In this document: in pieces, positions 1 to 64,000 of the stretch | Layout: each line of letters opens with the position of its first letter | Position numbering within the stretch: position 1 is the stretch's first letter | NCBI GenBank assembly: GCA_035623475.1 | Contig: DASPTK010000089.1 | Coordinates: 19,279-83,278, forward strand | DNA length: 64,000 bases | Origin: Gemmatimonadaceae bacterium | Lineage (GTDB): Bacteria > Gemmatimonadota > Gemmatimonadetes > Gemmatimonadales > Gemmatimonadaceae | Reading direction: 5' to 3' | Position numbers and translations under genes: made by a program | The notes under the pieces: generated by a model | Database searches by the model: none | What the model was told of the DNA's origin: nothing | What the model saw: the letters and a program-made list of their open reading frames with translations, nothing else

Positions 1-1
1 C

Positions 2-1189
2 CTGGAGCGCCATATCGGCGGATTCAACCCGGGGCTCTGGATCGCGCTCGACGGAGCGTTGGCGCTCCGGATGGTGGAGGGGAGCGCCGTCGATCTGACC
101 CGGGCGCTCGACGCCGCTGCGTCGGTGACGCGCGAGCTCACTCCGGCAGCGGTGGCAACGGCTCCACCGGCGGCGCGACCTCCGGCCGGGGCGGCGTCCT
201 CGGTCGTTCAGCCATCCGGCGGTCCGACCGGAGCGGCTCCGACTCAGACCGCATCGACAGCGGCAGAGCGCGCGCCGTCGACGTCGCAGGCGAAGCCCTC
301 CGCGGCGGCGGCGTCGGCGCCAGCTCCGGCGCCCGCAACGACTGTCGCCCAGGCGCCACCATCGGCAGCCGCACCCGCGCCGCCGGCGGCTCCTGCACCG
401 CCTCCGACAACGGTCGCCCAGGCACCGCCGCCCTCCACAGCGGCGACTCCGGCGCCGACGACGGTCGCTCAGGCCTCGCCGCCGCAACGCGCGGCTCCCA
501 CTCCCAGCGCTGCGCCGGCGGCGCCACCCGCGGCGGTGAAGGCGCCCCCGCCGACGACTGCGACGACCGCTGCGAGTGCGACGACCGCCACGACCGCGGC
601 CAAGGACACCGCACGCGCCTCCACCGCGCCGGCTCGCGCGGAGAGCACCAAGGTTGCCGCCACACCGACTCTGCCGCCCCCATCGGTGCATCCGCCGTCC
701 TCGGCCTCGTTAGGCCTGGCGTCGGCGCCACGGTCGGCCAGCGCCCCGCGCGTCGCGCCTCCGGCCACGCCGGCCATGCCAAAACCGAATCCCGCCGACA
801 CGATCGGCGCCGGCGTGGGGAGCCGTTCCGCAGCCCGCGCCGATCTCTCTGCGCCGAGCGCGGCCGACCTGCACATCACGACGCCGCTCGGGCCGTTCGT
901 GATTCCGGCGGCGCTGCTCACGGACCACGATGCCGAAGTCCGCTACTGCTACACGCAGCTCGGAGCTCGCTACGATCCGAAGCTCGCCGGGGACCTGACG
1001 GTCCGGCTCGAGCTGACCGAGGATGGCGATGTCAAGGACGCGGTGGTGACGAAGCGGACCTGGCAGGGGATTTCGGCCGGGGAGGTCGAGGCCTGCGTCC
1101 GGGCGCTGATGCGCGTGTGGAAGTACTCACCCGCGGAGGCCGCGTCGTCCAATGGCGTGAAAGAGGTCAACCTGCACTTCGCGCCCTGA
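2..1189 (+). CDS. Pro/Ala-rich protein with AgmX/PglI-type C-terminal domain (5' end may lie outside the window)
   Basis: The frame is open from nt 2. The ORF track starts at TTG 59 (ATG at 71). About 230 aa of P/A/T low complexity carries three TTVAQA(P/S)PP repeats. The globular C-terminus VRYCYTQLGARYDPKLAGDLTVRLELTEDGDV...ACVRALMRVWKYSP resembles the AgmX/PglI (TonB-C-like) domain. Confidence 0.6.
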   Translation: MERHIGGFNPGLWIALDGALALRMVEGSAVDLTRALDAAASVTRELTPAAVATAPPAARPPAGAASSVVQPSGGPTGAAPTQTASTAAERAPSTSQAKPSAAAASAPAPAPATTVAQAPPSAAAPAPPAAPAPPPTTVAQAPPPSTAATPAPTTVAQASPPQRAAPTPSAAPAAPPAAVKAPPPTTATTAASATTATTAAKDTARASTAPARAESTKVAATPTLPPPSVHPPSSASLGLASAPRSASAPRVAPPATPAMPKPNPADTIGAGVGSRSAARADLSAPSAADLHITTPLGPFVIPAALLTDHDAEVRYCYTQLGARYDPKLAGDLTVRLELTEDGDVKDAVVTKRTWQGISAGEVEACVRALMRVWKYSPAEAASSNGVKEVNLHFAP

Positions 1190-1214
1190 GACCTCGCACG
1201 CCCCACCGAGGCCG

Positions 1215-1424
1215 TCAGGCGCGCTGCGTCGGTACCTTGTGTCCGCGCGATATCACCCAGGCCGCGGACACCTCGACGCCGTTCATCATCCGGCCGATCA
1301 GTGATCCGTCCGGCGCCAGCACCAGCTCGAAGATTTCGCCGTCCAACTCCCAGAGGCCCTCTGCCCAGGAGAGGAAGGCATCCCTCGCGCCTCGATTTCG
1401 ACCGCCTTCGCCGACCAGCCGCAT
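1215..1424 (-). CDS. hypothetical small protein (69 aa)
   Basis: ATG at 1424 is preceded on the minus strand by GGGAGGAG at ~7 nt. The product (..WELDGEIFELVLAPDGSLIGRMMNGVEVSAAWVISRGHK) looks globular, while the + frame sharing the same third positions is low-complexity here. No family recognised. Confidence 0.45.
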   Translation of the reverse strand: MRLVGEGGRNRGARDAFLSWAEGLWELDGEIFELVLAPDGSLIGRMMNGVEVSAAWVISRGHKVPTQRA

Positions 1425-1578
1425 CGCGCTTCTCCTCCCGGCTTCTCGCGACCGGTGCCTTCGCACCGCTCTCTGGGAGGACGAGCGATCCCTCGGGATC
1501 GTCGCGCCGCAGAGACCGCGAAGGCATCTCGACGAAACTTCGGCCGGTAGCCGGCGTAAGGATGCGCGAGGAGGTCAC

Positions 1579-1866
1579 ATGCTTGGACTCATTGGCACGG
1601 GCATCACGGTCGCGGCCGTGATCTTGGGGTACGTGAGCGTTCGCAATTTCGTTCGAACGCGCCTGCGGTTCGTCGATGGCGTGCAACGCCGGTGGGTACC
1701 TTGGGCGACGGGCTTCGGAGCCGCCGTTGTCGCATCCCCCGTGGCGGCGGTGCTGCCGCTCATCGGTGTGGGCACCGCGCTGCTCTTCGGCGTGAGCGTC
1801 GGTGTCGGGGTCGCCCACGGAGCCCGCGACATCCGGCGCGATTCGGCCGGATTGCTGAACCCCTAA
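1579..1866 (+). CDS. small integral membrane protein (95 aa)
   Basis: ATG 1579 follows GAGGAGG (1568-1574) by 4 nt. Hydrophobic segments GLIGTGITVAAVILGYV and GFGAAVVASPVAAVLPLIGVGTALLFGVSVGVGV are present. The upstream part of the 249-aa ORF is low-complexity and probably not coding. Confidence 0.6.
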   Translation: MLGLIGTGITVAAVILGYVSVRNFVRTRLRFVDGVQRRWVPWATGFGAAVVASPVAAVLPLIGVGTALLFGVSVGVGVAHGARDIRRDSAGLLNP

Positions 1867-1890
1867 AATCTCTTCCCCGGAACGCTCGCC

Positions 1891-1919
1891 GTCCGCCGCA
1901 TTCCGAGAGCGGCGGACGC
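1891..1919. terminator. GC-rich hairpin between convergent genes
   Basis: Perfect 10-bp stem cgtccgccgc / gcggcggacg with a 9-nt loop, 25 nt after the stop of the 1579..1866 gene. There is no U-tract, so this is a hairpin only. Confidence 0.35.
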
Positions 1920-2059
1920 GCTTGCGCACGCCGGTTGCACGGCCCGAGATCGCGGCGCCCGGCCGGAACCGGCCGGACGCCGCATCGTCTCCATCCCTGA
2001 CAACCTGCGAGCTCAGATCTGGTGACGTCCAGCTAGTGCGGGCGCGACAGTGCGCGTCG

Positions 2060-3205
2060 TCAGGCGGTGACTGCCGGCCGCTCCCGGAAGGTGAACGCCG
2101 AGAGATCGCGGCGGCTCCGGCCATCCAGCACGATCTCTCCGATCGCCTCCCCGACAGCGCTGGCGAACTTGAAGCCGTGTCCCGAGCAGGGGCTCGCGAT
2201 GAGCACCTCCGGCAGACCCGGGTGATGGTCGATCAGGAAGTGTTGGTCCGGCGTGTTCGTGTACAGGCAGGTGGTGCGATCCAGCAGCGGACCGGCGGCG
2301 TCGGGGAGGAAGCGGGCGAGGAGGTCACGGACCATCTCGGTCTCCTCGGGCGTGGGTGGCTGACGGGGGCCATCGGGGTCGACGATCAACCCCTCGTGGT
2401 GCACGGCGATCTTCACCCCGTGCCCGACGTCCGGAATCGTGTAGAACAACCTCCCTGGCTCGAACTCCCAGATCGCCACCGGAGCGTGATCGGCGTCGAA
2501 GCGCTCGGCGTGCCGCGCCGGGGCGAACCAGTGTGCGAGCTGGCGCTCGACATGGAGGGGGAGGGGGAGGTCGCGCACGAGTGACGGGAGCCACGGCCCG
2601 GCGGCGATGATCGCGCGCTTGGCGATCACCGTGCCGGTCGCGGTCACCACCGACACCGCGCCCCCCTGCGCATCGATGCTCTCGACGCGGGTCCGGGTGC
2701 GGATCTCGGCCCCGAGGCGGCGGGCGACGGCGAGGGCGTTCTCCACGCAGCGTTCGGGGAAGAGGATGCCGGCGCGCGGCTCGGTGAGCGCCACCATGTG
2801 ATCGGGGATGGCGAACCCGGGGACGCGACTCCGCGCCTGAGGAGCGTCGAGCACCTCGTGGGGAAGCCCATGCCTTTCCGCACTCTCCCGGGCGCCCCGA
2901 ACGAGCACGCCTCCAGCGGGGCCGACCATCCACCCGCCCGTCCGGCGGTGGAGCACCGACCCCGTCGCCGACTCGAGCTCCGCCCACAGGTCGTAGGCGC
3001 GCTGCACCAGCGGCACGTACGAGGGATGTTCGAAGTATGCCTCACGAATGATCCGCGTACGGCCGTGCGTCGACCCGAGGGTGTGGGGAGGCGCCTCGCG
3101 ATCGAAGCCGACGACGCGCGCACCGCGCCGCGCGAGCTGCCAGAGGGCGCAGCTTCCGACGGCCCCCAGCCCGACCACGGCGACGTCGTAGGGGCGGCCG
3201 GTCAC
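2060..3205 (-). CDS. FAD-dependent oxidoreductase, monomeric sarcosine oxidase / N-methyltryptophan oxidase (MSOX/SolA)-like
   Basis: GTG 3205 gives the N-terminus [28 protein letters not shown] (GxGxxG dinucleotide fold). The C-terminal [10 protein letters not shown] matches the MSOX covalent-flavin Cys motif. The start overlaps the aceK stop (GTGA at 3202-3205). The longer 469-aa ORF start lies inside aceK. Confidence 0.8.
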
Positions 3206-4947
3206 GCGACGCTCAGCCGGCGGCTGCTCCGATACGGGAAGACATCGCAGAGCTCGCCGCTCTGAATCCGCCGCTGCGTCCCGCTCCAAAAGTCCACCGT
3301 GAGCAGGTCCGCGTGATGTGCGAGGAAGACCTCGCGCAGCTCCCCCGCGGGGACGAGGAAGGCGCCGAACTCCTCCGGGAAGACATCCATCTCTCCGACA
3401 TGATACCAGGGCTCGCTCGCCATCTCGTCCTCGGGGGTGCGCGGTTGGGGGATCGCGCGGAAATTGCAATCGGTGAGGAGACAGAGCTCGTCGTAGTCGT
3501 AGCAGATCACGCGTCCATGACGGCTCACCCCGAAGTTCTTGAGCAGCATGTCTCCGGTGAAGATGTTCGCCGCCGCCAGGTCCTTGATCGCGAGCCCGTA
3601 GTCGATGATCGCGTCGGCGGCCGCCCGCGGGTCGGCGTCGCGCAAGTAGACGTTGAGCGGGGTCACCTGCCGCTCGGTATACAGGTGGCGCAGCACGACC
3701 CTGTCGTCGCTCACCTGTACGGCCGTTCCAGCCACCTCCCGGAGGTAGTGCAGCAGTTTCTCGGAGAAGCGGGCGCGGTCGAACTCCAGATGCTCGAACT
3801 CCTGCGCGTCGGCCAGGCGCCCGACGCGGTCTCGCACGAAGACGAAGCGATACTTGTCCATCACGCCCTGACGCGTGATGCGCTTCGGCGCGCCGAAGGA
3901 GTCCTTGATCACCTTGAAGACCACCTGCATGGCGGGGAAGGCGAAGACGGCCATCACCAGCCCCTGATCGCCGGCCGTGAAGTCGAACGCCGCAGGGGTG
4001 CGGTCCATCCGCGCCTTGAGGGCCTGGTACAGTTCCGTCTTGCCATGCTTGTTGTAGCCGATCGCCGTGTACAGCTCATCGATGCGCTTGAGCGGCATGA
4101 TCGACGCCAGGAAGGCCACGAGGGCGCGCGGATGCGAGATGTCGACCTGGAAGTACGACCAGCTGAAGCCGAAGACGATGCTCGCCTCATCCGAGGTCGT
4201 GAGCACGGCGTCGACCATGATCCCGCTCTCCCCGTTGAGAAGCGGCAGGAGGAGAGGGAGCATCTCTCTCCCTCTTCGGATGCGACCCACGAGGTAGGCG
4301 CCCTTGTTCCGGAAGAAGACCGGCTTCAACATCTCGATCGCATCGTACGTGGCATCGCCCCAGGCGGCGGCCACTCCTTGCTCGATCCGCGTCGCGGCCG
4401 CCGATGCGTCAGCGTCGATGTCCCGATACGCGACGCGCCACCGCACGTCGCTCAACATCTGCCGAACGAGCGCGGTCGTCCCGGCGCTCGGGGGGTAGCG
4501 CCGCCAGATCCCGGGATCCTCCTCGGCGCTGGCCGGCTCGGAGGGCGGGTGCACGTATTCTACCCGCTCGTTCACCCCAACCGTGCTGAAGATTCGGCGA
4601 GCGACCGAATTGTAGAAGGTTTCCGCCAACTCCCAGTCATCACGCTCGACGATCAGGGCGGCATGGAGCCAGCGGATCGCCTCCCAGGTGGGGACGTCCG
4701 TCGCGTCGTTGCCGAGGAGGGAGCCGACCTCCTCGAGGGCGTGATTCACGTGATCGCGATAGAGCGCGAGCCGCTCGGTGGCGTCCGCTTGCGCCGCCGA
4801 CCAGTCGCGCATCTCGAAGCGACGGCGGGCGCGCCGCGTGAGCGCGGTGAACTGCGCCTGGTAGCGGCCGAAGGCGTCGTGAAGCGCCGTCGCGACGCGC
4901 GCTTCGCGACCGTTGAGTCTCGCGTGGTCGTGCGCCAGATTCAGCAT
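3202..4947 (-). CDS. aceK: isocitrate dehydrogenase kinase/phosphatase
   Basis: 581 aa, AceK-like over its full length: N-terminal ..[30 protein letters not shown] and C-terminal [64 protein letters not shown]. Confidence 0.9.
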
Positions 4948-4986
4948 TCAGCACCAAATACTACTTCGTCCCTGTCGAGCCGACCA

Positions 4987-6243
4987 ATGCCTGTCACTGC
5001 CACATCCGGCGCTGCGCCGATCGCGCGTCCCGCCGAAGGCGAGCGCATCACCATGGAAAATGGCGCGCTGCGCGTTCCTGACCGACCCGTCATTCCCTAC
5101 ATCGAGGGCGACGGAACCGGGCCCGACATCTGGCGCGCGGCCCAGTTGACCTTCGACGGCGCCGTGCGGAAGGCCTACGGTGGGAAGCGGCGGCTCGTCT
5201 GGCTCGAGGTGCTCGCAGGCGAAAAGGCGAAGAACGCCCTCGACAATTGGCTTCCCGACGAGACGCTGGCGTCGATCGACCACTACCTGGTCGCCATCAA
5301 GGGGCCGCTCACCACGCCCGTGGGGGGTGGCTTTCGCTCTCTCAACGTCGCACTGCGCCAGAAGCTCGATCTTTACGCGTGCGTGAGGCCCGTGCGGTGG
5401 TTCACCGGCGTCCCGTCGCCGGTCAAGGCGCCGCAGGATGTGAACATGGTGATCTTCCGCGAAAACACGGAGGACATCTACGCCGGCATCGAGTGGAAGG
5501 CGGGAACGCCGGAGGTGAAGCGGGTGATCGACTTCCTGCAGCGCGACATGGGCGTGCAGACGATTCGCTTCCCGGCGACCAGCGCGATCGGCATCAAGCC
5601 GGTGTCGGAGGAAGGGAGCAAGCGGCTCATCCGAGCGGCGATCGATTACGCGATCGCGCAGCGTCGCGCGAGCGTCACGCTCGTGCACAAAGGGAACATC
5701 ATGAAGTTCACCGAAGGCGGCTTCCGCGACTGGGGATACGAGCTCGCGCGCCAGGAGTACGGCGGCACCGAGCTCGATGGCGGTCCCTGGCTGAAGCTTC
5801 CGAGCGGGATCGTGATCAAGGACGTCATCGCCGATGCCTTTCTCCAGCAGATCCTCACCCGGCCGCGGGAATACGAAGTGATCGCCACGATGAACCTGAA
5901 TGGGGACTACATCTCCGATGCCCTGGCGGCGCAGGTGGGCGGGATCGGGATCGCGCCGGGGGCCAACATCAACTACCAGACCGGGCATGCGATCTTCGAG
6001 GCGACGCATGGCACGGCGCCGAAGTACGCCGGGCAGGACAAGGTGAATCCGGGCTCGGTGATCCTGAGCGGCGAGATGATGCTCCGGCATCTCGGCTGGA
6101 ACGAGGCTGCCGATCTCATCGTCGCCGGACTCGAGAAGACGATCGCGCAGAAGCGCGTCACCTACGACTTCGAGCGGCTCATGGAGGGAGCGACCCTCCT
6201 CAAGACGAGCGAGTTCGGCCGCGCGATCGTCGACTCGATGTAG
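4987..6243 (+). CDS. icd: NADP-dependent isocitrate dehydrogenase (homodimeric, E. coli Icd type)
   Basis: ATG 4987, in frame with the 976-aa ORF. Motifs [36 protein letters not shown] (the AceK-target Ser context is conserved) and [22 protein letters not shown]. Confidence 0.93.
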
Positions 6244-6290
6244 GCTCGGCGGCGTCCGTCGAGGGCGGGGCCGCGCGGCGCTGTCCGCTC

Positions 6291-7283
6291 TCACTCCCGG
6301 CGCCCGCCGATCTCGACTTCGATACCGCGCTTCTCTGACCGAGCGCGATCATAGATGAGCCGCGCGGCGGCCACGTCCTCGACCGCCAAGCCGAGCGACT
6401 TGAAGAGCGTGATCTCTTCGGGCGCCTGACGACCAAGAATCCGGCCGAGAAGCACCTCGCCGATCTCGCCGACGACGTGCCGGTCGTCGATTCGCCCCTC
6501 CGAGCGCGGGATGAGGAATTCCCCCGCCTCCACCATCGCCGCCGCCCGAGAGTCGACGTAGAGGCGCGCGCGGGCCACCGCGTCGCTGTCGAGCTCGCGC
6601 GTTTCCGGACGGCTCGCGCCCACGGCGTTGATGTGGGCTCCCGGTGCGATCCAGGCGCCGGAGAGCACCGGCGCCGGTGAGGACGTCACGGTGCAGATGA
6701 CGTCGGCGCCCTCGACCGCCTCTCTCGCCGTCGCGCACGGCTCGACCGGGACGGGAGACACGGCGGCCGCGGCGAATTGGCGAGCCCCTTCCGCGCTCCT
6801 GCTCCAGACGCGCACGCGGCGGAGCGACAGGACGGCGGCCATGGCGGCGATGTGCGTGCGCGCCTGAACGCCGGCACCGAGGACGGCGAGATCGCCGGCC
6901 CCCCGACGCGCCAGGGCGCGCGTCGCGACCCCCGACACCGCAGCGGTGCGGATGGCGGTGATCGATGTCGCGTCGAGGATGCAGAGGAGCCGGCCATCGG
7001 TCGTGTCGAAGAGGAGCGTCGCACCCTGGTGACTGTCGAGCGGCGTCCCATGATTCCCCAACATGACCGTGAGCACCTTGATGCCTAACGCGGGAAGGGA
7101 GTCGAGGTAGGCCGGCATCGCGCCGAAGAAACGCTGGCCGCCGGGGAGTCGGAGCACGGTGCGCACCGGGAGCAGTGCCTCCCCCGCGGACACCGCGGTG
7201 AGGGCGCCGACCATCGCCTCGATGCACGCCGGCATGGTGAGGAGGGACCTGACCTCGTTCTGATCGACGATGAGAACCGGCAT
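6291..7283 (-). CDS. ornithine cyclodeaminase / mu-crystallin family protein
   Basis: Internal ATG 7283 gives MPVLIVDQNEVRSLLTMPACIEAM.., typical of the family. Rossmann segment LAVLGAGVQARTHIAAMAAV. Confidence 0.8.
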   Translation of the reverse strand: MPVLIVDQNEVRSLLTMPACIEAMVGALTAVSAGEALLPVRTVLRLPGGQRFFGAMPAYLDSLPALGIKVLTVMLGNHGTPLDSHQGATLLFDTTDGRLLCILDATSITAIRTAAVSGVATRALARRGAGDLAVLGAGVQARTHIAAMAAVLSLRRVRVWSRSAEGARQFAAAAVSPVPVEPCATAREAVEGADVICTVTSSPAPVLSGAWIAPGAHINAVGASRPETRELDSDAVARARLYVDSRAAAMVEAGEFLIPRSEGRIDDRHVVGEIGEVLLGRILGRQAPEEITLFKSLGLAVEDVAAARLIYDRARSEKRGIEVEIGGRRE

Positions 7284-7445
7284 CGGCTGGCCTCTAGGGT
7301 GGGACGACACGGTGACGCCCATGCATGGGCGACGGCCCTCGGCGAGCCGGCCTGAGCTTCGGCACAGCCACCGCCGGCGCACCCTTCCCAACTCGCCGGC
7401 GAAGCGCCACCCTACCGCCCAGGCCGCTCACGGGAACACCCCCGA

Positions 7446-8537
7446 ATGCCGCTCGCTCCGAGCTTTGTCAATCTGATCGACGTCGAGGCGCTTGCTCGCG
7501 ACCGGCTCCCGCCGGCCGTGTACGACTACTTCGCCGGGGGCGCCAACGACGAGATCACTGTCGCGCAGAACCGGCGGGGCTACGAGGAGTTGGCGCTCCG
7601 GCCGCGTGTGCTAGTGGATGTCTCCCGGTGCGACACGCGTGTGAGACTTCTCGGGAGCGAACAACCCACACCTTTCGTCGTCGCGCCAATGGCCCTCCAG
7701 CGGATGGCGCACCTCGAGGGCGAGGGAGCGACCGCGCGGGCGGCGGCGGCGATCGGTGCCGGTATGGCGATCAGCACGCTCGCGTCGATGAGCGTCGAGG
7801 AGATCTGTCGCGCGGCGGCCCGTCCCCCCTGGTTCCAGCTCTACATACACCGCGACCGCGGGATTACGCGGGCGCTCGTCGAGCGGGCGGCGGCTGCCGG
7901 CTGCGGCGCCCTCCTCCTCACTGTCGACACGCCCGTGCTCGGACGTCGCGAGCGCGATGTGCGGAACGCCTTCCTGCCGCCGGCCACGGCGACCATCGCC
8001 AACATCGTTTCGTCGGCGCAGTCGGCCACGATCGCCGCGGCGGCCGAAGGCTCGGCGCTCGCCGCGCACTTCGCCGGGATGCACGATCCTTCGGTCACCT
8101 GGCGCGACCTCGAGTGGCTGCAATCGATCAGCGCGCTCCCACTCGTGCTCAAGGGGGTCGTTCGCGCCGACGATGCGCGCCGCGCCGTGGGGCATGGCGC
8201 GAAGGGGATCGTCGTCTCGAACCACGGCGGCCGACAGCTCGACTCGACGATCGCCACCGTGCGCGCGCTTCCCGAGGTGGCGGAGGCGGTGGCGGGAGCC
8301 GCGGATGTCCTCGTCGACGGCGGTGTGCGACGCGGTACCGATGTGGTGAAGGCGCTCGCCCTCGGCGCGAAAGGAGTCCTGATCGGCCGGCCGGTGCTCT
8401 GGGGTCTCGCCGTCGACGGCGAGGCAGGAGCCGTCCGCGTCCTCACGTTGCTCAAGGAGGAGCTCGAGTTGGCGATGGCGCTGTGCGGGTGCGCCGCCAT
8501 CTCCGATGTGACTCGTGATCTGGTGGCCGGGCCGTGA
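7446..8537 (+). CDS. lldD: FMN-dependent alpha-hydroxy acid dehydrogenase/oxidase (L-lactate/glycolate oxidase family)
   Basis: 363 aa with the family signature VSNHGGRQLD and FMN-binding ..VLVDGGVRRGTDVVKALALGA. Substrate (lactate versus glycolate) cannot be told from sequence. Confidence 0.85.
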   Translation: MPLAPSFVNLIDVEALARDRLPPAVYDYFAGGANDEITVAQNRRGYEELALRPRVLVDVSRCDTRVRLLGSEQPTPFVVAPMALQRMAHLEGEGATARAAAAIGAGMAISTLASMSVEEICRAAARPPWFQLYIHRDRGITRALVERAAAAGCGALLLTVDTPVLGRRERDVRNAFLPPATATIANIVSSAQSATIAAAAEGSALAAHFAGMHDPSVTWRDLEWLQSISALPLVLKGVVRADDARRAVGHGAKGIVVSNHGGRQLDSTIATVRALPEVAEAVAGAADVLVDGGVRRGTDVVKALALGAKGVLIGRPVLWGLAVDGEAGAVRVLTLLKEELELAMALCGCAAISDVTRDLVAGP

Positions 8538-10153
8538 ACCCCGCGTGGGCGCAGCAGTACGACCCGCTGCACAGTGTGGTCCTCTCCACGGTGGTGGCGG
8601 CGCTCCCCATCGTGGTGCTTCTCGGATCGCTGGCGGGGCTGCGCTGGCGCGCCCACAACGCGGCGCTCCTCGGCCTGGGCGTCGCGCTGGCCGTCTCCAT
8701 CGGCGCGCTGGGGATGCCGTTTGGGCTTGCAGCTCGGGCCGCGCTCTACGGCGTGGGCTACGGGCTCTTTCCGATCGGCTGGATAATTCTGAACGTCATC
8801 TTCCTCTACCAACTCACTTCCGAGCAGGGGCTCTTCCAGGTTCTTCAGCGCAGCTTGGGGCGTGTGACGAGCGACAGACGGCTCCAGCTCGTCCTCGTGG
8901 CCTTCTGCTTCGGTGCTTTCTTCGAGGGAGCGGCAGGCTTCGGAACCCCGGTTGCCGTCACCGGCGCGCTCCTCATCGGCCTCGGCTTCACGCCGCTCGA
9001 GGCGTCAGGGCTCTCGCTCATCGCCAACACGGCGCCTGTCGCCTACGGGGCGCTCGGGACGCCGATCATCGCCCTCCAGGGGGTGACGGGGATCGACCTC
9101 GGCGCGCTCAGCGCGATGATCGGCCGACAGCTCCCTGTCTTCTCCCTCGTCGTGCCGATCTGGGTCGTTGTTGCCTACGCCGGCGTGCGCGGTGCGCTCG
9201 CCGTACTCCCGGCGCTGATCGTCGCCGGAGTCTCCTTTGCCGTGCCGCAATTCCTCGTCTCGAACTTCCACGGGCCGTGGCTGGTGGACGTCGTGGCGGC
9301 GACCGTGTCGATGGCCTGCGTCGGTCTGCTCCTCCGCGTCTGGCACCCGCGCGACGCGGTCGACGCACCGCGGACGGAGACGGATCCGCCGCGACTCATC
9401 GTGCGGGCCTGGATGCCCTGGGTCATCCTCAGCGTGGTCGTCTTCCTCTGGGGGCTTCCGCAGGTCAAGGCCTCTCTCGACGCGATCTCGAGGCCCAGCC
9501 TGCCGATTCCCGGCCTCGATGGTCTCGTGCTTCGCGTGCCTCCGGTGGTGGCGAAGCCGAAGGCCGAGGCGGCGGTGTTGGCGCTCAACTGGCTCTCGGC
9601 GACCGGTACCGGGATACTCATCGCCGCGGTGATCGCGGGGTTGGCCATGGGCTGCTCGCTGCGCCAGATGGCGCGGTGCTACGGCCGCACGCTCCGCCTG
9701 GTGCGCTTCTCGCTCCTCACGATCGCGGCGATGATGGCGATCGGGTTTGTCACTCGTTATGCGGGAATCGATGCCATCCTCGGGCTGGCATTTTCACACG
9801 CGGGAGCGTTCTACCCGATCTTCGGCACGCTCCTCGGCTGGCTCGGCGTCGCCCTCACGGGGTCGGACACATCCTCCAACGTCCTCTTCGGAAGCCTTCA
9901 GACGATCACCGCCTCGCAACTCGGGCTCAGCCCGACCCTGATGGCGGCGGCCAACAGCTCGGGCGGCGTCATGGGGAAGATGATCGACGCCCAGAGCATC
10001 GTTGTCGCCTGCACGGTGACCCGATGGTTCGGTCACGAGTGGGAAATCCTGCGGTACGTCTTCTTCCACAGCCTTGCCTTGGCGTCGCTCGTCGGCGTGC
10101 TCGTGTGGCTGCAAGCGGCGATTCCGCCGTTTACGGCGATGGTCGTGCGTTAG
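8534..10153 (+). CDS. lldP: L-lactate/glycolate permease (LctP family)
   Basis: 539 aa polytopic membrane protein with LctP-like segments FCFGAFFEGAAGFGTPVAVT and GVALTGSDTSSNVLFGSLQ. The GTG start overlaps the lldD stop (GTGA). Confidence 0.85.
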   Translation: MNPAWAQQYDPLHSVVLSTVVAALPIVVLLGSLAGLRWRAHNAALLGLGVALAVSIGALGMPFGLAARAALYGVGYGLFPIGWIILNVIFLYQLTSEQGLFQVLQRSLGRVTSDRRLQLVLVAFCFGAFFEGAAGFGTPVAVTGALLIGLGFTPLEASGLSLIANTAPVAYGALGTPIIALQGVTGIDLGALSAMIGRQLPVFSLVVPIWVVVAYAGVRGALAVLPALIVAGVSFAVPQFLVSNFHGPWLVDVVAATVSMACVGLLLRVWHPRDAVDAPRTETDPPRLIVRAWMPWVILSVVVFLWGLPQVKASLDAISRPSLPIPGLDGLVLRVPPVVAKPKAEAAVLALNWLSATGTGILIAAVIAGLAMGCSLRQMARCYGRTLRLVRFSLLTIAAMMAIGFVTRYAGIDAILGLAFSHAGAFYPIFGTLLGWLGVALTGSDTSSNVLFGSLQTITASQLGLSPTLMAAANSSGGVMGKMIDAQSIVVACTVTRWFGHEWEILRYVFFHSLALASLVGVLVWLQAAIPPFTAMVVR

Positions 10154-10172
10154 GCGGCGGGCGCCGCGCTGG

Positions 10173-12599
10173 TCAGGGGGAGCTGCCGGCCAGGAAGGCG
10201 GCGGCGGCGCGCCGGGCGTCGGCGTGACGCAGGGTGGGAGCGACCTCGCGCAGCCGATCGGCGGCGAGCTGTCGCGGCTGGATGCGCTCGAACGCCGAGG
10301 CACTCCAGGCGCGCACCCAGGGGCGGTCGTCGTCGAGCCGGGTGCTGAGCGCATCCAGGGCCTGGGCGGAGCCGTGGGCGGCGAGGGCGCCGAGGGTGAG
10401 AGCGACGCGTGGGTGACCCGCGATCAGGCCCTCGAGCTGCGGGACGAAGGCGGAATCCCCCAGGCGGGCGATCTGGTCCAGCGCCGCGCTCTGGATCACA
10501 TCGCGGTACGAGGGTGTGCTCAGGGCCCGCGTGAGGACGGCCGTTCGGCCGGCGCTGTCGATCTTGGCCAGGGTGACCACCGCCGCGGCGCGCACCTGAT
10601 AGCTCGAGTCCTGCTCGAATGCCCGGTGCGCCAGCGCCAGCGCCTCCGGACCGCCCACTGCGCCTAACGCAATGATCGCTGCCCGTCGAACGGCGGAGGA
10701 TGTGTCGGCGGCCGCTCGCACCAGCGTCGGCAGCGCCCCGTCTCCCGCGACCGCGGGGAGCGCTCCCACCGCTCGTGCGCGGATGACCGGACAGTCTCCC
10801 GCGATCGCCGCAGCTGCCAGCGCGCGAGCGGCCGTCGTGTCATCGGCGAGGCGCTCGAGCTGGTCGATCACCCAGGCGCGATCCCACACCTCGGGGTCGC
10901 GCGCGAGCTGCTCGGCGAGCCAGGGAGTGGGCTGCGGAAAGCTGAGCGTCTTCAGAATCCTGTTGCCGTCGTCGAGAACCACCATCGTGGGCGCAGACCG
11001 CACGCCATCGATGCGGATCGACTGGTCGCGCTCCGCCAGTGAATCGTCGTGCAACACGTCACCCGCCGCCGTGCCGACGCGGATGCGTATCGGCATGCGA
11101 AAGACGGCGGGCGTTCGCGCGCCGCCGAGGGAGTCCATTCGCGCCGAGTCACTCTGCATCTGCTGGAGGCGAACGGTGAGTGTGGCGGCGGCGGAATCCC
11201 AGCTTGCACTGGCGGCCAGCTCCGGGTGTCCCTCCGCGTACATCCACTCCTCGAAGAACCACGCGAGGTTCTCGCCGGTGGCGTCGAGGATCGCACGGCG
11301 CAGGTCCTCGGTGATCGCGACGCCGAACCGGTGGTCGATGAGGTAGCGATGCATCGACGCCCAAAAGCGCTCGTTGCCGAGGTAACGCTGCAGCATTCGC
11401 AGCACCAGGGCGCCCTTCGGGTAGATGTTGTTCGATCCGAGGGCGGCGAGCGGCGTCCGCTTGCGCGAGTCGATCGCCAGATACTGCTCGTATTCGTCGA
11501 GGAAGAACTCGCCGCCCGCGAGGCGTCCCGTCTTCTCGTCCCAGTACGCCCCGTTCATGAACTCGGCCATGCCTTCGTTGAGCCAGACATTCGCCCAGTT
11601 GGCGGTCGTCACGTAGTCGCCAAACCACTGGTGCGCCAGCTCGTGCGGGATGAGGATCTGTCTGTACCACGGCTGGTCCCGGTACGCGCGCGCATCGGGC
11701 AGCCAGTCGACGAGCGTGGTCGCGCTCACCATCTCCTCGCCGCCGAAGAAGTCGGCCACCGTCGTCTGCGCGTACTTGGGCCAGGGGTACTTCACCCCGA
11801 GGAGACGGCCGTAGATGTCCATCACGCTCGGCGTCATCGCGAAGAGCACGCGTGCCCGGGCCGTGTCGTCGGCGTAGACGTAGGCGTCGAGGTAGATCCC
11901 GTGCCACGAGCGCCGAACGCGCGCCAGCCGGCCGATCACGATCGACACGAGATAGGTGGACGCGGGGGAGTCCTGTGACCACCGGACGATATGGGTCGCC
12001 GACGTACGACGCGTGTCCGACACCAGGCGACCGTTCGAGACGACCATCATGCTCGTGGGCACCGTCGCGTCGAGCTCCCAGGTCTCCTTGTCGTTCGGCG
12101 CGTCGTAGGTGGGGAACCAGAGGTGATTGTCGTCTGGCTCCCCCATGCTCCACAGCTGCCGCGGCCGGTGCGGGCGCCCGTCGTCGCGGATGAAGGTGAG
12201 ACCACGCCCATTCACGACGCGCCCGGCGTAGTAGATGGCGGCGGTCACCTTCTCACCGTACTGGGCGGCCCGCGAGAGGTAGACGACGAGGGTGTCGCCG
12301 CGGGCCGCGAAGCGGAGCCGCTCCCCTCGCCCGCCCCGGACGTCGCGTATCCGAAGCAGGGCTCCCGCGTCAAGAACCAGAGAATCGAAATGCGGTCGCA
12401 GCGCGACGACCGTCGTCACGGCGCGACCGGTGAACGTGAGCGAGTCCCAGTTGAAGTCCTTCAGGCTGATCTGCTGATGGACCAGGTCGTAGTCGTGCGA
12501 GCGCGTGTCGTGGCCCGTCGCCAAGCGCTCGGCGTTCGACTGCGCGAGGAGCGGCGCAGCGACGACGAGGGTGACGAGGGCGGTGCCGACTACGCGCAT
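10173..12599 (-). CDS. M1-family zinc metallopeptidase (aminopeptidase N-like) with C-terminal HEAT-type repeats
   Basis: HELAHQWFGD plus WLNEGMAEF (HExxH-x18-E). ATG 12599 gives the signal-peptide-like MRVVGTALVTLVVAAPLLAQ. The C-terminal ~250 aa is Ala/Leu-rich and HEAT/PBS-lyase-like. The GAMEN position reads GGEEM. Confidence 0.8.
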   Translation of the reverse strand: MRVVGTALVTLVVAAPLLAQSNAERLATGHDTRSHDYDLVHQQISLKDFNWDSLTFTGRAVTTVVALRPHFDSLVLDAGALLRIRDVRGGRGERLRFAARGDTLVVYLSRAAQYGEKVTAAIYYAGRVVNGRGLTFIRDDGRPHRPRQLWSMGEPDDNHLWFPTYDAPNDKETWELDATVPTSMMVVSNGRLVSDTRRTSATHIVRWSQDSPASTYLVSIVIGRLARVRRSWHGIYLDAYVYADDTARARVLFAMTPSVMDIYGRLLGVKYPWPKYAQTTVADFFGGEEMVSATTLVDWLPDARAYRDQPWYRQILIPHELAHQWFGDYVTTANWANVWLNEGMAEFMNGAYWDEKTGRLAGGEFFLDEYEQYLAIDSRKRTPLAALGSNNIYPKGALVLRMLQRYLGNERFWASMHRYLIDHRFGVAITEDLRRAILDATGENLAWFFEEWMYAEGHPELAASASWDSAAATLTVRLQQMQSDSARMDSLGGARTPAVFRMPIRIRVGTAAGDVLHDDSLAERDQSIRIDGVRSAPTMVVLDDGNRILKTLSFPQPTPWLAEQLARDPEVWDRAWVIDQLERLADDTTAARALAAAAIAGDCPVIRARAVGALPAVAGDGALPTLVRAAADTSSAVRRAAIIALGAVGGPEALALAHRAFEQDSSYQVRAAAVVTLAKIDSAGRTAVLTRALSTPSYRDVIQSAALDQIARLGDSAFVPQLEGLIAGHPRVALTLGALAAHGSAQALDALSTRLDDDRPWVRAWSASAFERIQPRQLAADRLREVAPTLRHADARRAAAAFLAGSSP

Positions 12600-12696
12600 G
12601 CAGCGCTTCGCGGCCCATACCGCGCGGCGCGTTTCCGGGTAGCTTTCATCAACGACGGACCGCGACGAATGAGCGGTCCCGCAAACCGTTCGACAG

Positions 12697-14031
12697 GTGT
12701 CGGTCATGGCCTCCACGAAAGTCGCGCCCGGAGCGCCCCCGCAGCAAGCGGAACTCTCGGTTCGGGATGAGCGGACGGGCAAGTCCTACGCAGTTCCCGT
12801 GAGTGACAGCGCCATTCGCGCCGGCGACCTCAAGCAGATCAAAGCGAGCGAAGACGACGGCGGGCTTCTCAGCTACGATCCCGCGTTCCTCAACACCGCC
12901 TCGTGCAGGAGCGCCATCACCTTCATCGATGGCGATCGCGGCATCCTGCGCTATCGAGGCTATCCGATCGAGCAGCTGGCGGAGAAGGCGAGCTTCCTCG
13001 AGGTCGCCTGGCTCCTCCGCAACGGTGAGCTCCCGACGCAGGAACAGTACGACAAGTGGGTGCACGAGGTCACCTACCACACCTACGTGCACGAGAACAT
13101 CAGTAAGTTCCTCGAGGGGTTCCGCTACGACGCGCACCCGATGACGATGCTCTGCAGCACCGTCGCGGCGTTGTCGTCGTTCTACCCGACGGCCAAGAAC
13201 ATCTATGATCCGGCGGAGCGCGACATCTCCATCGTCCGCTTGATCGCCAAGGTGCCGACCCTCGCTGCCTTCTCCTATCGGCACGTGAAGGGTCTGCCGA
13301 TCGTCTGGCCGGACAACGACCTCACCTACGTCGAGAACTTCCTCTCGATGGTGGCGCGGATGAGCGAGCCGAAGTACGAGTCTCGCCCCGTGTTCACCCG
13401 GGCCACCGAGGTGCTCTTCATCCTGCATGCCGACCACGAGCAGAACTGTTCGACCAACGCCGTCCGTGCCGTCGGCTCATCGCACGTCGATCCCTTCTCG
13501 GCGGTCGCCGCCGGGATCGCGGCGCTCTACGGCCCGCTCCACGGGGGAGCGAACGAGCAGGTGCTGCGAATGATTCAGGAGATCGCCCACCCGAAGAACG
13601 TCAAGGCGTTCATCGAGGAAGTGAAGAGCGGGAAGGGGCAGCGCCTGATGGGATTCGGCCACCGCGTATACAAGTCGTACGACCCTCGCGCCAAGATCGT
13701 GAAGCGGTTGGCCGACGAGGTCTTCGCCGAGGTCGGGATGGACAAGGATCTCGAGATCGCGCTCGAGCTCGAGCGGATCGCCCTCTCGGACGACTACTTC
13801 ATCTCGCGCAAGCTCTACCCGAACGTGGACTTCTACACCGGCCTCATTTACCGGTCGATGAAGTTCCCGATGGACTTCTTCACCGTCCTATTCGCGATCG
13901 CCCGGACGGCGGGGTGGCTGGCGCAGTGGGAGGAGATGCTGCTCGACAAGGAGCAGAAGATCGCGCGGCCGCGGCAGATCTACACCGGTCACGGAGAGCG
14001 CGACTATCGGAGCGCGCTGATTCACAAGTGA
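12697..14031 (+). CDS. gltA: citrate synthase
   Basis: 444 aa with GYPIEQL, HADHEQNCSTNAVR and GFGHRVYKSYDPRA signatures. Confidence 0.93.
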   Translation: MSVMASTKVAPGAPPQQAELSVRDERTGKSYAVPVSDSAIRAGDLKQIKASEDDGGLLSYDPAFLNTASCRSAITFIDGDRGILRYRGYPIEQLAEKASFLEVAWLLRNGELPTQEQYDKWVHEVTYHTYVHENISKFLEGFRYDAHPMTMLCSTVAALSSFYPTAKNIYDPAERDISIVRLIAKVPTLAAFSYRHVKGLPIVWPDNDLTYVENFLSMVARMSEPKYESRPVFTRATEVLFILHADHEQNCSTNAVRAVGSSHVDPFSAVAAGIAALYGPLHGGANEQVLRMIQEIAHPKNVKAFIEEVKSGKGQRLMGFGHRVYKSYDPRAKIVKRLADEVFAEVGMDKDLEIALELERIALSDDYFISRKLYPNVDFYTGLIYRSMKFPMDFFTVLFAIARTAGWLAQWEEMLLDKEQKIARPRQIYTGHGERDYRSALIHK

Positions 14032-14064
14032 GCGGCAAGGGGTGGCGGTGCCGCGCCGCCGCCG

Positions 14065-14415
14065 TCAGTCGACCTGGCGTCGACCCTTGGGAGCGGAAAC
14101 GCTCGCGCTCCGGCTCACCACGACTACCGTCCCGGCGTCTGCCAGCAGATCGATGGCTACCTCCGACTCCGGAGCGAGGCCTTTGAGGAGCGTGCTCTCG
14201 AGGAAGTGATGCTGGTGCGGCTCCGCGCCCTGCGAGCAGGTGCAGCTCACCTCGATCACGCTCCCTCGCCCGCGCGACCCGTCCACGACGACCACCGGTG
14301 AGTCGCCGAGGGCTCTGATGCGTTCTGCGGAGGTCGGTGACACCTCCAACTTGCCATCGGCGGGCGTCTTGTGAGAGACGCGGCGCAGCTCCAGGAGCAT
14401 GCGGACACTCGACAT
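14065..14415 (-). CDS. hypothetical protein (~116 aa)
   Basis: The C-terminal part of the 207-aa ORF reads as a plausible globular protein (..KLEVSPTSAERIRALGDSPVVVVDGSRGRGSVIEVSCTCSQGAEPHQHHFLE..). ATG 14415 has an AAGGGA about 9 nt upstream. No family recognised and the start is uncertain (alternatives 14454, 14400). Confidence 0.35.
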   Translation of the reverse strand: MSSVRMLLELRRVSHKTPADGKLEVSPTSAERIRALGDSPVVVVDGSRGRGSVIEVSCTCSQGAEPHQHHFLESTLLKGLAPESEVAIDLLADAGTVVVVSRSASVSAPKGRRQVD

Positions 14416-14577
14416 GCGTGAAGGTCCCTTGGCGGTGTTGCCGCGCACCGCCATGCCGGGCAATGTGCGCGCAGCCCCCCTGAGGAGCAACCGGCATCGC
14501 TCGCCATTGCCCGCTTGCGGCTCAGGAGATAGGTTCAAGGGACGCGGAGGCACGCGACCGCGCGCCCCCACATAGCC

Positions 14578-14603
14578 GGACCCGGAAATGGGGTCCTTTT
14601 TTT
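14578..14603 (+). terminator. terminator-like hairpin + U7 immediately upstream of rpsU
   Basis: ggaccc-ggaaatg-gggtcc followed by ttttttt, ending 20 nt before the rpsU GTG. No + strand gene ends nearby (gltA stops 550 nt upstream). Confidence 0.4.
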
Positions 14604-14623
14604 CGCTCTCTGGGAGAGTGATC

Positions 14624-14818
14624 GTGGTTGAAGTCATCATCGGCGAGAACGATCGCATCGACTTGGCGCTCAAGCAGTTCCAGCGCAAAGTGATTCGAGC
14701 CGGCGTCCTGAAGGACGTCCGTCGGAAGCGTTACTACGAGAAGCCGAGCGAGGCGCGGCAGAGGAAGAGCAGCGCGGCGCGGCAGCGTCAGGCCCGGGCG
14801 CAGCGCGCGGGGCGGTGA
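14624..14818 (+). CDS. rpsU: 30S ribosomal protein bS21
   Basis: VEVIIGENDRIDLALKQFQRKVIRAGVLKDVRRKRYYEKPSEARQRK is typical bS21. GTG 14624 follows GGGAGA (14612-14617). The ORF-track ATG 14588 lies inside the upstream hairpin. Confidence 0.85.
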   Translation: MVEVIIGENDRIDLALKQFQRKVIRAGVLKDVRRKRYYEKPSEARQRKSSAARQRQARAQRAGR

Positions 14819-14858
14819 ACAGAAAGGGTTCCGCGCTCAGCGCACGCGGAGAGTCGGC

Positions 14859-15080
14859 ATGAGCAAGCAGGACGTCATCGAGATGGACGGGACGGTTACC
14901 GAGGTCCTGCCGAACGCCACCTTTCGTGTCGCCGTCAGCGACGCCCACAGCGTTCTGACGACACTCGGCGGCAACATGCGCCGCTTTCGCATTCGGGTCC
15001 TTGCGGGCGACCGGGTGCGGATAGAGGTGTCGCCGTACGATCTCTCGCGCGGACGCATTATCTACCGGCACAAGAACTAG
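14859..15080 (+). CDS. infA: translation initiation factor IF-1
   Basis: 73 aa, MSKQDVIEMDGTVTEVLPNATFRV...RIRVLAGDRVRIEVSPYDLSRGRIIYRHK, the canonical IF-1 S1-fold sequence. Confidence 0.95.
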   Translation: MSKQDVIEMDGTVTEVLPNATFRVAVSDAHSVLTTLGGNMRRFRIRVLAGDRVRIEVSPYDLSRGRIIYRHKN

Positions 15081-15103
15081 CCCGGAGAGCACGACGCCAC
15101 GAA

Positions 15104-15131
15104 GGCGGGACCGTTCGGTCCCGCCTTTTTC
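15104..15131 (+). terminator. rho-independent terminator after infA
   Basis: ggcgggacc-gttc-ggtcccgcc (9-bp stem) followed by tttttc, 24 nt after the infA stop. Confidence 0.75.
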
Positions 15132-15193
15132 TCATCTCCCGCGCGCGCTACCTTCGCGCCGGACAAACCGCTGGTGGCGACGACACCGAGGTC

Positions 15194-16048
15194 GTGATGG
15201 AAATCGAGAACATCTCCGATACGGCGCGCTGGGTGGCCTACTACAGGGCCATGGAAACGGAGCGCCCGGATGCCCACTTCCGCGATCCCTTCGCGCGTCG
15301 GCTCGCGGGGGACCGGGGCGAGTCGATCACCAACGCGATGAAGCAGGGTCGCGCCATGGCGTGGGCGATGATCGTCCGGACGGCGGTGATGGACGAGATC
15401 ATCCTGCGAACGGTGACCCGAGATCGTGTCGACACGGTGGTCAACCTCGCCGCCGGACTCGATGCGCGCCCCTGGCGACTTGCGCTCCCTCCGTCGCTGC
15501 GGTGGGTGGACGTCGACCTCCCGGGCATCCTCGACTACAAGACGGGTCTGATGCGCGACGAGCGCCCCGCCTGTTCCTACGAGGCGATCAAGGCGGATCT
15601 CACCGACGCCGCCGTCAGGCGGGACGTCTTCCAGCGATTGGCGGCCGGCGCGCAGCGCACGCTCGTCATCGCCGAGGGGCTCCTCATCTACCTCACGGAG
15701 GAGCAGGTCGGCGCTCTCGCGTCGGACCTCCACGCACAACCGGCGTTTCGGTGGTGGCTGATCGACCTCGCGAGTCCGCGCCTCTTGCAGTTCGTCAACC
15801 GCAGTTGGGGGGACTCGATGGCCCGCGGGAACGCCGTCTTCCGCTTCGGACCGGCGTCGGGCACGGCTTTCTTCGCCCCCTTCGGCTGGCGCGAGGTCGA
15901 GTTCCGGTCGACGGGAGACGAGGCCCGGCGCCTCCACCGCGAGATGCGCTACATGTGGCTCTGGCGACTCCTCGCCCGGCTCGGTCCGGCACGCCGACGC
16001 GAGGAAATTCGGCGGATGTCGGGGATCGTGCTGCTGGAGCGTACCTGA
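15194..16048 (+). CDS. class I SAM-dependent methyltransferase (LCMT / mycobacterial O-methyltransferase-like family)
   Basis: 284 aa. N-terminal SDTARWVAYYRAMETERPDAHFRDPFARRLAG and VVNLAAGLDARPWRL are typical of the leucine-carboxyl-methyltransferase-like family. Confidence 0.75.
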   Translation: MMEIENISDTARWVAYYRAMETERPDAHFRDPFARRLAGDRGESITNAMKQGRAMAWAMIVRTAVMDEIILRTVTRDRVDTVVNLAAGLDARPWRLALPPSLRWVDVDLPGILDYKTGLMRDERPACSYEAIKADLTDAAVRRDVFQRLAAGAQRTLVIAEGLLIYLTEEQVGALASDLHAQPAFRWWLIDLASPRLLQFVNRSWGDSMARGNAVFRFGPASGTAFFAPFGWREVEFRSTGDEARRLHREMRYMWLWRLLARLGPARRREEIRRMSGIVLLERT

Positions 16049-16061
16049 CGAGCTGTCGCGG

Positions 16062-16080
16062 GCCGGCGCCGGGCGCCGGC
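16062..16080. terminator. short GC hairpin between convergent genes
   Basis: gccggcg-ccggg-cgccggc (7-bp stem) lies between the methyltransferase stop (16048) and the histidine-kinase stop (16085). Confidence 0.3.
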
Positions 16081-16084
16081 AGGG

Positions 16085-17575
16085 TCAGGCCGACGCCGAT
16101 GCGGCGGGGGATGCGTCAGGCATCGCCGGAAGCCTGAGGGTGAAGATGCTCCCGCCGCCGGGCCGGTCGGCGTAGTCGACCGTACCTCCCTGGGCGGTCG
16201 CCAGCGCTCGCGAGATCGCCAGACCGAGCCCGGTCCCGCCACTGTCGGCGGACACCCGTGGCGGTCGGTAGAAGGGCTCGAAGATTCGCTCGCGCTCGTG
16301 CGGCGGAACCCCCGGCCCGCGATCGGCCACGGCGATCGACAACCATTCGCCGTCCCGTGTCAGCGTGATGTCGATCGGACGCCCCGCGGGCGAATACTTG
16401 TTCGCGTTTTCGATGAGGTTCACGAGAATCCGCAGCGAGTGCACGAAGTCGAAGTGGCCGAGCAGCACGGGCTCGGTCCAGGCGATCAACGGCCGGATCT
16501 CACGTCCCTGGAGGGCCCCCGAAACCTCCTGAATCGCCGAGCCCACGAGGTCTTCGGCGGCGTTGACCTCGGCCCGCACCGGCAGCTCGCCGAGGTTGAT
16601 GCGCGACATCTCCAACAAGTCGCCCACCATCCGGTTCAAGCGGTCGGCCTGCGACTCGATGATGGCGGCGCGCTCGTCGCCCTTGTCGGCGATGTCGTGC
16701 GCGTGGGCCTTGATCGCCGTGAGCGGCGTGCGGAGATCGTGCGAAACGGAGACGAGCAGCGCATCCTTGAGCCGGTCCGCCTCCCGGAGGGCTTCGGCGT
16801 GCTCGGCCTCGGCCACCAGCCGCACGCGCTCGACGCCGAGAGCGGCGTAGTAGGCGAGGGCGACCAAGAGCCGTCGCTGCGCGGCATCGAGCGGCGAACT
16901 GGTCGTCAGGCGGAGCGCGCCGACGATACGGTCGCGCGTTCGGAGCGCGAGCTCCTCCACGCCATCGCCGGCACCGCCGGGCTGTGTCGCCTCCGCCGGC
17001 ACCAGCGCCATCGGCGCGCCCCCGGGCCCGATCGTCGGGCCCTCTCCGGCGGCCGCGGCGAGGATCGGCTTCCCTTCATCCTCGCTGAAGGTCCAGATCT
17101 CGCCGCGGCGAGCCCCGATCGTATCGCGGATCACGCGCACGATGGCCACCAGCGCGTCTTCCGCGCGTCCGGCGCTCAACGTTTCGGCGCCGAGCGCAGC
17201 GAGTCGATCGATCTCCTCCGCGCGCCGCCGCGCGTCGTCCGCCTTCTCCTGCGCTCGTACGAGCAACTGGGTCGCCACCAGCGCCGTGGCCAGGAAGGCG
17301 ATGAGGACGAGCCAGTCCGGCCGCTTCCCGACCGCGAACTCGTAGAAGGGCGGCTGGAAGAAGTAGTCGATGCTGAGGAAGCCGAGGATCGCCAGGGCGA
17401 GGGCCAAGGCCCGCCCCGAGCTGGCGCCGGCTCCCAGAATGATCATCAGGTAGATCAGGGAGACGTGCGCTTGATCGATGTCCCCACGTAGCGCGAGGAG
17501 GACGATGGTGGCGACGACGAACGCGCCTCCCCACACGAGCCAGTCCAGCGCGCGCGGGAGAGGCAGTCGATTCAT
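16085..17575 (-). CDS. sensor histidine kinase, KdpD C-terminal-like (DUF4118 membrane domain + GAF-like + HisKA/HATPase)
   Basis: 496 aa. An N-terminal 4-TM block (..WGGAFVVATIVLLAL..) is followed by the H-box SVSHDLRTPLTAI, the N-box LVNLIENANKYSP and the G-box GGTGLGLAISRA. It lacks the KdpD N-terminal P-loop/Usp sensor region. Confidence 0.8.
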   Translation of the reverse strand: MNRLPLPRALDWLVWGGAFVVATIVLLALRGDIDQAHVSLIYLMIILGAGASSGRALALALAILGFLSIDYFFQPPFYEFAVGKRPDWLVLIAFLATALVATQLLVRAQEKADDARRRAEEIDRLAALGAETLSAGRAEDALVAIVRVIRDTIGARRGEIWTFSEDEGKPILAAAAGEGPTIGPGGAPMALVPAEATQPGGAGDGVEELALRTRDRIVGALRLTTSSPLDAAQRRLLVALAYYAALGVERVRLVAEAEHAEALREADRLKDALLVSVSHDLRTPLTAIKAHAHDIADKGDERAAIIESQADRLNRMVGDLLEMSRINLGELPVRAEVNAAEDLVGSAIQEVSGALQGREIRPLIAWTEPVLLGHFDFVHSLRILVNLIENANKYSPAGRPIDITLTRDGEWLSIAVADRGPGVPPHERERIFEPFYRPPRVSADSGGTGLGLAISRALATAQGGTVDYADRPGGGSIFTLRLPAMPDASPAASASA

Positions 17576-18274
17576 CTACCGCGGCATCTCGAACCGGTAG
17601 CCGACACCAGGTTCGGTGACGATCAGTCGGGGCCGCACCGGATCGCGCTCGATCTTCCGGCGCAGGTTGGCCACGTGGACCCGCAGATATTGCTGCGGGT
17701 CGCCGAACTCCCTCGACCAGACGGCGTCGAAGAGTTGCCGGTGCGTCAGGGTGCGTCCCGCCTGAGTCATGAACGCGCGAAGCAGCTCCCATTCGATCGG
17801 CGTCAGGTGAATCAAGTGGTCGCCCCGCCGCATGACGCGCGCGTTCAGGTCGACCAGCAGATCACCGACCATCACCGGCTGCGCCTGGGCCGCCAGGTGC
17901 GCCGCCTGCGCTCGGCGGAGATTGGCGCGGATCCGCGCCGCGAACTCCACGGTGCTGAAGGGCTTCGTGATGTAGTCGTCCGCACCGGTATCGAGCAGGA
18001 GAGCCTTCTCCTGGTCGGAGTGCCGCGCCGACAGGACCACGATCGGCGCCGGCGAGAGGGCGCGCAGCCGCCGGCAGACTTCGACGCCGGCCATGTCGGG
18101 GAGCCCGAGATCGAGGACGACGAGCTCGGGGCGCTCACCCGTTGCCAGGCCCAGGCCCTCTTCGCCCCCCCCCGCCTCGAGCACCCGCTGGACGTCCTCC
18201 ACCAACGCGTTCTTCACGACGCGCCGGATCTGCGGCTCGTCCTCGATCACCAGCACCGTAATGTCGCGTGCCAT
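17576..18274 (-). CDS. OmpR/KdpE-family response regulator
   Basis: ATG 18274 gives MARDITVLVIEDEPQIRRVV. Receiver motifs LVVLDLGLPDMAG and a winged-helix C-terminus VHVANLRRKIE..TEPGVGYRF. The stop abuts the kinase start codon. Confidence 0.88.
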   Translation of the reverse strand: MARDITVLVIEDEPQIRRVVKNALVEDVQRVLEAGGGEEGLGLATGERPELVVLDLGLPDMAGVEVCRRLRALSPAPIVVLSARHSDQEKALLLDTGADDYITKPFSTVEFAARIRANLRRAQAAHLAAQAQPVMVGDLLVDLNARVMRRGDHLIHLTPIEWELLRAFMTQAGRTLTHRQLFDAVWSREFGDPQQYLRVHVANLRRKIERDPVRPRLIVTEPGVGYRFEMPR

Positions 18275-19025
18275 GTGCGGTCCACCGCCGGAATGGGCCC
18301 CTGAAATATGGGGCATCCCTGGCTCTGTAAAGACATCTCGGGGGACCGGGGAGAGCCATCGAACGCGTTTAGATTTTCTCATGAGGGCACCTCGGAGCGG
18401 TTTGCTCGGGAATCGGCATCGGTTCGCGCATGGGCTGTCGCTGATTTCGGGAGGCTCGTCCCATTCGGGCGATCGGGCGACCCCATAAGGACCCCGACAG
18501 CGCGTGCATCGATTTTGTTAGTGGCCTCCACCCTGCCCCGTCCCTCGAGGCTGCGATTTCGTCGCCGGCACCAGGCTCCAGCGGCCCGGCTCCTGCCAAC
18601 CAGCCGGTCGACCCGCACGGCATCGGGCGGCGGGCTCGGGTGAGCATCGTTAGGCGTGACGCGAATGCGCTGGGAGGTTGTGCGGGCGCGGCATCGTCTC
18701 CGTGTTCTGTTTCGCACTCCTTACGTGCGGAGACCCGCCGGCGCTGTGCTGCTCGAGAGGGCTCGGGCGCCTGGCGCGCAGGGCGTTCCGCCTCTGCCGA
18801 CGCCGCGCAACCTGGGTGTAATGCGGTGTATCGCCTACCCGTCCGGGTAGGGCAAAACGACCACGGCGAGGCTAGATAGGGGGTCATCGAGCGACGCCGT
18901 CCCACGCCGGGGGAGGGAACTGACGTGGGGTGGCGGCGCTTGGTCGTCGCCGTCGACACTCATAGTTCATCGCCGTTCATCGCCAGCGCTCTGCCCTCGC
19001 CGGCGGAGAGAGCAAGGAGCCCCGA

Positions 19026-20318
19026 ATGACCTCGATCGACTTCTCCTCACTCGCGTCGGAGCTGTCCAATCGCTGGGCCAAGGAGGCGCGTTGGGAAGGT
19101 ATCCAGCGCTCCTACTCGGCCGAGGACGTCATCCGGCTGCGAGGCTCCGTGCGGATCGAGTACAGCCTCGCTCGTCAGGGGGCGGAGCGTCTCTGGTCCC
19201 TCCTCCACGACAAGGACTACGTCCACACCTTCGGCGCCCTCACCGGAACGCAAGCGGTGCAGATGGTGAAGGCCGGGCTCGAGGCGCTCTACCTCAGCGG
19301 GTGGCAGGTGGCGGCGGACGGCAACCTCGCGGCGCAGACCTACCCCGACCAGAGCATCTATCCGTCGAACAGTGTTCCCGCGCTCGTCCGGCGACTCAAC
19401 AACGCGCTGCTCCGCGCCGATCAGATCGAGTGGAGCGAGGGGCACAACGGACGGAAGTGGATGGTTCCGATCGTGGCGGACGCGGAGGCCGGTTTCGGCG
19501 GACCAATCCACGCGTTCGAGTTGATGAAGGCGATGATCGAGGCGGGTGCGAGTGGCGTGCACTTCGAGGACCAGCTGGCGGCCGAGAAGAAGTGCGGACA
19601 CATGGGTGGAAAGGTGCTCATTCCCACGGCCGCTTTCGTCCGCACCTTGAACGCTGCTCGCCTCGCGTCCGACGTGCTCGAGGTTCCGACGCTGATCATC
19701 GCGCGCACTGACGCGCTCGGTGCCACGCTCCTCACCAGCGATATCGATGAGGCGGACCGGGCATTCACGACGGGCGAGCGCACGCCTGAGGGCTATTTCA
19801 ACGTGCGCAACGGGATGGAGGCGGCCACGGCGCGCGCCCGCGCCTATGCGCCGTACGCCGACCTCCTCTGGTGCGAAACCTCGAAGCCGGACCTCGCCGA
19901 GGCGCGCGCCTTCGCCGAGGGCGTGCACTCGCGCTTCCCAGGCAAGCTGCTGGCGTACAACTGCTCACCCTCCTTCAACTGGTCGCGCCACCTCGACGCG
20001 GCGAGCATCGCCAAGTTCCAGCGCGAGCTGAGCGCCATGGGCTACCGCTTCCAGTTCATCACGCTGGCCGGCTGGCACTTGATCAACTACCACAGCTTCG
20101 ATCTCGCACACGCCTACAAGCGCGAGGGCATGCCGGCCTACGTCCGCATCCAGAACGGCGAGTTCGCCCGGGAAGTCGATGGGTATACGGCCACCAAGCA
20201 CCAGCGCGAGGCCGGCACGGGGTACTTCGATCGGGTGCTGCTCGCCGTGACGAGTGGTCAGGCATCGACCGCGGCGCTCGCCGGTTCGACGGAGGCCGAG
20301 CAGTTCCAGCACGCGTGA
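19026..20318 (+). CDS. aceA: isocitrate lyase
   Basis: 430 aa with the catalytic KKCGHMGGK loop, WQVAADGN.. and ARTDA segments. Confidence 0.93.
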
Positions 20319-21217
20319 GGCCCGATCGGCCCGTCGTTCTGGGAGTCATTGGAGATTCGGGATCGGGAAAGTCGACGCTCATCTCGGGCGTCGGCTGGCT
20401 CCTCGCCGGCGCCCGCGTCACCGACCTCTGTCTCGATGACTACCACCGGTACGACCGGGCCGAGCGCTCGCGACGCGCCCTCACCGCTCTCCACCCCGAC
20501 TGCAACCGCCTCGATGTGATGGGAGACCACCTGCGGCGCATCCGCCGCGGGGAGTCGGTGACCAAGCCGGTGTACGATCATCGCACCGGCACCTTCGGGC
20601 CTGACGAGGTGCTCTCGCCGGGAGACTACGTGCTGGTGCACGGCCTGCTCGGACTCCACGACTCCTCGCTCGAGCGCTGCTACGACCTGACGGTCTTCCT
20701 CGATCCCGACCCCGATCTGCGTATTCGCTGGAAGCTGCAGCGTGACATCTCCCGCCGGGGATATTCAGAGGCGCGCGTCCGGGCGCAGCTCGAGCACCGA
20801 ATGGCCGACGTGGAGCGCTACGTGCGCCCGCAGCGCGAGCGCGCCGACATCGTCGTCAGGTTTGTGCCGGCCGAGGGGATGCCCCCGACTGCGCACATCA
20901 CCCTGGGAGCACGCTCACCGGTCGCCGTGAAGGGTCTGTTGCGCACTGTCTGTGAACGGGTGGCCTCCCCCACGATCCGTCTCTGCGATGACGAAACGAT
21001 GCTGGAGATCGATGGGGAGATCTCGGACTGTGCTACCCACGCGGCGGTTCACGCGCTCGCCGAACGGCTCCCCGGCGATCCCGAGGCACGGGCGACGCAT
21101 CTCGGCACGGTGATCGAAGGGACGGCGGAGCGCCACTCGAACACCTTGGCCGTCGCTCAGATGGTCGTCACCTCGATGCTCCTCGCCGCCGCGGCGAGGG
21201 CTGCGACGCCGGCCTAA
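20315..21217 (+). CDS. phosphoribulokinase/uridine kinase-family P-loop kinase (300 aa)
   Basis: GTG 20315 overlaps the aceA stop (GTGA). P-loop [11 protein letters not shown], then [17 protein letters not shown] and [11 protein letters not shown], typical of the PRK/UK family. The ~120 aa C-terminal extension is unassigned. Confidence 0.75.
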
Positions 21218-21230
21218 CGGGGAAGCGCCG

Positions 21231-21407
21231 TCAGCCTTGCTCTTCGCTGGGTGGTGCCGGCTTCGAGCGACGGAGCCAGGTGAGGGGGAGGATGAACAGG
21301 GGCGTGAGCAGATGCCCCAGCAGGGAGTTGATCCAGATCAGGCCGATGTAGAAGCAAATCAGCCCGACGCTCACCCAGATTGTCCCCAGCGGTCCGTGTG
21401 TCTCCAC
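21231..21407 (-). CDS. hypothetical small membrane protein (58 aa; below ORF-track cut-off)
   Basis: My own translation from GTG 21407: VETHGPLGTIWVSVGLICFYIGLIWINSLLGHLLTPLFILPLTWLRRSKPAPPSEEQG. It shows two hydrophobic helices and a basic tail. No RBS evaluated. Confidence 0.35.
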   Translation of the reverse strand: METHGPLGTIWVSVGLICFYIGLIWINSLLGHLLTPLFILPLTWLRRSKPAPPSEEQG

Positions 21408-21542
21408 GCGAGCCTCACGAGCGATGGAACGTGACGTCGACCGACCGGGAATCTAGGGTCCCTCCAACTCGGGTACCAGGCCGCCAACCCTCCGTCCGGA
21501 TTCCGAGCGCCGCCCGTGGCGACATGTGTGTATCTTTCAGCT

Positions 21543-22868
21543 ATGGTAGTTGAGTCGACCGTCGGAGAGTCGACGTACGGGGTGACGTCCGCGGTGGATA
21601 GCGTCCGTAGCGCCGTAGCCCGCACCCTCGAGGGCGGGCCGAAGGTGGTGCTCGCCGTGTCGGGCGGGCGGGACTCGATGGCCCTGCTCGACGCCGCCGC
21701 ACGGGTGAGGCCGGACCGCATCGCAGCGGTAGCCACCTTCGACCACGGCACAGGTTCGGCCGCCGTGCGAGCCGCCGACCTCGTCGAGCGGGAGGCCCGT
21801 CGACGGGGCTTCCAGGTGGTCCGTGGCAGGGCGCGGCTCGCTGGGGCGACGGAGGCGCGCTGGCGCGCGGCGCGGTGGGCATTTCTGCGCCGAGCATCCG
21901 TGGCGCTGCAGGCCCGGGTCGCGACCGCCCATACGCGCGACGATCAGGTGGAGACGGTGCTGCTCCGCATCCTTCGCGGCTCCGGCGCGCGCGGGCTGGC
22001 TGCGCTGCGCGCACCCAGCGACGTCGTTCGCCCATTGCTCGACGTCGATCGGACCGTGGTCGCGCAGTACGCCACCGCTCGGCGCGTACGGTTCGTCGAG
22101 GATCCGAGCAACGCGCTGCGCGACCGCCAGCGGAACCGGGTACGTCTCGATCTCCTGCCGGCGCTTGAAGCGGCGAGCCCGGGACTCTCCGCCGAGCTTC
22201 TTCTTCTTGCCGAGGAGGCTGCTCGCCTGCGGCGAGACGTCGAGCGCCTGGCAGGGGAGCTCGTCGAATCGGTGGAACGCCATGAGGTCTGCGTGGTGCG
22301 GCAGGCACTCGCCGATTTCGATCCCGAGTCGCTCGGCCTCCTCTGGCCGGCCTTCGCGTCGCTCGCCGGCGCGACGCTCGATCGTCGGGGAACGGCTCGT
22401 CTCGTGCGGTTTACGAAACAGGGGCGGCGCGGCTCGTACGTGCAGCTCTCGGGCGGTTTCGAGGCGGTCGTCCAGCGGGAGCGGCTCCTTCTGCGACGGG
22501 AAGTGACGGCCGGTGCGCCGGACGCTCAGGAGCTCGGCGACGACCTGCGGTGGGGTGGTTGGCACTTCCGTCGAACGGGCGCACACGGAGAAGGAGCCTG
22601 GGCGGCGGCGCTTCCCCAGGACCAGAGGCTTCTCGTGCGGGCCTGGCGCTCCGGCGACCGCATCTGGGCCGCAGGCGGGAGCAAGCCGCGACGCGTGAAG
22701 GGGTTGCTTCGAGATGCGGGTATCGATTCACGACGCCGGCTCGGCTGGCCGGTCGTCCTGGCGGGCGAAGAGGTCGTCTGGATCCCCGGCGTTCGGCACA
22801 GCCGCGCGCTCACCGGGTTCACAGCGACCGGCGCGGTGCACATCGTTTGTGAGCGCATCGATCACTGA
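21543..22868 (+). CDS. tilS: tRNA(Ile)-lysidine synthase
   Basis: PP-loop VLAVSGGRDSMALLD, then HTRDDQVETVLLRILRGSG. The start is either ATG 21543 or GTG 21516. Confidence 0.88.
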   Translation: MVVESTVGESTYGVTSAVDSVRSAVARTLEGGPKVVLAVSGGRDSMALLDAAARVRPDRIAAVATFDHGTGSAAVRAADLVEREARRRGFQVVRGRARLAGATEARWRAARWAFLRRASVALQARVATAHTRDDQVETVLLRILRGSGARGLAALRAPSDVVRPLLDVDRTVVAQYATARRVRFVEDPSNALRDRQRNRVRLDLLPALEAASPGLSAELLLLAEEAARLRRDVERLAGELVESVERHEVCVVRQALADFDPESLGLLWPAFASLAGATLDRRGTARLVRFTKQGRRGSYVQLSGGFEAVVQRERLLLRREVTAGAPDAQELGDDLRWGGWHFRRTGAHGEGAWAAALPQDQRLLVRAWRSGDRIWAAGGSKPRRVKGLLRDAGIDSRRRLGWPVVLAGEEVVWIPGVRHSRALTGFTATGAVHIVCERIDH

Positions 22869-23400
22869 CCCGCGCCTCGACGGGCAAGCGCTGAGCCGCA
22901 TCGTCTACGATGCCGATCAGATTGCGCGACGAGTCCGCGAGCTCGGCGCCGATCTCACGGCCGCGTATCCGGAGGGAGAACTGCTCGTCCTCGGTCTGCT
23001 GAAGGGAAGCTTTATCTTTCTCGGTGACCTCGTCCGCCAAATCGCCCGACCGCTCCAAGTGGACTTCCTCGTGGCCGCCAGCTATGGCGATGCCAAAACC
23101 TCGAGCGGCGACGTCCGGCTGGTCTACGACGCGGGAACCAAATTGGAGGGAAAGCACATACTGCTGGTGGAGGACATTGTCGACTCCGGCAGAACGCTCA
23201 CCCGCATGATGGATCTCCTTTCTCAGCGCCGACCGCGCTCGGTGGAGATCTGCGCTCTGCTCCACAAGCGGGTAGCGGCGCACCTGTCATACCCCGTCCG
23301 CTTCGTCGGCTTCGAGGCCCCGAACGAATTCCTCGTGGGCTACGGACTCGACCATGCGGAGGACTTCCGTCACCTGCCTTACATAGCGAGTTTGCAGTAA
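22849..23400 (+). CDS. hpt: hypoxanthine phosphoribosyltransferase
   Basis: GTG 22849 gives ..IVYDADQIARRVRELGADLTAAYPEGELLVLGLLKGSFIFLGDL. PRPP motif ILLVEDIVDSGRTL. It overlaps the tilS end by 20 nt. Confidence 0.88.
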   Translation: MSASITDPRLDGQALSRIVYDADQIARRVRELGADLTAAYPEGELLVLGLLKGSFIFLGDLVRQIARPLQVDFLVAASYGDAKTSSGDVRLVYDAGTKLEGKHILLVEDIVDSGRTLTRMMDLLSQRRPRSVEICALLHKRVAAHLSYPVRFVGFEAPNEFLVGYGLDHAEDFRHLPYIASLQ

Positions 23401-25376
23401 TGCCTGACCGCACACCCTCTCCGAAGCGGGACTTCAACTGGGGGCGTTTCTGGAAGACGCTCTCCTTCTGGGTCCTTTTGATCACGGTTCCCTTCCTGTT
23501 CATCCAGCTCTCCGGAGCCGGAAAGGAGCAGGCGAAGGAAATCGATTACTCCCAATACAGCCAGGAGCTGGATCGGGACAACGTCTCCAAGGTGACCATC
23601 CAGGATGGCAAGACCATCCAGGGTGAATTCCGCCAGCGCATCAGGATCGGCAGCCGCGATTACGGTCAGTTCACCGTGCGCTTGCCGGTGGCCAACGACT
23701 CGAAGGAGATCGAGCGGCTGCGCGCCAAGAACGTGATCATCCAGGCGACCGATGCGAAGGTCCCCTTCATGACGCAGTTCGTCCTGCTCCTGCCGTACCT
23801 GCTCTTCTTCGGGATCTTCCTCTTCGTGATGCGCCAGATGCAGGCGGGAGGTGCCAAGGCATTCAGCTTCGGGAAGAGCAAGGCGAAGCTCCTCTCGGGC
23901 GACACGCCGAAGGTGACGTTCGCAGACGTGGCCGGCGCGGATGAGGCGAAGGAGGAGCTTCAGGAGATCATCGAGTTCCTGCGTGACCCGCAGAAGTTCA
24001 CGCGCCTCGGTGGCCGTCTGCCGAAGGGCGTACTCCTCGTCGGCCCTCCGGGAACCGGCAAGACGCTGCTCGCGCGCGCCGTCGCAGGCGAGGCGGGACG
24101 CCCCTTCTTCTCGATGTCCGGCTCGGATTTCGTGGAGATGTTCGTCGGCGTCGGCGCCAGCCGTGTGCGCGACCTCTTCGAGCAGGGGAAGGCGCATGCA
24201 CCGTGCATCATCTTCATCGACGAGATCGATGCCGTCGGCCGTCATCGCGGAGCGGGGCTCGGCGGTGGACACGACGAGCGGGAGCAGACGCTCAACCAAC
24301 TGCTCGTGGAAATGGATGGCTTCGAGTCGAACGAAGGGGTCATCCTCATCGCGGCTACGAATCGCCCCGACGTCCTCGATCCGGCGCTCCTGCGTCCAGG
24401 GCGCTTCGACCGGCAGGTTGTTGTCGATCTTCCGGACCTTCGCGGACGCGAGGAGATCCTGCGCGTTCACCTGCGGCGGGTCCCGGTGAGCGATGACGTC
24501 GACGTGAGCGTGATCGCGCGCGGAACGCCGGGGATGTCGGGGGCCGACCTCGCCAATCTGGTGAACGAAGCGGCCCTCCTCGCCGCCCGGCGCAACCACG
24601 ACAAGGTCTACCTCTCCGACCTCGAAGAGGCGAAGGACAAGGTGATGCTCGGCGCCGAGCGGAAGTCGATGGTGATGAAGGAGGACGAGAAGCGCCTCAC
24701 CGCCTATCACGAGGCGGGTCACGCGGTCTGCGCCCTCAAGGTCGCGGGGAACGACCCCGTGCACAAAGTCACCATCGTTCCGCGCGGGCGGGCGGCCGGC
24801 ATGGCCGTGACCCTCCCCACCGAGGACCGGTACTCGATCACCCGGCAGCAGCTCGGGGCGATCCTCGTGATGACGTACGGCGGCCGCGTGGCCGAGGAGA
24901 TGATCTTCGGTTACGACAAGGTCACTACGGGCGCTGCGAACGACATCCAGAAGGCGACCACGCTTGCCCGCCGGTATGTGGCGCAGTGGGGACTCTCCGA
25001 TGCGATCGGACCGGTGCTGGTGGGTGACAACGAGCAGGAGGTCTTCCTCGGGCGCGAGCTGATGCATCGCCGCGAGGTGTCCGAGCGAACTGCCCAGGCG
25101 GTGGATGCCGAGGTGACGCGGCTCCTCAACGAGTCGTACAACCACGCCAAGCAGGCGTTGAGCGAGAATCGCGACCTGCTCGAGCGGATCGCCGCGGCAT
25201 TGCTCGAGCGCGAGACGCTCACCTCGGACGATCTCGACATCCTGGTGCGCGGCGAGACGCTCCCCCCGCGGAAGACCGGGAGCTCGCCCGCTCCGGCGGC
25301 GGCGCGCGGCCAGGTGACGCAGCCGGCGCCCGCCAAGCCGCCTCTGCTCGGTGGACCGGAGGTGGCCCCGGCGTGA
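23400..25376 (+). CDS. ftsH: ATP-dependent zinc metalloprotease FtsH
   Basis: 658 aa. Walker [12 protein letters not shown], Walker [31 protein letters not shown], and zinc site HEAGHAV. The ATG overlaps the hpt TAA by 1 nt. Confidence 0.96.
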
Positions 25377-26254
25377 CCTCGGTCGCGGCCGCGGGCAAGA
25401 AGTGGACGCTCCGGTCGCGCACGCTCTCGCTCGACACACCTCTGGTGATGGGTGTCGTCAACGTTACCCCCGACAGCTTCAGCGACGGGGGTAACTTTTT
25501 TTCCCCCGACGCCGCCTTCGCGCGAGCGGAAGAGATGGCGGAGGAAGGGGCCGACATCATCGACATCGGTGGCGAGTCGACGCGCCCGCAGGGGGCGGCG
25601 CCGGTGGACGCCGCGGAAGAGCGGCGCCGAGTCATCCCGGTGGTTGAGCGCTCCTGCGCCGCGCTCCCCGTGCCGATATCGGTCGACACCGTCAAGTCGA
25701 CGATCGCCGAGGCCGCGCTGGGCTCGGGGGCGGAGATCGTCAACGACGTCTCCGCACTCCGCCTCGATCCGCGCATGGGCGCGGTTTGCGCGTCGGCCGG
25801 CGCGGGGGTAATCCTCATGCACTCTCGAGGCGGCGTTTCCGACATGGCGACCTACGCGCACGCCGACTATGGCCCCGACGTCACCGGTGCGGTGATCGCC
25901 GAGCTGCAGGCCGCCATCGCGCGAGCGACGGATGCGGGAATCGCCGGCGAGGCGATCGCCCTCGATCCCGGCATCGGCTTCGCCAAGCGCAGCGAGCAGT
26001 CGATCGCGCTCCTCGCCGAGCTCCCCCGCCTGGTCGCACTCGGCTTTCCGGTGGTGGTCGGCGTCTCCCGGAAGCGAGTGATCGGAGAGCTGAGTGGCGC
26101 GAGCGAGCCGGCGGACCGCCTCGAGGGGACGATCGCGGCGAATGTGCTGGCGCTCGCCGCGGGCGCGCGGGTCTTTCGCGTTCATGATGTGCGGGCCGCG
26201 CGTCGCTCCCTCGATGTGGCGTGGGCGGTTCTTCGCCGCGGCGGCGCGTCGTGA
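25373..26254 (+). CDS. folP: dihydropteroate synthase
   Basis: MGVVNVTPDSFSDGG, IIDIGGESTRP and DPGIGFAK motifs. The GTG start overlaps the ftsH stop (GTGA). Confidence 0.92.
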   Translation: MTSVAAAGKKWTLRSRTLSLDTPLVMGVVNVTPDSFSDGGNFFSPDAAFARAEEMAEEGADIIDIGGESTRPQGAAPVDAAEERRRVIPVVERSCAALPVPISVDTVKSTIAEAALGSGAEIVNDVSALRLDPRMGAVCASAGAGVILMHSRGGVSDMATYAHADYGPDVTGAVIAELQAAIARATDAGIAGEAIALDPGIGFAKRSEQSIALLAELPRLVALGFPVVVGVSRKRVIGELSGASEPADRLEGTIAANVLALAAGARVFRVHDVRAARRSLDVAWAVLRRGGAS

Positions 26255-27051
26255 ACTTCTTCGAGCAGCTGAGGGTCCTCCACTTCGGGTGGCGCGACGC
26301 GATCGAGATCGCCCTCGTCGCGTATGGTGTGTATCGCCTCCTGCTGCTCCTGCACGGAACGCGAGCGGTGCAGATGCTTCTGGGCGTGGCCGTGCTCCTC
26401 ACGACCTACGCGATGGCGTGGCTGCTCAAGCTCACGATGATCACCTACGTGCTCGGGCTGATCTTCACCTACGGCGCCTTCGCCGCGCTCATCATCTTCC
26501 AGCCCGAGCTGCGCGCGGCCCTCGCCTATCTCGGCCAGTCGCGCCTGACGCGATTCTTTCGCCGCATGGCGGCCGGGCAGGTGGCGGAGGAGATCGCCGG
26601 CGCGGTGGAACGCCTCAGCCGCTCCGGCATCGGGTGCATCATCGCCCTCGAGCGCGAGGTCGCCCTCGGTGACTACGTGCAGTCGGGGACGGAGATGCAG
26701 GCCAAGGTGTCGGCCGACCTCCTGGCCACCATCTTCACTCCGTACTCGCCGCTGCACGACGGCGCGGTGATCATCCGCGGCGACACGATCATCGGGGCCG
26801 GATGCATCCTCCCGCTCACCCAGTCGCCGCTCACCGATCGCGCCCTCGGCACGCGGCATCGAGCGGCACTGGGACTCTCCGAGGAGACCGACGCCCTGAT
26901 CGTGGTCGTCTCCGAGGAGACGGCGCAGATCTCGATCGCGCAGAATGGGCGGCTGACGCGGGGACTGTCGGCGCCCCAGGTGCGAGACATCCTGGCCGGC
27001 GGCGCGCCTCGCTCGACGACCGAGCATCCCGTTCTGGAGCTGCGGGCCTAG
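26251..27051 (+). CDS. cdaA: diadenylate cyclase CdaA (DisA_N/DAC domain, 3 N-terminal TM helices)
   Basis: GTG 26251 overlaps the folP stop (GTGA). DAC motifs GCIIALERE, LHDGAVIIRGDTIIGAGCILPLT and GTRHRAALGLSEETDALIVVVSEE. Confidence 0.88.
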   Translation: MNFFEQLRVLHFGWRDAIEIALVAYGVYRLLLLLHGTRAVQMLLGVAVLLTTYAMAWLLKLTMITYVLGLIFTYGAFAALIIFQPELRAALAYLGQSRLTRFFRRMAAGQVAEEIAGAVERLSRSGIGCIIALEREVALGDYVQSGTEMQAKVSADLLATIFTPYSPLHDGAVIIRGDTIIGAGCILPLTQSPLTDRALGTRHRAALGLSEETDALIVVVSEETAQISIAQNGRLTRGLSAPQVRDILAGGAPRSTTEHPVLELRA

Positions 27052-27058
27052 CCTAACG

Positions 27059-29029
27059 ATGACTCCCGGCGCGATCGGGAGACGGGACGGGGCGCGGGCA
27101 GCGGTGGTGGGCGGCTCGGTCCTCGCTCTGGTGTACATCGCGACGCTCGCCCCGGGGCTCACCTTCTGGGACTCGGGGGAGTTCATCGCCGCGGTCCAGA
27201 CCTTCGGCATCCCGCACCCGAGCGGCACCCCTCTGCTCCTGGTTCTCGCTCGCGCCTGGCGGGAGTGCCTCTGGTGGCTCCCCACGGCGGCGGCGACGAA
27301 CATGCTCTCCGCCGCCTGCACGGCGGCGGCCGGCGCGATCGTCGCCTGGATCGTGGCCCGCCACCTTCGTGGCTGGATCGCCGGCGCGGCCGCGGCCGTC
27401 GGCGCGGGGACGATGAGCACCGTCTGGCTCAATGCCACGGAGACCGAGGTCTACGGCGCCTCGCTGCTCCTGGCGATGGCGGCGATCGCGGCCGCCGATC
27501 TCGCCGGCCTCGAGGGCGAGGCGGACGGATCGTGGCGCGCCCTGGCCTGCTACTGCCTGACGCTCGCCATCCCACTGCACCTCAGCGCGCTCGTCTGCGC
27601 GCCGTCAGTCATCGTTCTCGCCGGGCGAGGCGAGAGCGGGGAGTGGCGGTGGCGATCGGCCGTCGCCACGGGCGGCATCGCCATCGCCGCCCTGGGGACG
27701 GCGCTCGCACGGGTGCCGGTGATGCTGGCCGGGGCGGCGCTCGTCGGGACGGCGGCGGCGCGGGCGCCGGCGGCGGAACGCCGATCGCTCGGCCGGGCCG
27801 CGGTCGTCGCGCTCATTGCCCTCTCGGCGCTCGCCATCCTCCCCCTCCGTGCGCGCCACGATCCGCCCCTCAACGCCGGGAACGCGGTCACCTGGCGCGC
27901 GCTGGTCGATGTCGTGGCGCGGCGCCAGTATGGCGCGCAGCCACTCTGGCCCCGTCAGGCGCCGTGGTGGATTCAGCTCGGCAACCTGTTCGAGTACGCG
28001 GACTGGCAGGTCGCCCTCGGGTTGGCCCCCGGCGTCGCCCCCTCCTGGCGACGGACTCCGGTGACGATCCTCTTCGGCGCCGTCGCCTTGGTCGGGGCGC
28101 TGACGCTGCGGCGCCGGGAGCGGCGCCTCTGGGAGGCATCGGCGGTCCTCCTCGCCAGTGCGACCATCGGCGTGGTGATCTACCTCAACCTCAAGGCCGG
28201 CGCATCGTACGGGTGGGGCGTGTTGCCTGACAACGCGCCGCACGAGGCGCGGGACCGCGCCTACTTCTTCGCTCTCGCCTTCTGGATCTGGGGGGCGTGG
28301 GCGGGGATAGGGGTGGTGGAGCTGGCGCGGCGGGTCGCTCCGGCCCGGCGACCGGTGGTGACGGCGCTGATACTCGCGCCCATGCTCCTCAACTGGCGCG
28401 CGGTCGATCGCCGCCGCGAGCCGGAAGCCCACCTGCCCCTACGCTGGGCGCGCGCTCTCCTCTTCGATGTCCCGCCGCGCGCCGTTCTCTTCACCGGCGG
28501 CGACAACGACACTTTTCCGATCTGGTACGCGCAGTACGTCGAGCACATACGCCCCGATGTGACGATCGTCGTGTCCCCTCTCCTCCCGGCGAGCTGGTAT
28601 CGAGCGGCGCTCTCGCGGCGGGAGAGCCTCCTCAGTCCGGTGGATACGAGCGATGAGCGCATGGAGGAGATGGTGGAGCTCGAGGTCGTGCGGCGGGCCC
28701 GCGCGGCCGGGCGCCCGGTGGGAGCGACGATCGAGGCAGAGCCGGTCTGGTACGCCCTTGGCTCCGATCTCACGCTGCGGGGGCTCTTGGTGTGGGCGGA
28801 TCCTGGCGCGGCGACACGGGTCCCCGTCGGCGGGGAGATGGTGATGGTCGACACCGCGGCCGCGGCGAGATTCTCCGCCGCCTTTCCGCCGGGTCCGGAG
28901 CCGGCGGCGGAGTCGATCGACCCGGCCCCCGGGCGGGCGGCACGACTACTGAGCTGCCCGGAGGCGGCTCTGAAAGAGGTCCGGTGGGCTCGCGTCGATT
29001 CTCTTGATTCACGCTGTAAAGCGCGGTAA
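27059..29029 (+). CDS. DUF2723 domain-containing polytopic membrane protein (glycosyltransferase-C-like)
   Basis: 656 aa. N-terminal LTFWDSGEFIAAVQTFGIPHPSGTPLLLVL is the hallmark DUF2723 segment. Many TM helices, then a soluble C-terminal region. Confidence 0.75.
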   Translation: MTPGAIGRRDGARAAVVGGSVLALVYIATLAPGLTFWDSGEFIAAVQTFGIPHPSGTPLLLVLARAWRECLWWLPTAAATNMLSAACTAAAGAIVAWIVARHLRGWIAGAAAAVGAGTMSTVWLNATETEVYGASLLLAMAAIAAADLAGLEGEADGSWRALACYCLTLAIPLHLSALVCAPSVIVLAGRGESGEWRWRSAVATGGIAIAALGTALARVPVMLAGAALVGTAAARAPAAERRSLGRAAVVALIALSALAILPLRARHDPPLNAGNAVTWRALVDVVARRQYGAQPLWPRQAPWWIQLGNLFEYADWQVALGLAPGVAPSWRRTPVTILFGAVALVGALTLRRRERRLWEASAVLLASATIGVVIYLNLKAGASYGWGVLPDNAPHEARDRAYFFALAFWIWGAWAGIGVVELARRVAPARRPVVTALILAPMLLNWRAVDRRREPEAHLPLRWARALLFDVPPRAVLFTGGDNDTFPIWYAQYVEHIRPDVTIVVSPLLPASWYRAALSRRESLLSPVDTSDERMEEMVELEVVRRARAAGRPVGATIEAEPVWYALGSDLTLRGLLVWADPGAATRVPVGGEMVMVDTAAAARFSAAFPPGPEPAAESIDPAPGRAARLLSCPEAALKEVRWARVDSLDSRCKAR

Positions 29030-29040
29030 CTTAACATCTT

Positions 29041-29724
29041 ATGCTTTTTCCCGAGCTCGCCGCGCGGCTCGCAGATGTGCGCGGCCGAATCGGCGAAGCG
29101 GTTGCGCGGGGAGGGCACTCGCAGCGAGTAACAGTTGTCGCGGTCACGAAGACGCTCGGACCCGAAGCAGTACGGGCGGCGTATGAGTGCGACATCCAGG
29201 ACGTAGGTGAGAATCGAGTGCAAGAAGCGCTCGACAAGATCGCTCGTGTTGATGTGCCGGTGCGCTGGCATCTGATCGGCCACCTGCAACGAAACAAGGT
29301 CAAGGCGCTCGATCGGTTCACGCTGTTGCACTCCCTCGACAGCATGCGGCTGGGCGAAGCGGTCAGTGAGTTTGGGCGTGCGCGAGGGCGCGCGGTGGAG
29401 GTGCTGGTGCAAGTCAACGTGGTCGGCGAGGAGTCGAAGGGTGGGTTCGCGCCGGGCGATCTCCCCGCGGCGGCGGAGCAATTGGCCGATCTCCCCGGAA
29501 TGAGAGTGACCGGGGTCATGACGATGGCGCCGTTGGAGGCGGAGGAGCGCGTGCTGCGCCGTGCCTTCTCGGGCGCGCGGGGGGCGCGAGAGTTGCTGGA
29601 GCGGGCCGGACATCCGGCGCGCGAGCTGTCGATGGGCATGTCGGGCGACTACGAAATCGCCGTCGAGGAGGGAGCGACAATGGTCCGTCTTGGCACCGTC
29701 CTGTTCGGAGCGAGGAGCGCATGA
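29041..29724 (+). CDS. yggS: YggS-family pyridoxal-phosphate homeostasis protein
   Basis: 227 aa with VVAVTKT (PLP Lys), GENRVQEALDK, WHLIGHLQRNKV and ELSMGMSGDYE. Confidence 0.9.
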   Translation: MLFPELAARLADVRGRIGEAVARGGHSQRVTVVAVTKTLGPEAVRAAYECDIQDVGENRVQEALDKIARVDVPVRWHLIGHLQRNKVKALDRFTLLHSLDSMRLGEAVSEFGRARGRAVEVLVQVNVVGEESKGGFAPGDLPAAAEQLADLPGMRVTGVMTMAPLEAEERVLRRAFSGARGARELLERAGHPARELSMGMSGDYEIAVEEGATMVRLGTVLFGARSA

Positions 29725-30287
29725 CCGACGAGACCTATCACTTTACCGCCATCGATGCCCGGAAGTGGGACTTCGGTGCGAAGATCTTCCGCGGCTACGA
29801 TGAGAAGCGGGTCGAGAGCTTTCGCAATCAGGTTGCCGACGAGCTCGAGCGACTCTCGAAGCTGAACCAGGAGCTCGAGGCAAAGGCGCGCGGGTTCCAC
29901 GAGCAGCTGCGCGCCTTTCGCGAGCGCGACAAGGCGCTGAACGACGCCCTCGTCTCGGCGCAGCAGCTTCGCTCGGAAATCCGCGAGCAGGCCGAACGGG
30001 AGTCGCAGCTGATTCTCCGGGAAGCCCGGGCCGAGGGAGAGCGGATGGTGGATCACGCGCGCGGCGAGATTCGGCGTCTCGAGAGCGAGATCACGCAGCT
30101 CGAGAAGGCGCGCATCGCCTATATCGGCCAGCTCCGCGCGATGGTGGAGCGTCAGCTCGCCGAGCTCGAGGCGGCGGCGTCGTCAGGCACGACGGCCCGC
30201 CGGCCGGCGCCGGAACCCGAGCCGCCATCGGAAGGGCGGGCGACGATCAAGACGCCCGCTTGGCTCGAATCGCTGGTCAAGGAATGA
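29721..30287 (+). CDS. DivIVA domain-containing protein
   Basis: N-terminal FTAIDARKWDFGAKIFRGYDEKRVESFRNQVADELE followed by coiled coil. ATGA overlap with the yggS stop. Confidence 0.85.
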   Translation: MTDETYHFTAIDARKWDFGAKIFRGYDEKRVESFRNQVADELERLSKLNQELEAKARGFHEQLRAFRERDKALNDALVSAQQLRSEIREQAERESQLILREARAEGERMVDHARGEIRRLESEITQLEKARIAYIGQLRAMVERQLAELEAAASSGTTARRPAPEPEPPSEGRATIKTPAWLESLVKE

Positions 30288-31159
30288 GCACCTACCGGCT
30301 CGACGATCCGACGCTCGTCCCGGTGCGCGCCCCCGTGCCGGAGTACACGCGCGCCCAAATCGAGGTCGCGCGCGACGTCGTGCGCGAGCGGTTCGCAGCC
30401 ACGCCGACCGCGGCGATCATCCTGGGCACAGGACTCGGCGGCCTCGCCAAGGAGATCGATGTCAAGTCGGCGGTCGACTACACCGACATCCCCGGCTTCC
30501 CGCTCTCCACGGTGGAGTCGCATGCCGGCCGCCTGCTCTGCGGCACGCTCGGTGGCCGCCCCGTGGTCGCGATGCAGGGGCGCTTCCACCTGTACGAGGG
30601 GTACTCGCCGCAGCAGGTCACATTCCCGGTACGCGTGCTGCGCGCTCTCGGGGCGCCCACCCTCATCGTCTCCAATGCCTGTGGCGGGATGAACCCGCTC
30701 TGGGACGCGGGCGACCTCATGCTGATCGCCGACCACATCAACCTCCTCGGCGCGAATCCGCTCATCGGGCCGAACGACGACGCGCTCGGTCCCCGCTTTC
30801 CGGACATGTCGGCGCCCTACGACACGGAGCTCCGAAAGCTCGCCCGCACGGTGGCGCGCGAGAAGCGCATCACGCTGCGCGAGGGTGTGTACGTGGCGGT
30901 GACCGGTCCGAACCTTGAGACGCGGGCCGAGTATCGCTTCTTGCGGGGGATCGGCGCCGACGTCGTCGGCATGTCGACGGTGCCCGAGGTCATCGTCGCG
31001 GTGCACGGCGGGATGCGCGTGCTCGGCATCTCGATCATCACCGACCGTTGCCTCCCCGACGCCCTGGAGCCGGCGGCGCTCGACCAGATCATCGCTGTGG
31101 CGACTCGGGCCGAACCGAACCTCACGGCTCTCGTTCGCGGAGTCGTCGAGCGCCTGTGA
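30284..31159 (+). CDS. punA: purine nucleoside phosphorylase (trimeric PNP/PunA type)
   Basis: ATG 30284 overlaps the divIVA stop (ATGA). GTGLGGLA, STVESHAGRLLCGTLGGRPVVAMQGRFHLYEGY, VSNACGGMNP and GADVVGMSTVPEV. Confidence 0.88.
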   Translation: MSTYRLDDPTLVPVRAPVPEYTRAQIEVARDVVRERFAATPTAAIILGTGLGGLAKEIDVKSAVDYTDIPGFPLSTVESHAGRLLCGTLGGRPVVAMQGRFHLYEGYSPQQVTFPVRVLRALGAPTLIVSNACGGMNPLWDAGDLMLIADHINLLGANPLIGPNDDALGPRFPDMSAPYDTELRKLARTVAREKRITLREGVYVAVTGPNLETRAEYRFLRGIGADVVGMSTVPEVIVAVHGGMRVLGISIITDRCLPDALEPAALDQIIAVATRAEPNLTALVRGVVERL

Positions 31160-34100
31160 CCGCGATTCAGCCGTCCGCTGTCGCTTTTCGCCCTCTGCCG
31201 CCGGAGCTCGACGCCGATGCGCTGGAGCTCGAGGTGCTGGAGAGCTGGACCGCCGAGGATGCGCTGGCCCAGAGCCTCGCGGCGCGCGAAGGTCGCCCCG
31301 ACTTCGTCTTCTTCGAGGGACCGCCGACCGCCAACGGCCGGCCGGGCATCCACCACGTCTTTTCGCGCACGATCAAGGATCTCTTCTGCCGCTACCGGGT
31401 GATGAAGGGCTTCCGTGTGCTGCGGAAAGCGGGGTGGGACACGCACGGATTGCCGGTCGAGATCGAGGTCGAGAAGCAGCTCGGCATCAACGGGAAGCAC
31501 CAGATCGAGGCGCTCGGCGTCGAAGAATTCAATCGACGCTGCCGTGAGAGTGTGTGGCGCTACAAGGCCGATTGGGAGAAGCTGAGCGCCCGCATCGGCT
31601 ACTGGCTCGACTACGCCGATCCGTACATCACCTACTCCAACGACTACATCGAGAGCGTCTGGTGGGCGCTCGCCACGCTGCACGGCGGCGGGCTGCTCTA
31701 CAAAGGGCACAAGATTCTCCCGTACTGCCCGCGCTGCGGCACCGCGCTCTCGAGCCACGAGGTGGCGCAGGGGTACGAGGATGTCCGAGACCCCAGCGTC
31801 TATGTCACACTCGACTTGGTGGGCGACGCCGGGCGGCCGACGGGGCGGCGGATCCTCGTCTGGACGACCACGCCCTGGACGCTCGTGTCGAACGTCGCGT
31901 TGGCGGTGCATCCCGAGCTGGACTACCTCGAGCTACGCCGGCGGACCGCCGGCGCGGGGGGAGCGGAGCCGACGCTCATTCTCGCCGAAGCGCGCGCGGC
32001 CGCCGTGCTCGGGGACGACTACCCCGACCGCTGGGAGACGGTGCGACGGATCAGCGGCGCGTCGCTCGCCGGGGCGCGATACCGGCGTCCGCTGGATTGG
32101 GTGGATATCGACGCCCAGCCGGGCGCGCACGAGATCATGGTCGCCGAGTCGTTCGTGTCGGCGGAGGACGGCACCGGGGTCGTGCACATGGCGCCGGCGT
32201 TCGGTGCCGACGACTATGCCGCGGCGCAGCGGTCGGGACTCGCCTTTCTGCAGCCCGTCGACGCGCGGGGGCGCTTTCCCGAGTCGCTGCCGGTGGTCGG
32301 CGGGAAGTTCGTCAAGGATGCCGACGGGCCGATCATCGACGAGCTGCGTGCGCGTGGCCTGCTCTTCAAGGCGGAAACGATCGAGCACGCGTATCCGCAC
32401 TGCTGGCGGTGTGGCACGCCGCTCATCTACTACGCGCGGGAGTCGTGGTTCGTCCGCACGACCGCCTACCGCGACAAGATGTTGGCGCGGACGGCGCGGA
32501 TCGATTGGCATCCGAGCGAAGTCGGGAGCGGGCGTTTCGGCGAGTGGCTCGAGAACAACGTCGATTGGGCGCTCTCGCGCGACCGATATTGGGGGACGCC
32601 GCTTCCGGTCTGGGTGTGCGACAAGACTCGGGAGCACGTCGAGGCGTTAGGCAGCTACGCGGATCTGGCGCGCCGCTGGGGGAAGCCGCTGCCGGCCGAT
32701 TTCGACCCGCACAAGCCGTTCATCGATCGATATGCCTGGCCCTGCGCGGTGGAGGGGTGCGCGGGGACGATGCGCCGGGTGAGCGAGGTGATCGACACCT
32801 GGTTCGACTCCGGCTCGATGCCCTTCGCGCAGTGGCACTTCCCGTTCGAGCAGCGGGAGCTCACGGCGCGCCAGTACCCGGCCGATTTCATCGCCGAGGG
32901 CGTCGACCAGACGCGCGGATGGTTCTACTCGCTCCTCGCTATCGCCACCGGACTCGGCGCCGCGCTCCCCAACAACGAGGGAGAGGGGGGCACGAGCGCC
33001 GTCGCTGCGCCGTATCGCGCCGTGGTGGTGAACGATCTCGTGCTCGATGAGACGGGCGCCAAGATGTCGAAGCACATCGGCAACGTCGTGAATCCGTGGG
33101 ACGTGATCCCGCGCCATGGGGCCGACGCCGTACGCCTCTTCCTCGTCGCCTCGAGCCAGGTGTGGGTGCCGCGACGCTTCGATGAGGCTGCGATTCGCGA
33201 GCTCGCCGGCCGCTTCTTCCTCACGCTGAAGAACGTGTACAGCGGAATCTTCGCCCAGTACGCGAACTTCGGCTGGGCACCGGGCGAAGGCGACCCGCCG
33301 GTCGCTCAGCGGCCGGCGATCGACCGGTGGGTGCTGTCACGCCTCGCCGATGTCGAGCGCACGACGGACGACCAGATGGATCGATACCAGGCGACCCTGG
33401 CGGCGCGGGCGGTGATGGACTTCCTCGTCGACGACGTCTCCAACTGGTACGTCCGGTCGAGCCGCGCCCGATTTTACGATGTCGATACACCCGACAGCCG
33501 GGCCGCTTTCGCCACGCTGCACGAAGTGTTGGTGGTCGTCTGCCGCCTGTTGGCGCCGATCGCGCCGTTCATCACCGACTGGATGCACCGCCAGCTGACC
33601 GGGAGCACGGTGCACCTCGCGCCGTACGTACGCCCGGGGTCGCACGCTGTGGACCCGCTCCTGGAGCGCGGGATGTCGGCGGTGCGCACGCTCGCGACGC
33701 TGGCGCGGGCGGCCCGCGAGGAGGCGGGCGTCAAGGTTCGCCAGCCGCTTTCGCGCCTCGTATGCGTGGTGCCAGATTTCGACCGCGCCGCGCTCGAACC
33801 GTTGGTGCCCCTGCTGGCGGCCGAGCTGAATGTGAAGCGCGTCGAGATCGCGGCGTCCGATGATGCGTTGGTCCGGCTCGAGGCCCGGCCCAACTTTCGT
33901 GCGCTCGGGAAGCGGTTCGGCAAACGGACGCCGTTGGCGGCGGGAGCGATCGCGGCCCTCGACAGCGCGGCGTGGGTGGCGTTCGAGCGAGGGCAGCCCG
34001 TTGCGATTTCGGTGGACGGAGAGTCGCATACGCTGGCAGCGGAGGACGTAGCCATCGTCCGGCGCGCCGCGGGTGCGCTGGTGGTGAAGGATGAGGCGGG

Positions 34101-34407
34101 CTACGTCGCCGCCATCGATCCGACGGTCACCGCGGAGCTTCGCGCCGAAGGGGTGGCGCGCGAGCTGGTGAGCAAGGTTCAGCAGATGCGAAAGGCGGCG
34201 CGGTTCGCCGTGAGCGACCGCATCCGACTACAGGCGACGGGGAACGACACGGTCGAGGCAGCGGTGCGGTCGCATCAGCAGTACATCGCGAGCGAGGTGC
34301 TCGCGAGCGAGGTCGCCATTGGGGGCGACATTTCAGGTACACCGGACGTGGTGCAAACGGTGGAGCTCGATGAGTGGACCGTTCGCATCGCCCTAACGAG
34401 AGTCTGA
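31156..34407 (+). CDS. ileS: isoleucine--tRNA ligase (type 2-like)
   Basis: GTG 31156 overlaps the punA stop (GTGA). HIGH-type PTANGRPGIHHV, KMSKHIGNVV, editing-domain WTTTPWTL. No C-terminal Cys4 zinc-finger tail seen. Confidence 0.93.
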   Translation: MTAIQPSAVAFRPLPPELDADALELEVLESWTAEDALAQSLAAREGRPDFVFFEGPPTANGRPGIHHVFSRTIKDLFCRYRVMKGFRVLRKAGWDTHGLPVEIEVEKQLGINGKHQIEALGVEEFNRRCRESVWRYKADWEKLSARIGYWLDYADPYITYSNDYIESVWWALATLHGGGLLYKGHKILPYCPRCGTALSSHEVAQGYEDVRDPSVYVTLDLVGDAGRPTGRRILVWTTTPWTLVSNVALAVHPELDYLELRRRTAGAGGAEPTLILAEARAAAVLGDDYPDRWETVRRISGASLAGARYRRPLDWVDIDAQPGAHEIMVAESFVSAEDGTGVVHMAPAFGADDYAAAQRSGLAFLQPVDARGRFPESLPVVGGKFVKDADGPIIDELRARGLLFKAETIEHAYPHCWRCGTPLIYYARESWFVRTTAYRDKMLARTARIDWHPSEVGSGRFGEWLENNVDWALSRDRYWGTPLPVWVCDKTREHVEALGSYADLARRWGKPLPADFDPHKPFIDRYAWPCAVEGCAGTMRRVSEVIDTWFDSGSMPFAQWHFPFEQRELTARQYPADFIAEGVDQTRGWFYSLLAIATGLGAALPNNEGEGGTSAVAAPYRAVVVNDLVLDETGAKMSKHIGNVVNPWDVIPRHGADAVRLFLVASSQVWVPRRFDEAAIRELAGRFFLTLKNVYSGIFAQYANFGWAPGEGDPPVAQRPAIDRWVLSRLADVERTTDDQMDRYQATLAARAVMDFLVDDVSNWYVRSSRARFYDVDTPDSRAAFATLHEVLVVVCRLLAPIAPFITDWMHRQLTGSTVHLAPYVRPGSHAVDPLLERGMSAVRTLATLARAAREEAGVKVRQPLSRLVCVVPDFDRAALEPLVPLLAAELNVKRVEIAASDDALVRLEARPNFRALGKRFGKRTPLAAGAIAALDSAAWVAFERGQPVAISVDGESHTLAAEDVAIVRRAAGALVVKDEAGYVAAIDPTVTAELRAEGVARELVSKVQQMRKAARFAVSDRIRLQATGNDTVEAAVRSHQQYIASEVLASEVAIGGDISGTPDVVQTVELDEWTVRIALTRV

Positions 34408-34410
34408 ATC

Positions 34411-34833
34411 ATGCCGGGTTCAACGGGCGCCAAGAGCAGCAAGCCGATGACCAAGAAGATGCTGGCGCACTTCGAGAAGCGTCTCCTCGAGGAGCGTAAG
34501 CGCGTCCTCAAGGAGCTCGGTCAGTACAGCGAGACCTTCAACGCCACGCCACAGTCGGCCGATGGCGACTTGAGCTCGTATTCCTTCCACATGGCCGATC
34601 AGGGCACGGACGCGATGGAGCGCGAGAAGGCCTTTCTCTTCGCCAGCCAGGAGGGGCGCTTCCTCTGGCACATCGACGAAGCGCTGCGGAGGCTCTACCG
34701 CTCGCCCGAGACCTTCGGCAAGTGCCAGAACTGCGGCGAAGACATCGACTTCGAGCGTCTCGACGCGCTCCCGCACGCGCGGCTCTGCATCGCCTGCAAG
34801 CAGCGCGAAGAAGATGGAAAGAAGTCGAGCTAG
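34411..34833 (+). CDS. dksA: DksA/TraR-family C4 zinc-finger protein
   Basis: 140 aa with CQNCGEDIDFERLDALPHARLCIACK preceded by a coiled-coil region. Starts 3 nt after the ileS stop. Confidence 0.85.
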   Translation: MPGSTGAKSSKPMTKKMLAHFEKRLLEERKRVLKELGQYSETFNATPQSADGDLSSYSFHMADQGTDAMEREKAFLFASQEGRFLWHIDEALRRLYRSPETFGKCQNCGEDIDFERLDALPHARLCIACKQREEDGKKSS

Positions 34834-35362
34834 ATCGCTCACCTTCTGGTCGATCATTGCCGGAGTCGTGGCGGCCGACGTCGTGACCAAGGCGCTGGCC
34901 GTCGCGATGCTCGTGCCGCAGCACGTGCCACGCGAGGTGATCGGCGACTGGGTACGACTGACGCTCGTCTACAACCGCGGGGCGGCCTTCGGTCTCCATC
35001 TCGGTCCCTGGTCGCGCGCCATCTTTCTCGTTCTGACCCTGGTCGCGCTGATCATCCTGGGACGGCTCTACCGAGCCACCCGTCCGGGCGACACGCTCCG
35101 CATCGTCTCGCTGGCACTGGTGTGTGGCGGCGCGATCGGAAACCTGATCGACCGCGTGCGGTCGGGATTGGGGGTGGTCGATTTCCTCGACGTGGGCGTT
35201 CACGAATGGCGGTGGCCCACCTTCAACATCGCCGACATGGCGGTGAGCATCGGCGCCTTCCTGCTCGCCTGGGTCCTCTGGTGGGAGGACCGCGCCGCGC
35301 ACGCTGCCGCGGAGCCGATGTCGGAGCGACTCCCGGCCCCGAAGCCGAGCCAGGGAGCCTGA
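34814..35362 (+). CDS. lspA: lipoprotein signal peptidase II
   Basis: 182 aa, 4 TM. YNRGAAFG, GGAIGNLIDR and WPTFNIADMAVSIG motifs. Classic ileS-lspA linkage. Confidence 0.9.
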   Translation: MERSRARSLTFWSIIAGVVAADVVTKALAVAMLVPQHVPREVIGDWVRLTLVYNRGAAFGLHLGPWSRAIFLVLTLVALIILGRLYRATRPGDTLRIVSLALVCGGAIGNLIDRVRSGLGVVDFLDVGVHEWRWPTFNIADMAVSIGAFLLAWVLWWEDRAAHAAAEPMSERLPAPKPSQGA

Positions 35363-35387
35363 GCGCCTGGCCGGCGGCGCCGGTGTC

Positions 35388-36395
35388 ATGCCAGAGCACG
35401 ATGCGCCGATTCCGGCGCCCGGTCTCCACACGATCGTGGTCGAGGCGGATGAGGGCATCCGCCTCGATTTGTTGATTGCCCGCTCGCTGTCGCTGTCGCG
35501 CACCCAGGCGGCCACGCTCATCGCGACCGCGAAGGTGACCGTCAATGGCCGGTCGGAGCGCGCCAGCTACCGGCCGGTTCGAGGTGACCGCCTCGAGGTG
35601 ACCGTCCCCCCGCCTGTCGCGCGGGACGTTGTCCCCGAGCAAATCCCGCTGACCGTCGTCTTCGAGGACGACCACGTCCTCGTGGTCGACAAGCCCGCCG
35701 GGATGGTCGTCCATCCAGCGCCAGGACACTGGACGGGAACCCTGGTGAACGCCCTTCGGGGGCGCGGTACCACCCTGGCCGAGACCACGGCGATGGAGCG
35801 GGCCGGGATCGTCCACCGCCTCGATCGCGACACCTCCGGCTTGCTGCTCGTGGCGAAGAGCGAGCGCGCCCTTCGGACGCTCGGGGCGGCCCTCGCCGCT
35901 CGCCGTATCATTCGTCGTTACGCGGTGTTGGCGTGGGGGCACCTCGGCGCCGACCGGGTCACCGTCGAGCGTCCAATTGCGCGCGATCCGCGAGACCGAA
36001 GGCGCATGGCAGTCGTCAGTACCGGAAGGGCGGCGAAGACCGATTTCGTCCGGCTGGCGCGGTTCGACTCGGCCGATCTGCTGCGCGCACAGCTACATAC
36101 GGGGCGCACGCATCAGATTCGGGTTCATCTCGCCTCCATCGGGCACCCGGTGGTGGGAGATGACGTGTATGGGGGGGGCGGCGGGCGGCGGCTTCTGGCA
36201 TTGCCGCCCCGGCGGCACTTCCTGCACGCGGGGTGGCTGATCTTTCCGCATCCCATCACCGGCAAGCTGGTCGATCTCCGCTCTCCGCTGCCGGACGATC
36301 TCGCGCGGTCGCTCATCGCCGCTGCCGGAGCGTCTGGCCTGGATCCGTCACACGACGCGCTGACCGACCTTGGCTTCTACACTCTCGATCTCTGA
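35388..36395 (+). CDS. rluD: RluA-family 23S rRNA pseudouridine synthase (RluD-like)
   Basis: S4 domain (RLDLLIA...SRTQAATLI), catalytic HRLDRDTSGLLLVAK and TGRTHQIRVHLASIGHPVVGD. Confidence 0.9.
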   Translation: MPEHDAPIPAPGLHTIVVEADEGIRLDLLIARSLSLSRTQAATLIATAKVTVNGRSERASYRPVRGDRLEVTVPPPVARDVVPEQIPLTVVFEDDHVLVVDKPAGMVVHPAPGHWTGTLVNALRGRGTTLAETTAMERAGIVHRLDRDTSGLLLVAKSERALRTLGAALAARRIIRRYAVLAWGHLGADRVTVERPIARDPRDRRRMAVVSTGRAAKTDFVRLARFDSADLLRAQLHTGRTHQIRVHLASIGHPVVGDDVYGGGGGRRLLALPPRRHFLHAGWLIFPHPITGKLVDLRSPLPDDLARSLIAAAGASGLDPSHDALTDLGFYTLDL

Positions 36396-36816
36396 ACAGC
36401 CCGCTCGCCAGCTGGTGATCTTCCGGCTGGCGAACCGCGTGTTTGGAATCGAGCTGTCCTCGATCCGGGAGATTCTTTCGGCGCGTCGGATCACGCGCCT
36501 CCCCGGTGCGCCGCCAACGGTGCTCGGCCTCATCAATGTTCGCGGAACGATCGTGACCGTGATCGATCTCGGCGCCCGGCTCACGGGTGAGCCGGCGCGT
36601 GCCGGCGGGTCGGTCATCCTGGTGGATCACGGAACACGGGCTGTTGGCATGGCGGTGGACGAGGTGATCGACGTCCAACGGTTGGACGACAGCTCGCTCG
36701 GCGAAGACCTGGACGTTGTGGTTTCGGGCGGCGCGGTGCGCGCGCTCGGACGGCACGAGGGTCACGCGGTGGCCCTCCTCGACCCGCAGGACATCATCTC
36801 GCACGTACTCGCCTGA
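36370..36816 (+). CDS. cheW: chemotaxis coupling protein CheW (copy 1)
   Basis: LVIFRLANRVFGIELSSIREILSARRITRLPGAPPTVLGLINVRGTIVTVIDLGARL is a canonical CheW fold. TTG 36370 overlaps the rluD end. Alternative GTG start at 36415. Confidence 0.85.
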   Translation: MASTLSISEQPARQLVIFRLANRVFGIELSSIREILSARRITRLPGAPPTVLGLINVRGTIVTVIDLGARLTGEPARAGGSVILVDHGTRAVGMAVDEVIDVQRLDDSSLGEDLDVVVSGGAVRALGRHEGHAVALLDPQDIISHVLA

Positions 36817-36828
36817 CCGGAGGAGACG

Positions 36829-37191
36829 TTGAGCCACACGGTGCTGATCTGCGACGACGCGATTTTCATGCGGACGATGATCGCAGACATCCTGCAGCAA
36901 TCCGGCTTCGAGATCGTCGGCGAAGCGGAGACCGGCGTGCAGGCCATCGAGCAGTACAAGCGCCTGCGTCCCGACCTCGTCACGATGGACATCGTGATGC
37001 CCGACATGGGCGGGATCGACGCGGTTCGCGAGATCACCAAACTCGATGCGAACGCGAAGATCCTCATGTGCAGCGCCATGGGGCAGCAGGCCCTGGTCGT
37101 GGAAGCGATTCAGGCGGGCGCCAAGGACTTCGTGGTGAAGCCCTTCCAGCCGTCGCGAGTCCTCGAGGCGGTGGCGAGGGTGATGGGGTAG
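36829..37191 (+). CDS. cheY: CheY-like single-domain response regulator
   Basis: TTG 36829 lies 3 nt after GGAGGAG. ICDDAIFMR (acidic pair), DLVTMDIVMPDMGG (phospho-Asp), MCSA, KDFVVKPF (Lys). Confidence 0.9.
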   Translation: MSHTVLICDDAIFMRTMIADILQQSGFEIVGEAETGVQAIEQYKRLRPDLVTMDIVMPDMGGIDAVREITKLDANAKILMCSAMGQQALVVEAIQAGAKDFVVKPFQPSRVLEAVARVMG

Positions 37192-37359
37192 TCCGCGAAC
37201 AGGGACGCAGCCGACCCGGCGCCACCGCCCGCCCGCGCGGTACCCGCCAGCACCGCTCGAACACGCCACGGCCCCGGCTCGACTCTCCCCCCGTCAGGCG
37301 CTCCCGTCGACCACGCCCCACCACAGATACCACCAAACCTCCGCCGACCTCCCTGTCGC

Positions 37360-39342
37360 ATGGACCTCTCCAAATACGCCGAACTTTTCGTCACGGAGAG
37401 CCGCGAGCATCTCTCGGCGTTGAACGAGTCGCTCCTCGAGCTCGAACGCTCACCGACAGCGGCCGAGCCGGTCGGCGCCATCTTCCGCGCCGTCCACACG
37501 GTGAAGGGGATGAGCGCGACGATGGGCTATCGCGCGGTGAGCGAGCTGGCGCACGAGATGGAGAGCGTGCTCGATCACGTGCGGAAGGGGACGCTCGCCG
37601 TCACGCGCGATGTCGTCGACCTCCTCTTCGCGGCGGCCGACGCACTTGAGGAAGCGATCGAGCGATCGGCGCGCGGCGAGGACGACGCGGTGGATGTGAG
37701 AGAGATGATCGCGAAGCTGCACGCTGCCGCCGGCGGAGCCACGGCGCGCAGCGAGCCGGGGCGCCGGGGCGTCTCGGGCGCGCGAGGAGCGCGGCGCCGG
37801 GCCGAGTCGAGGCCGAGCGCGCCGCCCGCCGAGTCTCCGCCTGACGAGTCGTCAGCGGGTCGCCTGGTGCGCGTGCGCCTCTCGCCGGAGACTGTTCTGC
37901 GCGGTGCGCGCGCCTTCGTGGTCGTGCGGCGCGCGGAGGCGCTCGGGCGCGTGCTCGAGGTGGATCCGCCGCTGGCGGCCCTTCAGGCGGAGCAGTTCGA
38001 GCGCGACTTCAGCATCCGCCTCGAGAGCGACGCCGACGCCGAGCGGATCGCCGCTACGCTGCGCGCCGCCGGCGATGTCGAGTCGGTGGAAGTCGAGGGC
38101 GCGGCGCCGGCGTCACCGCCGGCGCCCGATCGTGCGCGCCCGGACGAGCCTCGAGCGCCCGAGGAGCGCGCGCCGCGAGGTGGCGGCCCCGAGCTCGCGC
38201 GCCGCTCCGCGCAGTTCGTGCGCATCGACCTCCGCCGCCTCGACACCCTGATGAATCTGATCGGCGAGCTGGTGATCGCCCGCGGCCGCCTGACGCAGAT
38301 CGCCGGCGGCCTGACGGATCCGGCGCTCGACGAGACGGTGGCCCAGGCCTCGCGCCTGATCGGCGATCTCCAAGAGGAGATCATGCGCAGCCGCATGGTT
38401 CCCGTCGGCCAGGTGTTCGACCGCTTTCCGCGTCTGGTGCGGGACACGGCGCGGGCGGTGGGGAAGGAGGTCTCGTTCAGCATTCAGGGGAAGGAGATCG
38501 AGCTCGACCGCTCCATGCTCGAGGAGATCGGTGAGCCGGTGATGCACCTGCTGCGTAACGCGATCGACCATGGCATCGAGCCGCCGGATGTGCGCGTCGC
38601 CGCCGGGAAGCCGCGCGAAGGACACCTCACGCTCTCGATCGCCCGGGAGCGCAGCACCGTCACGGTGCGGGTGACCGACGATGGCCGCGGCATCGACCGT
38701 ACGCGGGTGCTGCAGAAAGCGCACGAGATGGGCCTCGTTCCGCCCGCGGCGACCGCGCTCTCGGACGATGAGCTGGTGCGCCTCATTGGGCGGCCGGGTT
38801 TCTCGACCGCCGAGCGGGTGACCGACCTCTCGGGGCGGGGTGTCGGGATCGATGTCGTGAATACGCGCGTCCGGTCGCTCGGAGGCTCGGTGGAGATCAG
38901 GTCGGCGGCCGGCGAAGGGACGACGGTGACGACGCGACTGCCGGTTACCCTCGCCATCGTACGCGCACTTCTTGCACGCGTCGCGGACGAGACGTACGCG
39001 GTGCCGCTGACCCACGTGAGCGAGACGGTGGAGCTCGCCGCGTCGGCACGGAAGCAGCTCAAGGGTCGGGATGTCCTCCTCATGCGGGACGATGTGCTTC
39101 CCCTGATCGAGTTCCGCGACCTTCTGCATCTCCCGAAGGCGCCGGCGGAGCCGCACCAGGTGATTGTTCTCGAATCCGGCGAGCGCCGGGCAGCCCTCGT
39201 GGTCGATGAGCTCACCGGCCAGCAGGAGATCGTCGTGAAGACCTTCGATCCAGTCCGAGATGGTCTCGCGTTGTTCAGCGGTGCCACGATCCTCGCCGAC
39301 GGCGCCCCCGCGCTGATCGTCGACGTGGCCAGCCTCCTGTAG
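37360..39342 (+). CDS. cheA: chemotaxis histidine kinase CheA
   Basis: 660 aa. Hpt FRAVHTVKGMSATMGY, P3/P4 (HLLRNAIDHGIE, TDDGRGID, GRGVGIDVV) and a C-terminal CheW-like P5. There is no SD before the ATG. Confidence 0.93.
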   Translation: MDLSKYAELFVTESREHLSALNESLLELERSPTAAEPVGAIFRAVHTVKGMSATMGYRAVSELAHEMESVLDHVRKGTLAVTRDVVDLLFAAADALEEAIERSARGEDDAVDVREMIAKLHAAAGGATARSEPGRRGVSGARGARRRAESRPSAPPAESPPDESSAGRLVRVRLSPETVLRGARAFVVVRRAEALGRVLEVDPPLAALQAEQFERDFSIRLESDADAERIAATLRAAGDVESVEVEGAAPASPPAPDRARPDEPRAPEERAPRGGGPELARRSAQFVRIDLRRLDTLMNLIGELVIARGRLTQIAGGLTDPALDETVAQASRLIGDLQEEIMRSRMVPVGQVFDRFPRLVRDTARAVGKEVSFSIQGKEIELDRSMLEEIGEPVMHLLRNAIDHGIEPPDVRVAAGKPREGHLTLSIARERSTVTVRVTDDGRGIDRTRVLQKAHEMGLVPPAATALSDDELVRLIGRPGFSTAERVTDLSGRGVGIDVVNTRVRSLGGSVEIRSAAGEGTTVTTRLPVTLAIVRALLARVADETYAVPLTHVSETVELAASARKQLKGRDVLLMRDDVLPLIEFRDLLHLPKAPAEPHQVIVLESGERRAALVVDELTGQQEIVVKTFDPVRDGLALFSGATILADGAPALIVDVASLL

Positions 39343-39353
39343 GCGGAACAAGG

Positions 39354-39986
39354 ATGTCTGAGCTGCTCACCCTCACCGATCGCGAGCGCGACGCTCTGCG
39401 CGAGACCGCGAATATCGGCGCCGGCCACGCCGCCACCGCTCTCTCGCAGATGACCGGCCGGAAGATCATGATCACCGTCCCGACGGTGACGATTGCGTCG
39501 TTGGAGGACGTTCCGTCTCGCATCGAGGAGAACGAGGAGCCGATCGCGGCCGTCCTCATGCACATCATGGGCGACCTCACCGGGAGAACGCTGCTGGTCT
39601 TCCCGCGCCACACCGCGCTCTCTCTCGCCCACCTGATGCTCCGACGCCCCCAGAACCCGGCCGCCTCTTTCGGCGAGTTGGAGCAGTCGGCCATCAAGGA
39701 GGCCGGCAACATCCTGAGCGGCGCCTACATGAACGCGCTCAGCGACTTCATGCGTCTGCTTCTGCTCCCCTCGCCGCCGAGCCTCGCCATCGACATGTCG
39801 ACGGCGGTGCTCAACACCGCGTACCTGCAGTTCGGCACCGAGCGGGACATGGTCTTCGCCGTGGAGACGCAGTTCTACTTCGAGGGCCCCGATCTGGATG
39901 ACCCGACCCAGCTCCGGGGCTTCTTCCTCCTCCTCCCCGACGTGGCCTCGCTGCAGGTGATCCTGCGCGCGGTCCGCGTCGCCTGA
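39354..39986 (+). CDS. cheC: CheC-family CheY-P phosphatase
   Basis: Both CheC active-site motifs [D/S]xxxExxN-x22-P are intact: DALRETAN..(22)..P and SAIKEAGN..(22)..P. Confidence 0.85.
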   Translation: MSELLTLTDRERDALRETANIGAGHAATALSQMTGRKIMITVPTVTIASLEDVPSRIEENEEPIAAVLMHIMGDLTGRTLLVFPRHTALSLAHLMLRRPQNPAASFGELEQSAIKEAGNILSGAYMNALSDFMRLLLLPSPPSLAIDMSTAVLNTAYLQFGTERDMVFAVETQFYFEGPDLDDPTQLRGFFLLLPDVASLQVILRAVRVA

Positions 39987-39988
39987 CG

Positions 39989-42700
39989 ATGGCTCCGGCA
40001 CTCGCCTCCGAACGCGATCGCGACATCCTGCGGTCGTTCGCGCGTCGGATCGATCCCTCCGACGCCGGGGCGCACAACAACCTCGGTGTCCTCTACTACC
40101 AGAAGGGGATGTACGAGGAGGCGGTCGGCTCGTTCACCAAGGCGCTCGAGCTCGATCCGAAGATGCAGGTGGCGCAGCGCAACCTGGAGATCGCGTACTT
40201 CAACACCGGCTACTACGACCGGCGCGTCTCCGAGCTACGCGAGCGGCTGCGCACCCATCCCGACGATCGCGATGCTCGTTGGGAGCTCGGTCGTGCCTAC
40301 GCGTCGCTCGGCGACGTGACCGAAGCGGTGACGGAGTTCACCGCGCTCCTCGAGTACTACCCCGACGACATCGGCGCCCTCGTCCAGCTGGGGCTCGCCG
40401 AGAAGTCGAGCGGCGATCTCGCCAAGGCGCAGTGCTGGTTCGACCGGGCGCTCGCGCTCGATGCGGACAGCCCGCTCATCAACTACTACTTGGGCGAGGT
40501 CCTCTACAACCGGGGGCTCAACGAGGATGCCCTCACCCGACTGCGCCGGTCGATCGAGCTGAGCCCGGACAACCCGGACGCGCACTACCTGGTGGGATTC
40601 GTGCTCGGCGACATGGGGCGTCACGACGAAGCCCGCGCCGCCACCAAGCGCGCGATCGAGCTCAATCCCTCGCTCTCACGGGCGCAGGCGAACCTCTCGC
40701 TCGACCACTATAGCTCGGCCAAGTACGGAGAGCTGGTGCCGGAACGCTCCGAGCGGCGCACGGCGCAGCTCGAGGTGGCCGACGGCCACCTGGCGCACTT
40801 CAATCTGGGGCTCGCCTTCCGCCAGAAGGGCTACTACGCCGAGGCCCTCAAGGAGTATCGGCTGGCGTTGGAGCGCAACGAGGACCGCGCCCTCGTGCTC
40901 CAGGCGATGGCCGAAGTGCACCTCCTGAAGCGGGACGCGACGGCGGCGGTGGAGCTCTACGACAAGATCCTCGGCGAGGAGCCGGTGAGCCCGAAGCTCT
41001 GGTGCGAGCGGGGCGTCGCGCTCCACCAGAACGGCAATCATGCCGAGGCGGCGGCGTCGTATCGGCGAGCGCTCGCCATCGACGCCACCTACGCGATCGC
41101 CCACAACAACCTCGGCGTGGCCCTCTTCCATGGCGGCGACAGCGACGGTGCTGTGGACTCGTTCCGGGCCGCGCTCGCGGCCCAGCCAGCCTTCGTGAAG
41201 GCGTGGCTCAACCTCGCGCTCCTCCTCTACAAGGGGAAGCGCCTCCAGTTGAGCCTCGATTCGTACCGCCAGGTGCTGACCGTGGAGCCGGAGCAGCCCG
41301 AGGCCTGGAACGGCATCGGCTTGGTGCTGGCCGAGCTGAAGAAGTTCGAGGATGCGCGCAACGCCTTCAGCCGGGCGATCCATGCGCGACCGGCGTTCGC
41401 CGAGGCGCACTACAACCTCGGCTTCACCCTCTCGAACCTCGGCGACTTCGACGGTGCACTCCGCGCGACCAAGCGCGCCCTCGAGCTCGACCCGTACTAC
41501 GTGGCGCAGAAGTTCGAGCTGGCGCTCGACCTCGAGTACGAGCACCCGGATCTCTCGATCGCCCCCGATCTCGGCGGCGCGCAGCGCACCGACGGCGGCA
41601 TCGATGCCTTCGCCTTCGATCCGCACCGCCTCGAATCGCTCTTCAGCGAGCTGGCGCCAGCGCCGACGCCCGCCGAGGAGGACGAGGAGGAGACGCCGAT
41701 CGAAAGCCCCTACACGATGGCGCTCGACTATCTGGCGAAGGGGATGCTCGACCGGGCGGCGGCCGAAGCGAATCGCGTCCTCGGTCGCGGCGGTGACAGC
41801 GCCGATGGACTCACCATTCTGGGCGACGTCTACTTCCGCCAGGGCGTCTTCGGTGAGGCGTTGGAGCGCTATCGCGCGGCCCGCAGCGCGAACGGCGTTG
41901 CGCCGCGGGCGCTGGCCGGCGAGGCCCGCGCGCTGTTGGCGCTCGGACGTTCCGATGAAGCCCGCGCGGTGGCCGAGTCGCTGCTCAAGGTCGACGACGC
42001 GAATGTCGAGTCGCTCCTCCTGGTCGCGAGTGCGCGGGCGCAGGCACGCGATCCGGCCGCGGCACGCGAGCTGTTGGCTGAGGCGCGCCGGCTCGCCCCG
42101 GCACGCGCTGACGTCATGAAGCAGCTCGGCGACGTCGCCCGCGCCGCCGGTGACCCGGATGGCGCGATTACCGCCTATCGGAACGCGCTCGATCTCGATC
42201 GCGACTTCGCACTCGTCCACTACGAGCTGGCCGGGCTCCTCGCGGCGCGAGGCGCCGGCGACGAGGCCGAGCGATCGCTGCTCTCGGCGCTCGATGCCGT
42301 TCCGACTTACGTCGAGGCGACTCTCGCGCTGGCCGCGCTCCGCCGGCGCCTCGGACGCGCCCGCGATGCGGTGCCGCCCCTCGCCGACCTGCTCCGACGC
42401 GACCCGAGCAACATCGACGCGCTCCTGCTACTGGCGCAGATCCTCGTCGAGCAGACGCGCCCTGCCGATGCCGCGGTCGCCATCGATCGCATTCTGCGCT
42501 TCGACCCGCGTCACGCCGGTGCCCTCTTCTTCCAGGGCATGCTCTTCGCCGACCAGCATCGCTATCGCGACGCGATCGGGCGCTGGCAGCGGGTCGTCGA
42601 GATCGCGCCGGACAGTGAGTGGGCGCAGCGCGCGCGCCGCGAGGCCCGCACCGCCGCCGATCTCCTGCGCATCTTTCGAAGCCGACAGGAGGCGCACTGA
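39989..42700 (+). CDS. large tetratricopeptide-repeat protein (903 aa)
   Basis: About 20 TPR-like 34-mers run through the protein (AHNNLGVLYYQKGMYEEAVGSFTKALELDP, AHYNLGFTLSNLGDFDGALRATKRALELDP etc.). No TM, HAMP or MCP signalling motif. Confidence 0.85.
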   Translation: MAPALASERDRDILRSFARRIDPSDAGAHNNLGVLYYQKGMYEEAVGSFTKALELDPKMQVAQRNLEIAYFNTGYYDRRVSELRERLRTHPDDRDARWELGRAYASLGDVTEAVTEFTALLEYYPDDIGALVQLGLAEKSSGDLAKAQCWFDRALALDADSPLINYYLGEVLYNRGLNEDALTRLRRSIELSPDNPDAHYLVGFVLGDMGRHDEARAATKRAIELNPSLSRAQANLSLDHYSSAKYGELVPERSERRTAQLEVADGHLAHFNLGLAFRQKGYYAEALKEYRLALERNEDRALVLQAMAEVHLLKRDATAAVELYDKILGEEPVSPKLWCERGVALHQNGNHAEAAASYRRALAIDATYAIAHNNLGVALFHGGDSDGAVDSFRAALAAQPAFVKAWLNLALLLYKGKRLQLSLDSYRQVLTVEPEQPEAWNGIGLVLAELKKFEDARNAFSRAIHARPAFAEAHYNLGFTLSNLGDFDGALRATKRALELDPYYVAQKFELALDLEYEHPDLSIAPDLGGAQRTDGGIDAFAFDPHRLESLFSELAPAPTPAEEDEEETPIESPYTMALDYLAKGMLDRAAAEANRVLGRGGDSADGLTILGDVYFRQGVFGEALERYRAARSANGVAPRALAGEARALLALGRSDEARAVAESLLKVDDANVESLLLVASARAQARDPAAARELLAEARRLAPARADVMKQLGDVARAAGDPDGAITAYRNALDLDRDFALVHYELAGLLAARGAGDEAERSLLSALDAVPTYVEATLALAALRRRLGRARDAVPPLADLLRRDPSNIDALLLLAQILVEQTRPADAAVAIDRILRFDPRHAGALFFQGMLFADQHRYRDAIGRWQRVVEIAPDSEWAQRARREARTAADLLRIFRSRQEAH

Positions 42701-43854
42701 TGGCGATCGAAGGACCGCTTCGCGAGCTCGGGATCCACGATGTCTTCCAGTTGCTCGATCTCAGCCGGAAGACCGGCATCCTGTCCATCACCTCACCCCT
42801 GCGCGACAACCAGGGGGCGGTCTTCTTCGAGCGTGGAGCGGTGGTCTTCGCCGCCATCCGCACGAATCCGCACCCACTCGGCGAGCTCCTCCTTCGCGCT
42901 GGCAAGATCACCGAGAGCGACCTTGCCCGGGCGCGCGACGCGCAGGCCCGCGGCGACGGTTCGAAGCGCCTCGGGGATCTGCTGGTGGAGGCCGGCGCGA
43001 TCTCCCGCAAGGAGCTGGAGCGCCAGGTCAGATTTCAGGTGGAAGAGGTGATCTTCGAGCTGATGTCGTGGCGAGAGGGATTCTTCTCCTTCGAGGAGCG
43101 CGCCGAGGTGGACGCTCCGGCGGAGGCCAACATCCGCATCTCCACGGAGTCGCTGCTGATGGAGGCCGCCCGCCGGATCGACGAGTGGTCGCGCATCGAA
43201 GCCAAGGTGCCGAACCTCGACGTCGTCGCCGTGCTCGCCGATGTCGGCGACGATCATCCGGGATTCCTCGAGCTGCTCCCGCGCGAATGGGAGGTACTCT
43301 CGGAGATCGATGGAGAGAGGAACCTGCGCGCGATCGCGCGGGCGATCGCCCACAGCGACTTCGACGTCGCGCGGGTGATCTACGGCTTGATCACCACCGG
43401 GATCGTCGCCCTCAAGACGGAGAGGCCTCTCGAGCCGGAGGCGGCACCTACCCCGACACCGGAGCCCGACGCGCCGGTGCTCGAGCCGGCACGTGAGGCC
43501 CTTCGCTCGGGCGACGCCGAGGGTGCTCTCGCGGCGGCGAACGCGGTGTTGACGGCCGACGTGGCGTCGGTGGAGGCGCGCCTGGTGGTCTCGCGCGCTC
43601 TGATGAAGCTGGGCCGGCCGATCGACGCCGCCGAAGCGCTCCGCGCGGCGCTCAACGGCGACGCGCTCAACCCGTCGCTTCATCGCGAGCTCGGATTCTG
43701 CGCGGCCTGGCGCGGCGACCTGCTCGCGGCCCTCGGAAGTTGGGAACGCTACCTCCGCATGCAGCCGGCGGCAGCGGACGCGTCGCACGTTCGGGCCGTC
43801 GCCGACGCCGCGTCTCGCTTGCGTGATCTCTTGCAGGAGCACCTGGATGTCTGA
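42700..43854 (+). CDS. PATAN/DUF4388 domain protein with C-terminal TPR-like region (384 aa)
   Basis: ATG 42700 shares 1 nt with the upstream TGA. N-terminus MAIEGPLRELGIHDVFQLLDLSRKTGILSITS...GAVFFERGAVVFA is the DUF4388 hallmark. Next is a helical insert LGELLLRAGKITESDLARA..RLGDLLVEAGAISRKELE. The C-terminus is TPR-like. Confidence 0.8.
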   Translation: MAIEGPLRELGIHDVFQLLDLSRKTGILSITSPLRDNQGAVFFERGAVVFAAIRTNPHPLGELLLRAGKITESDLARARDAQARGDGSKRLGDLLVEAGAISRKELERQVRFQVEEVIFELMSWREGFFSFEERAEVDAPAEANIRISTESLLMEAARRIDEWSRIEAKVPNLDVVAVLADVGDDHPGFLELLPREWEVLSEIDGERNLRAIARAIAHSDFDVARVIYGLITTGIVALKTERPLEPEAAPTPTPEPDAPVLEPAREALRSGDAEGALAAANAVLTADVASVEARLVVSRALMKLGRPIDAAEALRAALNGDALNPSLHRELGFCAAWRGDLLAALGSWERYLRMQPAAADASHVRAVADAASRLRDLLQEHLDV

Positions 43855-44692
43855 CCCGATCCGCCGTCTGAGCGAAGAGCTGGCGCGCGACCCGTCGAGC
43901 CTGGTGTTCCTGCAGCTCGGCGAGGCGCTGCGGCGTTCCGGCCAACTCGATCTCGCCTACAAGGTGGCTGTCCGCGGCCTGGAGCGGCACGCGCACAACG
44001 CCGACGCCCACGATCTCCTCGCCCGCATCTACGTCGATCGCGACGAGCTCCAGTCGGCCTTCGACGAATGGGACATGGTGCTGCGGCTCGCCCCGGCTCA
44101 CGTCGGCGCGCGCAAGGGGATGGGATACATCCTCTTCAAGCAAGGAAAGCTCGGCGCTGCCGAGGAGCAGCTCTCGACGGCGGCGTCGCAGGACAATGGC
44201 GATCCGTCGATCACCACGGCGCTCCGCATGGTGCGGCGCCTCCTCCGCTACGCGCCGAACCGCGACAACGGGGCGACGGCGCTCGGTCCGGCGGAGCTGG
44301 CAGCGGCGCAGCTCCGGGTCGAGGAGGAGGCCCGCCTCCTCTTCGCCGACATTCTCCGCGACGGCGAGCACACGGCGATGCTCCTCAACACCGACGGGAT
44401 GGTCACCGCCGGCGTCTACCTGACCAGCGATGGGCGGGATGTGGCCCAGGAGGTCGGCGCCCAGCTGAGCGGGGTGCGCGACGAGGCCGCGCGCGTCGTC
44501 AGGCATCTCGACCTCGGCGCGTGGAAGGCGATCGTCTACGAGACCGATGTCGCCACCGTCGCCCTCGGCCCGGCGCTCGACGACTCGCTGGTGCTGGTCG
44601 CGGCGGCTCGGAGCATCCCGCTCGGCTTCGTGCGCCGGGTGCTCGAGCGCTGTGTGCAGCGCGCCACCGCCTGGCTCGGGGAGGTCGGATGA
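43847..44692 (+). CDS. TPR + Roadblock/LC7 (MglB-like) fusion protein (281 aa)
   Basis: N-terminal TPRs (LVFLQLGEALRRSGQLDLAYKVAVRGLERHAHNADAHDLLARIYV..). The C-terminus LLFADILRDGEHTAMLLNTDGMVTAGVYL...VALGPALDDSLVLVAAARSIPLGFVRRVLE fits the Roadblock/LC7 pattern. Confidence 0.75.
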   Translation: MSDPIRRLSEELARDPSSLVFLQLGEALRRSGQLDLAYKVAVRGLERHAHNADAHDLLARIYVDRDELQSAFDEWDMVLRLAPAHVGARKGMGYILFKQGKLGAAEEQLSTAASQDNGDPSITTALRMVRRLLRYAPNRDNGATALGPAELAAAQLRVEEEARLLFADILRDGEHTAMLLNTDGMVTAGVYLTSDGRDVAQEVGAQLSGVRDEAARVVRHLDLGAWKAIVYETDVATVALGPALDDSLVLVAAARSIPLGFVRRVLERCVQRATAWLGEVG

Positions 44693-45036
44693 CATCGCCC
44701 TTCGAGGAGCTCCTCGCCTCGCTCATCCGCCACCGCGGCGTCCTCGGATGCATGGTGGTCGGCGAGAGCGATGGAATCATCGTCGATGCCAACGTCCAGG
44801 TAGGCATCCAGGCGAACCTGGTCGCCGCCCTGGCGGCCGCCCTTTATCGCAAGGCGAGGCTCAGTTCGGAGGCCGCCGGGTTGACCTCGGTGAACTTCCT
44901 CCAGCTCGAGGCGGAGCGGGGGCAGATCTGCGCGGCGGGGCGCGACGGCCTCGTGATCGTGACGGTGGCCGAGCCACGGGCGCAGATCGGGCTCATCCGC
45001 GGTGCGATGCTGCAGTCGGTGGAGGCGCTGGCGTGA
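44689..45036 (+). CDS. Roadblock/LC7 domain protein (115 aa, MglC-sized)
   Basis: ATGA overlap upstream. LIRHRGVLGCMVVGESDGIIVDANV..LVAALAAALYRKA..LQLEAERGQICAAGRDGLVIVTVAEPRAQIGLIRGAM is a canonical Roadblock fold pattern. Confidence 0.8.
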   Translation: MTSPFEELLASLIRHRGVLGCMVVGESDGIIVDANVQVGIQANLVAALAAALYRKARLSSEAAGLTSVNFLQLEAERGQICAAGRDGLVIVTVAEPRAQIGLIRGAMLQSVEALA

Positions 45037-45545
45037 GGACGCGCGTCGCCGAGCCGTGGGTCGAGCTTCCGCTCGAGCGCTTCGTGGACGATGCGCGCGT
45101 GCTCTTCGCTCTCCTCTTGCACCCGAGCGGCCAGGTCATGGGGCAATTCGGCTTCACGCGGGCGGTGGACGTGATGGCGGCGTGCGCCCTCGCTGCGGCC
45201 ATCCACGCCTCGGCTGGCCAGCTCGGCCGCGAGCTCGATGGGCACCCCTTCCGCGAGCTGTACCACGCCGGCCGCGAGCGCCAGATCTTCATCGGCGCGG
45301 TGAAATCGACGCGTGAGCCGTTGATCTTTCTCACCGCCTTCGCGGGAGAGAGCTCGCTGGGGCTCGTGCGGATCTACTTCGAGGAGCTCTGCGGCCGCCT
45401 CGGAGAATCCGAGCCGGCGCTCGAGACGCGGCCCGATGGTCTTCCCGTGGAGCTCGAGCGCGATCTGCATCGCAACCTGGCCATCCTCTTCGGTCGCGCC
45501 CTGCCGCAGTCGGGCGCCTCCGGTCCCGACACTCCCACCGCCTGA
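45033..45545 (+). CDS. mglB: MglB-like Roadblock/LC7 GTPase-activating protein (170 aa)
   Basis: GTGA overlap upstream, directly before mglA. YHAGRERQIFIGAVK...ESSLGLVRIYFEELCGRL parallels Myxococcus MglB FHEGAKDSLYMTIVG...TSLGLVRLRIKKASDEL (from memory). It has a C-terminal extension as in MglB. Confidence 0.75.
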   Translation: MRTRVAEPWVELPLERFVDDARVLFALLLHPSGQVMGQFGFTRAVDVMAACALAAAIHASAGQLGRELDGHPFRELYHAGRERQIFIGAVKSTREPLIFLTAFAGESSLGLVRIYFEELCGRLGESEPALETRPDGLPVELERDLHRNLAILFGRALPQSGASGPDTPTA

Positions 45546-45551
45546 GCGTCC

Positions 45552-46160
45552 GTGTCTCTCGTCAACTACACGACTCGCGAGATCACCTGCAAGATCGTCT
45601 ATTACGGCCCCGGGCGATCGGGGAAGACGACGAACCTGCATTACATTTACGAGCAGGTGCCGGGCGATCGAAAAGGGCGGATGGTGTCGTTGGCGACGCA
45701 GACCGACCGCACGCTGTTCTTCGATTTTCTGCCGCTCGACCTCGGCTCCATCTCCGGCTTTTCGACGCGCTTTCAGCTGTACACGGTGCCCGGCCAGGTC
45801 TACTACCAGACCACTCGCAAGCTTGTGCTGCACGGGGCGGATGGAGTGGTGTTCGTGGCCGACAGCCAGTCGCGGCAGCTCGACGAGAACGTGGAGAGCA
45901 TGCAGGACCTTCACGCCAACCTCGCCGACCATGGCATCGATGTGCGCGAAATGCCGCTGGTGATCCAGTACAACAAGCAGGATCTCCCCCGCGACCTGAT
46001 CCTGGCGAAGCCGGACCTCGACGACGCCCTGAACTTCCGGAACGTGCCGGCCTTCGGGGCGGACGCGCTGCACGGTGTGGGGGTCTTCGAGACGCTGCGC
46101 GGGATCTCGGAGCTCGTCCTTCGACGCCTCAGCACACCGACGGGCGTTGGGAGCCGCTAA
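45552..46160 (+). CDS. mglA: Ras-like small GTPase MglA
   Basis: 202 aa, alignable by eye along its whole length with Myxococcus Mgl[22 protein letters not shown] (P-loop), [12 protein letters not shown] (intrinsic Arg), YTVPGQVYY (TxxGQ instead of DxxGQ), [19 protein letters not shown]. Confidence 0.92.
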
Positions 46161-46161
46161 C

Positions 46162-48087
46162 GTGGAGCTGGATCCCCGCTTCCGATTCGAGAACTACATC
46201 GTCGGATCGGCGAACCGGCTGGCGGTGTCGGCGGCTCGGGCCGTGGCCCAGGCGCCGGGGGCGGCCTACAACCCGCTCTTCGTCTACAGCAGCTCGGGAC
46301 TCGGCAAGACGCACCTCATGCTCGCCGTCGGCCACCTGGCGAAGCAGCTGCAGCCGTCGCTCTGCGTCGAATACGCCACTGTCGACGAGCTGGTGGAGGA
46401 GCTCAACACCGCCGTCGTGAGCGGCGCGATCGAGCAGTTCAAGCAGCGGTATGCGGCGGTCGACCTGCTCCTCCTCGACGACGTCCAGTTCCTCGCCGGA
46501 CGCCGCGAGACGCAGAGCGAGATGTTGCGGCTCTTCAACACCCTGCAGCGGAGCGGCAAGCAGATCGTCCTCACCAGCGACCGGCCGCCTAACGAGATCG
46601 CCGACCTCGATGACCGGCTGATCACACGCTTCTCGGGCGGCCTGGTGGTGGATGTCGGAGCTCCCGACTACGAGACGCGGGTCGCCATCCTCCGCACGAA
46701 GTGCGAGGAGCGCGGGGCCCAGTTCGAGGCGGGCGTGCTCGACGAGATGGCGCGCATCGACTTCGCCAACGTGCGTGAGCTGCAGGGAGCGCTCAACCGG
46801 CTGATCGCCTATCAGACGCTCGGCGAAACGAAGGTCACCGTGCGCAACGTCCGCGAGCTCCTCGGCGACAAGGCCGATCGAGGAGACGGCGCCAGCGGCG
46901 CGGCGCGCGGCGAGGAGTTCGCCAGCTTCCTCTCCGATCTGAGTGAGGTCGTCGCCCAACACATCGACACCTGGCGGGTGCGCGTGGTCGAGGCGATGAC
47001 GTATTGGCACCAGCTCGGGTACGCGACGGCGATGCTCGAGCGTACGCTCGAGGGGACCGAGGAGCCGGACGTCGAGGCGCTCCTCTCGCGCTACGAGGCG
47101 GCCATCGCCAGGCTCCGCGCCCTCGAGCAGGAGGCGACGGGAATCAATCCGTCGCTCGCCGCCGCCGAGGTCTTCAAGGATCCGGAGCGTGTGGGGGAAG
47201 CGGAGCTGATCGTCGCCCGAATGATCGGCGGCGCCGAGGCCCCTCCGGGACCGCAGAGCCAGTTCACCCGCGCCGAGTTCGAGGTCGGCCCCTCGAACCA
47301 GCTCGCGGTGCACGCGGCCGACAGCATCGTCGCCGAGCCGGGGAAGAAGTACAACCCACTCTTCGTGCACGGCCCGCCGGGATCCGGAAAGACCCATCTC
47401 CTCAACGCGCTCGGCAACGAGCTGGTCGCGCAGAGCGGTGGGGCGATGACGGTCGCCTGTGTCAACGCCCGCCAGTTCGTGGACGAGCTGATTGCCGCGC
47501 TCCACGACGGCACCATCGAGCGTTGGCGCGCCCGTTATCGCGTGGTCGATGCGCTCATCCTCGATGACGTCGACGTCTGCGCCGGCAAGGAGCGCTCGCA
47601 GGAGGAGCTCTTCCACGTCTTCAACAGCCTCTTCGCCAGCGGGCGCCAGATCGTGCTCGCCAGCCGCCACGCGCCGAAGACCGTGGACCGACTCGAGGAT
47701 CGCCTGCGGTCGCGCTTCGAGGGCGGACTCGTCGTCGAGATCCAGGCCCCCGATCTCTCTCTTCGCGAACGCCTGACGGCGCGCTACCTGAGCCAGGCCG
47801 GCATTCGGCCCGACCGCGCCCTGCTCGACTACATCGCGTCACGCCCCGCCGAGAGCGCGCGTGAGGTGGCGGCGACGGTGGAACGCGTGGTCCAGTCGGC
47901 GCAGGTGGTGGGCGTTCCCCTCAACGCCGTCTTCGCCCGCAAGGAGCTCGAGGGGGGCTCGGCGCAGCCCGCCGCCGACCGCGCGGTCGCCGACGCGCGG
48001 GTGGCCGATCCGTTCTTCCTCGATCGCGAGAAGGTGGTGTGGGACTGGCCTGAGGTCCCGGGCCGGGCCATCGAGGACTTCCGCTGA
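46162..48087 (+). CDS. tandem DnaA/Hda-type AAA+ ATPase (two domain-III modules, no domain I or IV; 641 aa)
   Basis: GTG 46162 lies 1 nt after the mglA stop. Module 1: FENYIVGSANRLA, SGLGKTHL, VDLLLLDDVQFL, IVLTSDRPP, RLITRFSGGLVVDV, NVRELQGALNRL. Module 2: FEVGPSNQLA, GPPGSGKTHL, VDALILDDVDV, IVLASRHAP, RLRSRFEGGLVVEI. There is no DnaA-box-binding HTH region. Confidence 0.8.
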   Translation: MELDPRFRFENYIVGSANRLAVSAARAVAQAPGAAYNPLFVYSSSGLGKTHLMLAVGHLAKQLQPSLCVEYATVDELVEELNTAVVSGAIEQFKQRYAAVDLLLLDDVQFLAGRRETQSEMLRLFNTLQRSGKQIVLTSDRPPNEIADLDDRLITRFSGGLVVDVGAPDYETRVAILRTKCEERGAQFEAGVLDEMARIDFANVRELQGALNRLIAYQTLGETKVTVRNVRELLGDKADRGDGASGAARGEEFASFLSDLSEVVAQHIDTWRVRVVEAMTYWHQLGYATAMLERTLEGTEEPDVEALLSRYEAAIARLRALEQEATGINPSLAAAEVFKDPERVGEAELIVARMIGGAEAPPGPQSQFTRAEFEVGPSNQLAVHAADSIVAEPGKKYNPLFVHGPPGSGKTHLLNALGNELVAQSGGAMTVACVNARQFVDELIAALHDGTIERWRARYRVVDALILDDVDVCAGKERSQEELFHVFNSLFASGRQIVLASRHAPKTVDRLEDRLRSRFEGGLVVEIQAPDLSLRERLTARYLSQAGIRPDRALLDYIASRPAESAREVAATVERVVQSAQVVGVPLNAVFARKELEGGSAQPAADRAVADARVADPFFLDREKVVWDWPEVPGRAIEDFR

Positions 48088-49712
48088 TGGCGATCAAGGG
48101 CAGTCTCCGCGAGGCTAGTCTCCCCGACGTCCTGCAGCTCCTGGCGATGGGGCAGAAGACCGGCTGCCTCAGCGTCACCGACCGCAACAACTTCGGCTAC
48201 ATCTACTTCGACAAGGGGCGCATCTCGTACGCCTCGATCGTCAATCGTCGCGATCGTCTCGGCGACACGCTGGTGAAGAACGGCGTCATTACCCAGCTCG
48301 AGCTCGATGTGGCGGTCGACTCGCAGTCGCGCGGCCAGCGCAACAAGAAGCTCGGCGAGATCCTGATCGAGCAGAACATCCTCACCCGCGAGGAGCTGCA
48401 CCGCTACATCCGGGTCCAGATCGAGGAGGCCGTCTACTATCTCTTCACCTGGACACAGGGGACGTTCAGCTTCGAGGCGGAGATGCGCCCCGAGGACCAC
48501 GACGTCCTCGTCTCGATCAACCCCGAGTCGCTCCTCCTCGAGGGCGCGCGGCGGGTGGACGAGTGGAGCCTGATCGAGAAGAAGGTGCCGAGCTTCGACC
48601 TCATCTTCGAGGTCGATCGGGCCCGCCTGGCGACGAGCGAGGCGCAGCTCACGCGGGCCCAGGAGCAGCTGGTGCCGCTCATCGATGGGCGACGCGACGT
48701 GTCGCAGCTCATCGACGCCTCCGGGCTTGGAGAGTTCGAGGTCGGCAAGGCCCTCTATGCGCTGGCGACGGCCGGCTTCCTGCACCTCACCGGAAAGTCG
48801 CGTCCCGCCGATGACACGATGCGCGAGGCGCGCGTCGAGGAGCACCGGAACCTCGGTGTCGCCTTCTACAAGACGGCGATGTTCGAGGAGGCGACGCGCG
48901 AGCTGCGGCGGGTGGTGGAGCTCAACGACGGCGACGTGCATGCGCGCTTCTTCCTCGGGCTGGTCGCGATGCGGGAGGGGAAGTGGAGCGAGGCGGTGCT
49001 CGTACTTCGTGAGGCATCATCGCTCCCAGGGGCGAAGCACGCCGTCTTCCACAACCTGGCGTACGCGCTCGAGCGCCTCGGCCGGTACGAGGATGCAAGG
49101 GTCGCGTTGGACGAGGCGGTCGCGCGAGGCGGCGAGGACGATCCGCGCGTGCGGACATCGCTCGGGGTGCTGGCCCTCAAGGCCGGCGATCTCGAGGAGG
49201 CCGTCGCGTGCTTCGGCGCCGCCCGGACGCTCTGGGGGAAGAGGGCGCCGTCGGCGGCATGGTTCCACTACGCCGCGCTCGCGGCGGCCCTCGCCGGCGA
49301 GCTCCCGCGCGCGGTGACGCTGGCGACCGAGGGGCTCCAGTCGCATCCGCACGCCGGTGCGCTCTGGAACACGCTCGCCGTTCTCGAGGAGCGACGGGGT
49401 GACTTCACCGCCGCTGGCCAGGCGGCCGACCAGGCGCTGCACGACGACGGGACTCTGCCGCAGGTGCACAAGAACATCGGCGACGGGCACTACCGCGCCT
49501 CGCGCTACGACGAGGCGCTCGAAGCGTATCAGCGGGCGATCAAGCTGAATCCGGCGCTCGGCGGGGACGTCTACTTCAAGCTCGGCAACATCCGCTTCAA
49601 GTGGCAGGAACGGGAGCAGGCGGTGGCGTACTGGGAGCGGGCGCTCGCGCTCAACCCGGAGAACGACGTGATTCGGGCGAATCTGGATCTCGTCAAGTCG
49701 ACGCCGGCATGA
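48087..49712 (+). CDS. PATAN/DUF4388 domain protein with C-terminal TPR array (541 aa)
   Basis: N-terminus MAIKGSLREASLPDVLQLLAMGQKTGCLSVTD..GYIYFDKGRISYA is paralogous to the 42700 gene. Helical insert LGDTLVKNGVITQLELDVA..KLGEILIEQNILTREEL. About 7 TPRs follow. The ATG shares 1 nt with the upstream TGA. Confidence 0.8.
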   Translation: MAIKGSLREASLPDVLQLLAMGQKTGCLSVTDRNNFGYIYFDKGRISYASIVNRRDRLGDTLVKNGVITQLELDVAVDSQSRGQRNKKLGEILIEQNILTREELHRYIRVQIEEAVYYLFTWTQGTFSFEAEMRPEDHDVLVSINPESLLLEGARRVDEWSLIEKKVPSFDLIFEVDRARLATSEAQLTRAQEQLVPLIDGRRDVSQLIDASGLGEFEVGKALYALATAGFLHLTGKSRPADDTMREARVEEHRNLGVAFYKTAMFEEATRELRRVVELNDGDVHARFFLGLVAMREGKWSEAVLVLREASSLPGAKHAVFHNLAYALERLGRYEDARVALDEAVARGGEDDPRVRTSLGVLALKAGDLEEAVACFGAARTLWGKRAPSAAWFHYAALAAALAGELPRAVTLATEGLQSHPHAGALWNTLAVLEERRGDFTAAGQAADQALHDDGTLPQVHKNIGDGHYRASRYDEALEAYQRAIKLNPALGGDVYFKLGNIRFKWQEREQAVAYWERALALNPENDVIRANLDLVKSTPA

Positions 49713-50521
49713 CGACCGATCAGAGCGTCGACATGGCCTTCATCGCCCTCACGGCCAAGATCTCCCGTGATCGCGGCTTTCGCTGCGCGAGCTACAAGGA
49801 CAAGTGTCTACGGCGCCGGATCGCCGTGCGGATGCGCGCCCACGGCGTGCACACCTACGGCGACTACGCCCGCGTGCTCGACGCCGTGCCTCACGAGTAC
49901 GACCTGCTGATCGATGCGCTGACGATCAACGTCACCAAGCTCTTTCGGAACTGGGAGACCTTCGCCGCCATCGAGAAGAGCGTCGCGCCGGTCCTCTTCG
50001 CGCGCGATGAGACGCGCTTGCGGGTCTGGAGCGCCGGCTGCGCATCGGGGGAGGAGGCCTACTCGCTGGCGATCCTCTTCCACCGCTACGCCCTGGCGAA
50101 CCGAAAGCGCGTGGAGCGTGTGCACGTCGTCGGTACCGACATCGATCGGGCGAGTCTCGCCGCCGCCGAGCAGGGCGCCTTCGGCGAGGCGGCGTTCGCC
50201 GACACCCCGGCGGAGCTGCGGCAGCTCTACTTCTCGCCGCGCTCGCCCCACGTCGTCGCGCCGGAGGTCCGCGCGATGGTGCGCTTCAAGCGCCATGATC
50301 TTCTTCACGAGCCGGCGCCGGAGGGGCAGCACCTCATCACCTGCCGCAACGTGGTGATCTACTTCGATCGGGACTCGCAGGAAGCCCTGTTCGAGCGGTT
50401 CGCGGACGCGCTTCTCCCCGGTGGCGTCCTCGTCCTCGGCAAGGTTGAGACGCTGCTCGGCGCCGCGCGCGCCCGCTTCGCGGCGATCGACGGACGTCAA
50501 CGCATCTTCCGGCGCCTGTGA
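49709..50521 (+). CDS. cheR: chemotaxis protein methyltransferase CheR
   Basis: ATGA overlap upstream. TKLFRNWETF, RVWSAGCASGEEAYSLAI (SAM site), ITCRNVVIYFD. Confidence 0.9.
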   Translation: MTTDQSVDMAFIALTAKISRDRGFRCASYKDKCLRRRIAVRMRAHGVHTYGDYARVLDAVPHEYDLLIDALTINVTKLFRNWETFAAIEKSVAPVLFARDETRLRVWSAGCASGEEAYSLAILFHRYALANRKRVERVHVVGTDIDRASLAAAEQGAFGEAAFADTPAELRQLYFSPRSPHVVAPEVRAMVRFKRHDLLHEPAPEGQHLITCRNVVIYFDRDSQEALFERFADALLPGGVLVLGKVETLLGAARARFAAIDGRQRIFRRL

Positions 50522-51000
50522 CCGAGACGAGAGTGCGGGTGGCCGATGCCGCCGTCCTCCGCGGTGTGGGGATCCTCTCCACCGTGGGGCTCGGCTCCTG
50601 CGTCGCCATCGCTCTATACGATCCGGAGGCCGCCGTGGGGGGGCTCGCGCACATCATGCTCCCCAGCGAGACGATGTCGAAGGACCGGTGCAATCGCGCC
50701 AAGTTTCCGTCGAGCGCCGTTCCGCTCCTTCTCGAACGCATGCGCGGGTTGGGCGCGCGCGATGAGCGCATCCGCGCCCGGATCGTCGGTGGGGCGAGCA
50801 TGTTCACGTCGCTCCTCCCCGCCGGCGGCCTCCAGATGGGGGAGCGGAATCTCCTCGCCACGCGTACCGCGCTGGCCCGCGCCCAGATTCCGATCATTGC
50901 CGAGGAGGTGGGGGGCGAGCACGGCCGCAGCGTCTACCTCCACGTCGGCGACGGACGGCTCGAGGTGCGCTCGATGATGAGGGGCAATGTCGTCCTCTAG
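50518..51000 (+). CDS. cheD: chemoreceptor glutamine deamidase CheD
   Basis: GTGA overlap upstream. GLGSCVAIALYD (catalytic Cys), GLAHIMLP (His), GGASMF. Confidence 0.88.
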   Translation: MTETRVRVADAAVLRGVGILSTVGLGSCVAIALYDPEAAVGGLAHIMLPSETMSKDRCNRAKFPSSAVPLLLERMRGLGARDERIRARIVGGASMFTSLLPAGGLQMGERNLLATRTALARAQIPIIAEEVGGEHGRSVYLHVGDGRLEVRSMMRGNVVL

Positions 51001-52108
51001 TCCCGTGCGCACGGTCCTGGTGGTGGACGACAGCGCCTTCATGCGCAAGCTCGTGTCGGAGATGATCGATGCGAGCGGCGAGTTTCGCGTCGTCGGAACG
51101 GCGCGCAACGGCATCGATGCGCTCAAGAAGGTGCACGCCCTCGATCCGGACATCGTCACCCTCGACGTCGAGATGCCGGAGCTCGACGGGATCGGCGCCC
51201 TCGGCTACATCATGAGCGAGTCGCCGCGGCCGGTGGTGATCCTGAGCGGTGCGGCGACGGGAGCGGCCGACGACGTCACGATCCGGGCGCTCGAGCTCGG
51301 TGCCGTCGAGTTCGTCCGCAAGCCGTCGGGTCCGATCAGCCTCGATCTCCCGGCGGTGCGCGATCAGCTGCTCGACGCATTGCGAGCGGCGGCGCAGGTG
51401 AACCTCCGCAGTGTCGACCCGTTGGCGCGTCCGACGATCGGCGGCCCGGCCACGCGCGTGCCGCGCTCCGAGGCGTGGGCCAACCGCGCGATCGCCATCG
51501 CCTCGTCCACCGGCGGGCCGCGCGCGCTGGCGGAGGTCATTCCCCATCTGCCGGGCGACCTCGACGCGGCGGTGCTCGTCGTGCAGCACATGCCCGCAGG
51601 CTTCACGCGCAGCCTCGCCGAGCGCCTCGATGCGCAGAGCCGCCTCGCCGTTCGTGAGGCGCGTCATGGCGAGCGGCTCGTGCGGGGACGAGTCTACGTC
51701 GCCCCGGGCGGATATCACATGCGGGTGGCGGCGGAGCAGGGTGGCCCGACGATCGCTCTCGACGACTCGCCGCCGATCTGGGGCGTGCGTCCGGCCGCCG
51801 ATCCGCTCTTCCGGTCGCTCGCCGAGCATTTCCGGGAGGGGGCAGTCGGCGTCGTGCTCACCGGGATGGGGCGCGATGGAGCGGTGGGGCTGCGGGCCAT
51901 CCACGACGCCGGCGGTCTGGGGATCGCGCAGGATCGGGAGACCTCGATCATCTTCGGCATGCCGCACGCCGCCGCCACCGGCGGTGGTGCATCGCGGATC
52001 CTCCCGCTGGCGGAGATCGCGCCGGCGCTCGTGGCCGCGTGTACGCCCGGTCAGGCGGTGGCGGGAGAATCGTCGGACCCGCGCCAGCCGACGAGGGCCG
52101 GGCCATGA
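50987..52108 (+). CDS. cheB: protein-glutamate methylesterase/deamidase CheB (REC + esterase)
   Basis: VLVVDDSAFMR, DIVTLDVEMPELDG (REC). ASSTGGPRAL (Ser), VVQHMPAGFT (His), TGMGRDG (Asp). Confidence 0.92.
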   Translation: MSSSSPVRTVLVVDDSAFMRKLVSEMIDASGEFRVVGTARNGIDALKKVHALDPDIVTLDVEMPELDGIGALGYIMSESPRPVVILSGAATGAADDVTIRALELGAVEFVRKPSGPISLDLPAVRDQLLDALRAAAQVNLRSVDPLARPTIGGPATRVPRSEAWANRAIAIASSTGGPRALAEVIPHLPGDLDAAVLVVQHMPAGFTRSLAERLDAQSRLAVREARHGERLVRGRVYVAPGGYHMRVAAEQGGPTIALDDSPPIWGVRPAADPLFRSLAEHFREGAVGVVLTGMGRDGAVGLRAIHDAGGLGIAQDRETSIIFGMPHAAATGGGASRILPLAEIAPALVAACTPGQAVAGESSDPRQPTRAGP

Positions 52109-52605
52109 CGGTCGGGGCGCCGAGCGGCCGACGGGAGGGAGCGCCGGAGGGCTCCGAGACCCTCCTTCCCGAACATCTGCTCTTCCGCATCGGGGTCGAG
52201 CTCTTCGCCATCCCCCTCGCCCACGCGGAGGAAGCGGTGGAGGGCCTCCTGTGGGATGTCCTCCCCGACCTGCCTTTCGGAGTGCTCGGCGTCGCGACTC
52301 TTCGCGGGCGACTCCTTCCCGTGTATTCTCCCCAGCGGCCGCTCGGGATCGAGCGCAGCGATCCGTACGGCGTGACACTCGTGCTGCGTCACGAGCATCG
52401 CGCACTCGGCTTCGCCGTGGACGATGTGGAGGACGTGCTGAGCGTTCCGCCGGAATCGATTCGCCCGGCGCCGCTCCCGGACACCGGGGAGCGCGTGGTG
52501 CGGGGAGTGGTGCGGCACGGCGACGAGCTCGTCGCGCTGCTCGATACCGCTGCGCTCTTCCGGGCCTGCGGCGTCGGCGATGGCGAGAGAGGAGGCGCCG
52601 GATGA
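52105..52605 (+). CDS. cheW: CheW-like protein (copy 2, 166 aa)
   Basis: ATGA overlap with the cheB stop. LLFRIGVELFAIPLAHAEEAVE...VLGVATLRGRLLPVYS..ALGFAVDDVEDVL fits the CheW pattern. It has a ~25 aa N-terminal extension. Confidence 0.8.
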   Translation: MTVGAPSGRREGAPEGSETLLPEHLLFRIGVELFAIPLAHAEEAVEGLLWDVLPDLPFGVLGVATLRGRLLPVYSPQRPLGIERSDPYGVTLVLRHEHRALGFAVDDVEDVLSVPPESIRPAPLPDTGERVVRGVVRHGDELVALLDTAALFRACGVGDGERGGAG

Positions 52606-53078
52606 GCGCATCACCGAGTCAGCTGGTCACCTTCCGCCTCGGGCCCGATCGCTTCGCCGCCGACATCTTCGCCGTCGAGCGCGTGCTTCGATACACGCCG
52701 CCGACGCCGGTGCCCAATCTGCCGGAGTGGCTGGCCGGCGTGCTCGACTACCAGTCGCGTGTGGTTCCGGTGCTCGATCTGCGGGCCCGCCTGGGTCTGG
52801 AGCGGGCGGCGCCGCGCCTCGAGACGAGGATCATCGTCTTCTCGGTCGACGATGACTGGATCGGCGCCGTGGTGGACGCGGTGCTGGAGGTGGTTCCCCT
52901 CGCGGCGGGCGAGCTCTCCCCCCCGCCGCCGCTCTTTCGTGGGCTGGCGGCCGACTATCTGCTCGGACTCGTCAGGCGACCGGACGGCCTGCTGATCGTC
53001 CTGGATGTCCGACGCCTGCTGACGGCCACGGAACGGCTCGCTCTGACGCGGGCGGAGGAGGCGGCGCGCGGTGGCTGA
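52602..53078 (+). CDS. cheW: CheW-like protein (copy 3, 158 aa)
   Basis: ATGA overlap upstream. LVTFRLGPDRFAADIFAVERVLRYTPPTPVPNLPEWLAGVLDYQSRVVPVLDLRARLG..WIGAVVDAVLEV. Confidence 0.85.
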   Translation: MSASPSQLVTFRLGPDRFAADIFAVERVLRYTPPTPVPNLPEWLAGVLDYQSRVVPVLDLRARLGLERAAPRLETRIIVFSVDDDWIGAVVDAVLEVVPLAAGELSPPPPLFRGLAADYLLGLVRRPDGLLIVLDVRRLLTATERLALTRAEEAARGG

Positions 53079-53937
53079 CACGCCGACCACGGCTCTCCGT
53101 GCCCGCTTCGCGGCCATCGAGGCACGGCTCGAAAGCCCGAACGCCGCCGCCGAGCGCGACACGCTCAAGGCGGACATCATCGCCCTCTTCCGACTGGCCG
53201 AGGGGGAGATCGCGAGCCTGACGACGCTGCGCGAGGACATCAAGAAGCTCGTCGAGAGATGGAAGCAGCTCCAGCAAGCGGCTGCGCCATCGAACGCGCC
53301 CGTGTTCAGCGGCGACCGGCCCAACGTGGTGACCGACCACATCGGGGCCTCGACCTTCGTCGAGAAGGGGTGGAACTCGATCTCGCTGGGCGACTACGAC
53401 GGCGCGGAGCGCGCCCTGACCAAGGCCCTCGAGCTCTCGCCCAACGACCCGCAGACCGAATCGCTTCTCGGCTGGTCGCAGATGCTCCAGGAGAAGTACG
53501 ATCAGGCGCTGCTCAACTTCCAGCGCGTGCTGATGCGGCAACCGACGAACTCTCTCGCCCGCATCAACCTCGGGTACATCTGCCTCAAGAAGCGCATCTT
53601 CGGAGAGGCGATCGAGCACCTGTCCAAGGCGATCCGCCTCGACAACGATCGAAAGGCGACGCTCTACGCGCATTTCTACCTCGGGCTGGTGTACGCCGAG
53701 CGGGAGATGTTCGAGGATGCGCAGACGTTCTTCCGGAAGACGCTGGCCCTCGGCCCAAACCTGATCGAGGCCTACTACGAGCTGGGGCGCGCGCTCTGGT
53801 TCGATGGCAAGCAGGAAGAGGCGAAGCAGGCGTGGCGCGATGGGTTGGCGGCCAACAAGTTCAATCCATGGGGCAAGCGGTGCGGCGAGATGCTCAAGCA
53901 CGTCGAGCAGGGAGGCGTGCCCGCGCGGTCCGCCTAG
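53071..53937 (+). CDS. coiled-coil + TPR repeat protein (288 aa)
   Basis: The GTG start overlaps the cheW3 end by 8 nt. TPRs: GWNSISLGDYDGAERALTKALELSPNDP, INLGYICLKKRIFGEAIEHLSKAIRLD, YYELGRALWFDGKQEEAKQAWRDGL. Confidence 0.8.
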   Translation: MADTPTTALRARFAAIEARLESPNAAAERDTLKADIIALFRLAEGEIASLTTLREDIKKLVERWKQLQQAAAPSNAPVFSGDRPNVVTDHIGASTFVEKGWNSISLGDYDGAERALTKALELSPNDPQTESLLGWSQMLQEKYDQALLNFQRVLMRQPTNSLARINLGYICLKKRIFGEAIEHLSKAIRLDNDRKATLYAHFYLGLVYAEREMFEDAQTFFRKTLALGPNLIEAYYELGRALWFDGKQEEAKQAWRDGLAANKFNPWGKRCGEMLKHVEQGGVPARSA

Positions 53938-53942
53938 CCCTG

Positions 53943-54926
53943 GTGGTGGCGCTCGCGGTGCCGGCCGCCGCCCGGCGCGTCGATCCGCCCCAGCGCCTGA
54001 CGAGTGGCCGCTTCACGATGGTCGCGTACGCCTCCGACCTTCCGCTCGCGCGAAGCCTCCTCGACAGCGCGCTGGCCCACGACAGCTTCCCGGGGCTCCC
54101 TCGTCCGACCGCTCCGGTGACCGTCGCCGTCGCCCCCGATACCCGGCGCTTTCGCGAATGGGCAGGGGAGGGCGCTCCCGAGTGGGGAGCCGCGATCGCC
54201 ATCCCCGCCGAGTGGCGCGTGGTGATGCAGGGACGCTCGGCGGGAAGCGATGCCGGCAATCCCTTCTCCGTGCTGCGCCACGAGCTCGCGCACCTCGCCC
54301 TCCACGAGTACCTCGACGATCTGCCGCCGCGATGGTTCGACGAAGGCTACGCCAGCCTCTGCGCCCGCGAGTGGGGACGGGATGAGGTGCTGGCGGCGAG
54401 CGTCGGCCTGCTGCTGCATGGCGTGCCTTCGCTCGACTCGCTCGATGCCGGCTTCACCGGCGGCGCGATGCGCGCCAGCACCGCCTATGCGCTCGCCTAC
54501 CGGGCGGTGGCCGATCTCGCCGCGCTCGACCCGGAGCGCGGGCTCACACTCTTCTTCGGCTACTGGCGCAGCACCGGCTCGATCGATCGCGCGATGCGCG
54601 AGGCATACGGCCTGACGGAGAGCGCCTTCGAGATCGAATGGCGCCGACGGACCATGCAGCGCTACGGAGCGCTCGCCCTTACGGCCAACCTGTCGCTCGC
54701 CCTGGCCATCATGGGAATCCTCATCGGCCCCTTCTGGCTGGCGCGCCGGCAGCGCGATCGGGCGAAGCTCGACGCGATGCGCCGCGACGAGGCGGCGGCC
54801 GAGCGAGCCGAGCGCGAAGGAATCATCGCCTCGCTTCTGGGAGAATCTCCCACCGACGGGCCCACCTCGAGTGCCCAGCGAGCGCCTCCGGGCGAACATC
54901 GCGAGCGTGGGGGCGATTCGACGTAA
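53943..54926 (+). CDS. MA-clan (Peptidase_MA_2-like) zinc metallopeptidase with C-terminal TM anchor
   Basis: GTG 53943 (or CTG 53940) gives a signal-like VVALAVPAAA. HELAHLALHEY followed by WFDEGYASL (HExxH...E). TM ALALTANLSLALAIMGILIGPFWLA, then a charged tail. Confidence 0.65.
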   Translation: MVALAVPAAARRVDPPQRLTSGRFTMVAYASDLPLARSLLDSALAHDSFPGLPRPTAPVTVAVAPDTRRFREWAGEGAPEWGAAIAIPAEWRVVMQGRSAGSDAGNPFSVLRHELAHLALHEYLDDLPPRWFDEGYASLCAREWGRDEVLAASVGLLLHGVPSLDSLDAGFTGGAMRASTAYALAYRAVADLAALDPERGLTLFFGYWRSTGSIDRAMREAYGLTESAFEIEWRRRTMQRYGALALTANLSLALAIMGILIGPFWLARRQRDRAKLDAMRRDEAAAERAEREGIIASLLGESPTDGPTSSAQRAPPGEHRERGGDST

Positions 54927-54945
54927 CTCCCGTCGCCGCCACAGC

Positions 54946-54974
54946 TTGACACGTCATTGACGAAACTCTATCCT
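54946..54974 (+). promoter_or_regulatory. sigma70-like promoter candidate (TTGACA-17 nt-TATCCT)
   Basis: TTGACA at 54946-54951, a 17-nt spacer, TATCCT at 54969-54974, in a locally AT-richer stretch. The predicted transcription start is ~1-3 nt before ATG 54983. Confidence 0.35.
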
Positions 54975-54982
54975 ACAGCCTT

Positions 54983-55153
54983 ATGCCCGATTCGCCCACC
55001 ACGGCCAAGTCGCGCTCGCTTATCTGGTGGGCGATCGCGCTTCTGGTTCTGGCCGCCGGATATGCGGATCTTATTCGCGGCGGGGAGACGGTCGCACCGA
55101 TTCTCCTCGTCATCGGCTATTGCGTCTTGGTTCCACTCGCGATTCTGAGGTGA
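54983..55153 (+). CDS. hypothetical small membrane protein (56 aa; below ORF-track cut-off), possibly leaderless
   Basis: My own translation: MPDSPTTAKSRSLIWWAIALLVLAAGYADLIRGGETVAPILLVIGYCVLVPLAILR. It has two TM helices. The listed 54957 ORF in another frame is Arg/Ser-rich nonsense. Confidence 0.35.
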   Translation: MPDSPTTAKSRSLIWWAIALLVLAAGYADLIRGGETVAPILLVIGYCVLVPLAILR

Positions 55154-55225
55154 CGCGTCGCGCCGCACGGGGTGCGCGAATCGGGCGCCGTGCGACGAAG
55201 AGAGCCGTGCCGCCAGACTTGGAGC

Positions 55226-55299
55226 GGGCGAATAGCTCAGTTGGTTAGAGCGCCTGCCTTACACGCAGGAAGTCGGGGGTTCGAGTCCCTCTTCGCCCA
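55226..55299 (+). tRNA. tRNA-Val (anticodon TAC)
   Basis: Cloverleaf folded by hand: acceptor GGGCGAA/TTCGCCC, D-arm GCTC-AGTTGGTTA-GAGC, anticodon arm CCTGC-CTTACAC-GCAGG, T-arm GGGGG-TTCGAGT-CCCTC, discriminator A. CCA is not encoded. Confidence 0.93.
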
Positions 55300-55364
55300 C
55301 ATCGCGGCCGGTTGGACAATTGGGCCGAGCGCGACCGGATATTCTTGCAGGAGGTCTATTCAAC

Positions 55365-57152
55365 GTGTCACTAATTCGTTTGCGATTCTTGGTCGCACCG
55401 GCTGCGTTCCTCGCGGCCGCCGCCACGCCGAGCGCCATCGCTCAGACGACGCGGACGGTGAAGCTTCCCGATGAGACGCCGCGCCTGCTCGTGACGCCCT
55501 TCCGGGCCAACGAGAAGGGCGTCGGCCCGCAGACCGCCGAGGCGGTGCGGAGCAAGATCACGGCGGACGTGCCGATCAAGCAGCTCTACGTGATCCCGCG
55601 GTCGACGATGTGCAGCGTGCTCGAGTCCTCCGGGTTCAATTGCGACAGCGTTCCCGACCCGGTGACCTCGAAGCTCCTCGCCACGCAGCTCCGCGCCGAC
55701 CAGTACATCGACGGCACGGTGAGCAAGACCGCCACCGGCTACCAGCTCGACTCGCGCATGGTACTCACGCGCGATCCGAGCCTCGCTCAACCACTCCCGC
55801 CGGCCACCGGCGCCAAACTCGGCGACCTCGCCGGTCAGTTCGAGAAGTCCCTGATGGAGGCGCGCAAGCAGCTCCCCGACGAAGCCAAGTGCAACTCGTC
55901 GGTGCGCTCCGGTCAGCTCGATTCGGCGGTGGCCGCGGCCAACCGCGCGATCGCCGCCTATCCCCAGTCGACCATCGGTCGCATCTGCCTGGCGACGGCG
56001 CTCAAGGCGCAGAAGAAGTCGCCTGACGAGATCCTGGCGGTCACCAACAAGGTCCTGGAGATCGATCCGCGCAGCCGCCCGGCGCTCATCATGACCGGCG
56101 AGGCGTATCGCGAAAAGGGCGACACGGCGAGCATCGGCAAGGCCGTGGAAACGTGGAGCCGGCTGATCGCCGCCTACCCGAAGGATGCGGTCCTGGTGAA
56201 CGACATGGTCAACCGGATCGCCGAGAGCGGCCGGGCCGACCTGGCGAAGCCGATCATCGTGAAGGCGGTCGACGATAATCCCGGCGACCCCGACCTCGTG
56301 CGCCTGGAGTGGAAGGTGCTCCTGGCGACCGCCGCCAGCTCCAACGCCAAGGCGTCGGCCGCCGCCACGCCGGCCGCGGCGGATTCCTTGAAGGCGGCAG
56401 CGGTGAAGGACTACGACGCCGCCACCAAGGTCGGTGAGACGATGGTGAAGAGCGACACCAGCGCGGCGGATACGGCGTTCTTCTTTCGTCAGGCGGCTGC
56501 CTACGCCTCGGCCAATCAACCGCAGAAGGCGGCCGAGACGACCGCCCGCGGCGTGGCCAAGTTTCCCAACAACGCCAACCTCTGGTCGCTGAACTCCCAG
56601 ACCCAGCGCCTCGCCGGGCAACTGCAGCCGGCGGTCGATGCGGCGCACAAGGCGATCAAGCTCGATCCCAAAGCCGACCGGGCCTATCTCCGACTCGCCC
56701 AGGCGCAGATCGATCTCGGTCAGACCGACTCGGCCGTCGCCACGCTCCGCCAGGGGCTGGCCAACGGAGAGGACAAGGCCACGATCGGCCAGTTCCTCCT
56801 CGTCCTCGGCAACAAGGCGTACAAGGATGCGTCGGCGGCGAATCCGCCGAAGCGTGAAGATTTCCAGCGCGCGGTGTCGATTCTCTCGGTCGCCGACAGC
56901 GTCGCGCCCACTCCGCCGACGAAGTTCGTGCTCGGCGTCTCCGCCTTCCGCGTCGGCGATCTCGCCGTGCGCGAGAACGCGACCGCCAAGCAGTGCGATC
57001 TGGCCAAGCTCGCCGAGTCGTCCTTCACCACGGCGCAGATCGATATCGCCGCCGGGGGAGCGGTCGATCCCAAGACGGCGCAGCAGCTCCTCGCTGCCTT
57101 ACAACAGTACAGTCCCGCGGTGGACGGCCAGAAGAAGAAATTCTGCAAGTAG
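55365..57152 (+). CDS. secreted TPR-repeat protein (595 aa)
   Basis: GTG 55365 lies ~10 nt after AGGAGG. Signal peptide VSLIRLRFLVAPAAFLAAAATPSAIA-Q. Helical-repeat body (AIAAYPQSTIGRICLATALKAQKK.., AHKAIKLDPKADRAYLRLAQAQIDLGQTDSAVATLRQGL). Confidence 0.75.
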   Translation: MSLIRLRFLVAPAAFLAAAATPSAIAQTTRTVKLPDETPRLLVTPFRANEKGVGPQTAEAVRSKITADVPIKQLYVIPRSTMCSVLESSGFNCDSVPDPVTSKLLATQLRADQYIDGTVSKTATGYQLDSRMVLTRDPSLAQPLPPATGAKLGDLAGQFEKSLMEARKQLPDEAKCNSSVRSGQLDSAVAAANRAIAAYPQSTIGRICLATALKAQKKSPDEILAVTNKVLEIDPRSRPALIMTGEAYREKGDTASIGKAVETWSRLIAAYPKDAVLVNDMVNRIAESGRADLAKPIIVKAVDDNPGDPDLVRLEWKVLLATAASSNAKASAAATPAAADSLKAAAVKDYDAATKVGETMVKSDTSAADTAFFFRQAAAYASANQPQKAAETTARGVAKFPNNANLWSLNSQTQRLAGQLQPAVDAAHKAIKLDPKADRAYLRLAQAQIDLGQTDSAVATLRQGLANGEDKATIGQFLLVLGNKAYKDASAANPPKREDFQRAVSILSVADSVAPTPPTKFVLGVSAFRVGDLAVRENATAKQCDLAKLAESSFTTAQIDIAAGGAVDPKTAQQLLAALQQYSPAVDGQKKKFCK

Positions 57153-57179
57153 CGTGGATCGTGCTGTCGGATCATTCTT

Positions 57180-57210
57180 GAGGGGCTCACCCACAGTCGG
57201 TGAGCCCCTC
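57180..57210 (+). terminator. strong hairpin after the TPR gene
   Basis: 12-bp perfect stem gaggggctcacc / ggtgagcccctc with a 7-nt loop, 28 nt after the stop. The tail gtcgcttctc is T-poor, so this is an atypical intrinsic terminator. Confidence 0.55.
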
Positions 57211-57316
57211 GTCGCTTCTCCCGGTGGCGTGAGCGCGGCGGCAGGTCGTGGGAGCGAGCAAGCGTTCTCGGGGGTGCGCGGACGACGCTTGACGTACTAC
57301 ACTAAGTGTCGCTAGT

Positions 57317-58267
57317 ATGCTGGCCCCACGAACGGACTTGGAGGCGCTGGGCGGTTCGTATCACACGCCGGTTTTGGCCGGTGAGGTGGTGCGGTGGCTC
57401 GGCGGTTCGAGGGAGATCCTCGATGGGACGCTCGGGGGCGGCGGGCACGCGCTCCTCCTCCTCGAGCGGGGCGCGCGCGTCACTGCCCTCGATCGTGATC
57501 CCGAGGCGGTCGCCGCCGCTCGCGAACGGCTCGCTCTGTACGAGCGTGCCGGCCGCTTCCGGGCCATCTCCGCGAACTACGCCTCCGTCGATGAGCTTCC
57601 CGAGCTCGACGACGTCCGCTTCGACGGAATCCTCCTCGATCTCGGCGTTTCCTCTCACCAGCTGGATGACACCACGCGTGGGTTTTCCTTCAGGCCCAGC
57701 ACGCCCCTCGACATGCGCATGGGGCCCGACGCCCGGCTCACGGCGGCGGAGTGTCTGGCCGAGGCGAGCGAGGAGCAGCTCGCGCGTCTCTTCGCCACGC
57801 TCGCCGATGAGCCGCACGCGCGGCGCCTGGCGAGGGAAATCGTGCGACGTCGTGCCTCACGACCGCTGGAGACGAGCGATGACTTGGTCGGCGCCATTCG
57901 CGGCGCACTCGGCCCTCGGACCGGACCGGCCGATTTCGCCCGTCTCTTCCAGGCCGTTCGGATCGCGGTCAACGACGAGCTGGAGGGTCTTGCCCGGGCG
58001 CTCCCGCACCTTCGCGATCGGCTCACGCCCGGCGGGAGGATGGTCGTGATCGCCTATCATTCCGGGGAGGATCGGGTGGTGAAGCAGGCCTTCCGCGCTT
58101 GGAGCGCGGCCTGTGTCTGCCCGCCGAAGCAGCCCGTGTGTACCTGCCGTGGAGCGCCGCTCGGGGAGACGCTCACGCGACGCGCGGTCAAGGCGGACGC
58201 GCCAGAGGTGGCGTCCAATCCGCGCGCCCGAAGCGCGCGCCTCCGCGCGTGGCAACGCGCCGAGTAG
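57317..58267 (+). CDS. rsmH: 16S rRNA (cytosine1402-N4)-methyltransferase RsmH (MraW)
   Basis: YHTPVLAGEVV, LDGTLGGGGHA, GILLDLGVSSHQLD, ISYHSGEDR-like IAYHSGEDRVVK. First gene of the dcw cluster. In-frame TTG 57338 is an alternative start. Confidence 0.92.
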   Translation: MLAPRTDLEALGGSYHTPVLAGEVVRWLGGSREILDGTLGGGGHALLLLERGARVTALDRDPEAVAAARERLALYERAGRFRAISANYASVDELPELDDVRFDGILLDLGVSSHQLDDTTRGFSFRPSTPLDMRMGPDARLTAAECLAEASEEQLARLFATLADEPHARRLAREIVRRRASRPLETSDDLVGAIRGALGPRTGPADFARLFQAVRIAVNDELEGLARALPHLRDRLTPGGRMVVIAYHSGEDRVVKQAFRAWSAACVCPPKQPVCTCRGAPLGETLTRRAVKADAPEVASNPRARSARLRAWQRAE

Positions 58268-58551
58268 CGCGGCGTGGCCGCGCCTGGGTGGCGATCGTTC
58301 TCTCCGGTTTCGTTCTCATCGGTGCGAGCGTCATTTGGCGGAGGGCCACCGGGGTGGCACAGGCTCGGGAGCTGCGTGACCTCGAGCAGCGTCGGCTTCA
58401 GCTGGAATCACGGCGGGCGCAGTTGCGCGGCGAGATCCGGGACCTGGCGAGCCGGAGCACCCTCGCCCCGATCGCCGAACGCCGCCTGCATATGCACGTG
58501 CCGAACGACACTCAGCTCGTCATCCTCCCCCGGTCCGTCCGCGCCCCGTAG
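58249..58551 (+). CDS. ftsL: cell division protein FtsL-like (single TM + coiled coil)
   Basis: Basic N-terminus, TM WVAIVLSGFVLIGASVIW, then ARELRDLEQRRLQLESRRAQLRGEIRDL. It sits between rsmH and ftsI. The start is GTG 58249 or GTG 58288. Confidence 0.7.
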   Translation: MATRRVARRGRAWVAIVLSGFVLIGASVIWRRATGVAQARELRDLEQRRLQLESRRAQLRGEIRDLASRSTLAPIAERRLHMHVPNDTQLVILPRSVRAP

Positions 58552-58554
58552 CCC

Positions 58555-60516
58555 ATGCGCTGGCCCTCGCGCCTCGAGCTGATTCACGCCTCGCTGCTGC
58601 TCTGTGCAGCGGGGGTCGTGATCCGCGCCGCGCAGGTCCAGCTCTGGCAGCGAGGGCAGTGGTCCGCCCGCGCGCAGCGCCAGCAGTTCGCCAACGATGT
58701 CGTGCCGGCGCCGCGCGGCGACATCGTCGATGTCGATGGCGTGCCGCTGGCGCAGAATCGCGCGATGCTGAAGGTGAGTATTGCCCCTCGTGAGCTCCGA
58801 GACCGGGCCGCGGCGACGCGGGCGCTCGCCGCGGCCGGCGTGCCGTCCGACTGGGTGCGGCGGGTAGAGGATCCGGGGCGCGCCTGGGTCTCGCTCCCGG
58901 TCACCATCGCACCGGCATCGGCCAGCGCGCTCACCGCCATGCGCGGCGTCTACGCCGAGCCGGTGATCGAGCGCGTCTACACGCAGCGCGAAGCGATGCG
59001 CCATCTCGTGGGGGGCATCGACGCGAGCGGCGCCCCCGTAGGCGGCCTCGAGCAGTCGCTCGACTCGCTCCTGCGCGGCCGCGCCGGCCACGCGCTCGTC
59101 GCTCGTGACGGCCGGGGCGCGCGCGTCGAAGCGCCGGGCGCGCCGTCGATCGCCCCCGAGCCGGGCGACGCGGTCGTCCTCACCATCAGCCAGGAGCTGC
59201 AGGAGATCGCCGAGAACGCGCTCGCCGACGCGGTCGAGCGCCTCGGTGCCGAGGGGGGCGACATCGTCGTGCTCGATCCCGAGGATGGCGAGATTCGGGC
59301 CGTGGCGAGTCGGCGCGCCGGCGTGCGAGCGGCGGGCCTCCCGGCCATCAGTGAGCCGTACGAGCCGGGATCGACCCTCAAGCCGCTCATCGCCTCCCGC
59401 CTCCTCGCCCTCGGCCGGGCGCACCCGGACGACCAGGTGAACACCGAGAATGGGCGCTACGTACTCGAGGGTCGCACGATCGAGGACGTTCATCCGACGT
59501 CGTCGCTCACCCTCAGCGACGTGATTCGCGTCTCCAGCAACATCGGCATCGTGAAGTTTTCGATGCGACTCTCTTCACGCGAAGAGTTCGAGACGCTCCG
59601 CGACTTCGGCTTCGGCACGCCCACCGGCGTGTCCTACCCGGGCGAGGCTGGGGGCACGTTGAGCCCCCCCCGCGTCTGGTCGACGCAGTCGCCGGCGTCG
59701 CTCGTGATGGGCTACGAGCTTTCGGTGACCCCGCTGCAGCTCGCCGCGGCGTACGCGCCGCTCGCCAACGGGGGCGAGCTCTTGGAGCCGGCGCTGGTGA
59801 AGGAGATCCGGGCGCCTGACGGGACGGTGAGGTACCGCCACGCTCGGCGCGTCGTGCGGCGCGTGATGCCCGACAGCGTCGCCGCCGTCGTGCGGCAGAT
59901 GATGGTCGGCGTCGTCGAGGGGGGCACGGCGACCGATGCCGCCCTTCGCAACTTCGTGCTCGCTGGAAAGAGCGGCACGGCGCGCCGGACCTCGGTCAAG
60001 CACGGCTACGTGCAAGGGCGCTACAACGCGTCGTTCGTCGGTCTCTTCCCCGCCGACCACCCGCAGTACGTGATCCTCGTGAAACTCGACAATCCGCGCG
60101 GCGGCTATTTCGGCGGCAAGACGGCCGCGCCGATCAGCAAGATCGTGCTCCAGGCGGCGCTCGCCTCTCGTCAGGCGGCGCTCGACCGCCGCGCGCTCGC
60201 GGCCAGCGAGTCCCTGGTGCACATCGTCGATTCGGCCGCCGGCACCACCACCGACGCGTCCGACGAGGCGCCGGCAGATGTCGACGCGCCACCGGCCGTG
60301 CTCGACCTGGCGTCGAAGCAGGCGCCGCAGCGGGTCTCGGCCCCGCGCGCCATTCCCGACGTTCGCGGACTCCCCCTCCGCTTCGCCGCGCGGGTTCTGC
60401 ACCGGGCCGGCTTCCGCGTGAGCGCCCAGGGACTCGGCGCCGCGCGCGCGACCGCCCCCGCCATCGGGACCGTCGCTCCGGCGGGGTCACTCGTCACCGT
60501 GGCGACCGCGCCGTGA
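58555..60516 (+). CDS. ftsI: penicillin-binding protein (FtsI/PBP3-class transpeptidase) with C-terminal PASTA domain
   Basis: N-terminal TM. SxxK GSTLKP, SxN SSN, KxG KSGTA. The C-terminal IPDVRGLPLRFAARVLHRAGFRVSAQGLG...TAPAIGTVAPAGSLVTV resembles one PASTA repeat. Confidence 0.9.
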   Translation: MRWPSRLELIHASLLLCAAGVVIRAAQVQLWQRGQWSARAQRQQFANDVVPAPRGDIVDVDGVPLAQNRAMLKVSIAPRELRDRAAATRALAAAGVPSDWVRRVEDPGRAWVSLPVTIAPASASALTAMRGVYAEPVIERVYTQREAMRHLVGGIDASGAPVGGLEQSLDSLLRGRAGHALVARDGRGARVEAPGAPSIAPEPGDAVVLTISQELQEIAENALADAVERLGAEGGDIVVLDPEDGEIRAVASRRAGVRAAGLPAISEPYEPGSTLKPLIASRLLALGRAHPDDQVNTENGRYVLEGRTIEDVHPTSSLTLSDVIRVSSNIGIVKFSMRLSSREEFETLRDFGFGTPTGVSYPGEAGGTLSPPRVWSTQSPASLVMGYELSVTPLQLAAAYAPLANGGELLEPALVKEIRAPDGTVRYRHARRVVRRVMPDSVAAVVRQMMVGVVEGGTATDAALRNFVLAGKSGTARRTSVKHGYVQGRYNASFVGLFPADHPQYVILVKLDNPRGGYFGGKTAAPISKIVLQAALASRQAALDRRALAASESLVHIVDSAAGTTTDASDEAPADVDAPPAVLDLASKQAPQRVSAPRAIPDVRGLPLRFAARVLHRAGFRVSAQGLGAARATAPAIGTVAPAGSLVTVATAP

Positions 60517-61979
60517 GCGCCGACGTCGGCAAGATCGTCGACGCGCTTCGTCAATCGGGGCTACTCGTCGAGACGACGGGCGCCCTCCCCGAGCGCGTCC
60601 CCGAAGTCACCGACGACAGCAGGCGCGTGGTGGTGGGGGGTCTCTTCCTGGCGGTGCGGGGGTCGGCGAAGGATGGGCACGACTTCCTGGGGGATGCGGC
60701 ATCGCAGGGCGCGGCGGCGGCGATGGTCGAGGACGCGACCCGGACGGCCCTTCCGGCGATCGTCGTCAAGGACAGTCGGCGCGCAGCGGCGGTGGCCGCC
60801 GCTGCGGCCTTCGGCGAGCCGGCCCGCGCCCTCCGGCTCGTGGCGGTGACCGGCACCAACGGCAAGACGACGACCGTCGGCATCCTCCGGCATCTCCTCG
60901 ACGCTCCGGGCGCGCGCGGCGCATCCATCGGCACGCTCGGCGTCTTGTTAGGCAGTGCCGGCGCTCCGATGGACGGCGGCGCCGGGCTCACGACCCCGGG
61001 CCCGGTGGAGCTGCAACGCGTTCTGCGCGAGCTCGTCACGCAGGGAGTGCGGACGGTGGCGATGGAGGTGTCGTCCCACAGCCTCGACCAGCGGCGTGTG
61101 GAGGGGCTGCGCTTCGAGGCCGCGGTGTTCACGAACTTCACTCGCGATCACCTCGACTACCACGGCACGATGGAGGCCTACTTCGAGGCGAAAACGCGAC
61201 TCGTCGCGCAGCTCACCCCGAAGGGAGCGGCCGTCATCAACGCCGATGACGAGGCCTGGCAGCGGCTCCCGCCGGCGCCCTGCCTGATCACCTTCGGGCT
61301 CGATCCCGACGCCACCATCCGCGCCGAGTCGGTCTACTTCCAGCCGCGGGGGAGCGAGTGGCGCCTCGTCGCCGGCACCCAGCGCCACGCTCTGCGGCTC
61401 CCGCTCATCGGCGACTTCAACGTGAGCAACGCCCTCGGGGCCGCCGGCGCCGCCTGGCATCTCGGGATGACCTTCGCGTCGATCGCCGCCAAGCTGCGCA
61501 CCGTTCCTCAAGTGCCCGGTCGGCTGGAAGTGGTGCACGAATGTCCGACGGTCGTGCGCGACTACGCGCACACGCCCGATGCCCTGGACCGCTCGCTCGC
61601 GGCGGTGCGGCCGTTCACCCGCCGGAAGCTCATCGTGGTCTTCGGCGCCGGCGGAGACCGCGACCGCGGCAAGCGCCCGCTCATGGGTGCGATCGCCGAG
61701 CGGAGCGCCGACTACGTCATCCTCACCAGCGACAATCCACGCACCGAGGACCCCGAGGAGATCCTCGACGACATCGAGCGCGGCATGCGGCGCGACAATC
61801 ACGAGCGGATCGAGGATCGGCGCGCCGCCATCGCGCGGGCCCTCGCACTCGCCCATGCCAACGATGATGTCGTCCTCCTGGCCGGCAAGGGACACGAAAC
61901 CTACCAGGTACGAGGGACCACGCGACATCCCTTCGACGAGAAGGCGATTGTCGCCGAGTTGACGTCGGGGGCGGAGTGA
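60513..61979 (+). CDS. murE: UDP-N-acetylmuramoyl-L-alanyl-D-glutamate--2,6-diaminopimelate ligase
   Basis: GTGA overlap upstream. VTGTNGKTT and a DNPR motif (LTSDNPRTEDP) that indicates meso-DAP specificity. Confidence 0.92.
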   Translation: MSADVGKIVDALRQSGLLVETTGALPERVPEVTDDSRRVVVGGLFLAVRGSAKDGHDFLGDAASQGAAAAMVEDATRTALPAIVVKDSRRAAAVAAAAAFGEPARALRLVAVTGTNGKTTTVGILRHLLDAPGARGASIGTLGVLLGSAGAPMDGGAGLTTPGPVELQRVLRELVTQGVRTVAMEVSSHSLDQRRVEGLRFEAAVFTNFTRDHLDYHGTMEAYFEAKTRLVAQLTPKGAAVINADDEAWQRLPPAPCLITFGLDPDATIRAESVYFQPRGSEWRLVAGTQRHALRLPLIGDFNVSNALGAAGAAWHLGMTFASIAAKLRTVPQVPGRLEVVHECPTVVRDYAHTPDALDRSLAAVRPFTRRKLIVVFGAGGDRDRGKRPLMGAIAERSADYVILTSDNPRTEDPEEILDDIERGMRRDNHERIEDRRAAIARALALAHANDDVVLLAGKGHETYQVRGTTRHPFDEKAIVAELTSGAE

Positions 61980-63340
61980 GGCGCACGTTCTGGACGTTCG
62001 AGCGCGTCTCCGCGGCGCTCGACGACCAGCTCATCGCCAGCCGCCCCGGCGGTGACACCGCGATCCAGAAGGTCTCGACCGACACCCGCACGCTGGCCAA
62101 GGGAGACCTCTTCATCGCACTCTCCGGCGAGCGATTCGACGCCCACGAGTTTCTCGGCGAGGCGGTGGGGAAGGGCGCGTCGGCGGTCGTGATCGCTCGC
62201 GCCGACCGCGCGACGGGCCTCGGCGTGCCGGCCTTCGTGGTGCGTGACACCTCGCTGGCCCTCGGGGCGCTCGCCCACTACCGCCGAACCGCGTGGGCGC
62301 GTCCGGTAGTCGGGATCGGAGGGTCGAACGGGAAGACGACCACTAAGGAGCTGACCCGCTCGGCCCTCGCCTCGCGCCTCACCGTGCACGCCACCGAGGG
62401 AAACCTCAACAATCTGGTCGGGGTCCCCCTCACCCTGTTGGCCCTGCCTGACGAGGCGGATGCGGCGGTGGTGGAGATGGGAGTGAACGTTCCCGGCGAG
62501 ATGGCTCGGCTGAACGCCGTGGCCGCCCCCGACATCGCTGTGCTCACATCGGTGGCCGAGGAGCATCTCGAGGGCTTGGGGAGCCTCGAAGGGGTCCTGC
62601 GCGAGGAGTCCTTGCTGCTCGATGGTGCGAGCGTCGCCATCGTCCCGTCCTCGCAACCCGAGCTCGTCCCCGTCGCACAGGCACGCGTCGGGCGCGTGGT
62701 GACGGCCGGCTTGGACAAGGGAGATCTGTGCGCCGAGCGCTGGGGGATCGGCCCCGACGGGTTGGGCTGGGCCGAAGTGGAGGGCGTGGCGGTGCGCCCG
62801 CCCGTACGCGGCGCCCACAATCTCCGGAACGCCATGCTCGCCCTCGCCGTGGCACGCGAGATGGGCGTGTCGGTGGTCGACGCCGCGCGAGGGATGGCGG
62901 CCGCATCGCTGCCCGGAATGCGCCTCGCCTGGGAGAGCCTGGGGCGAGCCACGCTGATCAACGACGCCTACAACGCGAGTCCGGCCTCGATGCGCGCCGC
63001 GCTCGACGTGCTCACGGCCATCGACGGCGGCCGCCAGCGCGTGGCCGTGCTCGGCCCGATGCGCGAGCTCGGCGCCCACGCGTCTCGCCTGCACGAGGAG
63101 GTCGCGCGGCACGCCCTCGCCTCGAAGGTCGACGTGCTCGCTGCGATCGGAGAGATGGGCGTGGCCGTTCGGGCCCTCGCCCCCGGCGATCCGCGCGTCG
63201 TCACCGCCGCCGACCTCGAGGAGCTCTGGCCGGCGCTCGAGCCGCGATTGGCGCGTGACGGGGTGATCCTCATCAAGGCATCGCGCGGCGTGAAGCTGGA
63301 ACGGCTCGTCCCTCTGCTCTCCGCCTGGGCGGCACGCTAG
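61976..63340 (+). CDS. murF: UDP-N-acetylmuramoyl-tripeptide--D-alanyl-D-alanine ligase
   Basis: GTGA overlap upstream. GIGGSNGKTTTKEL, INDAYNASPASM, VAVLGPMRELG. Confidence 0.92.
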   Translation: MRRTFWTFERVSAALDDQLIASRPGGDTAIQKVSTDTRTLAKGDLFIALSGERFDAHEFLGEAVGKGASAVVIARADRATGLGVPAFVVRDTSLALGALAHYRRTAWARPVVGIGGSNGKTTTKELTRSALASRLTVHATEGNLNNLVGVPLTLLALPDEADAAVVEMGVNVPGEMARLNAVAAPDIAVLTSVAEEHLEGLGSLEGVLREESLLLDGASVAIVPSSQPELVPVAQARVGRVVTAGLDKGDLCAERWGIGPDGLGWAEVEGVAVRPPVRGAHNLRNAMLALAVAREMGVSVVDAARGMAAASLPGMRLAWESLGRATLINDAYNASPASMRAALDVLTAIDGGRQRVAVLGPMRELGAHASRLHEEVARHALASKVDVLAAIGEMGVAVRALAPGDPRVVTAADLEELWPALEPRLARDGVILIKASRGVKLERLVPLLSAWAAR

Positions 63341-64000
63341 TGCTCTACCACCTGCTCACGCCGCTCACCGGCGCCTGCCGTCTCTGCACGGTGTTCAACG
63401 TCTTCAACTACATCACCTTTCGCTCGGCCGGCGCCGCCGTCACGTCCCTCCTCCTCGCCTTTCTCGTCGGCCCCGGGATCATCCGCCGCCTTCGCGCCAT
63501 GCGCGTGCGCCAGGGCATCCGCGAAGGGACGCCGGAAACGCATCAGTCGAAGAAGACCACGCCCACGATGGGCGGGCTCATCATCCTCGCGGCCGGCCTC
63601 ACCGCGACCGTGCTCTGGATGCGCCTCTCGAACACCTACGTCTGGATCGCCATCGCCGTCACGGCGTGGATGGGCGCCCTCGGATTCATCGATGACTATC
63701 TCAAGCTCAAGCAGCGCCGCGAGGGGAAGAAGAATTTGGGGCTGGTGGAGCGATACAAGCTGGCCGGACAGGTGACGATCGGCGTCGCGCTCGGCCTCTA
63801 CCTCTGGCTCATGCCGGTCTCCAACCTCCCCGGCGCCTCGACCACGCTCCCCTTCTACAAGTACGTGCTCGTCGTTCCGCTCGTGGCTTGGCTCTACGTC
63901 CCCTGGGTGGCCTTCGTCCTCACGGGAGTCAGTAACGCCGTGAACCTCACCGATGGTCTCGATGGGTTGGCGACCGGTCTGAGCGCGATCGCCTTCGCCA
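63340..64000 (+). CDS. mraY: phospho-N-acetylmuramoyl-pentapeptide transferase (3' end outside the window)
   Basis: My own translation from GTG 63340 (shares 1 nt with the murF TAG): VLYHLLTPL...FNVFNYITFRSAGAAVTSLL..KKTTPTMGGLIIL..GFIDDYLKL..NAVNLTDGLDGLA. The frame is open to the window end. Confidence 0.9.
   Translation, partial: MLYHLLTPLTGACRLCTVFNVFNYITFRSAGAAVTSLLLAFLVGPGIIRRLRAMRVRQGIREGTPETHQSKKTTPTMGGLIILAAGLTATVLWMRLSNTYVWIAIAVTAWMGALGFIDDYLKLKQRREGKKNLGLVERYKLAGQVTIGVALGLYLWLMPVSNLPGASTTLPFYKYVLVVPLVAWLYVPWVAFVLTGVSNAVNLTDGLDGLATGLSAIAFA

Follow-up and report, generated by a model that had tools for sequence, protein, structure and literature searches.

An interleaved che and mgl gene block conserved across Gemmatimonadales supports a reading as chemosensory control of MglA polarity

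The window analysed here, a 64,000-nt stretch of the MAG of a soil bacterium in the Gemmatimonadaceae, carries a block of 19 plus-strand genes between positions 36370 and 54926, and Pfam searches confirmed the genes, coordinates and domains that a first-pass annotation had given for it, Table 1. The block opens with CheW-CheY-CheA-CheC, continues with TPR903, a PATAN/TPR protein, a TPR/Roadblock fusion, a Roadblock protein, MglB, MglA, a tandem DnaA-type AAA+ protein and a second PATAN/TPR protein, and closes with CheR-CheD-CheB-CheW-CheW, TPR288 and an MA-peptidase-like protein. The core of the earlier reading, a che set enclosing an MglA/MglB module and uncharacterised partners, thus holds, with the cheWYAC and cheRDBWW halves separated by the Mgl module. 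As had been described, neighbouring genes overlap by 1-14 nt or lie at most 12 nt apart, the single exception being the spacer before cheA, whose length varies among other loci and in which the cheA frame has no start codon before 37360. The left che/mgl border (39986/39989) is a 2-nt gap and the right one (49709-49712) a 4-nt stop/start overlap, ATGA, between PATAN2 and cheR; no convincing terminator or promoter was found at these borders, and no terminator signal rose above background. On the 5' side, the end of rluD overlaps the start of cheW1 by 26 nt and tight plus-strand packing goes on upstream, so that spacing alone does not mark this border. The only good sigma-70-like site in the promoter scan (54946-54974) lies upstream of the tRNA-Val gene at the 3' boundary. 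The first-pass gene starts stood in general and were revised for two genes: the AAA+ protein starts at GTG 46162, 1 nt past the mglA stop, a start supported by an identical 641-aa database protein (P0001), and the peptidase-like protein most likely at GTG 53943 or 53946.

Table 1 Positions of the genes and other features in the window, with the evidence for each
Feature	Position	Strand	Evidence
cheW1, coupling protein, 148 aa	36370..36816	+	Pfam CheW, E 2e-31
cheY, single-domain response regulator, 120 aa	36829..37191	+	Pfam Response_reg
Spacer cheY-cheA, C-rich, G-poor, 168 nt	37192..37359	+	Sequence reading
cheA, Hpt-P2-dimerisation-HATPase-CheW histidine kinase, no receiver domain	37360..39342	+	Pfam
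cheC, CheY-P phosphatase	39354..39986	+	Pfam CheC, 2 stretches
TPR903, all-TPR protein, 903 aa	39989..42700	+	Many TPR Pfam matches
PATAN(DUF4388)-TPR protein 1 (PATAN1)	42700..43854	+	Pfam DUF4388, E 3e-33
TPR + Roadblock/LC7 fusion, 281 aa	43847..44692	+	Pfam TPR families; Robl_LC7 22.7 bits, narrowly under cutoff of 23
Stand-alone Roadblock/LC7, 115 aa	44689..45036	+	Pfam Robl_LC7, 26.5 bits
mglB-like Roadblock protein, 170 aa	45033..45545	+	Solved relatives M. xanthus MglB
mglA, Ras-like small GTPase, 202 aa	45552..46160	+	Match to M. xanthus MglA
Tandem DnaA-domain-III AAA+, 641 aa	46162..48087	+	Pfam Bac_DnaA x2, E 3e-106
PATAN(DUF4388)-TPR protein 2 (PATAN2)	48087..49712	+	Pfam DUF4388, E 2e-38
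cheR, receptor methyltransferase	49709..50521	+	Pfam CheR and CheR_N
cheD, receptor deamidase, CheC partner	50518..51000	+	Pfam CheD, E 1e-26
cheB, receiver-methylesterase	50987..52108	+	Pfam Response_reg and CheB_methylest
cheW2	52105..52605	+	Pfam CheW, E 4e-24
cheW3	52602..53078	+	Pfam CheW, E 3e-32
TPR288, coiled-coil N-terminus + TPR repeats, 288 aa	53071..53937	+	Pfam TPR families
MA-clan metallopeptidase-like (HELAH), one C-terminal TM helix	53943..54926	+	Pfam Peptidase_MA_2, 27.3 bits, below cutoff 32.4
tRNA-Val(TAC), 3' boundary of block	55226..55300	+	Rfam 75.8 bits; ARAGORN

The translations of CheA, CheY, CheC, CheD, CheR and CheB show their catalytic or phospho-acceptor motifs, as had been claimed. 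CheY, better conserved than any other protein of the block (69-92% identity), matches T. maritima CheY (1tmy) with 170 bits and, by inspection of the alignment, is ~68% identical to it; 7 orthologues all share D9, D10, D54, S82, F101 and K104. The closest solved relatives of CheA are the T. maritima and E. coli proteins, and CheC, with both D/S-x3-E-x2-N sites present, is matched best by the NCBIfam model CheC_Thtogales (164 bits). The expected ACF/Tfp-like class is therefore not what we find: the Che proteins resemble Thermotoga/archaeal (F1-like) ones, a likeness that falls short of a formal class assignment. The Thermotoga/Bacillus-type set indeed contains the same seven protein types, CheC/CheD pair included, and differs in that eight non-che genes stand in the middle of the set here and that no flagellar linkage is seen, neither fli nor pil genes lying within the 64-kb window. 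None of the called ORFs scanned with Pfam across the window encodes an MCPsignal-domain protein; the label "receptor-less" is nevertheless unremarkable, since CheR, CheB and CheD imply receptors encoded elsewhere, an ordinary situation for che operons.

MglA matches M. xanthus MglA (5ymx) with 251 bits (E 5e-74) and retains the P-loop, the DRTLFFDF arginine and the YTVPGQ signature, in agreement with the earlier statement that its catalytic residues are intact. Directly upstream, the presumed GAP finds its closest solved structures in M. xanthus MglB (6h5b/6izw, E about 1e-6) and scores 21.5 bits, under the cutoff, with Pfam Robl_LC7. The stand-alone Roadblock protein gives generic roadblock matches in the PDB and no similarity to MglB by BLASTP, and the block shows no recognisable exchange factor of the RomR/RomX kind. 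TPR903, which has no TM segment and is found in all variants of the block, is a candidate SgmX-like MglA effector or scaffold by analogy, its likeness to SgmX being at the generic TPR level. TPR288 (55-73% identity) also occurs in every variant, as does the peptidase-like protein, the only membrane protein of the block, whose orthologues are recorded under the same peptidase family.

Both PATAN domains appear to carry an MshEN-type insertion predicted to bind c-di-GMP. Each contains tandem RLGxxLVxxGxIxxxxLxxxVxxQ-type motifs, as in V. cholerae MshE and T. thermophilus PilF, that exceed the cutoff of 38 bits of NCBIfam NF053729 (PATAN1, aa 59-113, 40.2 bits; PATAN2, aa 57-111, 43.2 bits), and the PATAN1 motif is conserved in orthologues. 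The fold is seen in the AF2 model of PATAN2 (pLDDT 85.8), whose top Foldseek match is MshE with c-di-GMP (5htl_B, rmsd 1.2 A), the predicted four-helix module superposing at 1.2 A on both MshE and PilF in their c-di-GMP-bound form. Whereas MshEN is N-terminal in a secretion ATPase, here it is inserted into a PATAN domain; the motif spacer is 7 residues rather than the canonical 5 (PMC5013675), and each protein has one imperfect motif in its pair.

As in the DnaA/Hda family, each half of the AAA+ protein comprises the whole of DnaA domain III and retains its Walker A/B, sensor and arginine residues, of which Walker A/B and the arginines are invariant in both halves; each half compares to B. subtilis DnaA domain III at 45% identity and TM 0.87, and Foldseek with the AF2 model matches each module to domain III alone. 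In contrast to DnaA/Hda, two modules (37% identical to each other) stand in tandem, joined by a helical linker, a conserved motif sits in the disordered C-terminal tail, and the gene lies in a signalling cluster; neither a DNA-binding domain IV (Pfam, AF2 model with Foldseek) nor a recognisable domain I is present. One relative, in locus L083, is collinear with the tandem-DnaA protein, fused to a receiver domain (REC) and located next to an Hpt/REC relay, and looser relatives adjoin a prepilin peptidase and a PilB-like ATPase.

The gene order recurs in about 18 other loci (L001-L014, L081, L085, L086 and L087), including the cultured Gemmatimonas groenlandica TET16, with identity of the AAA+ protein falling from 73% to 31-34%. 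The synteny check proposed in the first-pass annotation thus finds the order across Gemmatimonadales and not in one genome, and on this comparison the order is not a chance juxtaposition. The flanks are equally syntenic in all loci, with rluD upstream and a TPR protein and rsmH-ftsI downstream, which makes the synteny weaker evidence than it looks, and the conservation of the block may in part reflect general collinearity. The lineage variants are more telling. L085 has no CheA, CheW, CheR, CheD or CheB and keeps CheY-CheC-TPR-PATAN-TPR/Robl-Robl-MglB-MglA-2xDnaA-PATAN-TPR-peptidase, every phospho-site residue of its CheY being retained; loss of the kinase and adaptation genes thus does not break the co-inheritance of CheY and CheC with the Mgl module, which argues for CheY as the coupling element and provides direct comparative support, at the level of gene content, for Che-Mgl coupling. 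L081 and L008 have lost different che genes, with CheY, CheC and the core Mgl genes spared in both; CheC is kept in every variant, whereas cheW1 is missing from L085 only and cheW2 is absent or poorly conserved in many loci. In the Gemmatimonas-type variant (L008 and L087), the TPR/Roadblock fusion, MglB and Roadblock proteins are absent, and MglA is longer and has diverged to 59% identity, compared with 72-83% across the loci that hold MglB.

We lean, somewhat better than evenly, towards the block being one functional unit in which the CheY/CheC output of an F1-like phosphorelay appears to be directed at the MglA switch. An unlikely but not trivial alternative is that two independent systems share an address, an ordinary flagellar che operon and a separate Mgl/PATAN/TPR/AAA+ polarity module, in a region where divIVA-ileS-lspA-rluD ... 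rsmH-ftsI-mur is in any case collinear throughout the Gemmatimonadales. The che genes may have a purely flagellar role, since CheY, CheC and CheA, a classic five-domain kinase, resemble flagellar F1-type proteins, and flagellar genes are present in Gemmatimonas; the equally syntenic housekeeping flanks and the tight spacing upstream of cheW fit this as well. Against it, the Mgl module splits the che set, with stop/start overlaps at the borders, the persistence of CheY and CheC beside MglA in L085 is hard to explain if CheY is flagellar only, and the losses in L081 and L008 spare these genes.

The reading as chemosensory control of MglA polarity, supported by an arrangement conserved across Gemmatimonadales, can be set against known systems. 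As in the Frz and MglA/MglB/RomR systems of Myxococcus xanthus, a CheA/CheW/CheY-type pathway goes together with a bona fide MglA and a Roadblock protein resembling MglB, with extra Roadblock paralogues (compare MglC), a large TPR protein (compare the MglA effector SgmX) and a single-domain response regulator as plausible trigger (compare FrzX). In Myxococcus, however, mglBA and frz occupy different loci, and the genes for the partners of MglA lie away from mglA (PMC4316618), whereas here, in Gemmatimonadota, they form one interleaved block, with Thermotoga-like rather than Frz-like Che proteins, a CheA without fused receiver, no receptor gene, no recognised equivalents of RomR, RomX or FrzZ, and, as additional invariant members, the tandem AAA+, the two PATAN-TPR and the membrane peptidase-like proteins. 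Surveys of PATAN-MglA-MglB neighbourhoods (Makarova et al. 2006; Wuichet and Sogaard-Andersen 2015) likewise place PATAN genes beside Group 1 mglA and mglB; they list only MglB and PATAN neighbours, leave the che genes and the AAA+ gene ("-") unnamed, and do not describe the che-embedded 19-gene form. The claim that no such system has been characterised agrees with the searchable literature, where we found no description of the gene set and, as the only earlier mention, an entry in the 2015 MglA survey, where GAU_1409 of G. aurantiaca stands as "PATAN>MglA>-PATAN>" and che genes do not appear. Cyanobacterial Tax/Pix operons also combine chemosensory genes with PATAN proteins; their PatA-type regulators fuse PATAN, the output domain, to a receiver, whereas here PATAN is joined to TPR with CheY separate, an MglA/MglB switch and AAA+ protein are intercalated, and the operon has no receptor.

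Receptors encoded elsewhere would control CheA through the three CheW proteins, with CheR, CheB and CheD adapting the receptors. CheY~P, the proposed link to the Mgl module, would dock on one of its components and be reset by CheC. The docking site could be the MglB/Roadblock complex, as suggested by FrzX~P in Myxococcus, whose localisation is MglB-dependent (bioRxiv 10.1101/137695); a PATAN domain, as in the PATAN-receiver fusion of cyanobacterial PatA-type regulators; or the tandem AAA+ protein, as in the receiver fusion of L083. Docking would shift the GTP state or cellular position of MglA, and MglA-GTP, with TPR903 and the two PATAN-TPR proteins, the latter probably also gated by c-di-GMP, would recruit a polar machine or set it free; the likeliest candidate for this machine is the extension motor of type IV pili. 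Type IV pili are our best guess for the output: the PATAN domain alone binds PilB1 and PilC (bioRxiv 10.1101/2021.06.11.447907), SgmX is a 14-TPR MglA effector that recruits PilB (PMC11580455), and G. groenlandica carries genes for type IV pili as well as for flagella (PMC7844134). Given its close resemblance to the flagellar type, this CheY may in addition still target the flagellar switch. Such a system would offer a second, compact model for how chemical sensing steers cell polarity.

One could also speculate that the block governs polar growth, division-site choice or budding, or cell-cycle coupling rather than motility, which we consider doubtful. In every locus it lies between divIVA-...-rluD and the rsmH-ftsL-ftsI-murE-murF-mraY division/cell-wall cluster, it contains a DnaA-type AAA+ protein, and Gemmatimonas species, which multiply by binary fission, occasionally bud (PMC7844134). 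The adjacency to the dcw cluster may be coincidental, however; the AAA+ protein has no DNA-binding domain IV, its looser relatives stand beside pilus-type genes, and experiments tie PATAN domains and MglA to type IV pili. It is very improbable that the Mgl-side genes are accessory parts of a chemoreceptor array, serving its polar positioning or assembly and not a downstream output, as three stand-alone CheW proteins, several TPR scaffolds, CheY as the only dedicated output regulator and the invariant membrane-anchored peptidase-like protein might suggest, because MglA/MglB modules elsewhere act on motility machines and in L085 the Mgl side is complete although CheA and every CheW are gone, so that this module needs no array encoded in the block.

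The first-pass annotation described a receptor-less chemosensory operon with an MglA/MglB module inside it, and ORF listing and translation reproduced its 19 genes on the + strand, from 36370 to 54926 in a window of ~69% G+C, together with the junctions between them. Every one of the claimed domain assignments found support in Pfam, two of them by weak hits (the MglB candidate and the peptidase), and the catalytic and phospho-acceptor motifs reported as intact are visible in the translated sequences. Two gene starts were corrected: the tandem AAA+ gene starts at GTG 46162, 1 nt past mglA, and the databases contain an identical protein of 641 aa, while the peptidase-like gene starts at ~53943. 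The called and scanned ORFs of the 64-kb window yielded no receptor gene and no MCPsignal protein. Two long antisense ORFs opposite cheW2 and cheW3 have a high third-position G+C; we rejected them as genes, since such shadow ORFs are typical of high-GC DNA, and the + strand cheW2 and cheW3 are supported by their CheW Pfam matches (E 4e-24 and 3e-32) and by orthologues. Between cheY and cheA, the spacer is conspicuously rich in C and poor in G; it offers no start codon in frame with cheA, matches no Rfam family, and varies in length among related loci (24-100 nt).

Features of the block, its surroundings and the related loci (window coordinates, except where a locus is named)
Feature	Coordinates	Strand	Description
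CheW, first block gene		+	Pfam CheW
CheY		+	Single-domain receiver (Pfam)
cheY-cheA spacer	37192-37359		168 nt
CheA		+	Five domains: Hpt, P2, dimerisation, HATPase, CheW (Pfam)
CheC		+	Pfam
TPR protein, 903 aa		+	Pfam
PATAN1	42700-43854	+	DUF4388/PATAN and TPR (Pfam)
TPR and Roadblock protein		+	Pfam
Roadblock protein, 115 aa		+	Pfam
MglB candidate, 170 aa		+	Weak Roadblock match (Pfam)
MglA candidate		+	Small GTPase (Pfam)
Tandem AAA+ protein	46162-48087	+	Two DnaA ATPase domains in one polypeptide (Pfam)
C-tail of tandem AAA+ protein	47959-48084	+	aa 600-641
PATAN2	48087-49712	+	Second PATAN and TPR (Pfam)
CheR, CheD, CheB, then two CheW		+	Pfam
TPR protein, ~290 aa		+	After the distal CheW genes (Pfam)
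Peptidase-like protein	53943-54926	+	Weak Peptidase_MA_2 match (Pfam)
Antisense ORF	52051-52626	-	Shadow ORF
Antisense ORF	52611-53393	-	Shadow ORF
Upstream flank	29721-36395		divIVA, pnp, ileS, dksA-like, lspA, rluD
Downstream flank	55226-63999		tRNA-Val, 610-aa TPR protein, rsmH, ftsL, ftsI, murE, murF, mraY
tRNA-Val	55226-55300		
aceK	3202-4947	-	Glyoxylate shunt (regulated)
Citrate synthase	12697-14031	+	Glyoxylate shunt (regulated)
Isocitrate lyase	19026-20318	+	Glyoxylate shunt (regulated)
cdaA	26221-27051	+	c-di-AMP synthase, between folP and a TMEM260-like glycosyltransferase
Locus L085	3024-15366		Kinase-less variant
Locus L081	932-16689		CheB/CheW-less variant
Locus L008	2034-17742		MglB-less variant, Gemmatimonas type
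Locus L087	2038-17440		MglB-less variant, Gemmatimonas type
Locus L005, extra gene	15957-16754		AAA_22 ATPase between cheB and cheW
Locus L083, tandem AAA+ relative	9249-11465		Receiver domain replaces the tail
Locus L084, DnaA-module giants	2681-13179		MshEN-fused

The che/mgl borders are tight: only 2 nt separate the genes at 39986/39989, and at 49709-49712 the stop and start codons overlap as ATGA. Terminator-like sites occurred at background level (7 against 5.6 expected), so the scan is uninformative on internal terminators; the sole good sigma-70-like site lies past the last gene, before tRNA-Val, and the Rfam scan detected the tRNA alone. Tight packing on the + strand extends upstream, with rluD and cheW overlapping by 26 nt, and synteny is as strong in the flanking genes as in the block itself, so that spacing and synteny alone do not prove an operon. 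The operon argument rests on interleaving and on the pattern of lineage variants.

In the databases, the identical and the closest proteins both carry annotation as Gemmatimonadaceae MAG proteins. Scanning species-representative genomes with a tandem-DnaA alignment returned, among the matches listed, 66 ordinary dnaA loci and at least 14 true relatives of the tandem AAA+ protein, all of the latter from Gemmatimonadota. By tblastn with the 19 window proteins, the same gene order was found at all 14 relative loci wherever the contig reaches, and four of the remaining family members (L081, L085, L086 and L087) have the same block at the same chromosomal place. L087 comes from a cultured strain with a complete genome, Gemmatimonas groenlandica TET16 (CP053085.1, ~1.704-1.726 Mb). 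In an exhaustive representative search the family reaches down to 32-35% identity, with every named member from Gemmatimonadales, the taxonomic breadth being taken from this search and from cluster names. The gene-neighbourhood check proposed in the first-pass annotation, with the tandem DnaA protein as query, finds the gene order beyond one genome and across the order. By far the most conserved block proteins are CheY (69-92% identity) and, in loci that have MglB, MglA (72-83%). Both flanks are conserved as well, and the block adjoins the division and cell-wall cluster in every locus, also in L081, L085, L086 and L087; this address may be a coincidence or a functional link.

Beside the full block, the related loci form a natural "deletion series" of kinase-less, MglB-less and CheB/CheW-less variants. 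Locus L085 has lost CheA, all CheW, CheR, CheD and CheB, and keeps CheY, CheC, TPR, PATAN, TPR/Roadblock, Roadblock, MglB, MglA, tandem AAA+, PATAN, TPR and peptidase-like genes in that order, its CheY retaining every phosphorylation-site residue. CheB and the two distal CheW are missing from L081, in which CheA has no P2 domain. The Gemmatimonas type (L008 and L087) is without MglB, both other Roadblock proteins and CheR, and its MglA is longer, in L008 just 59% identical. This matches the published G. aurantiaca listing, in which GAU_1409 reads PATAN>MglA>-PATAN> and a second MglB>MglA pair is found at GAU_1115; G. aurantiaca T-27 probably also carries the block. One further locus, L005, has an extra ATPase gene. 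The invariant core comprises CheY, CheC, the ~900-aa TPR protein, PATAN1, MglA, the tandem AAA+ protein, PATAN2, the ~290-aa TPR protein and the peptidase-like protein. Within this core, it is with the GTPase module and not with the kinase that CheY and CheC are co-inherited; of the comparative evidence, this speaks most strongly for CheY as what connects the two halves.

The chemosensory genes had been expected to fall into an ACF/Tfp-like class, and the evidence points the opposite way, with CheY, CheC and CheA resembling Thermotoga or archaeal references. CheY aligns with Thermotoga maritima CheY at 170 bits (~68% identity, judged from the alignment by eye), followed by archaeal CheYs, and E. 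coli CheY falls outside the best 20; among NCBIfam models, the archaeal one reaches 130 bits and the E. coli type 62. CheC is nearest to the Thermotogales model (CheC_Thtogales, 164 bits), and for the P3-P5 region of CheA, T. maritima gives a higher score than E. coli. CheC and CheD both accompany CheA, CheW, CheY, CheB and CheR, as in class F1 of the Wuichet-Zhulin scheme, so the set looks F1-like, a class judged by relative similarity to solved and NCBIfam references.

The GTPase of the block is a genuine MglA. It matches M. xanthus MglA (5ymx) with 251 bits (E 5e-74), and the alignment keeps the P-loop, the DRTLFFDF arginine (equivalent to R53) and YTVPGQ, the form taken here by the MglA signature TxxGQ in place of DxxGQ. 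For the 170-aa Roadblock protein encoded directly upstream of mglA, the best relatives of solved structure are M. xanthus MglB (E ~1e-6), and its Pfam Robl_LC7 score is 21.5 bits, slightly below the cutoff; as a Roadblock/LC7 protein adjoining mglA, it is the predicted cognate GAP, MglB. Pairwise BLASTP revealed no recognisable mutual similarity among the three Roadblock proteins, which are therefore not recent duplicates. Equating the 115-aa Roadblock protein with MglC was attempted by PDB search and could not be made.

The tandem AAA+ protein contains two complete DnaA domain III modules (Bac_DnaA twice, 37% mutual identity) and a confidently modelled helical linker domain; the Walker A/B, sensor and arginine-finger motifs of domain III are kept, with invariant G-K-T, DD and R residues in both halves. 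Its Foldseek match 8bv3_A (TM 0.87) identifies DnaA domain III; there is no Bac_DnaA_C match, and alignments to full-length Aquifex DnaA span ~234 columns, corresponding to domain III. Since the structural matches to DnaA are confined to this domain, the protein is without the DNA-binding domain IV, and it is not a replication initiator. The C-tail is predicted to be disordered (pLDDT <50), with F619, E623, K624, W627, W629, P630, G634 and R635 invariant in ten homologues. It resembles a docking peptide whose partner might be one of the block's four TPR proteins. A collinear relative in locus L083 (35% identity across aa 1-533) ends in a receiver domain instead of this tail and adjoins an Hpt/REC relay and a REC-HD-GYP protein. 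The MshEN-fused giants of locus L084, located beside a prepilin peptidase (PilD) and a PilB-like ATPase, are no collinear family members but loosely related DnaA-type modules, and we count them as weak support.

The MA-clan peptidase-like protein, which has a HELAH motif, starts with a short hydrophobic segment, has a single TM helix close to its C-terminus, and carries a charged tail. All variants retain this protein, the block's sole membrane component, and it may serve as a membrane or polar anchor. A match to "flagellinolysin" was disregarded at E 2e-4.

Both PATAN proteins begin with a PATAN domain (DUF4388, PF14332; E 3e-33 for PATAN1 and 2e-38 for PATAN2). With 40.2 and 43.2 bits, respectively, they also exceed the cutoff of 38 for NCBIfam NF053729 ("MshE-related c-di-GMP-binding motif"), at aa 59-113 and aa 57-111, which is the helical insertion of the PATAN domain. 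Both sequences agree with the published MshEN motif, RLGxxLVxxGxIxxxxLxxxVxxQ (PMC5013675), and the insertion contains two tandem 24-residue motifs of the form RLGxx(L/V/I)(L/V/I)xxG(L/V/I)(L/V/I)xxxxLxxxLxxQ in a predicted four-helix module, the deviations being a spacer of 7 residues and one imperfect motif per protein; most orthologues keep at least one motif. The PDB sequence search with PATAN2 gave TPR matches alone, and the MshEN link came from NCBIfam and the fold search: an AlphaFold model of PATAN2 aa 1-240 (pLDDT 85.8) has as its top Foldseek PDB match c-di-GMP-bound V. cholerae MshE (5htl_B; 57 columns, rmsd 1.2 A, prob 1.00), followed by c-di-GMP-bound Thermus PilF domains. Matches to GATOR1/KICSTOR chains (prob 0.3-0.57, rmsd ~16 A) were unreliable. 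The insertion looks like an MshEN-type c-di-GMP-binding four-helix module, a statement on PATAN that we did not find in the literature, and both proteins are predicted receptors. PATAN domains more widely may sense c-di-GMP and, if this is general, PatA-type regulators may be c-di-GMP receptors. Like the block proteins, these regulators have PATAN at the N-terminus; they differ in that PatA fuses it to a C-terminal receiver, whereas PATAN1 and PATAN2 carry TPR repeats.

In the reading that we favour, with moderate confidence, the F1-like phosphorelay makes CheY~P, which CheC would reset, and CheY~P would act on the MglA switch via one of three candidate docking partners: MglB or the Roadblock proteins, following the FrzX precedent (bioRxiv 10.1101/137695), the PATAN domain, in view of cyanobacterial PATAN-REC fusions (bioRxiv 10.1101/2021.06.11.447907), or the AAA+ protein, in view of its REC fusion in L083. 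MglA-GTP would then, with the big TPR protein, for which SgmX is a precedent (PMC11580455), and with PATAN-TPR adaptors, for which PATAN binding to PilB1/PilC is one (bioRxiv 10.1101/2021.06.11.447907), position a polar machine, type IV pili being the best guess, with c-di-GMP as a second input. Since pilus as well as flagellar genes are present in G. groenlandica, which also buds occasionally (PMC7844134), CheY may have a dual, flagellar role, or the block may act in division or budding. We would speculate further, while considering it rather doubtful, that CheY~P, the small GTPase and c-di-GMP converge on one assembly setting the position of the polar machine, made up of Roadblock proteins, c-di-GMP-binding PATAN-TPR adaptors and the tandem DnaA-derived AAA+ ATPase as a signalling or timing device; this would be an unrecognised chemosensory output pathway, with a DnaA-type AAA+ co-opted from replication control to polarity signalling and PATAN generally a c-di-GMP-gated adaptor.

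To our knowledge, coupling of a chemosensory kinase to a small-GTPase polarity module is known from one organism, Myxococcus, whose parts lie dispersed across the genome and where the FrzX-MglB, exchange factor and effector links were found slowly. There, under Frz control of MglA polarity, mglA lies away from the genes of its signalling partners (PMC4316618). The block differs from Frz-Mgl in its CheA, which has no REC domain, whereas FrzE-type CheA has a fused receiver, and in having no counterpart among the scanned window ORFs of the cytoplasmic receptor FrzCD, which is part of the Myxococcus che operon. Searching the block for RomR/RomX and FrzZ/FrzX left CheY and CheB as the only receivers, with no RomR-like protein recognised. 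PATAN-MglA-MglB neighbourhoods are already known. Consistent with the first-pass annotation, the searchable literature on Gemmatimonas MglA, on mglA-containing che clusters and on MshEN with PATAN gave no earlier description of the system; we did not find described an MglA/MglB pair embedded, order-wide, within a che operon of F1-like type, its invariant partners (a tandem DnaA-type AAA+ protein and a membrane peptidase-like protein), the co-inheritance of CheY/CheC with MglA, or the MshEN-type insertion in PATAN. One block supplies a full candidate parts list, of which the lineage variants already indicate the core, and nominates new types of player for bacterial polarity: a DnaA-derived tandem AAA+, c-di-GMP-receptor-like PATAN-TPR proteins and a membrane MA-peptidase-like anchor. 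The coupling is directly testable, since cultured Gemmatimonas carry the block (G. groenlandica TET16 and probably G. aurantiaca T-27). The aceK, citrate synthase, isocitrate lyase and cdaA genes, found in other parts of the window, have no bearing on the block.

Follow-up and report, generated by a model that had tools for sequence, protein, structure and literature searches.

An open reading frame in the analysed window, a stretch of 64,000 nucleotides from a Gemmatimonadaceae bacterium, encodes a double ATPase that arose by tandem duplication of an ancestral DnaA AAA+ core and represents a lineage-specific DnaA paralogue, referred to as 2xDnaA in the following. The gene (46162..48087; 641 aa, GTG start, TGA stop; all features described here lie on the + strand) heads a phylum-wide trio of translationally coupled genes, the other two encoding a PATAN-TPR protein and a metallopeptidase-like protein. 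In Gemmatimonadaceae, the window included, this trio lies in one long operon together with mglA, mglB-like Roadblock genes, TPR genes and a complete Che phosphorelay. The encoded protein gives the impression of replication-initiator machinery co-opted as a switch for cell polarity or motility. With a probability of roughly 0.55, it is proposed to act in a c-di-GMP/MglA/Che polarity system, as a switch or scaffold gated by ATP, and not as a replication factor.

Domain architecture of the 2xDnaA protein

Searches against Pfam identified two Bac_DnaA domains in the 641-aa product (E 2.4e-106). Module 1 (46168..46866, aa 3-235) is 42–45% and module 2 (47254..47955, aa 365-598) 37–38% identical to domain III of the E. 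coli and B. subtilis DnaA proteins, to which both modules align with one single-residue gap only, retaining the initiator-specific helical insertion. The modules share 37% identity with each other across 235 aa (E 9e-48). An AlphaFold model built from a 45-sequence alignment (pLDDT 87, pTM 0.50) replaced a single-sequence run with a pLDDT of 42; in this model, one module superimposes on B. subtilis DnaA domain III (8bv3) with a TM-score of 0.94 and an rmsd of 1.5 A. These results bear out the original prediction, made from the nucleotide sequence, that two complete DnaA domain-III AAA+ modules are present, and all motifs quoted therein were found in the translation of 46162-48087.

Both modules possess a P-loop, a Walker B motif, an arginine finger and sensor II. 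Module 1 features the Walker A motif SSSGLGKT (46288..46311, aa 43-50), Walker B LLLLDD, box VII with the arginine finger (DRLITRFSGGL, 46612..46644, aa 151-161) and sensor II NVRELQ. The corresponding motifs of module 2 are GPPGSGKT (47371..47394, aa 404-411), LILDD, DRLRSRFEGGL (47698..47730, aa 513-523) and SAREV. Judged from these motifs, an ATP-binding switch is plausible for the window protein. The description of the second sensor II as degenerate does not hold, the arginine being present in the window protein; the value for this position from an alignment of 278 sequences was set aside due to a misaligned column, and smaller alignments were used instead.

No Pfam match to DnaA_N (PF11638) was obtained, and module 1 already begins at residue 3. 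Likewise, Bac_DnaA_C (PF08299) matched neither the whole protein at E-values up to 0.01 nor the linker and tail at E-values up to 1, and alignment of the domain IV profile with the linker and tail profiles by hhalign yielded probabilities of 0.3% and 0.9%, respectively. Domains I and IV are thus absent, as anticipated, and a cryptic domain IV in linker or tail is ruled out.

Between the modules, a linker of ~130 aa had been noted. A linker is present, but it really consists of a disordered, poorly conserved spacer (46870..46962, aa 237-267, pLDDT <50), varying from 11 to 99 aa across the family, and a folded, all-helical middle domain of ~90 aa (46963..47235, aa 268-358, pLDDT ~90). Residues W271, G286, L318, D340-P341 and A347 of the latter are almost invariant throughout the phylum. 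It matched no known family in Pfam, where only a sub-threshold HrpJ match (E 0.023) was recorded. Downstream of module 2, a disordered spacer (47956..48024, aa 599-621, pLDDT <50; 9 to 206 aa across the family) leads to a conserved C-terminal peptide (48025..48084, aa 622-641, REKVVWDWPEVPGRAIEDFR). This peptide of ~19–20 aa follows the consensus E-K-V-V-W-x-W-P...R-x-I-E-E, is conserved in 231 of 234 members across the phylum and is located at the extreme C-terminus every time. With 'WP' as the anchor of the alignment, the 231 members show E(-6) in 98%, R(+6) in 86% and E(+9) in 93% of cases. The helical middle domain and the phylum-wide C-terminal peptide are new features of the tandem ATPase.

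Operon structure and distribution of the gene trio

The gene upstream of the ATPase gene is a genuine mglA (45552..46160), whose Ras-like GTPase product matches M. xanthus MglA with an E-value of 5e-74. Its TAA stop codon ends at 46160, 1 nt 5' of the ATPase start, and is followed by a single C and the GTG at 46162; the sequence GGGAG is located 9–13 nt 5' of this GTG. At the downstream junction (TGATG), the ATPase stop codon (48085-48087) and the next ATG (48087-48089) have one base in common. The reported junctions, with the GTG 1 nt past the mglA stop and the stop overlapping the start of the next PATAN gene, were therefore recovered on reading the sequence, as was translational coupling of the ATPase gene to mglA and the PATAN gene within a motility/polarity operon.

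The upstream end of the operon comprises cheW, cheY, cheA and cheC/X (36415..39986), followed by genes for a 903-aa TPR protein (39989..42700), a 384-aa PATAN protein (42700..43854), a 281-aa TPR protein with a weak Roadblock-like match at its C-terminus (43847..44692) and a 115-aa mglB-like Roadblock/LC7 protein (44689..45036). A second MglB-like protein of 170 aa (45033..45545) shows a weak Roadblock/LC7 match just under the cutoff (E 1.9e-4), and its gene is kept in synteny. Downstream of the ATPase gene follows the gene for the 541-aa PATAN-TPR protein (48087..49712), whose PATAN insertion contains a tandem c-di-GMP-binding motif of the MshE type (aa 57-111). An MshE-related motif also occurs in the 384-aa PATAN protein; both proteins score above the NCBIfam cutoff for it, and the motif is readable in the sequence. 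The operon continues with cheR, cheD, cheB, cheW and cheW (49709..53078), a gene for a 288-aa TPR protein conserved in the core locus (53071..53937) and the third trio member, encoding a Peptidase_MA_2-like protein with the motif HELAH and a predicted C-terminal hydrophobic helix (53958..54926). Phylum-wide, the operon is flanked by divIVA...ileS-lspA-rluD on one side and a division/cell-wall cluster on the other, represented by rsmH in the window and by rsmH-ftsL-ftsI-murE in relatives.

In total, 271 GTDB species genomes encode a relative of the 2xDnaA ATPase. The best 80 of these 271 relatives are all full-length and, apart from three records titled 'bacterium', are named Gemmatimonadaceae, Gemmatimonadales or Gemmatimonadota/-etes. 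Distant members (32–40% identity) exhibit the same architecture. Every name returned falls within Gemmatimonadota, with Gemmatimonadales and Longimicrobiales among them; judged by names, the family is confined to this phylum.

Gene adjacency was counted in 80 Gemmatimonadaceae species, with testable loci as denominators. The mglA gene is located directly upstream of the ATPase gene in 73/73 and the PATAN-TPR gene directly downstream in 70/70 of these loci, and mglA also occupies this position in two distant Gemmatimonadota loci. The operon of 19 genes is conserved as a whole, and members at 34% identity possess the same operon with or without cheA/W/R/D/B. Furthermore, the three reduced loci examined (L092, L093 and L094) at the same chromosomal position keep the trio of 2xDnaA, PATAN-TPR and membrane metallopeptidase-like genes, and mglA, mglB and che genes are absent. 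All three belong to Gemmatimonadota according to the names of their relatives, and L094 is itself named Longimicrobiales. The Peptidase_MA_2-like gene is present in L084, L086 and the three reduced loci. Because these mglA-less loci keep the trio, the invariant partner of the ATPase is PATAN-TPR and not MglA. The suggested linkage to mglA is thus seen in all testable Gemmatimonadaceae loci but not in the reduced ones.

In the literature searched, no description of a DnaA-like ATPase associated with MglA, PATAN, MshEN or pili was found, in line with the claim that the arrangement had not been described previously. The only trace of the family in that literature is an unnamed gene in Table S2 of Wuichet & Sogaard-Andersen 2014, intervening in the arrangement 'PATAN>MglA>-PATAN>' given at G. 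aurantiaca GAU_1409.

Conservation of the ATP sites

In module 1, the Walker A lysine and the first Walker B aspartate occur in 278/278 family members, the sensor II arginine in 272/278 and the box VII arginine in 260/278. The box VII arginine of module 2 is similarly conserved (267/278). Its Walker A lysine was found in 138/278 members and in none of 115 Longimicrobiales-like proteins, of which a single one (1/115) carries the Walker B aspartate. Judged from these residues, the module 2 ATP site is predicted to be dead in the Longimicrobiales-like group with its arginine finger retained, and the whole site is apparently dispensable in evolution across the phylum. In a P0162/P0176-like sub-lineage, both arginine fingers are lost and both ATP sites kept.

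Comparison with known systems

As in DnaA, each module constitutes a full domain III, comprising Walker A and B, the sensor I region, box VII with both arginines, sensor II and the insertion. Unlike DnaA, 2xDnaA possesses two such domains per chain and lacks domain I, the domain II linker and domain IV. In DnaA, domain I mediates helicase and self-interaction, and domain IV provides the helix-turn-helix for DnaA boxes. Further differences are the new middle domain and C-terminal peptide, the location of the gene with mglA and PATAN genes instead of dnaN or the origin, and the decay of the module 2 site in one order.

Hda/HdaA resembles 2xDnaA as a DnaA paralogue reduced to domain III and devoid of DNA-binding domains. 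The arginine finger of Hda acts on ATP held by another DnaA-type module, and Hda accordingly is the closest parallel to a module 2 whose finger is retained although its own ATP site is lost. In contrast to 2xDnaA, Hda consists of a single module with an N-terminal beta-clamp motif; moreover, 2xDnaA is much closer to DnaA proper, and its gene context is unrelated. Type II AAA+ proteins (p97/Cdc48, NSF, ClpB) likewise harbor two AAA+ modules per chain, often one catalytic and one degenerate or structural. They differ in belonging to another AAA+ clade of closed hexameric unfoldases, and the structural match is generic (TM 0.25–0.29). The DnaA insertion favours open helical assemblies in DnaA.

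The window operon combines MglA, Roadblock-type MglB-like proteins, TPR proteins and a Che phosphorelay in a manner reminiscent of the M. xanthus MglA/MglB module, into which the Frz chemosensory system feeds (PMC3441718). No AAA+ ATPase was found in the M. xanthus module as described in the literature retrieved. None of its accessory proteins (RomR/RomX, MglC, SgmX, FrzS) resembles the 2xDnaA ATPase, which persists in relatives without mglA. The neighboring PATAN protein with its MshE-type insertion recalls PATAN regulators (PatA, PixG/PixE-type) and the MshEN receptors of pilus ATPases; these are comparable to partners, not homologues, of the 2xDnaA ATPase. A PATAN system with a DnaA-type ATPase was not reported in the literature searched.

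A further likeness was observed in another lineage, whose proteins combine an MshEN domain with one or two DnaA-type modules by fusion and are encoded in clusters that also contain pilD and pilB. The proteins encoded at these loci (L087, L090 and L091) measure 246-1990 aa, contain long spacers and mostly tandem modules, and are devoid of domain IV. They share with the window the DnaA modules lacking domain IV, the MshEN element (fused there, adjacent in the window) and motility genes, but lack the Gemmatimonadota-type middle domain and C-terminal peptide. Their neighborhoods include type IX secretion markers, and one cluster adjoins pilD, pilB and a helix-hairpin-helix gene of the HHH_3 family, which is read as ComEA-like from this match. 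In a crude neighbor-joining tree without bootstrap, which is only suggestive, the MshEN-linked modules group with canonical DnaA; they look like a separate recruitment, which makes them a weaker functional guide. Moreover, PilB-PATAN fusions exist. In Synechocystis, PATAN response regulators are reported to bind the type IV pilus (T4P) motor (bioRxiv 10.1101/2021.06.11.447907), and T4P genes occur in Gemmatimonadota of every environment but marine ones (PMC10581226). No pilus genes are located within the window, and the link of its operon to pili is one by association. It is tentatively suggested, with less than even confidence, that DnaA-type AAA+ modules represent an unrecognised class of T4P/cell-polarity regulators recruited at least twice, in Gemmatimonadota and in the MshEN-fusion lineage.

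Proposed function and its implications

DnaA domain III is a slow nucleotide switch whose ATP-bound form self-associates head-to-tail, each module supplying the arginine finger that completes the ATP site of its neighbor. Since the module 1 site is invariant and the module 2 finger outlives its own site, module 1 is proposed to represent the switch and module 2 its built-in partner. Module 2 may mainly read or trigger the nucleotide state of module 1, and its action on module 1 would be an intramolecular analogue of that of Hda on DnaA-ATP. The finger of module 2 would then face the module 1 ATP site, a pairing suggested by residue conservation. This logic of a built-in finger is not universal, because the P0162/P0176-like sub-lineage keeps both ATP sites without either finger. 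Higher-order or hetero-oligomerisation is equally possible, since the module 1 finger is maintained even beside a module 2 site predicted to be dead.

The ATP state could determine the conformation or oligomer of 2xDnaA, which would serve as a platform. The C-terminal peptide might dock on a conserved partner, for which the TPR array of the adjacent PATAN-TPR protein is the most plausible guess, and the metallopeptidase-like protein may tether the complex to the membrane. For Gemmatimonadaceae, the platform would receive input from c-di-GMP via the PATAN insertions, from MglA-GTP/MglB and from the Che pathway. As its output, it would govern how a surface or motility machine, probably the type IV pili, is polarised.

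The DnaA ATPase core is the textbook case of a module with one job, the opening of the origin, and to our knowledge the known paralogues of this core (Hda, DnaC/DnaI, IstB) all still act on DNA or on DnaA. The phylum-wide family described here appears to break this pattern, its core being duplicated, its DNA-targeting domains gone, and its genes wired to those for PATAN/TPR proteins, c-di-GMP sensing, MglA and Che proteins. If this reading is correct, a nucleotide switch of the initiator type has found a new use in the spatial regulation of the cell. The family would also provide a new, testable component of a polarity system outside Myxococcus, in a barely studied phylum abundant in soil. Moreover, it offers a natural series for the logic of tandem AAA+ proteins, with members ranging from two live sites through a dead module 2 to the loss of both fingers.

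Alternative interpretations

The 2xDnaA protein might instead regulate replication initiation as a domain-III decoy or Hda-like factor co-assembling with the DnaA-ATP filament, by capping the filament, titrating DnaA or stimulating ATP hydrolysis via its arginine fingers. Polarity, chemosensory or c-di-GMP signals would thereby be coupled to the cell cycle. The closeness of module 1 to DnaA domain III, with box VII, both arginines and sensor II kept, is consistent with such a role, as is conservation of its finger even where module 2 offers no live partner site. The phylum-wide position of the operon between divIVA...ileS-lspA-rluD and the division/cell-wall cluster also fits, but may reflect conserved housekeeping synteny. 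Among the coupled neighbors, encoding PATAN, TPR, Roadblock, MglA and Che proteins, none is replicative, and elsewhere DnaA-type modules are fused to N-domains of pilus ATPases, not to replication proteins. Regarding Hda, the score for TIGR03420 (174.4 bits) is under the cutoff of 194.8, other Hda models (NF051883 and others) reach at most 69 bits versus cutoffs of 268–300, and no beta-clamp-binding motif (QL[SP]LPL-like) was seen by eye in the N-terminus MELDPRFRFENY. The label 'Hda-type' in the original prediction is therefore not retained for this DnaA-derived protein, and a link between polarity and cell cycle, also considered there, receives no support from the present analysis. Altogether, a function in regulating replication initiation is unlikely. 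It is distinctly unlikely that the double ATPase binds genuine DnaA via AAA+/arginine-finger surfaces and bridges the polarity/c-di-GMP/chemosensory hub to replication initiation; if true, where a cell is heading and when it copies its chromosome would be linked directly at the molecular level.

A nucleic-acid-handling ATPase, retaining the capacity of DnaA to wrap single-stranded DNA in an ATP-dependent filament and acting on DNA moved or taken up by a pilus-related machine, is highly improbable. Such a role could draw on the initiator-specific insertion in both modules, the K-E-R of E. coli K243-R245 carried by module 2 of the window protein, and the MshEN-DnaA cluster near pilD, pilB and the HHH_3-match gene read as ComEA-like. 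In the 45-sequence alignment, however, the single-stranded DNA contacts of E. coli DnaA are only loosely conserved across the family: the V211-equivalent in 20/45 and 12/45 sequences in modules 1 and 2, respectively, and the K243-equivalent in 28/45 (as Arg) and 14/45. The R245-equivalent is Glu in module 1 and Arg in 29/45 sequences in module 2. Furthermore, the Gemmatimonadota operon contains no competence genes, and module 2 is degenerate in a whole order.

The interpretation as a mis-called replication gene, i.e., the genome's real DnaA or an IstB/DnaC-like helper of a mobile element or defence system, is almost certainly wrong, being already contradicted by domain, score and synteny tests. 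The score for the DnaA equivalog model TIGR00362 (506.9 bits versus a cutoff of 343.9) is the sum of two partial domain-III matches confined to model positions ~103-339 of 437, and the model over-calls the 2xDnaA architecture because these matches are summed. Canonical DnaA proteins carrying DnaA_N and Bac_DnaA_C were found in the same search as proteins distinct from the 2xDnaA family, the best of the nearest ones (P0266) originating from a metagenome assembly. Presumably, a normal dnaA co-exists in the genomes of the family; no second DnaA homologue was found within the window, and the neighbors of the ATPase gene are mglA and PATAN genes, not dnaN. In the G. aurantiaca T-27 arrangement, mglA bears the locus tag GAU_1409, which also speaks against the real DnaA. 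A role as replication initiator or origin-binding protein is very unlikely. Despite a weak IstB_IS21 match in Pfam, helicase-loader models remained below their cutoffs (IS21 helper IstB 105 vs 200 bits, DnaC 41 vs 357, DnaI 52 vs 228), and PADLOC returned generic AAA matches of at most 27 bits. Together with the fixed chromosomal position in two orders, this led to rejection of a defence-system or mobile-element ATPase.

JGI designates many family members as 'chromosomal replication initiator protein DnaA'. Since the family exceeds the curated DnaA equivalog cutoff and is widely annotated as DnaA, origin prediction and TIGR00362-based marker-gene analyses in Gemmatimonadota can be misled. Record P0001, identical to the window protein, bears the title 'DnaA/Hda family protein [Gemmatimonadaceae bacterium]'.

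Domain Architecture and Predicted Structure of the Tandem DnaA-Type ATPase

The open reading frame at window positions 46162-48087 (forward strand) had been predicted to encode two DnaA-type modules, and its 641-aa translation (hereafter 2xDnaA) contains every motif string on which this prediction was based. Within Pfam, Bac_DnaA was matched twice (E 2.4e-106), and neither DnaA_N nor Bac_DnaA_C gave a match, in agreement with the predicted absence of the terminal DnaA domains I and IV. Lacking both, 2xDnaA does not represent DnaA proper. The NCBIfam DnaA equivalog covers the protein once per module, and only at model positions of about 103-339 of 437. Modules 1 and 2 are 37% identical to each other (235 aa) and show 42-45% and 37-38% identity, respectively, to domain III of E. 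coli and B. subtilis DnaA, with the key residue numbers of the E. coli sequence checked. Since the alignments to the E. coli and B. subtilis proteins contain a single one-residue gap, both modules keep the initiator-specific helical insertion. 2xDnaA is an AAA+ protein of the initiator clade. Among solved structures, DnaA domain III provided the top sequence matches (E 2.8e-61), and Hda was matched at only E about 1e-5. The Hda-type label of the original prediction was not retained, because 2xDnaA scores below the Hda cutoff and no clamp motif was seen in it. Structure prediction supported the DnaA-type fold: an AlphaFold model based on a 45-sequence family alignment (mean pLDDT 87, pTM 0.50) superposed on B. 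subtilis domain III with a TM of 0.94 and an rmsd of 1.5 A.

The two modules were originally described as joined by a non-repetitive linker of about 130 aa. Within it, residues 237-267 are disordered and variable, and residues 268-358 are confidently predicted to form an all-helical domain of constant length among relatives (92-99 aa). Positions W271, G286, L318, D340-P341 and A347 of this middle domain are nearly invariant phylum-wide. No Pfam family was matched by it, and profile comparison ruled out that it represents a decayed domain IV. Behind module 2, relatives feature a variable spacer of 9-206 aa followed by a 19-20-aa peptide that is always terminal and reads [WF]-F-[LP]-[DS]-x-E-K-V-V-W-x-W-P-x-[VIL]-x-x-R-x-[IV]-E-[ED]. 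Of 234 full-length relatives, which represent two orders, 231 possess this peptide. Its shortness, its invariance and its strict confinement to the end of a flexible tether would be typical of a docking motif.

Conservation of the Nucleotide-Binding Sites

Motif counts were drawn from 278 full-length relatives. In module 1, the Walker A lysine and the first Walker B aspartate are present in all of them (278/278 each), the sensor II arginine in 272 and the arginine finger in 260. Module 2 retains its arginine finger in 267/278 relatives and its Walker A lysine in 138/278. Within the Longimicrobiales-like set, the module 2 P-loop is destroyed (0/115 conserved; e.g., WSKRPELGRT for GPPGSGKT), as is Walker B (1/115; e.g., LLVHG for LILDD), and the lid appears truncated, but all 115 proteins have an intact box VII (DERLRSRFEGGL). 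Motifs of both modules are all intact in the window's own clade, apart from the module 2 lysine, which is missing in 13 of 116 relatives. Members of a small divergent group (P0162/P0176-like) retain the two ATP sites but have lost both fingers. Judged by these conservation patterns, the universal feature is the module 1 ATP site, and module 2 would serve primarily as a finger-bearing partner. This arrangement would resemble Hda acting on DnaA-ATP, but within one chain.

Distribution and Genomic Context

With each GTDB species represented by a single genome, 271 genomes were found to encode relatives of 2xDnaA. The best 80 of these 271 are all full-length, with 53-74% identity to the window protein, and carry the names Gemmatimonadaceae, Gemmatimonadales or Gemmatimonadota/-etes, save three titled only 'bacterium'. 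When 1.8 billion representatives were searched exhaustively and without profiles, the two-module architecture of ~640 aa was seen to hold down to 32-35% identity.

According to the contig gene calls, 2xDnaA is part of a single long same-strand array whose genes overlap or nearly abut, in the order cheW-cheY-cheA-cheC/X-TPR(903)-PATAN(384)-TPR(281)-mglB-like-Roadblock-like(170)-mglA-2xDnaA-PATAN-TPR(541)-cheR-cheD-cheB-cheW-cheW-TPR(288)-peptidase_MA-like. The gene upstream of 2xDnaA indeed encodes MglA (E 5e-74 vs. M. xanthus MglA), and both junctions were found as originally described: the mglA stop TAA ends at 46160 and is followed by one base and the GTG start at 46162, preceded by GGGAG, and the 2xDnaA stop shares one base with the next ATG (TGATG). 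In tblastn searches with the 19 operon proteins against the loci of the best 80 relatives, the order was unchanged throughout. Among these loci, mglA is located directly upstream of 2xDnaA in 73/73 with enough flank, and PATAN-TPR follows directly downstream in 70/70. Three distant members were viewed in context; two share the window-type operon, one of these without cheA/W/R/D/B. One distant member carries the name Gemmatimonadales.

The chemosensory operon (window 36415-54926) comprises cheA, cheY, three cheW copies, cheR, cheB, cheD and cheC/X. Neither the operon nor the larger window ORFs scanned yielded a receptor (MCP) gene. Some relatives, exemplified by locus L086, keep cheY and cheC and lack the kinase. 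Weak Roadblock/LC7 matches were obtained for the 170-aa protein (45033-45545), which lies beside the 115-aa MglB-like protein, and for the C-terminus of a TPR protein (43847-44692; 289-aa ORF 43823-44692). Together with the MglB-like protein, three Roadblock-fold proteins may thus be encoded at the locus, reminiscent of MglB/MglC pairs.

Upstream, the operon is flanked by divIVA-PNP-ileS-dksA-like-lspA-rluD (29721-36395) and downstream by rsmH and three further large ORFs (57317-63340), where relatives feature rsmH-ftsL-ftsI-murE. The placement between divIVA...rluD and rsmH is kept in relatives at only 34% identity. A gene for a CdaA-type diadenylate cyclase (c-di-AMP synthase) is located further upstream (26221-27051) beside folP and ftsH, likewise in locus L094, and probably reflects unrelated housekeeping synteny.

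A Conserved Trio of Genes

At three loci (proteins P0192, P0160 and P0384), whose relatives are named Gemmatimonadota and Longimicrobiales, the array at the divIVA...ileS-rluD spot is reduced to 2xDnaA, PATAN-TPR and the peptidase_MA-like gene, one locus also featuring an upstream Roadblock gene. The chromosomal placement of these reduced loci (n = 3) is kept on the upstream side, and no mglA, mglB or che genes were found there. Accordingly, the evolutionarily fixed unit is the trio, and the MglA/Che envelope was either added in Gemmatimonadales or lost in Longimicrobiales.

The Peptidase_MA_2-like protein (53958-54926) features the zinc-binding motif HELAH and, towards its C-terminus, a predicted hydrophobic helix behind which lies a charged tail of low complexity. 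This protein may represent the membrane anchor of the complex. Both PATAN insertions hold a tandem RLGxxL...Q / KLGxxL...Q element, the MshE-type c-di-GMP-binding motif (48255-48419 and 42874-43038; RLGDTLVKNGVITQLELDVAVDSQ / KLGEILIEQNILTREELHRYIRVQ), and both proteins exceed the curated cutoff of the MshE-related model NCBIfam NF053729, which suggests that the whole module may be c-di-GMP-responsive.

Proposed Role and Alternative Explanations

Classification of 2xDnaA as a DnaA-derived AAA+ protein of the initiator clade in the described gene context is assigned a probability of about 0.9. With a probability of about 0.5, it would function as a DNA-blind, ATP-gated switch or scaffold wired to polarity. 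Its partners would be the adjacent PATAN-TPR protein and the membrane-anchored peptidase-like protein, and in the window organism, wiring to MglA/MglB and the Che pathway would control the polarity of a surface machine, by association probably type IV pili.

Considering the domains missing from 2xDnaA, a canonical dnaA is probably present in these genomes as well. A regulator co-assembling with this genuine DnaA would be compatible with the conserved arginine fingers and the location beside the division cluster, but every coupled neighbor argues otherwise and the lack of a visible clamp motif adds to this, making such a role rather unlikely. A function in handling ssDNA is improbable, as the positions by which DnaA contacts ssDNA are only loosely conserved among 2xDnaA relatives. 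A mis-called DnaA, an IstB-like or a defence gene is contradicted by the domain and family-model results and the fixed synteny, and can practically be dismissed.

Implications for Annotation

Full-text literature searches retrieved no description of such a protein, as had been presumed. The only trace found is an unnamed intervening gene within the G. aurantiaca GAU_1409 neighborhood, recorded as 'PATAN>MglA>-PATAN>' (Wuichet & Sogaard-Andersen 2014, Table S2). A database entry identical to 2xDnaA is titled 'DnaA/Hda family protein [Gemmatimonadaceae bacterium]', and many members are labeled 'chromosomal replication initiator protein DnaA' by JGI. 2xDnaA exceeds the curated TIGR00362 cutoff for the DnaA equivalog (506.9 vs. 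343.9 bits) because two partial matches are summed. This systematic mis-annotation could mislead origin finding or TIGR00362-reliant marker-gene analyses in Gemmatimonadota.

DnaA-Type Modules in Pilus-Associated Clusters and Module Phylogeny

Among the representatives, giant proteins (1876 and 1990 aa) combine an N-terminal MshEN domain with two DnaA-type modules. They are encoded in conserved clusters (L087:1738-16490; L090:9016-22760; L091:5053-17986) of the order pilD - MshEN-2xDnaA (~920 aa) - MshEN-only (~420 aa) - single DnaA-module protein (246-418 aa) - giant MshEN-2xDnaA (1876-1990 aa) - TonB_C - pilB, for which no description was found. Type IX secretion markers (SprA_N, Por_Secre_tail) occur in their neighborhoods, and one locus features a small gene upstream whose product, matching the HHH_3 family, was read as ComEA-like. 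DnaA-type modules are thus found with MshEN-type c-di-GMP elements and pilus/polarity genes in two settings, one fused and one adjacent. The search of the representatives also yielded two PilB-type ATPases (MshEN + T2SSE; P0330 and P0331, one named from a Nitrospirae MAG) fused to PATAN, a hint that PATAN domains may act on the pilus motor. According to a preprint (bioRxiv 10.1101/2021.06.11.447907), the type IV pilus motor of Synechocystis is a binding target of PATAN response regulators, and type IV pilus genes were reported for Gemmatimonadota of every environment other than marine (PMC10581226).

A crude neighbour-joining tree resolved modules 1 and 2 as separate clades, suggesting a single duplication before the family diversified, and placed canonical DnaA nearer to module 1 than to module 2. 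MshEN-linked modules grouped with canonical DnaA and may therefore represent a separate recruitment. The 673-aa protein P0174 combines two DnaA domain III modules with a genuine domain IV that shares 50% identity with its E. coli counterpart. Its two modules are most closely related to one another, and the protein resembles a real DnaA in which a tandem duplication arose independently.
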